Below are positions 1 through 64,000 of a DNA stretch of 64,000 nucleotides, in pieces. The position numbers were made by a program, and so were the translations under genes. Positions within the stretch are counted from its first letter, which is position 1; each line of letters begins with the position of its first letter. Source of the stretch: Stegostoma tigrinum (Eukaryota); NCBI RefSeq assembly GCF_030684315.1, contig NC_081356.1, positions 132,978,933 through 133,042,932 of the forward strand, in the 5' to 3' direction. Below the pieces are notes generated by a model that was not told the origin of the DNA, searched no databases, and saw nothing but the letters and a program-made list of their open reading frames with translations.

Positions 1-195
1 TGTTCTTCATAATAAATTGTTAATTTTTGCAAAAATTATAAACTAGGTGTTCAAGATCTGTTATTTGCCATTTCTCATTGGGAACAATTCAGCAATTTTA
101 AAGACTGTTGACAATTTTTTTTTCACTGTTGTGACTCCAGTGATAGTGAGGTGGATTTGGCTTGGCTTGATATCTCTTTGTTATAACATTCCATT

Positions 196-500
196 TGGGG
201 GAAGCACAATGGTTCAGTTGTTATCACTGCTGCCTTACAGGTTCAATTCCACCAACGGGCTACTGTCTGTCTGGAGTTTGCACATTTTCCCCGTGTCTAC
301 ATGGGTTTCCTCCGGGTGATCCAGTTTCCTCCCACAGTCCAAAGGTGTGCAGACGAGGTAGATTGGGCATGCTAAATTGCCTGTAATGTTCATGGATGTG
401 TAGATTAAGAGGGTTATAGCGGCATGGACCTGGGGGGAGGATCCTCTGAAGTTTGGTGTTAACTTGTTGGGCCAAAATGCCTGTTTCCACACTGTAGAGA
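196..500 (+). mobile_element. HE1-like tRNA-derived V-SINE
   Basis: Degenerate A/B boxes (GGTTCAATTCC), core GGAGTTTGCACATT..CCCCGTGTCT..TGGGTTTCCTCCGGGTG..CCAGTTTCCTCCCACAGTCCAAAG, CR1-like 3' tail. Confidence 0.85.
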
Positions 501-1171
501 GTGTTTCCTCTCTGAAAAGGATTCAGGTTGGGCTCATCATATTATTATCTGTTGATTACTATCAAAGTCATTGATTTTGGATGGCTCCTTGGACAATAAC
601 CATTTCTCTCTCCAGAATTGTCTGGTTGAATGACTGGTGACACATGATCCTCGAAGTTTCGAGCTGTTCACGGCAGGTCTGTGTGTTCCTTTGTTTGAGT
701 GAAGGGAAACTGTCCAGTTATGCATCCCAAATGACTCCTAGTAGCTGGGCTGTTGAGGGGAATCTTAGGATTAGGCTCATGCTCTGGGGAGATGGGTTCA
801 TTTCCCACCAGGACATCGTGTGGATTTATGAATGAATAAATCCGGAATTGAAGCCTTGTCTTCACGCCTGAATTATTATCAATTGTTGCTTAAAGAAAAA
901 GAAACCTCATTCACTATGTCTTTCAGGGAAGAAAATCTGCCATCTTTCCCTCTTTGGCCCCACAGGTGATTTCAGATGCCCATTTCAAACTTCAATGTGT
1001 CTTTTTAGGACAGATTGAATGCAATGTGCCTGACTCTGACCTACCCTCTGAAGTGACCCAGCATTCCTCTCTGTTCAAGGAAAATAAGGGATGGGTAAGA
1101 AATGCTGACATTGCCAGGGAGACCTACATGCCTTGAAGGGATTTGAAAAACCTGCCTCATCTGTTCTCACT

Positions 1172-1331
1172 AGATAATAAAATGTGAGGCTGGATGAACA
1201 GAGGCTCTCTGATGAAGGGTCTAGGCCCGAAACATCAGTTTTTGTGCTCCTGAGATGCTGCTGGGCCTGCTGTGTTCATCCAGCCTCACATTTTATTATC
1301 TTGGATTCTCCAGCATCTGCAGTTCCCATTA
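1172..1331 (+). mobile_element. Short PLE family-1 tail insertion with HHR motif and inverted 5' segment
   Basis: 15-bp TSD TCATCTGTTCTCACT (1157-1171/1332-1346); first 29 nt are the reverse complement of its own internal sequence; empty site at ~42183. Confidence 0.9.
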
Positions 1332-3202
1332 TCATCTGTTCTCACTCTCTGCTCAGTCCCTTCACCCTCAAGTATTTGGCACTGCCTCACCTCTCTCTCT
1401 CTACCCTTGTTTCCCTTTGACTCTCCCATAGCGTCCAATTCCCCACATGTTCCAATCTCATCTATCCTGAATGTTTCTAACAGCCTAAACGGTTCTACCC
1501 AGAATGAAACATATGAACATAAGTGAATGTAGACCCTCAAGTCTGCTCCAACATTCAGGATGATCATTTTTGAATGACATTAATTTGTCAACCTGAGGTC
1601 ATCTTGCAGGGCACTTTATAATGCATCAAATTAGTAAAGAGAAATGATTCAGAGGCTCAGAGTTCAATAATTTGCTCAATTCTCTGACAGGTACAGATCA
1701 TTGTTAACTCTTTTGTATCACACAAGCCTCTTGTGGAGTGTCTGTCCAGTTTGGCAGCAGAATAGTCAATACCTGCTTCCTGTTTGGTAGCATCATACAT
1801 GACAGGAGGAGACCATTCAGCCCACTGCCCTTATGCTGCCCCTGTGAAAACGTGATCTAAATTAGTCACACTCCCATGTTTTTTCCCCAGAGTCCTTCGC
1901 ATCGACTCTGCCATGTGACCTCATTCTTTTGTCAATCACCTTTATCTGCATCCATTTAATAACAGTCATGCCAGCTCAGCCAATTCTCATCTGAAACAAA
2001 AGCAGACATTGCTGGCAAAGCTCAGCAGATCTGGCAGCACCTGTGTGGAAAAAAATGTTTCAGGTCTGGTGATCCTTGAAACTGCTCTGCTCTCAGAAAA
2101 ACAACATCAGTTCGTCCAAAGAACTAACGTCTCCTCTGGAAACATTCAAATTAATCTATTTTGCGCATAAACACCTTCCTTAAAGTACAGTGCACAGATT
2201 GGTCATATTTCTCCAAAGGTTCAAACTGATATTTGAGAAATTTTCATCCTTGCTTTTCTACTCTATGCCTGAGTCCATAGAACCAAACATTCCTTTTTGT
2301 GTGTTTAATCCATTTCAACTGTCCCTCTGAGCTTCAAAAACATGCCAATGTGTAATGGGAATTCTCCACCAAAGTAACCATTTGAGGAGAAAACATGGAG
2401 TGTTTTTAGGAAGGAGTTAGAAATAGTTCTTAGGGTTAAATGGATCACAGGGTCTGGAGCAAAAGTTGGAACAAAATGCTGAATGCGATGATCAGCCATG
2501 ATTGCATTGAAAGACAGAGCAGCCTGAAAGGGGCGAATTGCCGACACTTGTTCCTAATTTCCATGTTTCTGTTTATCATTTTGGGCACCTCCTTGAGCCA
2601 CACCTCCTCAATTGTGTTCATTGTTTTAAATTCCACTTATGAATATTGGTGCTATCCTGCCAGTGATGTCATCCCAGGACGTGAGTTTGAACCTGGGCAT
2701 AATTATTCAACTGAGAATACAGAAAAATTATGTTATTTGCACTCAAGAATCAATGCAGTCTCAAAACAGCATGAATCAATTTAGGACTGTCTGAAGATGA
2801 AAATCTGACATATTTGCTCTCTTTATTAGACTGTTTTCACGTCAACACGTCCTGTCAGAACAAGACAACCTGGAACAAAACTTACATGGCAATCAGGTGC
2901 CTGCCTGCATAATGTTTTTGGAGCTAGTGTTCATAAGATATCTTCAGAGATATGCCTTTTCTGTGACTGATGAATTTGTCTGCTATACTCAAACTGAAGC
3001 CAAAAATGTGAGAGTAACTTCAACCTCTTTCAGCATTACTTGTGGGTTTTTCATCATCACCTACACATCTGCATTCATAGCGGTGAGAAAAGTGATTATA
3101 CCTGCTTAGCAGCATGAGTGAAAAATCTGGCAGTACTTTTACACAGTAAAGGAGATTTGGAGGGAAAAGAAAATTTATTAATATATGAAAGGTATGTATT
3201 AG

Positions 3203-3301
3203 GGAGGCACAGGAACTCAATGGTCAGCACTGTTGTCGCATAGCTCTGGGGACATCAGTTTGTTTCCAGCCACAGATGATTGTGTTGAGTTTGTACATGT
3301 G

Positions 3302-3381
<80 letters not shown>

Positions 3382-3560
3382 GTATGTGTCCCCTCCAGTT
3401 GTTCTGGTTGCTTCCCTCAGCCCAAAGATCTGCAGGTCTGGTGGATTAGTCATGGTTTCAGGGATAGGGTAGAGTGTGAGTCTGGGGCTGATGTACTTTA
3501 GAGGGGTGGTTTGGACTCAATGGCCAAATAGCCTGCTTCTACATTGTAGGGAGTTGACAA
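3203..3560 (+). mobile_element. Degenerate HE1-like SINE containing a (TG)n expansion
   Basis: Same core as 196-500, interrupted by the microsatellite. Confidence 0.7.
3303..3384. repeat. (TG)n microsatellite
   Basis: Direct observation. Confidence 0.98.
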
Positions 3561-3915
3561 TTTTCAGTGTAGCTTTACTCCAACCCCATGCTGTCCTTGT
3601 AATGGGAGTGTTTGATGGGGACAGTGGAAAGAAAGCTTTACTTTGTATCTAACCTATCCTGCCTCAGTTCTCAGAGTCTTTGGTGTTGATTCTGAGAGCT
3701 TTGAGGATCATATTGAAATGTTGCTGAGGTTGGTTCTTCAGTTTCACAACAGTTATGTCATTCTTTCAGCTGCTACTAACCATACATAGACTTCCCATTT
3801 GTGGTTCTGTTTAACATTTCTTCGGTAGTACTCAAGAAGTCAGGTAGCTTCTGCATTTTTCTCTTAAAGGATGAGAGTAAGCAAGTGAGACGGGTGAATC
3901 ACTGAAGCATTGACA

Positions 3916-3976
3916 ATGAGGTCTCTCTATGTCTGCCTTTCTGCAGTCCTCCTGTCGGTGTCGGTGCGGTGTCACA
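3916..3976 (+). CDS. Signal-peptide exon of a Siglec-15-like multi-V Ig receptor (MRSLYVCLSAVLLSVSVRCH+A)
   Basis: ATG at 3916 in ACAATGA context, 20 codons with a hydrophobic core, ends phase 1 at a canonical GTAAGT donor (3977); frame-compatible with the V exon at 10186. Confidence 0.8.
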
Positions 3977-4869
3977 GTAAGTACTTTCTAATACCTATCT
4001 TTCATATCTATTTTGTTATTTGATGCCTCCCCCTTGATGATCCACCTGTTATCTGGCATTTAGCGCCCAAACTTGTTGCTGTTTAGCATGATGTGCCTTC
4101 TCCTTCACCGTGGTCTCTTCATCAGAGAGAAATCATTTGCTTTACAAAAAACTGAAGTTACGGTAACATTGTGTACCTGAAGGTGACATAGCATTCCCAT
4201 TAGTTCTCCAACTGGGGCAGGAACCATAGAAACTCATATGATGTCCCGGAGAGTGAGGGGAGATGCAGAATACTGCAGACACAACCAAGCTTTAGAGAGA
4301 TGCTGGGGCAAAGCTGACTGAGAACAATGATGAGAATAAAGGGATTTGCCTTAATATCTTACGAAGAAAACTGCAAATGCAGAAAACCGAAAGCCAAATT
4401 TTGCTACTTGATGTAAACAATTCCTGCTGTTGACTGACCATTCAGATTTATTGAAGGACGTGAAGTGGCAACATTGAAGACACAAACTGAACGCAGCAAA
4501 ACAAGTTACATCTTATCTATTTCATCTTCAATACTCTTTTATCAACATGATGACTATTAATTAGTCAGTCAACAAATTCCTTCAAATTCTCTTTATAGGT
4601 TCATGGACTCTTTGACATATACAACTGGAAGGAGACCATTTGGGTCATCATGCCTAAGTCAGTCAACAAAGCTCTGATAATACTTCTCCCTTATTGTAGC
4701 TCTTGGTCCATATGCCTTTTTACCAACTTATTGAGCGCTTTAAGTCAATTGTTGGTGTAGGTTTGGGGGTGGGAGGTAGTGTTCAATTGGAAGGAAGTTT
4801 AAAAAATCAAAAAGAAATGAGAGACCAGAAGTGCAGGCTATTGAAGAAGAAAATGGGAACTTAAATGAA

Positions 4870-7056
4870 TGCCTAAATACTGCTTAAATATTACTTGCAT
4901 TTCTACTGAAGCATCCTTTCAGGCAGTGAGTGCCAGACTCCCATCAGCCTCTTTTGAAAAAAGTATCTCCTCAACTCTCCTCTTATTCTCTATCTCCGAA
5001 CTTAAATCTGTTTTCCCTGGTTCCTTAATTAATTTTAAAGGCCCTCTTACTTCATGTTTGAATAGCAATTTAAATGAAGCTAACTGAGTTGATTCATTTG
5101 GGGCATCTCGAATAGCAAAAAACAAATAAATGGGATATCATTACCCCAATCGTTTAGCTAATTCTGGAAATAATTGTATACTTGGAATAGACACTCTTTC
5201 AATCACTCCCACTTTCACTTCCCCAGTTTTCACTGGTCTTTCCAACCTGATCTCACAGGGAACGCTAAATCTCTCTCCATTTATTCCACAGAATACCACT
5301 CTTTCAAATAACATTTCAGGAGTGCAAATATTTTCATCTATTACTATTAGAAACTGGCTAGTTCCAGTATCTCTCAATATTTTAATTTCTTTACCTACTC
5401 CCTCCGTTCTTTCTGAGTAAAACTTACCCTCAGAGGCGAAGTCTTTGTCGGATTGGACACCATCTCACTGTCAATCCTGTGACTGGGTTCTTGCACTTTC
5501 CTGCAGCTCCTCAAATTCTTTTCAGATTTCCTTCACTGCCTCAACTATTCCCACTGGCCTAGCCTCTTTTACCACAAGGCTTTCCCCAGTGCCTTTCTTA
5601 AACCACTGGCACTGTGACTTTATTTGACCCAGTCCATTACAGTGAAAACACCTGACACTTTTCACCTCCTTTTTACTCTCTTGGGTTTCTTTTATCATGT
5701 GTGGCAAACTGCTCACAGTGTGCTCCTGAGATGCTGCTTGGCCTGCTGTGTTCATCCAGCCTCACATTTTATTATCTTGCTCACAGTGTAATCTACTTTT
5801 TGTTTTTTAATGAAAGGTATCCTTTGTTCCCAATTTCTATCCCTCATGGAATAAAATTGTTGTCGGAAGCTAAATTTCAATTTATGCGCTAATGTGCATT
5901 CATTTGCCATCTCTGCTCACTGTTGGAAATTTTTGTTCGTCAGTATGATTTCTTATCATTGCTTAAAATGAGTTTAGAACTCCTCCGGCAGAATAATCCC
6001 TCTAAGGTCCTCGTATGTCTTTACTTTCTTTAATGATCTCATCCATCTATCAAAATTGTTACGTTTAATTCTTTCAAACTTGACGTAAGTGTGACCTGGT
6101 TCCTTTCTTATATTTCTGAACTGTTGTTTACATACTTCTGGTACCAATTTTTAGGCACTCAAAGTAGGCTGTTTCACTCCTTCAAAGTCTACTGACACAC
6201 CTCCCCTGACAGCACTGCAAACATCCCAATAGCCCTGCCTACCAACTTAACATTCCCCACACAGTCTCTGGCCAATTCATCTGCCCAGCCAATTTCTCAA
6301 AGGAAATAAAATAAGGATTCCACATCATTTTGATTAAATTTTGGTAATGTATGGACATATTTGTATATACCTCTAACACCTTGTTGGCTTCGATGAGTTT
6401 GCTCATCCTCACTTCTGTCTTGTACTTTTCCTTCCATCATTTGAAGTCTTTTTGCTTCAAGTCCCAAATTCATCTTTTCCAAAGCAAACATTTTTTCCCT
6501 TTCTTATTTCTCTTTTTCCCATTTTCTCTTCCTCTTTCTTTACCCCTCTCTTCTCTCTCTCTTTCCTTCTGTTCTTCCTCTACTTGTAACCATAATTTAA
6601 ACTGTTTCAATTCCCTTTCATTCTCTAACTCCAGGTTTCTTGTTTTAAATTTCATTTTTTTCCAGCTCCCCTGCACTTTCCTGCTTCTCTGGTATACTTA
6701 AATGCTTGACTAGCTCCTTTATAATTTCAGCTTTCCTATTGTCCCTAGTTAAACCCAAATCTAGACTGTTTGCTAATTCTAAAAGTATATCATTCTTCTG
6801 TTTTTCTTCATATTCTTGCCAAATTTGGGAAGCATCTTTAAATCCCAAGACCACTTTAGCAATGTTCGTGCCATTTCCCTCACTTTTGCTTTAACCAACC
6901 ACTAGTAACTGAAATTAAACAGACTCTTCTCACCTAAGTTTTATTTAAAGATCAAGGACATTACTCCCTAAGTCAATTTAAATCTGTCCAAATTCAATCA
7001 GATCAATTCAGATCCCATACTCGAATCAGCTAGATCGCAGACTTAAGCCCCCAAAC
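4870..7056 (-). mobile_element. Decayed Gypsy (Gmr1-like) LTR retrotransposon internal region: gag with CCHC knuckle + protease
   Basis: Minus-strand fragments VRCFHCNGLGQIKSQC (degenerate zinc knuckle), LRDTGTSQ (aspartic protease motif), coiled-coil and LPKF..DVE..F gag; PBS-like TGGGGGCT next to the LTR; frameshifts. Confidence 0.8.
5722..5777 (+). mobile_element. Minimal PLE family-1 tail inserted in the Gypsy gag
   Basis: TSD TGCTCACAGTGT (5710-5721/5778-5789); sequence matches the other PLE-1 tails. Confidence 0.85.
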
Positions 7057-7803
7057 TGTTACAGAGGAGGGGAGATTAAATGAAAGCAACTGTCTGATAT
7101 TCTTTAACTATCAAGTAACAATTTATTTATTTAACCTTAACACTGAACAAATTAACACAATTACTAACAACCTGAAAAATGCCCCCTTTACTATGAACTC
7201 TTCTCTAGCTGACCTAAATTCTCCTGGTATACTGTTCCAATAAACACAAGTCCCATTAATATAAACCTAAATAATAAGAAAATAAATTAAAATACAGTCT
7301 TTCCAGGCCTACACACCTTTCTTCTGGTATTCTCAAATCATAAATGCCTTTCTCCCACTGATCCGCCTATCAAGGGTGTTTTCAGGTGGCAGTTCACTCA
7401 CACAAATTTTCAAAAGCCCTCTCCTCATATACCTTGGATGATGTGTCGACTTATTTACAGCTGCAATGGTCTGACGTTGTTGAAACCATTAGATTTAAAT
7501 TCAATTGGTTTTCAATTGCTAAGTGCTTGGTTTAAATTAATTGGCTGATTCCAGCTCATTGCAAAAACATCAAAACAATCCTAAGGTTTACAACCACACA
7601 GCCAACTGATAAATTTCAATTTCAGAACTGTCTGTATGTGTTCAGATGCTTACAAACATATTTTTATTGAAATCTCCAAGCATAGAAAAGCACTTCCCTG
7701 ATTCAAGGAACCACACACTCTTCTCCTTTATCATTCTTTTCACAAAAAATAATTCTAGCTTCCTACTTTTCAATTCACGTTGACCCGACACAACTTTGTA
7801 ACA
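7057..7803 (-). mobile_element. 5' LTR of the Gypsy relic
   Basis: Termini TGTTACA...TGTAACA (7-bp inverted repeat) abutting the PBS-like sequence. Confidence 0.7.
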
Positions 7804-9450
7804 TAAAGCATGGAAACAGCTTTCGGTCCAACTCATCCAAGCTGGCCAAGTTTCCCAAATGGGCCTGTTCTCACTTACCTGAATTTGGCCCATATCCCTT
7901 TAAACCTTTCCTACTGATGTACCTATCCAAATGTCTTTTAAATCTTGCACTTAGCACTTCCTCAGGCAGTTCATTCCATGTACAAACTACCCTCAGATCT
8001 CTTTTAAGTCTTTTCCCTCTTGCTGTACATATGCTCCCCAGTTTGGAACTACACCACCCAAGGGAAACTATCTTTGCTATTCACTTTATCTATTCCCCTC
8101 ATGAGCTTATTAACCATGGGAATGACCACCTTGATGGGGTTGTATGGTAGGCCCCCCAAGAGTCAGAGGGAAATTGAGGAGCAAATATATAGAGAGATCT
8201 CAGATAAGAATTATAGGGTTCTAATAGCAGGGGATTTTAACTTCCTTAACATAGACTTGGGGACTGCCATAGTGTTAAGGTTTTGGATTATAAAGAAGTT
8301 GTTAAACATGTTCACGAAAATGTACTTTTCAAAATACAAATTTACATATTACAGAAGGAGCAAAACTTGACTTTCTCTTGAGAAATAAGACAGGGTAAGT
8401 GACCAAAGTGTGAGTGGAAGAGCACTTTGGAACCAGTGATGATAATGCTGTTATTTTTTAAATAGTTATAGAAAAGGATAGGCCTTATATACAAGTTAAA
8501 ATTCTTAATTAGAGCAAAGCAAATTTTGATGAGACAGGAACTTTCAAAAGTATTCACAGGCAAAGGGATAACTGGCAAGTGGAAGCTTTTCAAAAGTGAG
8601 ATAACAAGAGTTCAAAGAGACTATGTTCCAGTTAGAGTGAAGGGTAAGTCTGGTGAGAGTAGGAAACAATAGATGAATAAGAATATTGAAGCACTGATCA
8701 AGAATAAGAAGAAGTCATTAATGATGTATGGACAATTAGGATCAAATAAATTTCTTAAAGAGTATAAGGGGTGTAGCAGCATTCTCAAGAGGGAAAGCAG
8801 GAGGGCAGGAAGGGGATATGTGATAGCCTTTGCTGATAAGGTTATGGATAACCCAAAGAGATTCTACAAGATCATGAAGAGCCAGAAAGCAAATATTGAG
8901 GGAATAGGGCCTGTTCACAATCAACAAGGTCATCTTGAGGACATAACCAAAAAGACCAATGAACGCAGAGTGGTAGATGTTGTTTGCATAGACTGCAGTA
9001 AAGCCCTTGTCAAGGTTCCACACGGTAGATGAATTAGTAAAGTTAGATCACATGGGATTCAGGGGGAGAATGCCAATTGGATACAAAATTGACTTGATGG
9101 TAGGAAGCAGAGGGTGGTAGGGAGGGTTTTGTTTTTGCATTGCACCATGTGCCTTCATTTGAGGAACATTGTAAGATTTCATTCACCTTATTACAGCAAT
9201 TGACTCCTTGAACAATGTTGTAACAGCACCTCCTCTTTTACATTCCCCCTCGCCCTACATATCTTATCTGAAGGTTCTATACCCCAGAACATTATGCTGC
9301 CGATCCTGCCCCACCCTCAACCATGTCTCTGTGATAACAGCAACATCACATCTGCACACATTAAATAACACTCTTAGCTCCTCTGTCTTACTCACAAGTG
9401 AATGACATCCAGCCATGCCACACTCCCTTATGCCCTCACTTGACAATATC
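7804..9450. mobile_element. Old fragmented CR1/HER1 LINE pieces in both orientations
   Basis: EN/RT fragments (AGDFNF, NPKRFY, VDVVCIDCSKALVKVPHGR, DVAVITETWL) with stops. Confidence 0.75.
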
Positions 9451-9489
9451 CACGCTGCATTCTGGACTTACTTGGAATGCCTTCTCAAA

Positions 9490-9705
9490 GCCAGTTACCT
9501 CAATTAGCTGAACTCTTGGTTTGTGATGTAGAGTGATGTCAACAATGCAGGCTTAATTCCCTTGCTGTCTGAAGTTACCATCAAGGTCCCACCTTCTCAA
9601 CTTTGACCCTTGTCTGAGGCATAGTGACCCTCAGGTTAAATCACCACCAGTCATCTCTCCCTAATGAGACATCTGTTCTCTAGGACGTGACAAGTTTACT
9701 TTTTT
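9490..9705 (+). mobile_element. Unnamed SINE-like repeat (second copy ~15270-15490)
   Basis: Shared core TGACCCTCAGGTTAAATCACCACCAGT with 15405-15430. Confidence 0.6.
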
Positions 9706-10185
9706 ACATCAGTTCTCCTTCCTTATTTCTCTCTGTATCCCCCTAACTGCTGTACCTCCCAGGCATATCCCATCCCATTCCTGTGACTGATGAATGAGCC
9801 AGTCTGCTGAAGGCTGGCTTGGTAATACAACTGAAAGAGATGAGAAATAGAAAAGATGCCGCAGGGAGGGCGCTGAGTTCTGATTTTCAGATAACTCTGG
9901 GTGCCCTAGATTAATGGAGAGTTCAAAAAACTCTCAGGCACCAAAAACTTTCTTCAATCTGCTGCAAGAAATACCCACAGTCAAACCTCAGATATTTACA
10001 TACCACCTGATGCCCTCTGTTGTACTCCAGTGTGTAGCTCATTCCACACTCTCTCAGATCTGTTCAGAAACCACAATTATATGATGTCATATTTTTCTCA
10101 CAATATACTAGATTCAGTGTTTTACTCACGTTTGGTGCCTGTACTGTGTTCATGTCCTCTCTCTCTCTCTCTTTCCACCTCACAG

Positions 10186-10569
10186 CGGATTCTGCGAATG
10201 GTTGGTCAATGACAGTTGCGAATGATGTGAGGGCTGACGAAGGAAGAACCGCTGTCTTACCCTGCAATTTCACGCACCCAGACACAAATCTCACACTCAC
10301 TGGTTTCGTGATATGGAAAAAGGCACAAACAAATGTTATCTTTAACTGTACATATTTTGGCCCAGGCCATTCTCAGGGTGAGCAGTGTGAGAATATGATA
10401 AAGCACGATGGTGGAATGAGAGTCAGATTTGTGGGGAACATCAGCAACAATGATGTCTCAATAATGCTGGAGGGGCTGAGCCAGAAGGATGTTGGTCTCT
10501 ACTGGTGTCACGTGGAACTCAATATCGGCAGTTTCCACACAACATCTGGAACATATCTGGAAGTGAACG
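10186..10569 (+). CDS. Ig V-set exon VA1, Siglec-15-like (His at the conserved Arg position)
   Basis: Polypyrimidine tract + CACAG acceptor, GTGAGG donor, 384 nt phase 1/1; WSMTV..EGRTAVLPCNFTHP, IW, extra Cys pair IFNC..EQC, RFVGNISNNDVSI, DVGLYWCHVE. Confidence 0.93.
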
Positions 10570-11299
10570 GTGAGGAACAATGCTCAGATGGTATTGCTGC
10601 ACTATTAGCTCAATGGGGACAGGCTCCACCTGGTCCTGGATCTCTCAGGTTGGCTCCTTGTCCTGGGCATTTTTAGTTGACCTGAGGCAGGATGCAGTGA
10701 GAGTGATGAGGCTGGAATTTATAGTTCATTCCATAACCATGTCTGAAACATCCCCTAATCTCACGCACACTTATTTCCCGCGTACAAATTAACTTCAGTG
10801 CTCTGGGGTAGGGAACAGAGAAATCATCACAGAGAATCCAAGCTCCAAGATCCCCACCAGTGAGAATCCTGCTCTAGCAGCATTCGTTGAGGAAAAGAGA
10901 GACCTGGTATCTCCTGATCCCTCAGTGCATGACCATATATCAAGGTGAAGGAACCTGCAGATTGCATTGGCTGCGAATCTCACTGTTGCCATCTCCCCTC
11001 TCTCTTCGCTGAGGAGAAGATGGGAGCAGCTGCCTTCTGCAAAAAAATTAATCTACTTGTGAATGGTTTCAATCCTAGCAGTTTGTGGCATTTGAATTTT
11101 TAAAAAATCCAGGACTGAAAGCTAGTTGCATACTGACCATGTAACCATCACCGTAAAAGAAAAAAAAAATCTGGATCACTCATGTTCTTAAGGGACGTAA
11201 GCCTGCGATCCTTACCTGGCCAGATCTGCATGTGATTCCATACCCAGAGTAATGTGGTTGATCCTTAACTGCCCTCTGAATGGTTCACTCAGTTCTGGT

Positions 11300-12960
11300 C
11301 AAGGAAGGAACCTCAGAGTTCAAATGCAACTGTGGCTACAAGAGCAGGTTACAGGCTAGGAATCCTGTAAATTAACATATCTCTTGATGCCAAAGCCTAA
11401 TGAACAGACAGGAGTGCAATGGAATACTCCCTACTTGCCTGGAAGAATGCAGGAAAATCTATTGCTGGTCTGTCACTGTCAATAGGTCAAAACTCCCACC
11501 TAATACCTTTGTGGGTATAATAATAGCTACAAAATACACTGCAGTAAGTCACCAACACTTCCTCCACCAGCACCTTCCAAATTAGTGACATCTATGACAT
11601 GGTGAAAAACAGCAGCAGATACACACCATCCTGACTTGGAATTATATTTATCTTTTAATTATTTAAAGGGATGTGGGTGTCACATGCTAAATCAGCCTTT
11701 ATTGGACATCTCCAATTGCCCTAGAGAAAGGAATGATGAACTGCCCTCTTGAACTGCTGCATTCCCTCAGGTGCAAGGACACTCATGATGCAGCTGGCAA
11801 AGGAGCTCTAGACCTTTGTCCCACTGACACTGAAAGAATGGTGAAATATTTCCAAATCAGGATGGTGAGTGTCTTGAAGGGGAGCTTCTCCTGCTTCCCA
11901 TATGCATCAATGAACACCCATCCACAGTTCTGACCTTGTAGTGAAGGGAAGGTCATTGATGAAGCAGCTGAAAATAGTCGGGCCTTGAATACTACACTGA
12001 GGGACTCCTGCAGAGATGTCCCGGAGCTGAGATGAGTGACCTCCAGAAACCACAACCATCTTTCTGTGTGCCAGGTATGACTCAAGCCAACAGAAGATTC
12101 TTTCCTGATTCCCACTGGCTTAGTTTTTGTCAGGTCCTTTGAACCTACACCTGATCAAATGCAGCTTTGATGTTAAGGGCAGTCACTCACACTTTCTAAC
12201 ACTTTATTGATGATTGAGAGTGTACTGATGTGGCAGCAATTGGCTTGCTCAGACTCACATTGCTTTTTGTGCACAGGACATACCTGTGCAATATTCCCCA
12301 TTGTTGGGGTGATGCCAGTGTTGTAACTGAACGAAAACAGCTGGTGCAACAATTGTCTTCCACAATATAACAGGACTGTAGAGCTATTGGATACATTGGT
12401 AATGGAATGGATTTGTTGTGTGCTGTTGCTGCTATTTGACAAGCATATAGTCCTGGAGGTTGTAGTTTCAGCTTGTTGGTATCACATTTTTAGGTATGCC
12501 TGGCATTGCTCACAGCATACTCACATGTACAGTTCATTGATCCCCCAGCCTGGATTGGGGGTTAACCTGAATTGTGAGGTTATAGATTGTGTTCAGTAGG
12601 CTTGCAATGTCATCTTTAAGTTGGAGACTTCATGCTGGGGATTCCCAGGGCAACGTCTTCCCAACTGTATGCCACTGTGCCTCAGTCTCTGCCAGGACTG
12701 TCCTGCCAGCAAGGCAGGACATATCCAGGAATTGTGACCGTAACGCTTGAGACAGTGTGAGTTATGATTCTATGAGTCTGACCACGTGAGGCTGTTGGTT
12801 GACCAGTCTGTGAGTCAGCTCTTCCATGTTTTGAACAGCCTTCCACATGTTAATAAGGAGGATGTTAATGAGGAAGACTTTGCAGGGTTGACACGGCTGC
12901 GTATGCTCTCATGATTTTTGGTGTCTCAGTCAATGTGCAATAGTCTGGTTCCATTCTTAG
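11300..12960. mobile_element. Old non-LTR LINE fragments (CR1/L2 group), mostly minus strand; related pieces at ~22170-23270
   Basis: Degenerate RT motif AQVCPVHKKQ...ISTLSIINKVLE; 3' tail resembles the SacSINE1-like SINE tail. Confidence 0.55.
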
Positions 12961-13701
12961 TATATTGTCATTCATTCAGTATTGCTGGGTCAAACTCCTG
13001 GAGCTCCATTCCTAAAATTACTGTGGTTGGCCCTTATACCTCAGGGGTTTAGTAATTCAAAAAGGCAGCATCTCCTCAGCAATCAGGATGAATAACAAAT
13101 GCACATAATCTGAGCCAGCAACAGCCTTGACCTCATTTAAAAAATTACAGGAGAAATTACTTAAACATGGAGATTCTGGGAAAACTTGACGAGGCAGATT
13201 CTGAGAGGATATTTGCTCTTGTGAGCAAAAATGAACTGGCTTGAAAGTAAGGGGTTTCCTGTTTCAAGGTCACAGGTTAGAACTAGATAATTGTAACATT
13301 AGGAATGACGCAAGGTGGTTCTCCTTCACACAGAGTAGACTGAATAATTTGAGTGAGGTTTCTGGAAAGCATGATGGGAGAAAGATGTAAAATTCCTGAA
13401 CTTATTTAAAGAATGTTAACTTTGAGAAATGGATGGAGAATCCTGCATGAATAAATTCCAGAGCATTCAATGGATTTCCTGATCTTTTAAGTATCTTATG
13501 ATCAAGGTTCTCAAATTGAGAGATGGAGAGACAATTTGATCAGGGTGACTCTTGTAGTGGAGTATCTGGGAGACACCCATGAGGAACATGAGGGAGTTTA
13601 TAGTTCCCCGTTTTATTGTGAATTTGAAAGGAATATAAAAAATTGAATCAAGAACTTCTGCTCACTGACCTCATCCATTCTGATGTTTGCCCTTTCCCCA
13701 G

Positions 13702-14052
13702 CTGGCCAGGGAGAACTTCCAGTGGTGACTGGGTCAGAGGGAGATTCAGTTACTTTACCCTGTATCTTCAGGACCATGGACGGCCTCACACTCAGGAGCA
13801 TTACCTGGATGAGAAAGCAGCCCTATCAACGCATCATTACATTTACAGCCCAACCACAAGGAAATTGGACAACTCTAAATGATGGAAATCGGTACAAACT
13901 CATCGGGAACCCAAAGAAGGGAAACGCATCGACCACGATAAGCCAGCTGAGTATGAGGGACAATCACACTTACCTTTGTGTGGTCACATACACATTACAA
14001 GAAACAATTCTGTGTCTGATCCAGAAAGAGAGTCGGGTGCATGTCATACCTG
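13702..14052 (+). CDS. Ig V-set exon VB1
   Basis: CCCCAG acceptor, GTAAGA donor, 351 nt phase 1/1; EGDSVTLPC, ITWMR, RYKLIGNPKKGNAST, DNHTYLCVV; B-F Cys spacing of V-set type. Confidence 0.92.
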
Positions 14053-14355
14053 GTAAGAAGTCATTCACATTCTTCAGTCTGTAGAGGGTGTACAGTGAGA
14101 ATGGAACAGATTCTGTGGACTTTTTGTGACTTGGTTTTCCAGTGAAAGGTCATTGTTCTAAAACATTAACCCTGTTTCTCTCCACAGGTGTTGTCTGGCC
14201 TGCTGACTATTTGTATAATTTTGATTTCTTTTCCAAATTTCCAGCATCTGCAATATTTTGCTTTTGTGTTGCAAATTCAATTTTTAACGTATTTTAATGT
14301 AATTTGATGTGGTGATTGTTTTAGCTGCATTCTGATATCGGTATTGAAAAACATT

Positions 14356-14898
14356 ATGTGGAGATGCTGGTTGGACTGAGATGGACACACACATGGGCAC
14401 ACACACATATAAATCTATGGGTGAATTTGCTTTTGTAGATTTGTAATTGCAGATCCGTTCTATTTGGTTCAAACAACGCACAGTCAATGTAGCATTTTAT
14501 AAATTCCTACTTTGGAAATAAAACTAGTCTGACCCCAACTTAAACAGATCCTAAACAAGACTTCAACCTAAAATGCATTATCTGACCTGAAATGTCACCT
14601 CTAGTATACGCATAAAACCTTTAGTTATCTCAGGGCAGTGACTTGAAATAAATTCTGTGATTTGCATATTAATCACTTGAAATCTGCATCTCCTTTCTAA
14701 CTGATTAAAGATTTAACCACCATCTTAGGTTTGATAATTAAATTTACATCAGTTTATGACCCTTTGGTCTTTTGTTTCTAAATTCTGTGCCAGATGCCAC
14801 TTCTCTCACTAACACCAGAAGAAGGAGTGAGACTCCAAAAGCTTGTGTTTTCAAATAAAATTGCTGGACTATAACCTGGTGATATGTGATTTTTGACC
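14356..14898 (+). mobile_element. PLE family-3 3' fragment with degenerate HHR
   Basis: TSD TTGAAA(A/G)ACATT (14344-14355/14899-14910); empty site in the paralogous intron at ~31656; CAC-CAGAAGA-AGGAG..CTCC-AAAAGCTT-GTG at 14813-14847. Confidence 0.7.
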
Positions 14899-15999
14899 TT
14901 GAAAGACATTCACAAACTCAGAACATTCAATTCAATCTCCAAATGACCGCAATTTATACAGACATTGTGATCATACCCTTGAGCAGAAAGGTGTCACAGT
15001 CGAATGTGTCCTTCCTGGTTTCAATGCAGGTGTTCACACCTTAATCAGGAATAGGCCCAGCATGCAAATACATTCCCCCTGTCCATCTGACTGTGGTGAA
15101 GCATCATAGCCCTGTGGAACCTATCCTAGCCCTGCATTCATACATGGATTATAAACAGATGTGACGATATGCTGCTAGTGCCACTAGGTAACTAATCCAG
15201 GCACCCAAGTTTGGGGCCATGGTATGGCCACTTTGTTGAGATATGGAAAAGCCTTTAAGGGAATCTGTGGTTCAGTTTAACCCAGTTTCTAGACATCAGG
15301 GTAGAATTAGTGTGAAACCTACATTGTGGTTTCAATCTCCACTCCAGTTCAGGTTACCATGAAGCATTCACTTTCTCAATTTCTCGCTTCGCCTGATGTG
15401 TGGTAGCCCTCAGGTTAAATCACCACCAGTTGGCTTTCTCTATTGAGACAGAAGCCGATGGTCTGCTAAGAATATTGTGACTTGAATTAGAGAACAAATC
15501 TACCACCCACACTCACATCCATGCATTGCCATATGCACAATCTCGACCGTTCTCTCTCCATCCGCACCACCTCATGCAGGCTCAGAGTTGCTTATAATAC
15601 ATTAACCCTACACGGTTGAATTCTGCCTCAATGTTGGCAAGACAAAACACTGGCTAGTTGGTCGCTTTCCAAAACACCTCTGTTCTGTTCATAAAAATGA
15701 CCCTGAGGCTCCTGTTGCCTGCCACTTTAAGATATCACCGTGTTCCCTCAACAACATTTCTGTCTCAGGTTTGTTGCTGAAGCTGGAAGCTGTAAGAACA
15801 ACATCTCATTTTCTGCTTGGGGACCTGCAGCCTCCTATCTCTTTCCCCCACACTCACAGAGCAGACCTTGACATCACATGGGCTGCTACCACACACAATC
15901 CATTCCCAGCCACTAATGGTCCCCATGAGCAGCAGTTCATTTTCCTAGGCTGACCTTTACCCATTTGTTAATCTTCTCAACTATTTTTCTCTCCTTAAG

Positions 16000-17551
16000 G
16001 TTCTTGTGAAGATTTGTAGCCCAGGTTGTGGATAAGGTTGTTGACTTGCTCACTGAGCTGGCTGGTTATTGTACAGACATTTCACCACCATGCTAGGTAA
16101 CATCATCAGTGTTGCCTTCGATGAAGTGATGTTGTTCTACTTCGCTTGTTATTTATACGGTCTGGTCTGTTAAAAGGGGTTGTGTCATTTCTGGTTTGGT
16201 TCTGCATGGATTTGTATATGGGGTCTAATTCCACATATTTGTTGATTGCATTTTGGGTTGAAAACCAAGCCTCTAGGGATTCCCATGGGTGTCTATGTCT
16301 GGCTTGAACTAGGATAGTCACATTATCCTCATTAAATTGATAGCCTTAATTGTCCAAATGCACTGAGATGAGGGATATTTCATTGTGTCATTTTAGGGCT
16401 AGCTGGGGCTTACGAATCTTGATGACTAGTTTCCTTCCTATAATATAATGACTGCGGCAGTCATTGCACAGAATTTGCTGGGATCAAATTTATGAGAGAA
16501 AATGAAAACAGCAATTAAGTTTCCTTTCAAGATATCAGAATAGAACGAATGACCAATGGGGAGTTCCAAACCACAGTAAAAAGGAAGTCAACCCACACTG
16601 ACCAAATCCACAAGTTCCACAGCAATCACCCCAACACCCACAAACAAAGCTGTTTTAGGACACAGTTCAAACGGGCCACAACTCACTGCAACACGTCAGA
16701 ACTATGTAAGAAGGAGAAAAAGCACATATACGAGGTCTTTGTTATAAACAGATATCCTATCAGCTTCATCTGCAGGTGACTACTAGACAGACAACACCAT
16801 GAGGACAGAGAATGCCCGAATACACTGACCACATTTCCCTATATTAAGAACATATCAGAACTGACAATGAGACTCCTACGACCACTAGGAATCGTAATAG
16901 CACACAAATCCACAGCCACACTATGACAAACACTCACAAGGACCAAAGACTTCATACCCATAACATGGAGAACCAATGTAATTTACAAAATACCGTGAGG
17001 CGACTGCCATAAACATTACATCGGCCAGTCAGGAAGGAAACTAGCCATCAGGAGAAAGCGTACCAGAGGTAATAGATTCGCCAACTTTAGGTACATTTTA
17101 GTCGTCATTGGACAAGCATATGGACGTACATGGAATAGTGTAGGTTAGATGGGCTTGAGATCGGTATGCCAGGTCGGCACAACATCGAGGGCCGAAGGGC
17201 CTGTACTGTGCTGTAATGTTCTATGTTCTCTGTTCTATGATACACTGAACTTTCTCTCATCTCGGTGCTCTTGAACAATGAAGGCCATCAATTTAACTGG
17301 GACAATATAACCATCCTAGCTCAAGCCAACCGCAGACATGCACGGGAATTCCTAGACGCCTGGTTTTCAACCCATAATGCAATCAACAAACATGTGGAAT
17401 TAGACCCCCTGTACAAACCCATGCAGAGCAGAGCCAGAAATGGCACAATCCACTTTAACAGACCAGTTCATATAAATACCAAGTGGAGTGGAACATCATC
17501 ACTGCATTGGAGGCTGCATTGATGAAGGTACCTAACATGGTGACAAAATGT
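16000..17551. mobile_element. PLE family-2 insertion with inverted 3' copy (minus ~16000-16450, plus ~16490-17551); a short CR1 3' end is nested at ~17055-17240
   Basis: RT-thumb/GIY-YIG remnants (HSNHPNTHK, AWFSTHNAINKHVELDP); 19-bp TSD CTATTTTTCTCTCCTT(A/C)AG at 15981-15999/17552-17570. Confidence 0.85.
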
Positions 17552-17664
17552 CTATTTTTCTCTCCTTCAGATCTTCATCTCCACTGAGTGTTTACTCCCC
17601 TCTCTTCCCTCTGCCCCACCTTTGTCAGTTATACCAACCTTTTCCCAGCTATAATCAGTTATAG

Positions 17665-20600
17665 CGTTAGAGAGCCATAGATTCATACCACTCAGAAACA
17701 AACCCTTTCGTCCAACCAGTCACTGAGGATGTTCTCTAGGTATTGCTCCTGGTTAAGTTGCCAGCAGAGTAAGACACTCGATGGAACTCCTCTGTTTGCC
17801 AGCTCCTTTTCCTTTTTCTTTCTTTTTATTCCCTCTTGCTGGTGTTTTCCTTAACCACTCCACAACTTTTAACTCCTTGATGTACCCTGCCTGGAATAAA
17901 TAACATGAGTACATAAAGATACTTTCTAATCTCATTGTAGACTTCTTAAACCTGTATTCTCATACTAGTCTTTTTTTTCTACTATTTCAATTCTGTGACA
18001 ACACTTAAGGCATCTGTACTTAGGTATACTGTACCTAATAAGGTGTCAAGAGGCAATATTACAAACTTTACTCTGCACGCTTTCAAGTACACATGACAAT
18101 AAAGACTATTCTACTATCAAAACAGAAGTCCAAGCCAACCATAATTACAAACCAGACTAGTCCCACCTGACTGCAATTGGCAATATCCCTCCAAACATTT
18201 ATTATGCATGTACTTACCTAATGTATTTTAAATGTTATAACTGCACCCACGCCCACAACGTCCTCTGGAAGTTCATTCCAAACATGAGCTACTGTCTTTT
18301 AAAAAAACTTGTTCCCCTAGTCTTTTTTAAATCTTTCTCCTCTCACATTAAAAGTATGCTGCTAATCTTGAAATGGTCCACCCAAGGGAAAAGACACCTG
18401 CTATTCACCTCCTCTATACCCTTCATGATTTTATATTTTTCTACAAGGGCATCTCTGAACCTCCTATATTTCAGCGAAGAAAGTTGCAGCCTATCCAGCA
18501 TTTCCTTATAGCTGAAACCCTCCATTCCTGGCAATATCCTGATGAATCTCTCCTGAACCATCTCCAGCTTAATGATATCTTTCCAAAAAGAGAGTGACTA
18601 GAACTGAACAGTACTCCTGGAGAGGCTTCACCAATATACTGTGCAACCTCAACATAACACCTAACTCCGATACTTAAAGGTCTGAGCAATGAAAGCAAGC
18701 ATGGAAAATACCTTCTGAACCATCCGATCTATATATGATGCAAACGTCAAAGAATTATGAACCTGAAAGCCTAGGTCTCTGTTCTACAACACTACTCAAG
18801 GCCCTGCTTTAGTCATGTAAGTCTTGCCTTTGATTATTTTGCCAAAATACAATACCTCGCATTTATACGAATTAAACTCTAGTCGCCACTCTTCAGCCCA
18901 TTGACTCAATTGATCAAGCTCTTTTTGTAATCCCAGATAACCTTCTTCACTCTCCAACATACAACCAATTTCAGAGTCTTCCACACGCTTACCAATCAGG
19001 CTTTCTTTATTCTCATCCTCATTGTCTATATAAATGACAATCAAAAGTGGAACCAGCGCCAATCCCTGTGGAACACTGACCGTCATGGGCCTCCAGTCTG
19101 AAAAACAACCCTCTACCGTCACTCTCTATCTTTCACCGTTAAGCCAGTGTTCTATACAATTGCCAAGCTCAACCCGAATCCTGCATGATCTAACTTTACT
19201 AATTAGTCTGCCAAGTGGAACCTTGTCGAAGGCTGTACTAAAATCTGAGTAAGCAATGTCTATCTGTCTGCCCTCATCTATCTTCTTGTTTACTTCTTCA
19301 AAAAACTCAATTGAGTCTGTGATACATGATTTACCTCAGACAAAACTATGCTGGCTATTTCTCATCATTTCTTGTTTTTCCAAATGCCTAGAACTCCTAA
19401 ATTTCAGAATCACTTCCAACAACTTACTCACCACCAAAGTCAGCAGAATATAGATAGACTGGAGAGTTGGGCAGATAAATGGCAGATGGAGTTCAATCCG
19501 GGCAAATGCGAGGTGATGCACTTTGGAAGATCAAATTCAAGGGCGAACTATACAGTGAATGGAAAAGTCCTCGGGAAAATTGATGAAGAGAGATCTGGGT
19601 GTTCAGGTCTGTTGTTCCCTGAAGGTGACAACACAGGTCAATGGGGTGGTCAAGAAGGCATATGGCATGCTTTCCTTCATTGGGCGGGGTATTGAGTACA
19701 AGAGTTGGCAGGTCATGTTGCAATTGTATAGGGCTTTTGGTTCGGCCACATTTGGAGTACTGTGTACAGTTCTGGTCGCCACATTACTAAAAGGATGTCG
19801 ATGCTTTGGAGAGGGTGCAGAGGAAGTTCACCAGGATGTTGCATGGTATGGAGAGTGCTAGCTATGAAGAGAGGTTGAATAGATTAGGATTATTTTCATT
19901 AGAAAGACGGAGATTGAGGGGGGACCTGATTGAGGTCTACAAAATCATGAGGGGTATAGACAGGGTGGATAGCAAAAAGCTTTTTCCCAGAGTGGGGGAC
20001 TCAATTACTAGGGGTCATGAGTTCAAAGTGAGAAGAGGAAAGTTTAAGGGAGATATGCGTGGAAAGTTCTTTACACAGAGGGTGGTGGGCACCTGGAACG
20101 CGTTGCCAGCGGAGGTGGTAGACGCAGACACGTTAGCGTCTTTTAAGATATATTTGGACAGGTACATGGAAGGGCAGGGAGCAAATGGACACAGACCGTT
20201 AGAAAATAGATGACAGGTTAGACAGAGGATCTTGATCGGCGCAGGCTTGGAGGGCCGAAGGGCCTGTTCCTGTGCTGTAGGTTTCTTTGTTTCTTTGAAC
20301 TAGCCTGTGGTTAACAGACTTCTCCTTACATCCCGTCTTAAATAAAGGCACAACATTAGCCACTCTCCAGTCTTTGGCACCTCACCCACATTTATAAATG
20401 ACACAAATATTTCTGCAAGGGGACAGCAATTTCCTTCCTAACCTCCCATAACATTCTGAGATATATTAGATCAGTTCCTGGAGATTTGTCCATCTTAAAT
20501 TTTCTAAGATCTCCAGCACATCCACTTGTGTAATGTGAATTGTTTTCAAAAAATTAATATTTATTTCCCTGTGACCTCTAGCCTCCATTTATATCTCCAC

Positions 20601-20760
20601 AGTTAAAACTGGTTTGAAATATTCATTGATCTCGCTCTCATCCCTTAAGGTTTATCACAAAAATGACCTCTTTGATCTTTAAGAGGCTGTAATCTCTGTA
20701 GGTGCTCTCTTTCTCATAATGTACTTGTAGAACCTCTTTGGATTATCCTTAACCGTATTT
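17665..20760 (-). mobile_element. Old CR1 LINE (minus), interrupted by a younger CR1 at 19441-20297
   Basis: RT fragments VPQGLALVPLL, FNSYKCEVLYFG, SQHSFV. Confidence 0.8.
19441..20297 (+). mobile_element. 5'-truncated CR1/HER1 LINE
   Basis: WQMEFNPGKCEVMHFG, ERRRLRGDLIEVYK, FFTQRVV; 3' GGGCCGAAGGGCCTGT motif and TTTCTTTG tail repeats. Confidence 0.92.
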
Positions 20761-20769
20761 GCCTGGGCT

Positions 20770-20922
20770 AACTCGTATCCTGCACATCTTCGGACTGTGG
20801 GACTGTCTCCCCACGCAGACAGGGGAGAATGTGCAAACTCCACACAGACAGTTGCCCGAGGGTGGTATCAAACCCGGATTCCTTGCACTGTGAGGCAGCA
20901 GTGCTAACCACTGAGCCGGTGC
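20770..20922 (-). mobile_element. Partial HE1-like SINE
   Basis: Reverse complement of the HE1 head and core. Confidence 0.75.
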
Positions 20923-21551
20923 CAGTCCACTTCTTTTGATTATTTTTCTATCCTTCCTATAGGATCTGAAACCCGCAATATTGAGCTGCAATTCCTGTCT
21001 ATCTCTCAGCCAAGTTCCTGTAATAGCAATGACATCCCAATCTCATCTCCCCAAACATGCCTCGAGTTCATCAGCCTGACCTGTAAAACCCTTTGCATTG
21101 AAATACATTTAGTTTAATTCTTTAGATTTGCTTCAGTCTCTGACTTGCTCACATCTGTTTTTTTTCTGATTAACTTGTTATTTTCAAATTCAAAAGCATC
21201 TCATCTATTTATTATCTACTTTCTATTTACTCTGCTAGTTAGGATCCCTCCACCGAGAAGAGATCCCAGTGATTCAAGAATCTGAATCCCTTAACACTAC
21301 ACCACCTCCTCAACCATTGATTTATCTACTTTTTTCTTTCCCCCCCTAATTTAAGTTTGGCAATGGGAGTACGTCAGTGATTACAACTTTTGAGTATCTG
21401 TTTATTAATCTTCTGCATAATCTCTTGAATTCGCTCTGTAAAGCATTCATGTTTTTCCAGGTCATTCCAAACAATGTGTACAATTACTTCCAGTTTCTCA
21501 CTCTTCCCTTTCTTGACACCTGGAAAGCAACATACTATTGTAGATTCACGG

Positions 21552-21665
21552 ATAATAGGAACTGCAGATGCTGGAGAATCCAAGATAACAAGGTGTGGAA
21601 CTACATGAACACTACGTGAACCAAGCAGCATCATAGGAGCAGGAGCCTAGACCCTTCATCAGCTG
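21552..21665 (-). mobile_element. PLE family-1 tail (partly deleted HHR)
   Basis: Reverse complement of CTGATGAAGGGTCTAGG...CCAGCATCTGCAGTTCC(T)ATTATC. Confidence 0.8.
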
Positions 21666-23269
21666 ATTCAGCCCTTTGATACTGCTCCACCTTTCATCAC
21701 AATCATGGCTGATTGTCCAACTCAATAGCCTAATCCTACTTTCTCCCCAAAACCTTTGATCCCATTCACCCTAAGTGCTATATCTCATCACCTTTTGAAT
21801 ATTTTCAATGTTTTGGCATCAACTACTTCTTGTGGTTATGAATTCCACAGGCTCACCACTCTGGGTGCAGAAGTGTCTCCTCATCTCCATCCTAAATCGT
21901 TGACCCCAAACCTTATACTGTGACCCCTGGTTCTGGACACACCCACCATCAGGAACATCCTCCCTGCATCTACCCTGTTCAATCCTGTTAGAATTCTATA
22001 AGTCTCAATGAGATTCCCCGCTCATTCGTCTGAACGCTAACAAAAACAATCCCAACCTAGCCAATCTGTCCTCATATGTCAAACCACCCCCAAAACACTA
22101 ACTCTGCTTTCTTGCCACAGATGGTCTTAGACCTGCTGAGTCTTTCCAGGAATTTCTGTTTTTGTTTCTGCCATCTTCACTTGGCCTGCCCTCCATGTAG
22201 GCATAGGACAGTGATGTGTGGTACATGAACCTTCAATGACAGTGTTCACCTGGTCAAGTTGGGGCAATAGGAGTGGCTGTCAAGTTGGGTTGGGGGCTGG
22301 GTGAGGAATAGCACCAGGTCTGTGATTTCTGTCCCTCTGCCTACCTAATATGACTCCAGATCCACAGAATCATTTTTGCTGTCTTGGTAAGGAATTTTCT
22401 GCGATGTTGGGTCCTCTGGTGAAGAGTGGGATAGATCATCTGTCAGCATTTCTGGGTCAAGTTGGTTGTAAATGCTTCAGCCCTAAATTTTGCACAAATG
22501 AGCTGATATACCTCTCATTGAGGATGGGGATACTTGTGGAGACTCATATTCCTGTTTGTCGATTAATTGTCATCAACTATTCACAACAGCATGTGGCAGG
22601 TCTGCTGAGCTTATATCTGATCCAGTGACAGCAGAATCACTTATCCCAGGCTATCACTGACTTGGTAGGAAAATAGCCCGTTTTATCACAGACATCTCAC
22701 ATTTAGGCATGTTGGTTATGTTCCTGGTATCCACTCCTACATTGTTTATCGAACAAGAGTTGATGGCCTGGCTCAATGGTAATGTCAGGGAATATGCCAG
22801 GCCATGATTTTACAGATTGTGTTGGAGCCCAATTTGGCTGTACTGCTGGCCCACTGTGTCTCATGAATCCCAGTCTTGAGTTGCTAGATCTATTTGAAGT
22901 CTACCTCATTTAACACAGAGCTAGTGCCAAATATGAAAAACATGTACCTCAAAGTGAAGATGGGACTTTGTCTCCACAAGGACTGTATTTTGGTGGTTTC
23001 TCACAATCCTATCATGGACAGATTGCTGAGGACAAGGTCAAGCTTTTCTCTGTTGTTGATTCTCTTCATCACCTGTCACAGACCCAGCTCAGCAGCTGTG
23101 TCCTTTACGACTTTACTTTCACAGTGGTGAAACTGCCATGCCACTCTTGCTGTTACACATTGAAGTCCCCCACCCAGATTACATTCTGTTCCCATGTTGA
23201 CATCAATGCTTCCTCCAGGTGGTGATCAACATGATTGGAAGGCTGGGAGTGGGCAGATTGTAGTTGTTG

Positions 23270-24597
23270 GAATTAATCATGAGATTTATTTAGTTTCAAG
23301 CAACAATTTGATTGGAGATAGTCAGCATTGGTTCGTCAAGGGCAGGTCGTGTCTCACAAACCTCATTGAGTTTTTTGAGAAGGAGACCAAGCATGTGGAT
23401 GAGGGAAGGGTAGTTGATGTGGTGTATATGGACGTCAGTAAAGCCTTTGATAAGGTTCCACATGGTAAGCTATTGGAGAAAATACAGAGGCACGGGATTG
23501 ACGGAGATTTAGCAGTTTGGATTAGAGACTGGCTTTCTGCAAGAAAGCAACGAGTGGTGGTTGATGGAAAATATTCAGCCTGGAGTCCGGTTACTAGTGG
23601 TGTGCCTCAAGGATCTGTTTTGGGACCACTGCTGTTTGTCATTTTTATAAATGATTTGGACGCAGGCATTGGTGGATGGGTTAGTAAGTTTGCAGATGAC
23701 ACTAAAGTCGGTGGAGTGGTGGACAGTGTGGAAGAATGTTGCAGGTTGCAGGGAGACTTGGATAAACTGCAGAATTGGGCCGAAAGGTGGCAAATGGAGT
23801 TCAATATGGATAAATGTGAGGTGATTCACTTTGGGAGGAATAATAGGAAGGTAGAATACCAGGTCAATGGAAAAATTCTTGGTAGTGTGGATGTGCAGAG
23901 GGATCTTGGTGTCCATGTACATAGATCCCTGAAAGTTGCCACCCAGGTTGATAGTGCTGTTAAAGCGGCTTACGGTGTGTTAGGTTTTATTGGTAGAGGG
24001 ATTGAGTTCCGGAGCCGTGATGCCATGATGCAACTGTACAAAATGCTAGTGCGGCCTCACTTGGAATATTGCATGCAGTTCTGCTCGCCCCATTACAGGA
24101 AGGATGTGGAAGCATTGGAAAAGGTGCAGAGGAGATTTACCAGGATGTTGCCTGGTCTGGAGCGCAGGCCCTATGAATAAAAGGCTGAGGGACTTGGGTC
24201 TGTTCTCATTGGAGAGAAGGAGGCTAAGAGGGGATTTAATAGAGACATACAAGATGATCAGAGGATTAGATAGGGTGGACAGAGAGAGTCTTTTTCCGAG
24301 GATGATGACTTCAGCTTGTACAAGGGGGCATAGCTACAAATTGAGGGGTGATAGATTTAAGACAGGCGTCAGAGGCAGGTTCTTTACTCAGAGAGTGGTA
24401 AGGGCGTGGGACGCCCTGCCTGCCAATGTAGTTAACTCAGCCACATTAGGGGCATTTAAACAGTCCCTGGATAAGCATATGGATAACGATGGGATAGTGT
24501 AGGGGGAGGAGCTTAGATTAGTTCATAGGTCGGCGCAACATCGAGGGCCGAAGGGCCTGTTCTGTGCTGTATTGTTCCATGTTCTATGTTCTATGTT
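23270..24597 (+). mobile_element. Young 5'-truncated CR1 LINE (RT domain nearly intact)
   Basis: ORFs 23194-24180/24104-24502 with KAFDKVPH, GVPQGSVLGP, FADD; (TTCTATG)n tail. Confidence 0.95.
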
Positions 24598-24946
24598 ATG
24601 TCTGACCTGATGCCAATTTGATTTCTTGATAAGTCTCAATACATTTCAAGTTGAGATAATTCTGAAACTGTTACAATGCTATATATGCCAAGAGATCCTG
24701 AAAATGGAAAACATTTGGAGTATACAGACAGAGAGCACCCATCTCTTCCTCTACCCTGTTGAGCAAAGATCTAAGTTCATCTGATTGACCATTGAATTTG
24801 AAGGATGACCAACACTGTGCAGAAAACAACATCTCATCACTGCAAAAAAAAAATACAAGAACAGTGAGAGAGAAAGATCTTTCCATCTTGTGATTGGGGC
24901 TTTGATTTTTCTATATTCTTTTTTCACTCAAGGTCGAAGTATAAAC

Positions 24947-25127
24947 NNNNNNNNNNNNNNNNNNNNNNNNNNNNNNNNNNNNNNNNNNNNNNNNNNNNNN
25001 NNNNNNNNNNNNNNNNNNNNNNNNNNNNNNNNNNNNNNNNNNNNNNNNNNNNNNNNNNNNNNNNNNNNNNNNNNNNNNNNNNNNNNNNNNNNNNNNNNNN
25101 NNNNNNNNNNNNNNNNNNNNNNNNNNN
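24947..25127. other. Assembly gap (181 N)
   Basis: Run of N between the VA1-VB1 and VA2-VB2 units. Confidence 1.
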
Positions 25128-25795
25128 GTGTGTTTGAAGGCGTCCAGTTTGTATTATGAATTGATTGATGGAATTACTTTAACTGAAGAATGCTGGTACG
25201 GTTCCCTCCAATCCTGAGTCGCAATCTGTCAGGCAATTTGGGTGTTGGTGATCTCATTGGGATTCTAGTGCAGTTGCACATTTCCTAACAGTGTGTGGGG
25301 GGCAGTAGGACATGGCTATTGACACAGTCATGACATTCATTTTATGCATTCATTCATTTTATGTTTGTGCAACTGATTGTCTCCCTTGGCCATTTCTGAG
25401 GGCATTCTACAGTCAAATCTGTTGCTGTGGGACTGGAGTCACACGTAGGCCAGACCTGTAAGGACGGCATTCACCATCTCTAAAGAACACCAGTGAATCA
25501 GATGGCTTTTTTCCAAAAATTGGTCATGATTTTATGGCTAACGTTAGACCAGTGTATAATTTCAGATGAAATAACTGAATTGAAATTCCAGCAGCTGCCA
25601 TTGTGGGAAGTGAGACTCTGATCCTGGCGTATTGGATTGCTCATGAATTGACAATACTGTTAGTTCACTGCCTCACATTGTAACTGCTAACCCTGTTTCC
25701 ACTAAATAAGAGACTTAGATCAGAATATCTCAGTTTCATAACTGAGGCAGTGTTGTGTTCATATCTTCTCTCTTTCTCTGGCTCTTCCCTTATAG

Positions 25796-26179
25796 CGGCT
25801 TCTGATGATGGATGGTCAATGACAGTCGCGAATGGTGTGAGGGCAGAGGAAGGAAGAACCGCTGTCTTACCCTGCAGCTTCACCCATCCAGACACTAATC
25901 TCACGCTCACTGGCTCTGTGAAATGGATTAAATCTGACACAGGTGTAATCTTTAACTGTGCATATCCTGGTCTAGATCATTCCCAGGGTGAGCTATGTGA
26001 GAATGTGAGACAGCAGGATGATGGGAATCGATTCAGATTTGTGGGGAACCTCAGCAATAATGATGTCTCAATAATGATGGATGGACTGAGACAGGAAGAT
26101 GCTGGTTCCTATCTGTGTCGTGTGGAGCTCAATATCGGCAGTTTTCAAACACGGTCTCCAACGAATCTGGAAGTAGAAG
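25796..26179 (+). CDS. Ig V-set exon VA2, Siglec-15-like (retains YLCRVE Arg)
   Basis: TATAG acceptor, GTGAGG donor, 384 nt phase 1/1; colinear with VA1 (about 70% aa identity by hand count); four Cys as in VA1. Confidence 0.93.
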
Positions 26180-26327
26180 GTGAGGAACAATGTTCAGAAT
26201 TTGTCTGTTCCCTGACAGCTCAATGGGGATGGACTCCATCTAGCCCAAGATCTCTTGGATTGGTTCCTTGACCTGGGTTCTTTCATTCAGTCTGAGGCAC
26301 AAGGCAGTGAGAAGGAGATGGTGGGAG

Positions 26328-26340
26328 AGACAGACAGAGA

Positions 26341-26391
<51 letters not shown>

Positions 26392-26410
26392 CGAGAGAGA
26401 GAGAGAGAGA
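26328..26410. repeat. (GA)n microsatellite in the VA2 intron, absent from the paralogous VA1 intron
   Basis: Direct observation; flanks align with 10700-10725. Confidence 0.95.
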
Positions 26411-26729
26411 AGGCAGGGATTTATAGACCAATCCATCACCATCTCTGAAACCTCTCACAGACCTTCACGCACTCACTCATTTGCCATGTCCAGACTGGCT
26501 TCAGTGTTTTGCAGTAGGAAACACAGAAACCAAGGACCCAAATTCCAAGATCCTCGCTGGCTTCATGCTCACTTTAGGCAATACACCATCAACGTATCTA
26601 GAAAAAGGAAGTTGATGGTCTTTATGCATTGGTTTTTGAAGATGTCAGGGCATATTTAGAGAGTGATTGGGAAAGCAAATGGGATTCACAGTCTTCAGAA
26701 TTGGAGGTGCTGAGAACTGAGGGAGCTAG

Positions 26730-28200
26730 GCTATTCTAGAAGGCCATTCAGTCCACTAAGTCTGTTCCACCTTTCAATAAGATCATGGCTGTGAAGATAA
26801 ACCCCATCACAATCTGAGATTATGCCCTCTGTTCTGAAGCTCTCCCAGAAGGGGAAACAACCATTCTGCTTCCTCCTTGGAAGACACCCAAAAAATCTTT
26901 TCTGTTTCAGTAAGGCCACCTCTCATTCTTCTGTATTGTAACAAGAACAGGCTCAATCTTCTCAAACTCGACTCATAAGACAGCCCCTCCACACTTGCCA
27001 TCAAATTAGTTAACCTTCTATGAACTGCCCCCAATGCCAGTTTAAGTATCCTTTGATATGGGACCAAAACTATTCACAGTCTTCTAGCTGTGAGTTAACT
27101 TGTGCCTGGCAAAACTTCACTAATTTTATTTTTGAGTCCCTTTGAAAGAGAGGCCAACATTCAGATAGCCTTCCCTCCTACCTGCTGAGATTGGATGTTT
27201 TTTTGATTCATGAAATTTCTAAATCCCTCTGTTCTATAACTTTCTGCAGCCTTTCTCTTTTTCAATAATATTCAGCTCTTCTATTCTTCCTACCAAAACG
27301 CATAACCTTACATTTTCCACAAGATTTTCCATGTGCCAATTTTTTGCCCTAGCAAAGATCCCTGTGGCAATCCATTTGTTACAGGTCGCTGGCCTGAAAT
27401 CAATGCCCTTATCCCAGCTGTCTGTTTTCTATGAACTAGCCAATCCTCTAACCAAGCTGGTACACTGACACCAGCACCACAGAATCTAATCTTTTTCAGG
27501 AGCTTAATGTATTGCATCTTGTGAAACATCTTCTGAAAATCCAAATATGACATGCACTGATTCCCCTTTATCTATTCAGCTTATTACCACCTCAAAGTAT
27601 TCAAGTAAATTAGTCAAGCAAAATTTCCCCTTCATGAAGACATGCTGACTCTGCTTGACCATATTATCTTTTTCTACATGCTCAATGGTTCCATCCTTAA
27701 CAATTGATGCCAACAGTTTTACAATGACAGACATTAACTTAAATGTGAATGGTTACCTTTTTTTATTATTACCTTTCCCATCAAAACAGAGGTTTTACAT
27801 TAACAGATTTCTAAATGTCTCAGACCTTCACAGAATCAAAAGATTCCAGGAGATTCGTACCTATGCATCCATTATCTCTATGGCCACTTTCTTAATATCT
27901 CAGAATGCATGCCAGCAGTTCCAGGGGTCTACCTGGCCTTTAACTCCATTAGTTTCCCTTGCACTTTTTCTCTCGTTATAGTTATTGTATTTATTTCGTG
28001 ACCTTTTGCCCCTTGAATATGTATTAATAATTTGGGATGCTATTAGCGTCTACTACTGTGAAAACTGCCTGTTGAGAGTTCCCTATTATTATTCCCAGCC
28101 TTATCCTCTGAGAGTCCTATGTTCACTTAGCTTCTTTCTTCCTTTTTATTGAATTAAAGAAGCTGTTTAGCTCGCCACTTTATTACATGCAAGTTTACTC
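26730..28200 (-). mobile_element. Old CR1 LINE
   Basis: YLDFQK, NGLPQGSLLG, RRMRGGLTET fragments. Confidence 0.75.
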
Positions 28201-28869
28201 ATGTAGAGCTAGCAGGGACCAAATCAACAGAATTACCTCCTTTTTGTCAAGCCAACAATTGCACTGGCTGGGTACAAGACAGGTCGAACACCTCCAATCC
28301 CTTATTGGAGGAACACTTTATGGAACTTCAGGTCTTGTTAGCTGAGAATATGTGAAGAGCCATCTCCCTGACTCCCCTTGGCTGGGAATTTCAGAGTGTT
28401 GCTAGCTGCCAATCCTGATTAGTTAAGAGTCAGAGGAGGGTTCCTCATTGCTGAAGATTGAGATATGACATCATTGAAACTTGCAAGATCCTGAGAGGTC
28501 TTGACGGAATAGATGGTGAGAGGATGTGAGAGAAAATGGAAATCACTTCAAGCTAGAATGGAGGTGAAGAGTGTTTCCCAATTTCAGAGGATGATTAATT
28601 TTTAAAGATGGTGCAGAATGGGCTAATTCCTTGCTCGCTTCCCCAACACCCGAAGCAGTGGTCGGTGCTGCAGGAAATCTTAATCTTTAATAGACCTCAA
28701 TCAAACTGTGTTCATGGCACAGGTCACAGTTTGGAGTTAGTGAAGGGTTACATTCACGCTAATATTAGGAATGTTCCCCTTCATGTAGTTGTGTATTCAA
28801 TCATTGGAGTGGATTTCTGGGCAGATTGAAGGAGCGCAGGGTGGAGTGTAGGGCTGGGGAATGAAAAGC

Positions 28870-29636
28870 AGACATGTTTTCTAAACAGTGAGAAAATTCA
28901 TAAGCTGAGATGCAAAGGGATCTGGGAGCGCTAGTCCAGGATTCTCTAAAGGTTAACTTGCAGGTTGAGACCATGATTAAGAAAGCGAATGTAATGTTGT
29001 CACTGATCTCAAGAGGGTTGGAATATAAAACCAGCGATGTGCCTTTGAGAATTTATAAAGCTCTAGTTAGGCCCCATTTAGAATACTGTGTCCAATTTTG
29101 GGCCCCACACCTCAGGAAGGACATACTGGTGCTGGAGCGTGTCCAGCGGAGATTCACATGGATGATCCCTGGAATGGTAGGCCTGACATACGATGAATGG
29201 CTGAGGATCCTGGGATTGTACTCATTAGAGTTTAGAAGTTTGAGGGGAGACCCAATAGAAACTTACAAGATAATGCATGGCTTAGAAAGGGTGGATGCTG
29301 GGAAGTTGTTTCTGTTAGGTAGGGAGACTAGGACCTGTGGGCACAGCCTTAGAATTCGAGGGGGTAAATTTAAAATGGAAATGAGGAGACATTTCCTCAG
29401 CCAGAGAGTGGTGGGCCTGTGGAATTCATTGCCACGGAGTGCAGTAAAAGCCGGGACGTTAAATGCCTTCAAGGCAGATATTGATGATTTCTTGCTCCCG
29501 CAAGGAATTAAGGGCTATGGGGAGAGTGCGGGTAAGTGGAATTGAAATGCCCATCAGCCATGATTAAATGGTGGAGTGGGCTCGATGGGCCGAGTGGCCT
29601 TACTTCCACTCCTATGTCTTATGGTCTTATAGTCTT
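28870..29636 (+). mobile_element. Young CR1 3' fragment
   Basis: ORF 28910-29545 (LVRPHLEYCVQFWAP); (TCTTATGG)n tail; same subfamily as 34067-35680. Confidence 0.93.
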
Positions 29637-29913
29637 ATATTTAGCGAAGGTGGGAGGTCAATTGAGCTCTGATTCAGCGTATTTTCTGCCCCGTATGTAT
29701 CTCATGGCTGATTGAATCAAAACGGGGAGAGGAAGGGATTTTCATCAGGGTGAGTATTGTAGGAGTACATAACAGACTGGTCTAGACCCCTGGGAAAAAT
29801 GAGTTGGGTATTTAATTATTCATTTGGTTGTGAAGTTGAAAGAAATGTAACAAATTAAATTGAGAACTTCTGCACACTGAACTCATCCATTCTGTTGTTT
29901 GTCCTTTACTCAG

Positions 29914-30261
29914 CTTCTAAGGGAAATGTCTCAGTGGTGACTGGGACAGAAGGAGATTCAGTTACTTTACCCTGTATCTTCAGGACCTGGGACTCCCACA
30001 CCCTGACCACTGTTACCTGGATGAGGAAAGAACCCTACCAACACATTGTAACATTTACAGCTCAGTCACAGGGAAATTGGACAATTGTAAATGATGGAAA
30101 TCGGTATGAACTCATTGGGAACCCAGAGGAGGGAAATGCCTCGACCAGGATAAATCAGCTGAGTGTGAATGACAATCACACTTTCCTGTGTCTTGTTGAA
30201 TACACATCAGATCCTAATTTTCAGTATCTGATCCAGAGAGAGACTCGGCTGCGCGTATATG
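29914..30261 (+). CDS. Ig V-set exon VB2
   Basis: CTCAG acceptor, GTAAGA donor, 348 nt phase 1/1; paralog of VB1 (EGDSVTLPCIFRT, VTWMRK, GNRYELIGNPEEGNAS, DNHTFLC). Confidence 0.92.
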
Positions 30262-30280
30262 GTAAGAAATCATTATATAG

Positions 30281-30629
30281 AGGAGGAATTGCTAATGGTA
30301 TTATCATTGGACCGTTAATCCAGAGACCCAGGTAATGTTCTGGGAACCAGGTTTCGAATCCCACCACGGCAGATGGTGGAATTTTAAATCAATAAAATTC
30401 TCAAAGTAAGAGTTTAAAGATGACTATATGACCACTGTTGAAAGTTGTAACAACCCACCTGGTTCACTAATGTCCTTTAGAGAAGCAAACTGCCATTCTA
30501 ACCTGGACTGGCCTATATGTGACTTCAGACCCATAGTGATGTGGTTGATTCTTAACTATTAGGGATGGGGAGAAAGTGCTGGCCAAGCTGACGACACCCT
30601 AATCCTGTACCTGAGTGAATATTAAAAAG
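30281..30629 (+). mobile_element. SacSINE1-like DeuSINE inserted ~20 bp downstream of the VB2 donor
   Basis: tRNA-like head (GGTTTCGAATCCCACC), Deu-like core CTGGTTCACTAATGTCCTTTAG..GGCCTATATGTGACTTCAGACCCA, A-rich tail; absent after VB1. Confidence 0.8.
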
Positions 30630-30714
30630 CCTTCAGTCTGGAGAGGATGTACAGTGAGAGTGGGACAGATTCTGGGAACTTTTGATGATTCAATTTTCCA
30701 GTGAAAGGTCATTG

Positions 30715-31470
30715 AACGACAGTTCGGGCAAATCAGGGCATGATATGTATATTTAACGGTAAGGTCCTGGAGAGCGTTTGCAAACCAAGAGACCTTAGAG
30801 TGCAGGTTCATAGTTCCTTGAGTCACGGGTAGACAGGGTAGTGTAGAAGGCATTTAGTAGCCTTTATTGGGCTGTGTATTGGGTATAGCAGTTAAGAGGT
30901 CATGTTGCACCACACAGGACATTGCTTTGGCCACTTTGGTATACTGCGTGTGGTTCTGGTCTCACTGCTCTCACAAATATATTGTAAAATTTAAAAGTGT
31001 TCAGAAAAGATTTACAAGCATGTTTCCAGGTTTGGAGCATTGAGTTACAGGGAGAGGCCAAATAGGCTGGGGCTATTTTCCCTGGAGCAACGGAAGTTTA
31101 CAAAATAATGAGAGGCATAGATATGGAAAATATTCAAGATTTTTTCTCCGGGTTAAGAGAGTCCAAAACTAGAGGGCACAGGTTTAAGGTGAGTGGGGAA
31201 AGATTTAGAAGTGACCTAAGGGGCAATGTGTTCTTGCAGATGATGGATTGTGTATGGAATGAACTGCCAGCGTAAGTTGCGGAGGCTGGTATAATTACAA
31301 CATTTAAAAGGTCTCTGGATGCGTATATAATTAGGAAAGGTTTAGATGGATATGGCCCAAATTCTGGAAAATGGGACTAGATTAATTTAGAATATCTGGT
31401 TGGCATGGAAAAGTTGGACTGAAAGGTCTGTTTTCATGCTGCACATTTCTATGACTCTATAACACTATAA
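30715..31470 (+). mobile_element. Old CR1 3' fragment
   Basis: Degenerate CR1 C-terminal coding sequence and (CTCTATGA)-like tail; absent in the VB1 intron. Confidence 0.75.
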
Positions 31471-31685
31471 CTAAAATGTTAACCCTTGTTTCTTTCCATA
31501 GGTGTTGTCTGGCCTGCTGAGTGTTTGCAGCATTTTGATGTTTATTTCAAATTTCCAGCATCAGCAGTATTTTGGTTTTGTTTCAAATTTGATTTTTTAA
31601 AATATTTGATATAATTTGATGTGCTCATCCTTTTGGCTGCATTCTGATGTTAGTGTTGAAAGTCATTCACACACTCAGAAAATTG

Positions 31686-31798
31686 TCTAGGCCCGAAACG
31701 TCAGCTTTTGTGCTCCTGAGATGCTGCTTGGCCTGCTGTGTTCATCCAGACTCACATTTTATTATCTTGGAATCTCCAGCATCTGCAGTTCCCATTAT
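31686..31798 (+). mobile_element. PLE family-1 tail, 5'-truncated inside HHR helix II
   Basis: Begins TCTAGGCCCGAAACGTCAG; TSD CTCAGAA(A/C)ATT; empty site at ~14917. Confidence 0.85.
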
Positions 31799-32657
31799 CT
31801 CAGAACATTCAGTTCAGTTTCCAAAAAACCCAAAGTAATACTGACATTGAGTTCACCTTCTCCAGCAGAAAGGTTCAACAGTCTAGAGTGTCCCTTTTGG
31901 TTCCAATGAAAGTGTTCACACCTTCATCAGTAATAGCTCCATCAGTGCAAGTATATTCCCCCAGTGTCCATCTGCCTGTGTGAGGCATCACAGCCATGTG
32001 GGACCTACCCCAGCCCCGCATTCACACATGAGTTTTAAAGGAAGTGGTGATATATAGCTATTGTCACTGGGTAAATAATCCAGACACCAAATTCTATAGA
32101 AATGAGTTCAAATCCCACCACAGGAGAAGGTGAAATTTTAAAGAAATGTTTTAAAAATCAGGAATGTAAATGAAGAGCTAATCTATTGGCCACATGTCAT
32201 CATTATTGTGTTGGTAAAGCCCATTTGATTCACTCGTGCCCTTTAGGGAATGAAATCTCCATCCTCACTGGACCTACCCTACTTGTGTGGTACAGGACAG
32301 GGTCGGATGGCACATTAGCTTTCAATAACAGTGTTCACTGTTTAGGGCCAGGGTGGCGGGTGTGGGCCCTCGCAGTTGTGTTGGGGTCTGGGCAAAGAAC
32401 AGCACAATGTACATTATTTTTGTCCCTAGCCCTGTCGACATCAATCCCACAGCAAGATGGTGGATTGCACACTGTAATGGCTGAGCAAAAGATTTCACCT
32501 GTATTGAAGCTGCTAAATGTCTAAGGTAAAAAATGAAATGAGACGGGCCATCAGATACTAACTGATACAACATAAACAGCATCTGCAAAAATCTCCCTGT
32601 TGCCCCTTGTTCAAACTTGCCACAGTTCTCCAGCAAGGCTTAGTGCAAGCTAGAATA

Positions 32658-32778
32658 TCTCTGATGAAGGGTCTAGGCCCGAAACGTCAGCTTTTGTGCT
32701 CCTGAGATGCTGCTGTGTTCATCCAGCCTCACATTTTATTATCTTGGAATTCTCCAGCATCTGCAGTTCCCATTATCT
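32658..32778 (+). mobile_element. PLE family-1 tail with intact HHR core
   Basis: TSD CTAGAATA (32650-32657/32779-32786). Confidence 0.9.
32659..32690 (+). ncRNA. Minimal type I hammerhead ribozyme motif (family 1)
   Basis: CT-CTGATGA-AGGGTCTAGGCCC-GAAA-CG-TC-AG: conserved boxes, GGG/CCC helix II, palindromic ACGT helix III, GUC site, CT/AG helix I. Confidence 0.8.
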
Positions 32779-33668
32779 CTAGAATAACAGCATCTCATTT
32801 TCCACTTGGCGACACTGCAGCCTTCAGAATTCAATATCACGTTCAGTAATTTTAGACCTGAATATCTTCTTCCATGTCTTTAGTCCCAAAACTACATGCC
32901 AAGCCCAGTCATTACATGAGCTGTTTTCACAGTTATTGTCCACCTTATCAGATTGGCTTTCTGCTACCAGTACCATTATCCATCCCTTTATTTGCCTAAC
33001 TGCCTTTCTCACCTTCTGGGCTCTGTCTCACTCATTTAGTACGCCCACCCCCATCCCCTGTAAACAGCCTAGTGACTGTCAGTTCTGTAGGAGGGTCACA
33101 GGACTCAAAATCTTATCCGTTTCCTGTCGTCAGATGCTGCCAGACCTCACTGAGTTTTTCCAGCAATTTCTGATTTTGTTTCCTTCATGACGACATCTGG
33201 GGTGCAGGAATCCTGAGGAGGAAGAACTTTTGCTAATTCTTCTCTTCCTCAATCTGGGGGAAGCTGGAGAAAATGCTGCTCTTACTGTTTCCCCAGCTAA
33301 GACCAGGTGAGTCAGCACCAGATCGATCCCGGAACTACCCTATGGAACGATTTAAAATATCCATCTAACCTTATACTCTGTGTCACAGAGTTAAGCAGCT
33401 GCCCACTTCAGGAATTGTTCCAATCTGCCTGAAAGAGCAGTGGAAACAGATTCAGTAGTGGGATCTTTCAGAAGACAAGCGTGTAAGTGTTTGGAAAGGA
33501 ACGAATTAAAGGGTTATATGGAAGGACAGGGGAGAGGGATGACCTGGATTACTCCATCAGAGAATGTCCAGTTTGTGCGTTTAATCTCATGCTGTTTAAC
33601 CCTGCTGTATGTTTCACTGCAGCAGCATTAAGATATGACTGACCAAAGTTGTTCTTGCTGTTTTGCAG

Positions 33669-33776
33669 CAAAGAGGACTGAGTCCAACACTGTATATCCG
33701 GTGGTCATCCCATTGCTCATCCTCTTGCTCATCATCATCATTATTGTCATCATCATCATCTTCAGAAAGAAAGGAG
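33669..33776 (+). CDS. Transmembrane exon (AKRTESNTVYPVVIPLLILLLIIIIIVIIIIFRKKG)
   Basis: TTTTGCAG acceptor, phase 1 in frame with VB2, about 21 hydrophobic residues followed by an RKK stop-transfer; GTGGGT donor at 33777 (read-through would stop at TGA 33785-33787). Confidence 0.85.
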
Positions 33777-34066
33777 GTGGGTTCTGATGAGAATGAGGTT
33801 TAATAAAACAATATGGTTCTGTGTTTGAAAAAGCAACAAACAATGAACTTGTTTAAACTTCCCTCACTGACTTTCTCCTCTTCAATTCATTCTCTGCAAA
33901 CAGTGACTTTATCTTTGGAGGGTGATGAAATGTGGATGAATGTGGCCTGGTTCATAGCATCAGCCACTGTCCCATGTCTGACTACTGTTTGAGCTTTCTT
34001 GTGAGTGATTTAACATTGAGACTGTTTCACAAGCAAGGCCGTTCAAACCCATTCTATTGAACTCTG

Positions 34067-35680
34067 ATGGATCAATTAGGTCTAAAAATTGATAAATCTC
34101 CTGGCCCCGATGGGCTACATCCTAGAGTTCTGAGGGAGGTGGCTGAGGAAATAGCGGAGGCTTTGGTTGTGATTTTTCAAAAGTCACTGGGGTCAGGGAA
34201 AGCCCCAGATGATTGGAAAATTGCTGTTGTAAACCCCTTGCTTAAGAAAGGATCAAGACAAAAGATAGAAAATTATAGGCCGATTAGCCTAACCTCGGTT
34301 GTTAGTTAAATTCTAGAATACATTATTAAGGATGAGATTTCTAAATTCTTGGAAGTGCAGAGTCAGATTAGAACAAGTCAGCATGGATTAAGTAGAGGGG
34401 AGGCCATGCCTGACAAACCTGTTAGAATTCTTTGAAGAGGTAACAAGTAGGTTAGTCCAGGGAAACCCAGTGGATGTTATCTATCTAGACTTCCAAAAGG
34501 CCCTAGATAAGGTGCCTAACGGGAGGCTGCTGAGTAAGGTGAGGGCCCATGGTGTTTGACGTGAGCTACTGGCTTGGATTGAGGATTGGCTGTCTGACAG
34601 AAGGCAGAGAGTTGGGGTAAAAGGCTCTTTTTCGCAATGGCAATCAATGACAAGTGGTGTCCCGCAGGATGCAGTGTTGGGGCTGCAGCTGTTCACTTTA
34701 TATATTAATGATCTGGATGAAGAGACTGGGGGCATTCTGGCGAAGTTTGCCAATGATATGAAGATAGGTGAACAGGCAGGCAGTACTGAGGAGGTGGGGA
34801 AGCTGCAGAAATATTTAGACAGTTTAGGAGAGTGGTCCAGGAAATGGCTGATGAAATTCAACGTGAGCAAATGTGAGGTTTTGCACTTTGGAAAAAAGAA
34901 TACAGGCATGGGCTATTTTCTAAACGGTGAGAAAATTCATAAAGTAGAAGTACAAAGGGATCTGGGAGTGTTGGTCCAGGATTCTCTAAAGGTTAACTTG
35001 CAGGTAGAGTCCGTGATTAAGAAAGCGAATGTAATGTTGTCGTTTATCTCGAGAGGGTTGGAATATAAAAGCAGTGATGTGCTTCTGAGACTTTATAAAG
35101 CTCTAGTTAGGCCCCATTTAGAATACTGTCTCCAACTTTGGGCCCCACATCTCAGGAAGGACATACTGGCGTTGGAGCGTGTCCAGCAGAGATTCACATG
35201 GATGATCCCTGGAATGGCAGGTTTAACGTACGATAAATGGCTGAGGATCCAGGGATTGTATTCATTAGAGTTTAGAAGGTCGAGGGGAGATCTAATAGAA
35301 ACTTAAAAGATAATGTATGGCTTAGAAAGGGTGGACGCTGGGAGGTTGTTTCCATTAGGTGTGGAGACTAGGACCCATAGGCACAGCCTTAGAATTAGAG
35401 GGGGTAAACTTAAAATGGAAATGACGAGACATTTCTTCAGCCAGAGAGTGGTGGGCTTGTGGAATTCATTGCCACGGAGTGCAGTGGAGGTCGGGACGTT
35501 AAATGCCTTCAAGGCAGAGATTGATAAATTCTTGATCTCACAAGGAATCAAGGGCTACGGGGAGAGTGCAGGGAAGTGGAGTTGAAATGCCCATCAGCCA
35601 TGATTTAAATGGCGGAGTGGGCTTGATGGGCCGAATGGCTTTACTTCCACTCCTATGTCTTATGGTCTTATGGTCTTAAT
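34067..35680 (+). mobile_element. Young 5'-truncated CR1 LINE
   Basis: KSPGPDGLHPRVL, NYRPISLTSVV, TSGVPQ, LVRPHLEYC; (TCTTATGG)n tail; possible TSD CATTCTATT. Confidence 0.95.
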
Positions 35681-35836
35681 CCTCATTCTATTCCCCATTA
35701 CTGTCAAACTTCATTGCACCAAAATGTCTTTTCATTCACTCCCATTTGACAGAATCCCAACAGACCACACCTTCTCCATTCATTTCCACTCAGTAAGAAT
35801 CTCAATAGAAGCTGCAAATCTGAACAATTGCCTTAT

Positions 35837-36550
35837 TTTTTTTATTGTTAAAATGGATTTGGACACTTTACTGCACGAAGGCAGATAGCCTCTGTAACAG
35901 AGCTGTATCTCGGGGTGAAATGGTAACACAGAGTTCTCTTCAGGCCTGTGTAATTTTCAGGCACTGATCTGCTTGGCATTGCCCTCATAATCCAGCTTTC
36001 CCCTGGCTGATCAAACTGAAAATGCAGGATGTCTCGGGTATAATGTAGAACTCAGAGTCCTGAGTTCCAATATGTCAGCTTGAGAAGTTCAAATTCTCAT
36101 TGTTAACTTCATGGCCTCACCCTGCCTATCTCTATCAGTTGTGTTTTGGCTTCAGACTGCGAAGATTTGAGTACAGGAGCAGGGATGTCTTGTTGTAATT
36201 GTCTTTGGTCTTAATAAGACTACATTTGGAGTATTGAGTGAGGTTTTGGCCTCCTTATTTGAGGAAGGATGTTCTGGTTATTGGGACAGTGTAACAAGGG
36301 TTTCTCAGACTGATTCCTACACTTTCTCTGGTCATTCTCTTATTCCTCACATACCTGTAAAAAGCTTTGGGGTTTCCCTTGATCCTATCTGCCAAGATTT
36401 TCACATGCCCCCTTAAACCCCAGTGCCTGAAAATTACACACGCCTGAAGAGGACTCTGTGTAACCATTCCACCCCTAGATACAGCTCTGTTACTCAGACT
36501 ATCTGCCTTTGTGCAGTAAAGTGTCCAAATCCATTTTAATAATAAAAAAA
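35837..36550. repeat. 130-bp inverted repeat (35837-35966 vs 36421-36550)
   Basis: Hand alignment shows about 10 mismatches in 130 bp with no gaps. Confidence 0.9.
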
Positions 36551-37231
36551 GCCCTCTTAAAACCTTTCTTCAGCTCCTTCCTTGCTGTCTTGTAGCGCTC
36601 TGGAGCCTTTTCCAATCCTTGTTTCCTGAAACTTACATAAGCATCTTTTTTCCTCTTAACCAGTCGTTTGACCTCTCTTGAGAACCATTCACTCGACCGC
36701 AGCTTCCCTGCCTGCTAGGGACAAACATATCGAGCACATACTGTATGCATTCCGTAAACAATCTCCACATTTCTATGATAATAAAGTGTAAAGCTAGATG
36801 AACACAGCAGGCCAAGCAGCATCTCAGAAGTGCTTTTCCCTGACAACATTTTGTTCCTATTTTATGTTACCCCCAGTTCTTGCCTATCAGACTTATAATT
36901 ACCCTTCCCCCAATTATAAACCTTACCATGCTATATGTATCTATCCTTTTCCATGGCTATTGTAAAAGTAAGCCAGTTATGATCGCTACTGCCAAAATGC
37001 TCTCTAACCCTTGTCCAGGAAAAGGGTCTGAAGCAGGGTGCGGACCCGAAACATTAGCTTTCCTCCTCCTCTATTGCTGTTTGGCCTAATCTGTTCATTT
37101 AGCTCTACACCTTGTAACATCATACTTAACCACATTATAATTCAACTGCAAAGCAGTTGAAATGAACTTGTCCAAACTGCACTGAAGTATCTCTATACCC
37201 CCTTCACAGTTCACCGTCTCACCCAGCTTGG

Positions 37232-38221
37232 TGTTGTTAATATTATTTGTTCTAAGTGTGAGTTTTTGTTTTTAAGTTAGTAACATGTGGATTTTCTGTG
37301 TGTCTGAGGTTATTGACTCACTTATCAGTGTTGCTGTAGCCATGGTGATTTCTACTAAGAACAGTTTTTTGGGCCTAGCTTTAGAACTGATGTATTTTTG
37401 TTTATCTTAAATTGTTTTATGGTGCAACAAGACAAATAATGGGCCCTCAATATTTTTGGAGATTTATGCAACTTTGTTTTTTAAAGCCCTAAGTATACAC
37501 AAATAGTTTGGAAAAAGAGTTGTTATGTTTTAGTTTTACTCTGGGGGTTTGAGCAGTGCTGTGAAATCCTTGGATAAATGTGGAGGTATATATCTTTGTT
37601 ACTGAGAAGGGAAGGATACAGTGAACTACGTTACCTCAAAGTGAAAAGTTAGTTTTTGTAACAGAGCAGAAATATTGGGGCAAAACCTTGAAGAGGTTAC
37701 TGAAAACTGAAGTCATTTAAGCTCATCTGTATCATAGTTCCAGGAAGAAGCTATGTGCATTTTCAGTCTACAAGTTTAAATCACAATGGCTTAAATCTAC
37801 TGAAGTGATAGAAACAGGGATTCTGGTATGTGTACAGCACAAGTAGTGTTTTTGGATACAGTACAATGCGCGTTTTTGAGTACTGTACTAGTGAAGAGTT
37901 TTCAGCACGATGAAAAGTCTTCATTTTTTTCCAATTTACAGAAGAGAGTTTTGGTATTAATGGGATGAGACTTGTACATTTTAAAATCTTTGGATTTGTT
38001 TCAGAGGTAGATAGTTTCATTTATTCTATGGTATCTTCATTTTTGTTTCTGAATAAATTTCTGTTTATTGTTGAAGACTTATGTGCACCGTTGTGTGCTT
38101 AACTTTCACAGAGGGACCATTTCATTATAAACAGAAAAAGAATCAAAATATGATTTAGAAATCCAGGTTCTGTTTCTGGGATCTGACTTGTCCAGTAATA
38201 AATTTGGCTGGGATTGTAACA
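37232..38221 (+). mobile_element. Probable solo LTR
   Basis: Starts TGTT, ends GGGATTGTAACA, internal AATAAA (~38052); no coding capacity; TSD not resolved. Confidence 0.45.
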
Positions 38222-38528
38222 GTATTAATAGTTTTCTCTCTTACCTTGTCTTTGCTCTTTGATTAAACACAGCTTCCTACACTTGACCCTTAGTCCACAC
38301 TGATTATTCTAAAACAGTCTAATCTGAATTGGTCAATTACTGATCTTGGATTGAGATATGTTGAACGCTCTTGAGTAAACTGTTCAGGAATCACATAAGA
38401 TTCTATGTGCAATGTGTATATGTTGTTGAGGAGTCATAGCTTTGCTTGAAACACTTCCAGGTGGAAACAATGAAACAAATTAGCTCATAATTCAGCAAAA
38501 CATTTATCAATCTCCTTTGTCTCTTCAG

Positions 38529-38568
38529 GCTTTTCACAGCAAATCGAGCTGACCACATTTTCGAGAAG
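38529..38568 (+). CDS. Candidate small cytoplasmic exon (GFSQQIELTTFSR)
   Basis: Pyrimidine tract + CTTCAG acceptor, open in phase 1, weak GTAGAG donor; no homology support. Confidence 0.3.
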
Positions 38569-39705
38569 GTAGAGTAATTCGTCGTTGAAATAAGCATGGT
38601 GGTAGAAATGCTGTGGTTCGGGTTTGAATTGAACACCTCTTGCTCATAGTCAGAATACAGCCCACTGCTGCTAAGTTGCTAACATGGTTTGGCCTTTTAA
38701 GAAGCTGCTCGAACATTCAGAGTGGAAAAGTGTTCATCGTTTCTGAGCAGCATTCGTCAACTTCCAGCTGTTTATAAATCTCAAGCTCCAGATTCATCTG
38801 TGATCTCCCTTCTACAAATTAACTTGCAATTCACGCTCATGTAAAATGAAAATGTTGCCCATTTTTATCACAGTGGAAACTTTGTGTTATAATGAATGTT
38901 CTTTTGTGGGTAATATTGAAATGTTACCACTTGCATCGACTGCTGATTATAAAAGGGAAGTTTTAGTGAACAAAAGTTTTCTCCCTTGCTCTCCAAGCAG
39001 TTGAATTTCCATAGGGTGGGGATGTGATTTCCCGAATATTCTCCACTTTCTGAGATTTCAAAGTCCTGTAATATCCTCCAAAGTTACAGCAGATAAGAAG
39101 CCCCTGCAGGAATTTTCCTCTCATCTCCAATACTCTCCCTTCCTGCCCCGTGACTAGTTGAGCAAAGCTGAGCCAGACCTGCCTGGAATCATTTAACACT
39201 GTGATTCCTGACAGTTTCTGCAGCCCTCCCTGAGTTACAGGGGCTGACTACACCCTCGGTTCCAAGGGTGCCAGCCACATTCTGATGCCAAGTCAAGAGT
39301 GTCTCTCATGTTGGATTATTCAAGGGGTGAGATGAGTGATTTTTGTCTAAATCTGAGCATCATTTTTATTCACTGAGGGATGTGACCTTCTCTAGCTGGG
39401 CCAGCATTAATTGCCCATCCTTGGTTGTCCTTGAAAAGGCAGTGGTGAGTTGCCCTCTTGAAGTGTTTGTAGTCCATGTGTTGTACATACAGCTACAATG
39501 CCCTTAGGGATAGAATTCCAGAATTTGAACCAGCGACAGTTCACTACCACCTTCTCAAAGGCAACCAGGACCATTCAGCGAAACCCATAACCTATGAGTG
39601 AATAAGTAAAACAAACACAATGTTTTTGACTGTGACCTGGGTTTTTGCCATTTGCTTCCTTGTAATATTCCTTTGCAATATTTATGTTCCTTGTGCATTT
39701 TTCAG

Positions 39706-39759
39706 GAATGATCCAGGTTCGTCCCAAGATTGAACAGACCAAGCAGCTGTCTTGTCGAG
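39706..39759 (+). CDS. Candidate cytoplasmic exon (54 nt)
   Basis: Strong TTGTGCATTTTTCAG acceptor and GTACTG donor; open in phase 1, TGA at 39731 in phase 2. Confidence 0.3.
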
Positions 39760-40899
39760 GTACTGGCTGTACTGTAACTGAACCATTGATGTCCATTTCA
39801 GACACTGTAACTTAGGGAGTGTGTTGTATTAATACAGTGGGAACCCTGGACAGACACGCAGTGGCAGACTGCCCCCACATCACTGTTCAGTGTTGTATAC
39901 TGACTGCTCAGGTTGACTTGCTTGATTGACCTACTTTGTAACCTTCCTACCATTCAATGTAACTGAGTGAAAAGCAACACGTTTCCTGTTGAGGCCATCA
40001 TTAATTTTTCTTTTATTTTCATCATTTTTCCTCAGTTTGGAACTGAGTTAAAGTTGACAATTGAGCTTTGAACTTTGAACAACAATTTGTTTCAAAAAAA
40101 CAGGAGAGAACAAATGAGAAACTTTTACTGTCAGAATCTGGCCTGAAAGATAACACAGATCAATTTGTCATCATCAGCAATTACTTTCTAATGGGTATGA
40201 TCATCCACTAAGGAAATTCCATCTCACTTGTTGTGGGTTCTGTGGGTCATTGCATGACTAATGAGGCTGATCCAAAAGCCACGTCTCCGACTGCACATTT
40301 GACAGGTGTTTCCAGGAGGTCCTTGGCTGTGACATCATTGACATTCCTTTCTCCAATTCCTTTTCCATATTACCTCTGTTAACAGGGGTTCTCAATAAAT
40401 TGGGTCACTTCATAGAAGAGTGTCCTTTAAGTCAGTTTCTCTTGAATGAGAATTTCCCATGCATTGACATTAATGTTGTATTCCTTGAGGGAAAACTTCC
40501 GTGAGTCTATGAGATGCTTAGTTTGTCCTTTGATCCCTGATAAGTACCACCAACACTGATGCAGACTGTCCACATCAGCTGGGAGGAGAGGCAACAGCTT
40601 CCTTGAAGCAGCTAACAACAGATTAATTACTCCTCTAAGGACATTGTAGACAAGCTGAGATGTTGCTAAGCTTAGGAACTGCTAGCCAGTTGGGTGTTGA
40701 ATTGGTTAATCAAGGGGGGACTGGTGCTGGTCAGCCAGCAACAGAGAATGTTGAAAATAAAAGTAGACAATAGAGTGAAGTGACTGGGTTTTGTATGTTA
40801 TGTGAGTGTGGGAGAGAAGCGGTTTGCAAGATGGGAGAGACTGCAACTTTATTTTGTAAGCTTTCCAACTAGAGACTTTTTTGGTTTTTCTCTCTCCAG

Positions 40900-41373
40900 A
40901 TATTCTCCAGTCATCGACATGTTGAAAGATTTGAGAAGAGAATCCCTGTCTGTGAGGCAGAAATACACATCTCCAGAGGTCTGCAGAAGCTGTTTGCATT
41001 GGCAGTGTCTTTGGAATTCAAGCAAAAAATCCGATGTGCCTGTAATACATCTAATCATCTCAGGGTTTCATGAAGGCATTTTTCGTTAAAATGATCATTG
41101 AGCTACAAAATTACAATTCTTTAATTTTTTTTAAACTTTTCCCTTACATTTTTGTGTTAGTCTTTGTGTCTATGTGTGTGGTGTTTGATTGCATTTTTAT
41201 GATCAAAGTGGTTGGGGCTTGGATATTAATTACATTGCCTGAGAGTTTATCTGTGCTCTGGTAAGTTACATTTGCAATATTAAATGTTTAACTTCAAATA
41301 AAAACTTGGTGTCCAAAATCTGTTATTTGTAATGTCTCATTACAAAAATTCAGCAATTATGCGGATCAATAAA
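40900..41373 (+). other. Candidate terminal exon/3' UTR of the Ig receptor gene
   Basis: TTTTTCTCTCTCCAG acceptor at 40899; AATAAA at 41297 and 41368; the paralogous block at the window start also has AATAAA (11-16). Confidence 0.3.
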
Positions 41374-41457
41374 AGTTTGCTTTACATTGTGTTGTGAATC
41401 CAGTGCAAGTTGGATTTCGTTTGGCTTGCTATCCCTACGTGGTCCCATTCCAAACAG

Positions 41458-41543
41458 GAGATGCTGCTTGGCCTGCTGTGTTCATCCAGCCTCACATTTT
41501 ATTATCTTGGAATTCTCCAGCATCTGCAGTTCCCATTATCTCT
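41458..41543 (+). mobile_element. PLE family-1 tail fragment
   Basis: GAGATGCTGCTTGGCCTGCTGTGTTCATCCAGCC...CCCATTATCTCT. Confidence 0.85.
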
Positions 41544-43132
41544 GAAGCTAATTGGGACTGTTTAGATCATCGAGCAATCATTGGAGATGAAAATCCTCTC
41601 CTCAGTCACTGACTCTGGATGATCCTTGTACAATAACTATGTCCAATTTACCGAATGATCCTACTTAATAACCGAAAAGCCTGATTCTTGCTGACTCGAG
41701 CTGTTCATGGCCAGTCTGTGCGCTGCTTCTGCATGGGTCAAGGAAAAGTGTCCAGTTGGGTGTGCAACTAGCAGGGATTCTGTGAGGATCAGGTTCATAA
41801 TCTGGGCAGAGGAGGTCAATTCTCAACATGGCAACTTGTGAAATTTACTTTTAATTAATAAATATAGAACTAAAATTTCATCTTCATGAAGGTGATTGTC
41901 TGAACTGTCATTAGTTGTATAAAACATCTGGTTTACTAATATTCATCAGGGAAGCAAATCTACCATCTTTATCCAATCTGGCCTAAATATCACTTCAGGT
42001 CCCCATTTCAAACTTCAATGTGTTCTTTTAGGACGGATTGAATGTAATGTGTCTGACTCTGATTTGCCATCTGAAATCGCCAAGCAAGTCTCTCAGTTCG
42101 AGAGTAATCAAGGAAGGGCGAGAAATCTGGCCTTATCAGAGACACCCATTTACCTTGAAAGAATAGAAAAAAAATCAACTAAATCTGTTCTCACTCTCTG
42201 CTCACTTCCTGCACCCTCTAATATTCAGCCCTGGCTCCCCTCACTGTCTCTATCCCTGATTCCCTTTGACTCTCCCCAAGAGCCCAAAATTCCACCTGCT
42301 CCAATCTCATCTCTCCTGAATGTTTCTAACAGCTTGTGTAGTCCTACCCAGAATGAAACATATGAACATAGGGAATACGTACAGGCATAGACCATTCAGC
42401 CCCTCAAGCCTATTCCATCATTCAGGATGATCATTGTTGAACTTTATTAGCTTTTGATCTTTAGGTCATCCTCCACGATGTTTAATAATGTTTAAATGAG
42501 CCAACACCTTCTTAAATACAAATGATTCTGAGGTTCAGACCTCATCAATACTGTTTCAGAGTCTAATGGGTCATGGTTAATTATTTTATATCAGACATAT
42601 CTCCTTTGGAATGTTGCTTCAGTGTGGTAGCAAAATAAGCAATATCTGCTTCCTGTTTGGTAGTATCATACAGGATAGGAGGAGGCCACTCAGCCCTAAA
42701 TGGCTGTGTTGGTGCTTTGAAAAATCTAATTAAATTAGTCACACTCCCCATTTTCTTTCTCGAGTCTGGTGCATTGAACCTGTCTTGTGACCTCTGGTTC
42801 ATGTATCAACATCTTTGTCTGTGTCTATTTACTAATTGACTTTCCCTCTATTCGAAAGAGTTTGTCATGACTTTTGAAATACTTTTCTCGATGAGGCACA
42901 GCTCAGCTTAATTGGCTCTTCTTGAAGAAAAACAGCCACTAGTTACTCCAACGAACAGAAGTCTGTCTTCTCTGGAACCATTTAAGGTTTTATTTTACAC
43001 AAAAACATCCTCCCTAAAGCATAGTGCACAGATTTCATCATGCTTCTCCAGCTGGGCTCGAACAGATGTTTTAGAAATGTTCATCCTTGCTTTTCTGCTC
43101 AATGCCCTAGTCAATAAAAAAACAAACATTAT

Positions 43133-43191
43133 TGTGCTCCTGAGATGCTGCTTGGCCTGCTGTGTTCATCCAGCTACACACTTTGTTATCT
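43133..43191 (+). mobile_element. PLE family-1 tail fragment
   Basis: TGTGCTCCTGAGATGCTGC...TTTGTTATCT; flanked by AAAC(A/G)TT; absent at the paralogous site ~2285. Confidence 0.8.
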
Positions 43192-44040
43192 AAACGTTCT
43201 TTTTGCTTTTTTAAATCCATTTCAACTGAACTCCAAGCTTCAAACTCTTGTCATTCATCTCAAATGACTCCCAGTAGGTGGGCTGCTGAGGGTAACATGA
43301 GGATCAGATTCATGCTCTTGGGAGAGGGGTGTGCTTCCACCGTCTTTTAGGTCCTGAAACCATTGTTAAATCGTGTCATTTCAGTTATATCAGTTCAGTT
43401 CATTCTTCAGAAGCATAGGTACAGCAGTAAGACATTCAGCCTTTCAAGACTGTTCTGACTTTCAATGACATCTTGGCTAATCTGGGATCTGACTTTTACG
43501 ATCATTATATATCAATTCACCTTTCCTAGTGTTAATTTTCATTCGTCTGGCCATTTTACCAGGCTATGTGCTCCAGAGCCTGTTGATACTTCCTCACTCT
43601 TCACTGCTGTGACAACATCTACCTTTAAGGGGGATTTTTTTCTGTCCCATTACTCCTGAAGAGGGGCACTATAAACCCGGTCCCAAGTTGTCTGCTCCTT
43701 GGAAAACGGAGTAAATAACTTTGGAGTTACTTATAATTAGACAAAAGAAACATGAGTGGGTGGAGTCAGACACACACAGACCTAGAGTTTTTGCCTGCCT
43801 CTTTGTAGGTTATGTGGAACAGTCCCCCTTCCAATGCCTATACTGGCCCTAAACCACACGTCTTTCTCCGTTACATTGGTGACTGTATCGGCACTGCCTC
43901 ATGCTCCCATGAGGAACTGGAATAGTTCATGCATTTCACCACACTAGCGAGTTTTGAGAAGATTTGTAGCTCAGGTTGAGGTTCTGGATGTGAGTTTGCT
44001 CGCTGAGCTGGAAGGTTAGTTTTCAGACGTTTCGTCACCT

Positions 44041-47000
44041 TTCTTTATTTGAAAAAATATACTTTATTCATAGAATGTACAAAAGATAAAACATATTTAT
44101 ACACCTACCCAGTCATGCAAGCCGTTCCGGGTTACCCAGGGGGTACATACACCAACTAAAGGACAAAAACAAACAAAGAAGAAAAAAAACAAAGCAAACA
44201 CCCCGGCAGTCGTCTCCCCACACAGTCCCGTTGGCCCCCTGACCAGTTGGGGAAGGCGCCAGCGGGGCCCAGTTACCAGAGAGGGCCCTTTTTTCTATTC
44301 TGCACGAGGAGTTTCATACGGTGGTCTTTCCCCACCGCGCCTTGGCGGCGGCTGCCCCAAGCTTTAGCACGTCCCTCAGCACATAGTCCTGGACCTTGGA
44401 GTGCGCCAGTCTGCAACACTCGGTCGGGGTCAGTTCTTCCAGCTGGCAGACCAGCAAGTTGCGGGCAGACCAAAGAGCGTCTTTCACCGCATTGATGGTC
44501 CTCCAGGCGCAGTTGATGTTGGTCTCGGTGTGCGTCCCAGGAAACAGCCCATAGAGCACGGAGTCCCGCGTCACGGAGCTGCTCGGGACAAACCTTGACA
44601 AATACCACTGCATCCCCCTCCAGACCTCCTGCGCATAGGCACACTCCAGAAGGAGGTGATCGACAGTCTCGTCTCCCCCGCAGCCGCCTCGAGGGCAACG
44701 TTCGGTGGCGCAGAGATTCCGGACATGCACAAAGGATCTCACTGGCAGAGCCGCTCTCACCGCCAGCCAAGCAATGTCCCTGTGCTTGTTTGAAAGTTCT
44801 GGCGATGAGGCATTCTGCCAAACGACTTTGGCAGTCTGCGTGGGGAACCACACGACAGGATCCACCCGCTCCCTTTCCCGAAGGGTCTCGAGGATACTAT
44901 GTGCTGACCACTGCCTGACGGCCTTGTGATCAAAGGTGTTTCCCTTCAAAAATTTCTCCACGAAGGACAGGTGGTATGGGATGGTCCAACTACTCGGAGC
45001 GTTCCGCGGCAACGAGGCCAGGCCCATCCTTCACAACACCGGGGACAGGTAGAACCTCAGTAAGTAGTGACACTTGGAGTTTGTGTACTGAGGGTCTACG
45101 CACAGCTTGATGTAGCCGCACACAAAGGTAGCCGTCAGGGCGAGGGTGGCGTTTGGTACGCCCTTTCCCCCATTTTCCAGGTCTTTGTACATGGTGCCCC
45201 TGTGGACCCGGTCCATCCTCGACCCCCAAATGGAGTGGAAGATGGCCCGGGTGACCGCAGCAGCGCAGGTCCAGGGAATAGGCCAGGCCTGCGCCACATA
45301 CAACAGTACCGAAAGCCCCTCACACCTGACAACCAGGCTCTTACCCGCGATGGAGAGGGACCAGAGCGTCCACCTGCCCAGCTTCTGCTTCAGTTTGGTG
45401 ATACGCTCCTCCCAAGTCTTAGTGCACGCCCCAGCTCCACTGAACCAAACACCCAGCACCTTCAGGTAGTCTGTCCTGACGGTGAAGGGGGTGAAGGAGC
45501 GGTCGTTCCAGTTCCCGAAGAACATGACCTCGCTCTTACGCCTATTGACTTTGGCACCCGAGGCCAGTTCATACTGGCCGCAGATGTCCAACAGCCTACT
45601 CATCGACCAACGATCGGTGCAGAAGACGGCGATGTCGTCCATGTACAGGGAGGTCTTGACCTGAAGGCCTCCGCTGCCTGGGATAGTCACGCCCTTCAGG
45701 CTCACATCCTTCCTGATGGATGCCGCGAAGGGCTCCACACAGCATACGAACAAGGCAGGAGAGAGCGGGCAGCCCTGCCTGACTCCAGATTTGACGGGAA
45801 AACTGTCCGATTCCCACCCGTTGATCGAGACTGCGCTAATGATGTTGGTGTAGAGCAGCCGGATCCAATTGCGGATGCCCTCCCTGAACCCCAATTTGGA
45901 GAGGACGTCCCTCATGTAAGCATGAGAGACCCTGTCGAAGGCCTTCTCCTGGTCCAAGCTGACGAAGCAGGTGTCCACCCACCTGTCCTGCATGAAGGCG
46001 ATTGTATCCCTGATGAGCGCCAGGCTCTCAGCGATCTTCCTGCCTGGCACAGCACAGGTTTGGTGAAGGTGAATCACCGACTCCAGGACAGACCTGACCC
46101 GGTTGGCTCTGACCTTGGCCAGGATTTTGTAGTCCACGTTCAATAGTGAAATGGGACGCCAATTCTTAATTTCTTCCCTCTCCCCCTTCCTCTTGTAAAT
46201 GAGGGTGATGATGCCCTTCCTCATGGACTTGCACATTTCCCCTGCCCGAAGCGCACTATCGTACACCTCCAGCAGGTCCTGGCTGACCAGGTCCCACAGA
46301 GCGGAATACAGCTCGACCGGTAAGCCGTCGCTCCCCGGAGTCTTATTCCTCTCCAAGGACTTGAGGGCTCTGGTCAGCTTGTCGAGGGATTTCGGCCGGT
46401 CCAGCCACTCCCTCGTGCCGTCATCTAAGACCTCCGTGATAGACGACAGGAACGACTCGGAGGCCGTGCTGTCCGTGGGCTTCGCGTCGTACAGTCCGGC
46501 ATAGAAGGATCTGCTGACCCTCAAAATGTCGGGCCGAGACGACGTCACCGAGCAGTCGTCCTCCTTCAGCCGGCTAAGCACAGAGCTCTCTTTGTGCACC
46601 TTCTGAAAGAAGAAGTGAGAGCACGTTTCGTCCTGCTCCACGGAGCGGACCCTGGACCGGAAGATTATCCTGGAGGCCTCCGCGGCGAAGAGCGATGCTT
46701 GCTGGCCCCTCACCTCGCGGAGGTCCTCCGTGACATCGACCCCCATCAACTGCAGAAGGAGCAGGTTCTGCACCCTTTTCTGGAGTCGCGACAGCTTTCC
46801 CCGCCTCTCTCTTGCCTTCTGAACACCCTTGAGGACAAAGAACCTCTTGATGTTCTTCTTCACCGTCTCCCACCAGTCGCCCGGAGACTCAAAGAGGGGT
46901 TTCATGGTTCTCCAACCGGCGTACTCCCTCTTAAGCTCCTCGACGTTCTCTGGTGTCAACAGAGTCGTGTTGAGCTTCCACGTCCCCTTGCCGGCCGGCT

Positions 47001-48260
47001 GGTCATCCTGTAAGTGACAGTCGGCCAGCAGGAGGCAGTGGTCAGAGAAGAACACCGGCTCGACGCCGGTGGACCTGACCGAGAATGCCCCTGACACAAA
47101 CAGGAAGTCTATCCTTGAGCGAATAGACCCGTCTGGCCGCGACCAGGTGTACCTCCGCCGTGCTCCGTCTGCAGGGGTGCTGAAGACGTCGAGCAGCTTG
47201 GCGTTCTTCTCCGTGCCCATCAGGAATCTGGACGTGACGTCCAGTTGACTCCCCCCACCCGCTGTCCCCACCCAGATCTTCCATCTGCATCGATGATGCA
47301 GTTGAAGTCTCTGCCTAGGATGACCGGCCTGGACGTAGCCAGCAGGGGTGGAAGCTGCTGCAGGACGGCCAACCGCTCACTCCGTACCACTGGGGCGTAC
47401 ACGTTGATCAGCCTCAGGGGAGTGTTCCTGTAGGTGACATCAGCCACTAGGAGGCGCCCCCCACCACCTCCTGAACTTGAGAGATGGTGAAGTTGCAGGT
47501 CCAGATTCCTGATGGGCACGGTGAAGGACGCCAAGCTGCTCGACGCCGCAGCAGAATAGCCAGGCCCGAGGAGCGACAGTCGTTACCCCCCGACCAGATC
47601 GAAGGCCCACAGGTCCAGGCGCCGGACCATTTCCCGTACCTGCCGAGGTGCGGTATCCCGCACTCCTGCAGAAACAGGAGGTCCGCCTTGATGGTGGTCA
47701 GGTAGGCCAACGTGGACACACATCTTGCGGTGGACTTGACGCTGCACACATTAATGCTCGCAACTCGTACCCCCATTGTGGGCAATGCCCGCAGTACCCT
47801 CCCCGAGTCCAAGGTCCAGCCCCTCCATCTGTCCCTTCGTGCTATTGCCTGGGCTAACTGCTGGACGCTCTCCGGGCTGAGGAAACCGTCCGTGCTGCCT
47901 TCCGGGTGGCATCCCCCTGTCAGGGGTGTGGAGGCAGGAGAGTCCGGCTCTGGGTCAGGCTGGGGACGCGCTGTTTCCTCCTTCCCGCCTGGAAGTTCCG
48001 GGGGTCCCTCCAGGGCCCCAGCGGCACGAGACCTGGTGTCAGAGGGAGCCTCAGGATGCCTCCCATCACCTGGAATCAGGGTGCTGCTTTCCTTCTCCCT
48101 TGAGATCTTTAGCTTCTGCTTTGGGTGGGCCTCCTCCGAATCTCCCTCGTCGGAGGAGCTCTTATAGCCCCCCTGTAGCTGCCTCTTCCCGCCTGATGGT
48201 TGCGGTTCCTGGGCCCGCCGACACGCCTTCCTCCTCGCTTTCTGGACCATCGTTCACTCC
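44041..48260 (-). mobile_element. Young 5'-truncated Tx1-clade (L1 group) LINE: ORF1 tail + ORF2 (ATG 47776 to stop 44314, few frameshifts)
   Basis: APE endonuclease (VASINV, FLQE, INVYAP, DFNC, SRIDFLFV, SDH), RT (KTPGSDGLP, NWRPISLLNVDYKILAK, DQEKAFDRV, GVRQGCPLSP, YMDD), C-terminal CPRGGCGGDETVDHLLLEC; AATAAA and short A tail; CpG-rich. Confidence 0.95.
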
Positions 48261-48438
48261 CCTGGCATTCCAACCGGAACTCCATCAACAAACACATTGA
48301 TTTGGAGCCAATCTACCATCCCCTGAGAAAAAGAACAGGAAATGACATCACCAACACAGGAAATGACATCACCAACCCAAGGAAACCTAACCAGATAAAT
48401 AGAAAGCGGGACATAACACCAGCGCTTCGCCGGAGTCT

Positions 48439-48476
48439 CACTGATGATGTTACCTGGAATGGTGACGAAACGTCTG
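48439..48476 (+). ncRNA. Minimal type I hammerhead ribozyme motif (family 2)
   Basis: CA-CTGATGA-TGTTACC-TGGAAT-GGTGAC-GAAA-CG-TC-TG: 6-bp helix II, ACGT palindrome, CA/TG helix I. Confidence 0.8.
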
Positions 48477-50667
48477 AAAACTAACCTTCCAGCTCAGCGA
48501 GCAAACTCACATCCAGAATTTCACCATACTTTCCACCCCAACCTTAAGTTCACCTGGACCATTTCTAATACCTCACCCTCCTTCCTGAACCTCTCTGTCT
48601 CCATCTCCGGCAACCACCTTGAAACCAATAACCATTTCAAGTCCACCGACTCCCACAGCTACCTAGAATGCATCTCCTCCCACCCACCTTCCTGCAAAAA
48701 TGCAATCCCCTATTCCCAATTCATTTGTCTCTGCCACATCAACTCCCAGGATGAGGTATTCCACTCCCGCACATCTCAGATGTCCTCGTTTTTCAAAGAT
48801 CGCAACTTCCTCCCCTCAGTGGTCAAGAACTACACATTTCCCTCATTCCTCACACCCCGTCCCCACAACAACACCCAAAACAGAGTCCCCCTCATCCTCA
48901 TGTGCCACCCCACCAACTTCCGGATCCAACACATCATCCTCCAACACTTTTGCCATCTGCAATATGACCCCATCACCAAAGACATTTTTCCCTCCCCACC
49001 CTTATCTGCTTTCCAGAGGGACCACTCTCTCCGTGATTCCCTTGTCAGCTCCACACTCCCCTCCAGCCCCACCTCACCTGGCACTTTTCCCTACAACTGC
49101 AGGAAGTGCTACTCGTGCCCCTACACCTCCCACTTCACCCCCATCCCAGGCCCCAAGAAGACTTTCCACATCAAGCATATGTTAACTTGCACATCTGCTA
49201 ATGTAGTATACTGCATCTGCTGTCCCCGTTGCGGCTTCCTCTACATCGGGGAAACTAAGCGGAGGCTTGGGGACTGCTTTGCAGAACACCTACGCCCGGT
49301 TTGCACTAAACAACTGCACTTCCCATTCGCGAGCCATTTCAACTCCCCCTCCCATTTCTCAGATGACATGTTCATCTTGTGCCTCCTGCAGTGCCACAAC
49401 GATGCCACCCAAAGGTTGCAGGAACAACAATTCATATTCCACTTGGGAACCCTGCGGCCCAATGTTATCATTGTGGACTTCACAAACTTCAAAATCTCCC
49501 CTCCCTCTACCACATCCCAAAACCAGCCCAGCTCATCCCCACCTCCCTAACCTGTCCTTCCTCCCACCTATCCCCTCCTCCCACCTCAAGCCCCATCTCC
49601 ATCTCCTACCTACTGACCTCAGCCCAGCCCCTTGACCTGGCTGTCCTCCCTGAACTGACCTATCTCCTCCTTAGCTATACTCACCTTTACTGGCTCCATC
49701 CCCACCTCGTTTGCCTGTCTGCCTCCTCTCCACCTGTCTTCTCCTCTATCCATCTTCTATCTGCCTCCCCCTCTCTCCCCATTTATTTCAGAACACCCTT
49801 CCCCTTCCCCCATTTCTGAAGAACGGTCTAGGCCCGAAACGTCAGCTTTCCTGCTCCTCTGATGCTGCTTGGCCAGCTGTGTTCTTCCAGCTCTTCACCC
49901 TGTTACCTAAATGATAGTTTGACACCATAAGTTAAATTATCAGAACAAGTTAAACAAGTAAAAGAGAGACTCATTGCGACATAGAAAAAAGCTGTTTTGC
50001 TCATTAAGTCCAATCTGACTCTCTGAAAATAGCCATTTCTCCAAATCAATCCTTTCATGATATTTTGTTTGTCTATCAATTATTCTGGTACATCTGTGCT
50101 CCATGCTTGCAAAAGCTCTCACATCCTTCCTGCCCACAGTTGTAGTAAATCGAGTTGGATACAATGCTTGACTGTGACCTAACCAGAAATTTACCAGTGT
50201 CTTTTCCACGAGTTTGTTTTCATTAATGGATCCCAAGGTCCCATATATTGTGCTAACTGCCCTTTGATTATGTTCTCTCACTTTCAAAGGTTTGTGTACA
50301 TTGACCCCCTGCTCCGTCTGTCCCTACACACTCTTTACATCTGTGTCATTCAAATATATATTCACTCTTAGCATTGCTTCTCTCAAAATACATCAACTCT
50401 CTGTGCATTCTAAAGAAAACATATATTCAACTCAAAATGTTAACTCTTGCTGCACAATTTCGGCCACGTCGGACACAGAATAGGAAAACAACAAAACAGG
50501 CCCTTTGGCCTACCATGACATGGAACATAGAACAAAGAACAATACAAAACAAAATGGGTCCTTCATTCCATGATGTTGTGCCAAACATATCCCCCTGCTG
50601 CCTGCCCTTGGAGCGTACCTCTCTTTTCCATGCGTATTCATATATTTGTCTAAATGCCCCATAAATT

Positions 50668-51025
50668 TTTCTTTATTCATTCACAGCATGAGGGTGTCAC
50701 TGGTCAGGCAGCATTTATTGCCCATCCCTAATTTGCCACAGGGCAGTTGAGTCAACCAAACTGCTGTGGGTTTGGTGTCACATGTTGGCCAGACCAGGTA
50801 AGGATGGCAGTTTTCTTCTCTAAAGGATATTAGTGAACCAGATGGGTTTTTCCCCAACAATCAACATGAATTCATGGTCATCATTAGATTCTTAATTCCA
50901 AATATTTATTGAATTCAAATTCCACTATCTGCTGTGGTGGGATTCGAACCCCAGTCCCCAGAACATTATCTGGGTCTCTAGATTAATAGTCCAGCAATAA
51001 TGCTGGTAGGACATCATCCCCCCCT
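50668..51025 (-). mobile_element. SacSINE1-like DeuSINE
   Basis: Reverse complement of the element at 30281-30629. Confidence 0.8.
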
Positions 51026-51029
51026 ATTT

Positions 51030-52735
51030 CCTATTGTATCTGTCTCCACCACCACAGCTGGCAGCGCATTCTAAACTCCTTCAACCCTCTGCATAAAAAA
51101 CGTGCCTTTACATCTCCATTGAACAGCCCCCCTCTCACCTTCAATGCATGCCCTCTAGATTCAGACTTTTCAATTCTGGGAAAATGATTCTGACCGTCAA
51201 GATGTCATTGCTGCCCATGATGCCATTCTGTACTGATTCTATCTGCCTGCACATGGTACATATCCCTCTATTCCCTGCCTGTTCATGTGTCAAAATGCTC
51301 CTTAAATGTTGCGGTTATTTCTGCTTCTATCACTTCCCGTGTCACTGTGATCTTGGCACCTACTAACGTTTGCACGAAAAAACTTCCCTCACACATCTCC
51401 TTTAAATTTTCCAACTCTCACCTTAAACCTATGGCCTCCAGCATTTGACATTTCCACCACTGGTAAAAGACTCAGCATATCCAATCTACCCATGCCTCTC
51501 ATAAATTGAAACACTTCAATCAGGTCACCCCTTCAGTCTCTGACAGTCCAATAAAAGCTTTCCAATTTTGTCCAACTCTCCTGAAACTAATCCACTCCAT
51601 TCCAGGCAACATCCTGGGAAACCTCCTTTGCATCTTGTTCAAAGCCTTCACATCCTTCCTACAGTATGGCAACTGGAACTGCAGCCAATACTCCAAATGT
51701 GACCTACCATGGCTGGTCAACTTTTATACTCAATGCCCAGACAAATGAGGGAAAGCATGCTGCACACTTCCTTTACCACCCTATTCATTTGTTTTCCACT
51801 TCTAGCGGGAAATGGATTTGCAATCCAAGATCCTTCTGTCTATCAAGGTGACCGAATGTGTTTGCATTTACTGTACATATTCCTTCCATTTGGGCTCCAA
51901 AAATACATCACTTCACACGTGTCTGGATTAAACTCCATCTGCAATTTCTCCATAACTTTCCAGCTGTTCTATTTTACTTTATGCTTTGACAACCTTCCTC
52001 ACTATCCACAACTCTACTATTTTTTGTGTCATCTGCCAGCTTACTAATCAAAGCTTGTATTTTCATCCAAATAATTCATTTTTACAAACAACAGAGGTTC
52101 CAGCTCTGACCATAGAAACATAGAATATAGATACAGGAGGAAGCTATTTGGCCCTTCGAGTCTACTCTGCCATTCTTCCTGATCATGGCTGATTGTCTAA
52201 CTCAAGAGCCTAATCCTGCTTTCTCCCCGTAACCTTTGATCCCATTCACCCCAAGTGCTATATCTAGTCACCTCTTGAATATATTCAATATTTTGATATC
52301 AACTGTTGCCTGTGGTAATGAATTCTTCAAGCTCACCACTCCTTCGGTGAAGAAATGTCTCCTCATCTCCTTCCCAAATGGTCTACCCCGAATCTGCAAG
52401 TTGTGATCCCTGGTTTTGGGCACACCCAACATTGGAGCATCCTCCCTGCATCTACCCTGACTATTTCTGCTAGAATTTTATAGGTCGCTATAAGATACCC
52501 CCTCATTCGTCTGAACTCCAGCGAAAGCATTCCTAACCAAGTCAACCGTGTCAAACCACGCTGGTCATGGACATTCAGTCAGAAAAATACAACTCCACTA
52601 CTACCCTCTGTCTTCTCTGGTCAAACCAATTTTGTATTCAGCTTACTGAAGCACCATGGATTCCATGTAATTTGATCTTCTAGACCAGCATAGTATGAAG
52701 GACCTCGTCAAATGATTTGTAAAGTCCAAAAGACC
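51030..52735 (-). mobile_element. Cluster of old CR1 fragments
   Basis: RSHLEYWLQFQLPYCRKDVKAL, FRRMRGYLIATYK. Confidence 0.7.
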
Positions 52736-53225
52736 CCGGAGTTGTTCCTTTTTTCACACTTCCAGTTCTGAGGATCATTTAATGCATCATTTACTGTAAT
52801 TTAAGAGAATGGGTGCAATTTGTTTAAACTTTTCCTGATATTAAATGGATCTGACAGGGTCAATAGAAAGGAAAGGCTGATAGTTTGGGAGGATTTTGCA
52901 TGAGGGGACATGGTCTAATATTGAATGCCAGAGCTTTCGGAAGTGAATGAGAAAAGACTTCACGAGGTAAAGTTGGCTAAAGTTTGAAATTCTTTTCCTC
53001 AAATGACAGTTCATGTGAGCTCAGTGTTCAGTTTATATCTGACATTGATAGATCTTTATTTGGAGAAGTGGTTAAGGGACAAGAAGCAAACGGTCGCAGA
53101 TCAGCTGTGCTGTGGACACTCAGCAGGTCAAGCAATTTCTTGGAAAACAGGCATCGAGTTAATGTTTCAGGTCTGCAGCAAGTGAAAATGGGAAAATAAA
53201 CAAAAGGAATATCTCTGACAGGGTG

Positions 53226-55918
53226 AAAAAGTGTGGAGCTGGATGAACACAGCAGGCCAAGCAGCATCTCAGGAGCACAAAAGCTGACGTTTCGGGCCTA
53301 GACCCTTCATCAGAGAGGGGGATGGGGAGAGGGTTCTGGAATAAATAGGGAGAGAGGGGGAGGCGGGCCGAAGATGGAGAGAAAAGAAGATAGGTGGAGA
53401 GGAGCGTATAGGTGGGGAGGTAGGGAGGGGATAGGTCAGCCCAGGGAAGACGGACAGGTCAAGGAGCTGGGATGAGGTTAGTAGGTAGATGGGGGTGCGG
53501 CTTGGGGTGGGAGGAAGGGATGGGTGAGAGGAAGAACCGGTTAGGGAGGCTGAGACAGGTTGGATTGGTTTTGGGATGCAGTGGGTGGGAGGGGGATGAG
53601 CTGGGCTGGTCCTCTCCACCCCTCTCACCCACTCCAACCTCTCCCCCACAGAAAGGGCAGCCCTCCGCTCCCTCCGCTCCAACCCCAACCTCACCATCAA
53701 ACCCGCAGACAAGGGAGGCGTCTCCGACACCTCCTCCTACCGCCCCCTTGATCATGACCCCACCCCCGAGCACCAAACCATCATCTCCAATACCATCCAT
53801 GACCCCTTCACCTCAGGGGACCTCCCACCCACAGCCTCCAACCTTATTGTTCCCCAACCCCGCACGGCCCGTTTCTATCTCCTTCCCAAAATCCACAAAC
53901 CTGCCTGCCCTGGTCGACCCATCGTCTCAGCCTGCTCCTGCCCCACCGAACTCATCTCCACCTATCTGGACTCCATTTTCTTCCCTTTGGCCCAGGAACT
54001 CCCTACCTACATCTGTGACACCACCCACGCCCTCCACCTCCTCCAAAACTTCCAGTTCCCTGGCCCCCAACACCTCATTTTCACCATGGACGTCCAGTCC
54101 CTATACACCTGTATTCCTCATGCAGATGGCCGCAAGGCCCACCGCTTCTTCCTGTCCCGCAGGCCCGGCCAGTCCCCCGCCACCGACACCCTCATCCGCC
54201 TAGCCGAACTCGTCCTTACCCTCAGCAACTTCTCTTTCGATTCCTCCTACTTCCTACAGTCAAAGGGGGTGGCCGTGGGTACCCACATGGGCCCCAGCTA
54301 TGCCTGCCTCTTTGTAGGTTACGTGGAACAGTCCCTCTTCCGCACCTACACAGGCCCCAAACCCCACCTCTTCCTCCGGTACATTGATGACTGCATCGGT
54401 GCCGCCTCTTGCTCCCCAGAGGAGCTCGAACAGTTCACCCACTTCACCAACACCTTCCACCCCAACCTCAAGTTCACCTGGGCCATCTCCAGCACATCCC
54501 TCACCTTCCTGGACCTCTCAGTCTCCATCTCAGGTAACCAGCTCAAAACTGATGTCCATTTCAAGCCCACTGACTCCAACAGCTACCTAGAAAACACCTC
54601 CTCCCACCCACCCTCCTGCAAAAATTCAGTCCTCTATTCCTAATTCCTCCACCTCCACCGCATCTGCTCCCAGGATGAGGCATTCCACTCCCGCACATCC
54701 CAGATGTCCAAGTTCTTCAAGGACCGCAACTTTCCCCCCGCAGTGGTCGAGAACGCCCTTGACCGCATCTCCCGCATTTCCCGCAACACATTCCTCACAC
54801 CTCTCCTCCGCCACAACCGCCCCGAGGATCCCCCTTGTTCTCATACACCACCCCACCAACCTCCGGACACAACGCATCAACCTCCGAAACGTCCGCCATT
54901 TACAAGCCGACCCCACCACCCAAGACATTTTTCCATCCCCACCCCTGTCTGCCTTCTGGAGAGACCACTCTCTACGTGACTCCCTTGTTCGCTCCACACT
55001 CCCCTCCAACCCCACCACACGCGGCACCTTCCCATGCAACCGCAGGAAGTGCCACACTTGCCCCCACACCTCCTCCCTCAACCCCATCCCAGGCCCCAAG
55101 ATGACTTTCCATACTAAGCAGATGTTCACCTGCACATCTGCCAATGTGGTATATTGTATCCATTGTACCCGGTGTGGCTGCCTCTACATTTGCGGAACCA
55201 AGCAGAGGCTTGGGGGCCGCTTTGCAGATCACCTCCGCTAGGTTTGCAACAAACAACTGCACCTCCCAGTCGCCAAACATTTCAAATCCCTCTCCCATTC
55301 TTTAGAAGACATGTCCAACATGGGCCTCCTGCAGTGCCACAATGATGCCACCCGAAGGTTTCAGGATCAGCAACTCATATTCCGCTTGGGAACCTTGCAG
55401 ACCAATGGTTTCAATGTGGACTTCACAAGCTTCAAAATCTCACCTTCCCCCACCGCATCCCAAAACCAGCCCAGTTGTCCCCTCCCCCCACTGAAACACA
55501 CAACCCGCCCAGCTCGTCCCCTCCCCCCACTGCATCCCAAAACCAGCCCAGCCTGTCTCTGCCTCCCTAACCTGTTCTTCCCCTCACCCATCCCTTCCTC
55601 CCACCCCAAGCCGCACCTCCATCTCCTACTTACTAACCTCATCCCACCTCCTTGACCTGTCTGTCTTCCCTGGACTGACCTATCCCCTCCCTACTCCCCA
55701 CCTATACTCTCTCCACCTATCTTCTTTTCTCTCCATCTTCGGTCCGCCTCCCCCTCTCTCCCTATTTATTCCAGAACCCTCTCCCCATTCCCCTCTCTGA
55801 TGAAGGGTCTAGGCCCGAAATGTCAGCTTTTGTGCTCCTGAAATGCTGCTTGGCCTGCTGTGCTCATCCAGCCTCACACTTTGTTATCTTGGATTCTCCA
55901 GCATCTGCAGTTCCCATT
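53226..55918 (+). mobile_element. PLE family-1 element: inverted 3' UTR copy (~53226-53610, minus) + 5'-truncated RT/GIY-YIG ORF and tail (plus)
   Basis: TMDVQSLYT, GVAVGTHMGPSYA, LRYIDD, NVVYCIHCTRCGCLYICGTKQRLGGRFADH; TSD TATCTCTGA(C/T)AGGGTG at 53210-53225/55918-55933; stops and frameshifts. Confidence 0.95.
53284..53315 (-). ncRNA. Minimal HHR motif (family 1), intact, in the inverted arm; variant copy at 55795-55826 (+)
   Basis: Reverse complement CTCTGATGAAGGGTCTAGGCCCGAAACGTCAG. Confidence 0.8.
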
Positions 55919-56389
55919 ATCTCTGATAGGGTGGATGGCATAAGAGATGAACTGACAATAGGTCTTATGGTGCAAGATTGAAGTGAATGGTAATGGGACA
56001 AGTAAATACACAAAAGATGTTTCAGAGAAAAGTATTCACTGTTTTATGGTGACCTCTGAGGAAAAATATTCACTGTTTTATATCAGGCTCTTGGCGAGAA
56101 TGTTCACTGTCTTATATTGGCGTCTGGGAGAACAATTGTCATTGTTTTATGGTGAAAACTCCCGTAGAGACAAGATCTTGTGTCATTCCAGGTCAGGCAG
56201 CAAGTTTCCTTCCCTGAAAAACATTATCGAATCAGTTGTGTTTTGATTATATTCCAGCAGCTTTCATTGTCACATTTTACTCTTGCCAACCCACATTTAA
56301 CAAATTTATTTGACTTTATTTTCACAACCTCTCTTTGATCTTGAGAGTTGGATTTTATCCTTTCTATTTGACATTGATGTTATAGGAAT

Positions 56390-57630
<1,241 letters not shown>

Positions 57631-58684
57631 CAGAAAACCTGATATGCCAGCAAATTCACAAGTAGCTACAACAACTGAATGTCACTGTTAATCATATTTG
57701 CGAGTGAATCTTTTTCATTGGAATCTGTTTTGGTGCCTCTGCTACATCCCTCACTTCCACTAACCCACTGGTCTAAACCCCACCTCGCATGTTGCTCCTT
57801 TTCTTAATCTTGAACTTGTTCAGTTTTCTCTCCCATCTTTCGTCTCGTTCTATCAGAGATCATGTTGATCAATTCTTACTTAACTGCAGACCACCCGTGC
57901 CCCCAACATTAACTGAGAATGTGAATGATGCTTTTTCAGTCTCCTGGTTGTCATTCTTCTTTACATCTACCATCCTTATGCATCCTGAAAGCAAAGCATC
58001 TTTGACCACAGTATCATTCAAAGTCCTGCACCATCTCCACCCTCTCTTGTCTCTCCAGATTCTTTGTTCTTGGTTTGTCTCAAATGTTCTGCCCTTGGCC
58101 CTTCCAATTTCTCTTCTACACATTCCCACTAGATGGCAGGATCCACATATGCTCTGTTGGTTTTCACACGTTAATAACATTTAGCTCTACTTCATCACCA
58201 TCCCTCTGCATTCCTATACAGTCAACAAACTATTAAACTGCTTATTTCACATCCAGAAGGCTATTTCCTTCAGTCACTATTACAAATGCTTTTCCTTGAA
58301 TGCCAACTCCATCCTATCTCTGGGAATGTTTGAGGCTGAACTAACTCCTTGCAACCTTGTTCTCATTTCTGACCCACAGTGAGATTCCGACCACATATCC
58401 ATGCAATCATTGATATCAGAAAATTCAAACTCCAAAAGGTTCTCTGTTTCCGTCTTATCGCAGCTCACCTGCTGCTGAAATCTCATCTGTGGCCATGTTG
58501 CTTTCGACCTTGATTCAATTAATTTCCGGTCCTGCTCACACCTGGAATCATGATCACCCACAGCTCTGTAGCCCGTGGCTCAGACTAAGTCTCCTGCATC
58601 TGTCACTCCGGTCTTCACTGACAGACCTCTGGGCAAGTAATGCCTCAAATTTCAAACTAATACCCCTGTTATTGAAGAGGTACT

Positions 58685-58905
58685 AAGAACTGCCGATGCT
58701 GGACTCAGAGATAACACTGTGGAGGTGGTGGAACACAGCAGGCCAGGCAGCATCAGAGGAACAGGAAAGCTGATGTATCAGAGATAATGGGAACTGCAGA
58801 TGCTGGAGAATCCAAGATAATAAAGTGTGAAGCTGGATGAACACAGCAGGCCAAGCAGCATCTCAGGAGCACAAAAGCTGATGCTTCGGGCCTAGACCCT
58901 TCTAA
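58685..58905 (-). mobile_element. Two stacked PLE family-1 tails (different subfamilies)
   Basis: Tandem reverse-complement tails, junction at ~58778. Confidence 0.8.
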
Positions 58906-59184
58906 TTACTGATTAAGTATCCTTTCTAATGTCACTCTCTATGATTTGGCGTTTAATATTTATTCAGGTAACTGCTCTGAGACATGTTATGTAATTCCAT
59001 GCTGTGAATGTCATGAAACAGGTTAATGCACAGCAAGATTCCACAAACAATAATCCAAATTTCTATCTTTCCTATAGCATCTATATCCTGGAACATTAAG
59101 GTGCTAGTTCTGCCCATCCCTGAGCCATGTCTCGACAAGAACTATGATACCCAGTCCCATGTTCCAACCATGCCCTGCCTTATA

Positions 59185-59890
59185 TGTGATGGTAAATCTT
59201 TCCACATGGTAGACTGGTTACCAAGGATAGATCACATTGAATACAGTGAGTACTGGTCATTTGGATACAAAATTGTCTAGAAGGTAGGAGACACAGGGTG
59301 GTGGCACGTTTCTTTTTGGACTGGAGGTCTGTGATCAGCGATGTGCTGCAAGGATAGGCGCTGGGTCTACTGATTTTTGTCATTTATATGAATTATTTGG
59401 ATGTGAATGTAGGAGGTGTGGCTACTAATTTTGCAGATGACACCAAAATTGGTGGTGTAGTGGACAATGAAGAAGATTATCTCAGAGTACAATGGGACTT
59501 TGTTCTGATAGACTGTGGAATGGCAAATTGAGTTTATTCTAGATAAATATGAGGTACCATATTTTGGTAAGGCAAATCAGGTCAGGGCTTGTTTACTTAA
59601 CAGTGAGGTCCTGGGGAGTGTTGCTGAACTAAGAGACCCTGGTGTGTAGGTTCATAGTTCCTTGGAAGTGGAATAACAGGTTGACAGTGTAGTGAAGAAG
59701 GTATGTTTGGAATGCTTGCCTTTATTGGTCAGTGCATTAAATATAGAAGTTTGGATGTTGTGTTGCTGCTGGACAGGACATTGGTTAGGCCACTTTTGGA
59801 GCACAACATTCAATTCTGGTCTTCCTGCTACAGGAAAGCTGTAGTTAAACTTGAAAGGGTTAAGTAAAGATCTACATGGATGTTGCCAGG
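59185..59890 (+). mobile_element. Old CR1 fragment
   Basis: TTTGCAGATGACACCAAA (FADDTK) and downstream CR1 motifs, many stops. Confidence 0.75.
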
Positions 59891-60150
59891 GAACCTGTCC
59901 ATCTTCTCTCACACCTATTCACTCTTCCCACCATCACTGACCAATCCCCACCTGCACTCACCTATCACCACCCCACCATCCCACCCACCTTCCCCAGCTC
60001 CATCCCTCCTCTCTCTATTTAGTTCTGAGCTCCCTTCACCACCCCATCACCAATTTCTGAAGAAGGGTCCCGACCCAAAAGGTCAACTTTCCTGCTCCTC
60101 TGACGCTGCCTGGCCTGCTGAGTTCCACCAGCTCCACAGTGTTATCTCTA
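59891..60150 (+). mobile_element. PLE 3' UTR/tail with degenerate HHR
   Basis: C-rich UTR, CTGAAGAAGGGTCCCGACCCAAAAGGTCA, GTTATCTCT end. Confidence 0.75.
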
Positions 60151-60258
60151 AACATCAATGGGAGGTGCACGGAGAATAGAAGAAGCATGGAAAATAGACA
60201 TCATGAGGTGGTTCTCAAGTGATGTTGAGATCGCGTAAAGTGTAAAGTGCCTACGTGA

Positions 60259-60261
<3 letters not shown>

Positions 60262-60291
<30 letters not shown>
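60262..60291. repeat. (CA)n microsatellite
   Basis: Direct observation. Confidence 0.95.
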
Positions 60292-60293
<2 letters not shown>

Positions 60294-60999
60294 CAGACAA
60301 CACAGTGAGCTGGAAAATGTAATTGAAAATGGTGAGATATCACAGTGGGCTGGTTCCCTGCTCTTGGAGATGGACTGTATCCTACCTCGCTTGGTGGGAC
60401 TCTGCGCCATTACAGACTTCTGCTTAATGTACAAACTGGAACAGAATAACGATCGTAATAAATCAAAATAACTCAGTTCTAAAGAAAGGTTGCTGGATTC
60501 TGTTTTCTCTTTCCTGATGCTGTGTTTCTTCAGAATTTTTTGTTTAGTTAAGGATTACATGTTAATTGATTGCTATTTTGACGAACAGATTCATGAATGC
60601 AGAGCACTGCATCTCACATCTTTTGTCATTGCAAAGTTTCTGTCTCTCCTCGTTTCTCGACTCAGATGAAGACACCTGAGATTGATTGTCTAATGGCATC
60701 CGGATTACCCACAATTCAAAGACGAATGAAAAGCATTCTATCTGCAGCCGCGGACATTCCGAAAGATCAGCGCAAGCTCGAACCGTTCCTATTGTTGCGG
60801 CTTTGAAGGCCATCAATTAATCAATCAGACCAACCAATGGGAGTGAATTAAGGGCAGGTCAGAGCCTGGAACTTTCTCATTGGCTGACATCTGCCTCTTT
60901 GGGAAGGCAATGTGTTGCAGAAATGAAAACAGAAATTGCAGGAAAAGCTCAGCAAGTCTGGCATCACAGAGACAGATTTCCCTTCAAGGAGCTATAAAC

Positions 61000-62260
61000 C
61001 TGCTTGGCAACACTCCCTAGGACCCTACCATTAAGTGTATAAATCCTGCCCTGATGTGCCTTACCAAAGTGGAATGCCTCACATTTAGCTAAATTAAACT
61101 CCATTTGCTACCTTTTGGCCCATCTGCCCAACAGATCAATGTCCCATTGCACTATGAGAATACCTTTGTCTCTGTCCACTGCACCACTAATTATCGTATC
61201 ATCTGCCAGTTGATGAACCATTTCTCCTATATTCACATCCAAATCCTTCATAAAAATGACAAAAAAGCAGTGGATTCAGCACCAATCCTGATGACGCACA
61301 CTCATCACATGACTCCAGTCCAAAAAAAAACACTGAACCACCAACTTATGTCTACTATCTTCAAGCTAATTATGTATCTAAATGGCTAGCTCTCCATGGA
61401 TTCCACATGATTGCAGCTTGCTAACTGGTCTCCCAAGTAGAACTGAGTTAAACGCTTTGCCAAACTTCATATAGACAACATATAGACAACATCCATTGCT
61501 CTGCCTTCATCGATCTTCTTTGTCACTTCTTAAAGAATCTTAATCAAGTTAGAGAGACATGATCACCCATGTGTCAAGCCATGTTTATTACCCATAATCA
61601 ATAACTGCCTTTTCAAATACATGTAAAAGTCTGAACTCCAGTAAGTAGAGTCCCAATGCGTTTACTTTCACTCATAATACAATTCGTCCAGGATCATTCT
61701 TGTGAACATTCTCTGAACTTCCTCCAATGAAATGATGTCTTCCTTTATATAAGGGAATCAAATCTGCTCACAATACTCCAGATGTTGTCTCAGCAGCACC
61801 TTGCACAATTGCAGCAAGACTTCCCCACTTTTATCTTCCAACTCCTTGAACTCATGAGTGGTGTAGATAAGGTGAATAGCAAAGAATGGGGGAGTTCAAA
61901 ACTAGGGGGTATGTTTTACTGGTGAGAGGAGAAAGATTTAAAGTGGACCTGAGGGGCAACGTTTTCATACAGAGGTTGTTTCACATATGGATTGGACTAA
62001 CAGAAAAAGAGGCATTTGCAGGTACAGTTACAACATTTAAAAGACATTTGGACAGGTACATGAATGGGAAAAGTTTAGAGGGATATGGGCCAAATGCATT
62101 CAAGTAGGACAAATTTAGTTTTGGGAAAGGTACGTGAATAGGCAAAGTTCAGAGGGATATGGACCAAATTTCGGCAAGTAGGACAAATTTAGTTTGGGAA
62201 CTTGGTCAGCGGGGACGAGTTGGACTGAAGGGTTTGTTTCATGCTGTATAACTTTATGGC
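61000..62260. mobile_element. Old CR1 fragments (minus ~61000-61850, plus ~61850-62260 with a ~75-bp tandem duplication in the 3' end)
   Basis: KTRG..VRGERFK.DLRGNVF.QR; duplicated AGAGGGATATGG..CAAGTAGGACAAATTTAGTTT. Confidence 0.7.
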
Positions 62261-63413
62261 TATTACATCTGCTCTGCTGTTCAGTAAGAGCATGGCTGAT
62301 CAGATATTCCACAAATTCACTTTCCTGCCTTTCCCCCAATGGTCTTGAAAGGACAAAGAATGATGACTAGAAAGGATGAGTTGGCATAGAGTGTATAAGT
62401 GATGCTAGGGATTGGTGGAGAAAAATGGGGTCATTAATTCACACAAGCAGCTATAAGAAGCAATGAATATGAGTGAAAACATGAGCTGACAGAAGCTTTG
62501 GCAGAGGATCTAAGGGATTATGAAATGGTGGCTGAATCTGAAGGTTGGCGTAGAGTGTATGATGAACAATTGGGGGTTGACAGAGGGCATTGGTTAGTAA
62601 AGGATGGTATATCACTGAAGAAGGACTGTAACATTGAACTTTCAACTTTATTTCTATATTTCTCTATCAAATATGAAGAAAAGAATGCAATGTTTATGTT
62701 TTAAGTATATTTCTTCATTTTTCCCATTTGTACCTATGATTTTGTACCGTGATACCTTAGTACCTAAGATTGTACTGGGAATGATGACTTTGTACACTTT
62801 GCACTGTACATCTGTAGTTGAGGACATGTGAAAGTAAAATGTAATTCTAATTCTAATTCTAATATTTACACGGGATGTGTGAGAGTTGTACAATGGATGT
62901 CAGCCAGAATGCCTAATGCATAACAAAACAACTGGGATGAAGTCCCACAGAACCATCCTACCCTGGCACTCAGCAGCCCCTGTGGCTGCCTGTCATCTCT
63001 GTCTAAGCATGGTGTGCTGGATCTATCACACAACTGCTGCTCCAGAATAAAAAATGATCATTGGAGCCAGTTTTATCCCAAAACCATTGTGTTCAGCATG
63101 GAAATATCTTAAGTGGTAGCAACGGATTCCATAGGAGGTTTGAAACAGAGCTTGATATTTATTTGAAAGTGTTGAATATAGAAAATAGGCTGAAGAGGTT
63201 GCGCTGTAGAATTGGATTGGCTGGGGTAGCTATTTCAGGAGCCAGTACAAACATGATGGGTAGCATGGTCTTTAATGCTGTAAAATTCTGTGATTCTTTG
63301 ATTCTATGACTCAGCAATTTGTCTTTTGAGTATCTAAAGTACAACCTGTGTACAGAGATCACTGAAACTATTTTCTGTGATTTCCCTCTATCCAAAGACC
63401 AATGTTAATTTCA

Positions 63414-63605
63414 TGTGTGCATGTACAAGTGTGTGCATATGTGTAGGAGTGTGCGCATGTGTGTGCGCGCGTACATGTGCATGCATGTGTGTGTGTGCGT
63501 GCATGTGTGTAAGCATGCACCGTGTGTGTGTACATACATGTGTGAGCATTTGTGTGTGCTTGTGCGGGCATGCAAGCATGTGTGTTTGTAAGCGTGCGGG
63601 TGTGA
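63414..63605. repeat. Compound (TG/CA/GC) low-complexity repeat
   Basis: Direct observation. Confidence 0.9.
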
Positions 63606-63659
63606 TTGTGTCTTGTCTGCCTGCAATGTATGTACAATCAAGGCTCACTGAATTTGCAA

Positions 63660-63940
63660 TAACAAGGTGTAGAGCTGGAAGATCACAGCAGGCCAGCAGC
63701 ATCAGAGGATCAGGAAAGCTGACATTTCGAGTCTAGACGCTTCTTCAGAAATAGGGGAGGGGAAAGGGATTCTGAAATAAGTAGGGAGAAAGGGGGAAGC
63801 AGATAGAAGATGAATAAAGGAGAAGACAGGTGGAGAGGAGATTTTTTGAATAAGGGTCCAGGCCGGAAGCACCAGCCTTCCTGCTCCGCTGATGCTGCTT
63901 GGCCTGCTGCGTTCATTCAGGTCTACACCTTGTTATCTTA
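63660..63940. mobile_element. PLE family-1 inverted tail pair (minus 63660-63840, plus 63845-63940)
   Basis: Tail sequences in opposite orientations with degenerate HHR cores. Confidence 0.8.
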
Positions 63941-64000
63941 GACAGGTCAAGTAAGCAGGTTTAGAGCTTCCTCTGGAGCTTTCAGAGCAGTGAGGCCATG

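What the first reader, a model, noticed from the sequence alone, without database searches (positions are those of the whole stretch)
3916..33776. Siglec-15-like receptor with a non-canonical all-V-set (VA-VB)x2 ectodomain and uncharged TM
Seen: six exons with canonical splice sites, all in phase 1, join into leader-VA1-VB1-VA2-VB2-TM. VA carries motifs I recognise from the Siglec-15 V domain: WSMxV..AVLPCxFTHP, an extra C-C' Cys pair (IFNC..ELC), RFRxxGN..ND.S and YxCRVE. Established: Siglec-15 is V+C2 with a TM lysine that couples to DAP12, and Siglecs have a single N-terminal V domain. Here the second domain is V-type, the pair is doubled and the TM has no charged residue. Inference: this is a lineage-specific, possibly uncharacterised elasmobranch family of modular glycan-sensing immune receptors rather than the Siglec-15 ortholog.
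Basis: partly seen in the sequence, partly recalled or inferred. Interest (0 to 1): 0.82.

Follow-up and report, generated by a model that had tools for sequence, protein, structure and literature searches.

The report
Four-V-domain Siglec-15-like shark receptor gene
This is a real zebra-shark gene whose product carries four Siglec-15-type V domains in a row; it belongs to a large family of receptors in sharks and rays that automatic annotation predicts but no paper found here describes.

Summary
Six AG/GT-bounded, phase-1 exons (leader, VA1, VB1, VA2, VB2, TM) lie where stated. All four Ig exons are Pfam V-set. By sequence, VA2 and VB2 both hit human Siglec-15 best among solved structures.

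The public NCBI model LOC132206012 of Stegostoma tigrinum (P0183) contains the first five exon blocks at 100% identity, joined across the gap. It then uses a stop-bearing exon at 32430-32524 instead of the TM exon.

The gap lies in the VB1-VA2 intron. No leader or TM homologue lies in the read part of that intron.

The gene belongs to a family of 86 protein clusters in sharks and rays: 31 have ITIM tails, 23 a TM lysine, 5 are four-V forms. Cartilaginous fishes also have separate Siglec-15 genes built VA-VB-C2-TM(Lys), so this gene is a paralogue.

It has no charged TM residue, no tyrosine motif and no C2 exon. Only VA2 keeps the sialic-acid arginine.

No RNA data were available, because the four runs found were genomic DNA. 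The scan had already met this family 75.7 kb and 131 kb upstream in the same genome. Ligand and function remain inferred.

The parts
3916..3976 (+). Leader exon (MRSLYVCLSAVLLSVSVRCH, phase 1 donor GTAAGT)
   Evidence: 89% identical to the leader of Heterodontus P0008. Identical to residues 1-20 of P0183.
10186..10569 (+). VA1 exon: Siglec-15-type V domain with His in place of the sialic-acid Arg (YWCHVE)
   Evidence: (V-set E 6.7e-10). Identical to P0183 residues 22-148.
13702..14052 (+). VB1 exon: second V type, with no extra Cys pair and no Arg; evolves fast
   Evidence: (V-set E 3.7e-15). Relative-rate test p<0.003 with 5 of 5 outgroups. Identical to P0183 residues 150-265.
10145..15833 (+). 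Duplication unit, copy 1 (VA1, VB1 and about 1.8 kb of the downstream intron)
   Evidence: Collinear blastn blocks against 25754-32823 at 77-86% identity.
24947..25127 (.). Assembly gap (181 N) inside the VB1-VA2 intron
   Evidence: Flanks are non-coding, without leader or TM homology. Its letters were not looked up.
25754..32823 (+). Duplication unit, copy 2 (VA2, VB2 and the downstream intron)
25796..26179 (+). VA2 exon: Siglec-15-type V domain that keeps the Trp, the extra Cys pair and the Arg (YLCRVE)
   Evidence: (7zoz_A E 2.3e-11). Letters confirmed by DNA contigs with 0 differences. Identical to P0183 residues 267-393.
29914..30261 (+). VB2 exon
   Evidence: V-set E 9.3e-17; 7zoz_A E 6.4e-9. 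Identical to P0183 residues 395-509.
32430..32524 (+). Stop-bearing exon used by the NCBI model (ALSTSIPQQ...LLNV, TAA); gives a protein without a TM
   Evidence: AG acceptor. GT follows one base after the stop. No AATAAA/ATTAAA for about 1 kb. No counterpart after VB1.
33669..33776 (+). TM exon (uncharged helix, RKKGG stop-transfer), phase 1 on both sides
   Evidence: Resembles the TM of Hemiscyllium P0182/P0005.
38529..38568 (+). 40-nt cytoplasmic mini-exon (GFSQQIELTTFSRR), phase 1 to 2
   Evidence: tblastn match to P0005, 57% identity, E 2.2. Strong pyrimidine tract, AG/GT. Weak on its own; supported by position and phase.
39706..39815 (+). Last coding exon. After the mini-exon it reads NDPGSSQD and stops at 39733. 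Spliced directly to the TM exon it reads to 39815. Neither reading has a tyrosine.
   Evidence: The second frame matches the P0005/P0182 tail (53% over 30 aa, E 6e-6).

Best explanation
The stretch is zebra-shark gene LOC132206012. It is a member of a multigene family, found across sharks and rays, that descends from Siglec-15. The family's basic ectodomain is a pair of V domains (VA-VB) with no C2 domain.

In this gene an internal tandem duplication of about 6-7 kb doubled the VA-VB exon pair. Because all these exons are in phase 1, they splice into leader-VA1-VB1-VA2-VB2.

The product is one of two forms. If the stop-bearing exon at 32430 is included, it is a secreted four-V protein. If that exon is skipped, it is a type I membrane protein with an uncharged TM helix and a short tail of about 27-40 residues without tyrosine.

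Shown here: the exons, their phases, the identity to the public model, the family, the paralogy to the true Siglec-15, and the absence of a C2 exon, a TM charge and an ITIM.

Inferred: only VA2 can make the canonical salt bridge to sialic acid, because it keeps the Trp, the Cys pair and the Arg, whereas VA1 has His. The protein cannot signal through ITIM or a DAP12-type adaptor. It would therefore act as a non-signalling partner, either a decoy or soluble competitor or an adhesion or masking molecule, beside its inhibitory and activating relatives in the same cluster.
For: - Exons and phases.
- All four Ig exons are V-set.
- Best solved-structure relative by sequence is Siglec-15 for both V types.
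- VA2 model (pLDDT 85.2) matches 7zoz_A first, and 9 of the top 10 matches are Siglecs.
- The Siglec-15 hallmarks named in PMC10264397 (C64-C142, C95-C104, W44, R143; passages) align to VA2.
- P0183 holds 5 of my 6 exon blocks at 100% identity, in this order.
- Four-V models also exist in Hemiscyllium (2 genes), Chiloscyllium and Narcine. In all, 5 of 86 clusters are VA-VB-VA-VB.
- Duplication blocks.
- Both copies are under purifying selection (dN/dS 0.35 and 0.49).
- No leader or TM homologue in the read intron, and no C2 exon.
- TM and tail match only the tyrosine-free P0182/P0005 type.
- Family census of 86 clusters: 31 ITIM, 23 TM-Lys, 9 uncharged without ITIM, 22 without TM in the model, 1 C2-type.
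Against: - There is no RNA evidence. The only four runs holding the exon are genomic DNA, so the VB1-VA2 junction and the choice between the stop exon and the TM exon rest on a Gnomon model and on homology.
- The gap could not be read.
- The distal pair evolves faster (VB1 p<0.003 with 5 of 5 outgroups; VA1 p<0.05 with only 1 of 5) and VA1 has lost the Arg. The last exon is frame-shifted relative to Hemiscyllium P0182. All of this is also compatible with incipient decay.
- Y87 of human Siglec-15 has no counterpart in VA.
- The VB2 fold search is generic: VSIG4 ranks first and Siglec-15 fourth.
- No binding data exist for any member.
Confidence: 0.72

Rival explanations
1. There are two separate two-domain genes. 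The gap hides a TM and tail for VA1-VB1 and a leader for VA2-VB2.
For: - The two-domain form is the family norm (67 of 86 clusters).
- The gap sits between the two pairs, and its length is only an estimate.
- No RNA junction was seen.
Against: - A TM exon (108 nt) plus a leader exon (61 nt), with splice signals, a 3' end and a promoter, cannot fit in about 181 b unless the estimate is badly wrong (inference).
- Homology upstream of VA2 ends about 40 b before the exon and shows no leader. The copy-1 intron shows no TM homologue.
- NCBI's model joins VB1 to VA2.
- Four-V models recur in three other species.
Confidence: 0.05
2. The gene is decaying or makes no four-V protein in practice. Transcripts include the stop exon and are degraded, or the distal pair is skipped, leaving ordinary two-V isoforms.
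For: - The stop codon in the exon used by the NCBI model is followed by a GT and by no nearby poly(A) signal.
- The tail is frame-shifted relative to P0182.
- VA1 has Arg replaced by His.
- VB1 evolves fast.
- Relatives have VA-only and VB-only isoforms.
Against: - All ten exons named here are open, with AG/GT borders.
- dN/dS is 0.35 and 0.49 between the copies.
- All four structural cysteines of VA1 and both of VB1 are kept.
- A tyrosine-free TM form is also modelled in Hemiscyllium (P0182, P0205).
Confidence: 0.15
3. It is the zebra-shark orthologue of SIGLEC15.
For: - Best PDB hit.
Against: - No C2 exon in the window and no TM lysine.
- Cartilaginous fishes, including the same order (Chiloscyllium P0302, Rhincodon P0303), have distinct VA-VB-C2-TM(Lys) genes.
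- Those genes form separate starred clades for both V types.
Confidence: 0.01
4. The family has left glycan recognition. The V domains bind protein ligands or pathogen ligands, as in other fast-evolving paired receptors.
For: - The Arg is replaced in 12 of 79 VA motifs scored.
- VB never has it.
- The VB fold matches VSIG4, nectin and TIM as well as Siglec-15.
- The Y87 contact is absent.
Against: - The Arg is kept in 67 of 79 VA motifs and in 34 of 39 aligned single-VA and Siglec-15 sequences.
- The Trp is kept in 32 of 39 and the Cys pair in 38 of 39.
- That pattern suggests selection on the sialic-acid site.
Confidence: 0.25

Closest known systems
Human and other bony-vertebrate Siglec-15 (V-C2-TM with Lys, DAP12/DAP10 coupling; structure 7ZOZ)
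   Same: VA shares these features:
- the WSM Trp (W44);
- the B-F disulfide;
- the unusual second disulfide (C95-C104);
- the F-strand Arg (R143), in VA2 only;
- the RFRxxGN..ND.S and YxCRVE motifs.
It is the best sequence hit and the best fold hit.
   Different: Four V domains and no C2. No TM lysine. VA1 has His. Y87 has no counterpart. A separate clade in the tree.
Chondrichthyan Siglec-15 proper: VA-VB-C2-TM(Lys) with a 4-9 residue tail (for example P0263, P0264, P0267, P0256, P0260, and Callorhinchus P0031)
   Same: The same two V types in the same order. The VB domains of both groups form one starred clade (100/95). The TM of the family's Lys-bearing members has the same LC(I/L)IPL..K pattern.
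   Different: Those genes keep the roughly 100-residue C2 stretch and the TM Lys. The window gene has neither, and has doubled the V pair.
CD33-related Siglecs, KIR, LILR and similar paired activating/inhibitory Ig receptor families
   Same: At family level: closely related ectodomains combined with either ITIM tails (31 of 86) or a TM Lys with a short tail (23 of 86), and clustered genes (earlier notes as leads).
   Different: The ectodomains are all V-set. This particular member carries neither signalling device. Shark CD33-like Siglec V domains serve as a distant outgroup (branch 0.92).
Polymeric Ig receptor (several V domains in tandem); NCBI names two four-domain family members 'pIgR-like'
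   Same: A tandem array of V-set domains on a type I membrane protein, with a possible soluble form.
   Different: pIgR hits are weaker and partial (E 3e-7 over about 35 residues for VA2; 2.8e-5 for VB2). No CD300/pIgR-type Cys pattern was tested.
Skate MDIRs (modular domain immune-type receptors)
   Same: A modular, multigene family of activating and inhibitory IgSF receptors in a cartilaginous fish (PMC3031540 passages; the original paper only recalled).
   Different: MDIRs are described as resembling CD300, TREM, FCAR and pIgR, not Siglec-15. None of the 86 hits carries that name. No MDIR sequence was compared here.
Lungfish multi-V Siglec-15-like proteins (P0001, seven V + C2 + TM; P0277, three V + C2 + TM-Lys)
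   Same: Tandem multiplication of Siglec-15-type V domains.
   Different: The lungfish extra V domains are lungfish-specific duplicates inside the bony-vertebrate Siglec-15 clade, not VB orthologues, and the C2 domain is kept.

Membership tests
Siglec-15 (orthologue) | N-terminal V-set domain of Siglec-15 sequence type | tested here: met
   VA2 against PDB: 7zoz_A is best, E 2.3e-11. The VA2 model against PDB: 7zoz_A ranks first, E 2.8e-10.
Siglec-15 (orthologue) | [quoted passage not shown] | tested here: inconclusive
   Present in VA2 (YLCRVE). Replaced by His in the N-terminal VA1, and by Val or Leu in VB1 and VB2. Feature taken from PMC10264397 passages.
Siglec-15 (orthologue) | Extra C'-C'' disulfide (C95-C104) beside the B-F disulfide | tested here: met
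   The Cys pair aligns in VA1 and VA2 and is kept in 38 of 39 aligned sequences. It is absent from VB.
Siglec-15 (orthologue) | A C2-set domain after the V region | tested here: not met
   tblastn with five C2 stretches found nothing better than E 0.54 in the window. All four Ig exons score best as V-set.
Siglec-15 (orthologue) | Lys in the TM helix (coupling to DAP12/DAP10) | tested here: not met
   The TM exon has no K, R, D, E or H in the helix.
Siglec-15 (orthologue) | Orthology: groups with Siglec-15 of other vertebrates, and no other candidate in the lineage | tested here: not met
   Distinct VA-VB-C2-TM(Lys) genes exist in sharks, rays and chimaera. Family VA (99/91) and family VB (99/100) are separate clades. 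Synteny was not tested.
Siglec-15 (orthologue) | Binds sialylated glycans | not testable with these tools
   Needs recombinant protein.
Elasmobranch VA-VB Siglec-15-derived receptor family (no name in print found) | MRSLY-type leader, a VA exon, a VB exon, all phase 1, with the TM directly after VB | tested here: met
   100% identity to P0183. 50-82% identity to family domains.
Elasmobranch VA-VB Siglec-15-derived receptor family (no name in print found) | A signalling device: an ITIM tail or a TM Lys | tested here: not met
   This gene has neither. It is one of the minority type: 9 of 86 clusters have an uncharged TM without ITIM.
Skate MDIR family | Sequence relationship to MDIR1-5 | not tested
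   No MDIR sequence was available to the tools. Only the description in PMC3031540 passages was seen.

The most novel reading that the evidence does not exclude
Cartilaginous fishes inherited a two-V Siglec-15 (VA-VB-C2-TM-Lys). Elasmobranchs then stripped off the C2 domain and built from it their own large paired-receptor system, a counterpart of CD33-related Siglecs or KIR/LILR. In that system VA-VB modules are multiplied inside genes. Sialic-acid competence is switched domain by domain (Arg to His in VA1 here, and in the third domain of Narcine P0002). Non-signalling or secreted four-V members such as this one act as decoys that tune the inhibitory and activating relatives.
Probability: 0.3. 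Interest if true: 0.7.

Novelty: new variant of a known kind. Interest (0 to 1): 0.55.

Why it matters
Siglec-15 is treated as the conserved, single-copy, V-C2 Siglec of vertebrates. The data here point to three departures in cartilaginous fishes:
- The orthologue itself has two V domains.
- A C2-less offshoot expanded into dozens of genes with inhibitory, activating and signal-less forms.
- The V pair can be doubled inside a gene.

If the proteins bind sialic acid, this would be an independent invention of a Siglec-based paired-receptor system, more than 400 million years removed from the mammalian CD33-related one (the date is recalled, not from a call). It would also offer a natural series of Arg-plus and Arg-minus domains for studying how such systems evolve.

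The practical gain now is a corrected gene model (TM and tail exons, stop-bearing exon) and one consistent description for genes that NCBI variously labels Siglec-15, Siglec-12, pIgR-like, JAML-like or uncharacterized.

Tried and rejected
- RNA evidence. The look-up of sequencing runs with the VA2 exon gave four runs of one study, none on record as RNA. Laying them showed contigs running straight across exon-intron borders, so they are genomic DNA. This gave no splice information, and both caps are now used.
- Orthologue locus.
- Search for ITIM exons. tblastn with seven relatives' tails found only the tyrosine-free P0005-type last exon and the mini-exon.
- An open stretch at 39473-39599 with VHYHLL and ITYE can be cut as a 76-nt exon (39522-39597) in the right phase. 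Its acceptor is poor and it competes with the homology-supported mini-exon, so I did not adopt it.
- A counterpart of the stop-bearing exon after VB1: none.
- Reading VB as a Siglec fold: not supported beyond a generic V-set. Siglec-15 ranks fourth and no other Siglec is in the top 50.
- Lungfish second V domain as a VB orthologue: rejected by the tree.
- Whether the doubling is ancient with homogenisation or arose repeatedly could not be decided. In each gene the repeats are each other's nearest relatives.
- Literature. Five searches found no description of the family. Subscription journals are not covered, and supplements are closed. Supplementary file 9 of the whale-shark paper PMC8455134 lists Siglec gene families and was not seen.
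- Papers seen: passages only of PMC10264397, PMC8455134 and PMC3031540. All others were seen as search listings only. The original Siglec-15 conservation paper and the MDIR paper are recalled and were not seen.
Searches used single exons or public proteins of other species (P0006, P0253, P0264). P0183 was only compared inside scripts.

Full report
WHAT IS THERE. The window has one N run, 24947-25127. On the + strand there are four long open stretches with Ig features. Reading the borders directly gives six exons:
- leader, 3916-3976
- VA1, 10186-10569
- VB1, 13702-14052
- VA2, 25796-26179
- VB2, 29914-30261
- TM, 33669-33776

Each is bounded by AG and GT, and each is entered and left in phase 1. 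The internal exon lengths are 384, 351, 384, 348 and 108 nt.

THE GAP. The gap lies inside the 11.7-kb intron between VB1 and VA2, 669 b before the VA2 acceptor. Nothing coding abuts it.
- A self-comparison shows a duplicated unit, about 10145-15833 against 25754-32823, at 77-86% identity. It starts roughly 40 b before the VA exon and runs about 1.8-2.5 kb past the VB exon.
- In the read part of the intron there is no homologue of the leader or of the TM exon (best tblastn E 0.067 and 0.33, on unrelated stretches; sensitive blastn).
- The gap flanks are non-coding sequence next to LINE debris and a short repeat.
- A TM exon plus a leader exon with their signals would not fit in about 181 b. 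That argument depends on the length estimate and is an inference.
What it holds is unknown.

WHAT THE DOMAINS ARE. All four Ig exons pass Pfam V-set (E 6.7e-10 to 9.3e-17). VA1 and VA2 are 70% identical, VB1 and VB2 about 65%, and VA against VB about 30%.

Against all solved structures by sequence, human Siglec-15 (7zoz_A) is the best hit for VA2 (E 2.3e-11, ahead of CD33 at 1e-8) and for VB2 (E 6.4e-9, ahead of TIM-2 at 1.1e-7).

The Siglec-15 structure paper (PMC10264397, passages) names these hallmarks:
- a C64-C142 disulfide
- an unusual C95-C104 disulfide
- R143 on strand F, which forms the salt bridge with sialic acid
- ligand contacts W44, Y87 and Y154

In the alignment, W44, C64, C95, C104, C142 and R143 all align to identical residues of VA2, while Y87 falls in a deletion. 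VA1 has His at the Arg position, and VB1 and VB2 have Val and Leu. In 39 aligned single-VA and Siglec-15 sequences the Arg is kept in 34, the Trp in 32 and each extra Cys in 38.

An AlphaFold model of VA2 (pLDDT 85.2) matches 7zoz_A first, and 9 of its top 10 matches are Siglec V domains. A model of VB2 (pLDDT 89.9) is a generic V-set: VSIG4 first, nectin-1 next, Siglec-15 fourth, and no other Siglec in the top 50.

THE GENE IS ALREADY MODELLED. An exhaustive HMMER search with VA2 found 418 representatives at E<=0.001 and 14 at E<=1e-30. The top ones are shark, ray and lungfish proteins, mostly named 'uncharacterized'. A word-index search with the Mustelus member P0006 gave 86 clusters at E<=1e-10, all from sharks and rays.

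One of them, P0183 ('uncharacterized protein LOC132206012', Stegostoma tigrinum, 540 aa), contains my leader, VA1, VB1, VA2 and VB2 blocks at 100% identity, in that order, with the junction residues the phase-1 splices predict. So the window is zebra shark, and NCBI's pipeline already joins VB1 to VA2 across the gap. Whether RNA supports that model cannot be seen here.

After VB2 the model uses an exon at 32430-32524 that ends in TAA, not the TM exon. That exon has a good acceptor, a GT one base after the stop, and no poly(A) signal for about 1 kb. It may therefore be a stop-bearing cassette exon rather than a terminal one (inference).

THE REST OF THE GENE. Relatives' tails locate a last exon from 39706 and a 40-nt mini-exon at 38529-38568, both with AG/GT borders.
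- With the mini-exon, the tail after RKKGG reads FSQQIELTTFSRR NDPGSSQD and then stops at 39733.
- Spliced directly, the TM exon runs into a frame that matches the Hemiscyllium P0005/P0182 tail and stops at 39815.
- Neither reading contains a tyrosine.
- Relative to P0182 the last exon is shifted by one base.
- No C2-type exon exists in the window.

THE FAMILY. I scored architecture, TM and tail for the 86 clusters.

Architecture:
| Architecture | Clusters |
|---|---|
| VA-VB | 67 |
| VA-VB-VA-VB | 5 |
| VA only | 6 |
| VB only | 4 |
| Other orders | 4 |

The five VA-VB-VA-VB clusters are Stegostoma P0183, Hemiscyllium P0179 and P0182, Chiloscyllium P0180 and Narcine P0002.

Signalling type:
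| Type | Clusters |
|---|---|
| ITIM-type tail (typically VxYAAV at the C-terminus) | 31 |
| Lys in the TM helix with a short tail | 23 |
| Uncharged TM without ITIM (includes P0182) | 9 |
| No TM in the model | 22 |
| C2-type | 1 |

This is the pattern of a paired activating/inhibitory receptor family, and the window gene is of the rare signal-less kind. In 79 VA F-strand motifs that my pattern found in 87 family proteins, the Arg position holds R in 67, H in 6 and other residues in 6. In 14 proteins the pattern found no motif.

THE TRUE SIGLEC-15. Searches with the sawfish and basking-shark C2-bearing proteins, scored the same way, show a second group: VA-VB, then about 100 residues (C2), then a TM with Lys, then a tail of 4-9 residues. 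It occurs in Heterodontus, Cetorhinus, Mustelus, Pristis, Leucoraja, Hypanus, Mobula, Rhinoraja and the chimaera Callorhinchus. One search also returned close full-length relatives (69-71% identical over the whole query) in Chiloscyllium (P0302) and Rhincodon (P0303), which I did not score.

No Stegostoma entry appeared. Gar, teleost, frog and bird Siglec-15 are V-C2-TM(Lys).

TREE AND RATES. I built a tree of 73 V domains (133 columns, IQ-TREE, rooted on two shark CD33-like V domains). It gives starred clades for:
- family VA (19 rows, 99/91)
- C2-type VA (10 rows, 98/96)
- bony-vertebrate Siglec-15 V (14 rows, 97/90)
- all VB (28 rows, 100/95), split into C2-type VB (98/95) and family VB (99/100)

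The VA-VB pair therefore predates the split between the family and the chondrichthyan Siglec-15, chimaera included. The extra lungfish V domains are lungfish-specific duplicates. win_VA1 and win_VA2 are sisters (96/84), and so are win_VB1 and win_VB2 (90/86, not starred). In Hemiscyllium and Narcine the repeats also group within species. That means either repeated doubling or homogenisation, and I could not decide which. There are few columns for so many rows, and the order of the four big groups is left open.

Between the two copies, dN/dS is 0.35 (VA) and 0.49 (VB), so both are constrained. VB1 has accumulated 19-26 unique changes against 3-6 for VB2 (p<0.003 with 5 of 5 outgroups). For VA1 against VA2 the excess is weaker (p<0.05 with 1 of 5).

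READS. Four runs from one study and at most two samples hold the VA2 exon. Laid on 25500-30500, their contigs cross exon-intron borders without a break, so they are DNA. They confirm the VA2 and VB2 letters: the contigs over VA2 show no differences, and the VB2 exon shows one synonymous T>C at 30212 in one sample.

EARLIER NOTES OF THIS SCAN (leads, not evidence). The same family was already reported 75.7 kb upstream (an ITIM-tailed two-V gene, said to be transcribed) and 131 kb upstream (a broken copy). A note on my own stretch pointed to the Arg loss in the distal V domain. I reached the family picture from my own calls (38, 41) before reading these notes. They add that this gene sits in a cluster.

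HOW IT MOST LIKELY WORKS.
- Shown: the gene encodes four Siglec-15-type V domains, with no C2, no TM charge and no tyrosine motif, and it has both a stop-bearing and a TM-bearing 3' option.
- Inferred: VA2 is the only domain that could bind sialic acid in the canonical way. The protein cannot signal by itself, so it would compete for or mask ligands of its ITIM-bearing and Lys-bearing relatives, either as a soluble or as a membrane decoy.
- I put the identity and architecture at about 0.85 and this functional reading at about 0.35.
- Rivals: two genes split by the gap (0.05), a decaying or exon-skipped gene (0.15), the Siglec-15 orthologue (0.01), and non-glycan ligands (0.25).

NOVELTY. The architecture exists in public automatic annotation, and the family was already met by this scan. 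Five full-text searches found no paper on it. It is a new variant of a known kind: Siglec-derived paired receptors built only of V domains.

LIMITS.
- The gap is unread.
- Supplements are closed.
- No MDIR sequences were compared.
- No joined spliced model was used in any search or fold.

Noticed in passing
Proteins P0263, P0264, P0267, P0256, P0260, P0262, P0051, P0259, P0031 (not in the window): The apparent Siglec-15 orthologues of sharks, rays and the chimaera have two V domains (VA-VB) before the C2 domain and the TM lysine, with tails of only 4-9 residues (19 in the chimaera). Bony fishes and tetrapods have a single V domain.
   Followed up: partly
window 13702-14052 versus 29914-30261: VB1 has evolved several times faster than VB2 (19-26 unique residues against 3-6; p<0.003 with 5 of 5 outgroups), although dN/dS between the two is 0.49. 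This could be relaxed or diversifying selection on the membrane-distal pair.
   Followed up: partly
window 39473-39599: An open stretch just before the last exon reads ...TVHYHLLKGNQDHSAKPITYE, with an ITIM-like VHYHLL. It can be cut as a 76-nt exon (39522-39597) in the right phase, but the acceptor is weak and it competes with the mini-exon. It may be a relic of an inhibitory tail.
   Followed up: partly
window 39706-39815: Relative to the Hemiscyllium protein P0182, the last exon is shifted by one base. After the mini-exon the reading stops at NDPGSSQD, while the conserved tail (..GTGCT..SISDTVT) lies in another frame.
   Followed up: partly
window 32430-32526: The exon that ends NCBI's model carries TAA followed by G|GTAAAA, with no poly(A) signal for about 1 kb. 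It looks like a stop-bearing cassette exon that would switch between soluble and membrane forms.
   Followed up: no
window 30212: A T>C difference in the contigs of three runs of one sample, at a third codon position of VB2 (GAT to GAC, both Asp).
   Followed up: yes
Proteins P0001 (1128 aa) and P0277, Protopterus annectens: Lungfish proteins with seven (P0001) or three (P0277) tandem Siglec-15-type V domains before a C2 domain and TM. This is an independent multiplication of the same V domain.
   Followed up: partly
window 16000-24600, 26800-29600, 34000-35600, 44300-49600, 53400-55700: The introns and the 3' flank are packed with reverse-transcriptase and LINE-like fragments on both strands, including a 746-aa open frame at 45031-47271 (minus strand). 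One element at about 28840-29670 reaches depths of 10^5 in the DNA runs.
   Followed up: no
window 3217-3472 and 26255-26460: A (CA)n microsatellite upstream of the leader, and a (GA)n tract in the VA2-VB2 intron. The Logan contigs break at the latter (26317-26421).
   Followed up: no
Proteins P0102, P0118, P0121, P0134, P0136: Some teleost and turtle 'Siglec-15' or 'Siglec-15-like' proteins have V-C2 with an uncharged TM and long tails. Three of the five carry ITIM-like motifs (for example ITYAEL, VCYAEV). Inhibitory versions of Siglec-15 therefore exist outside cartilaginous fishes too.
   Followed up: no
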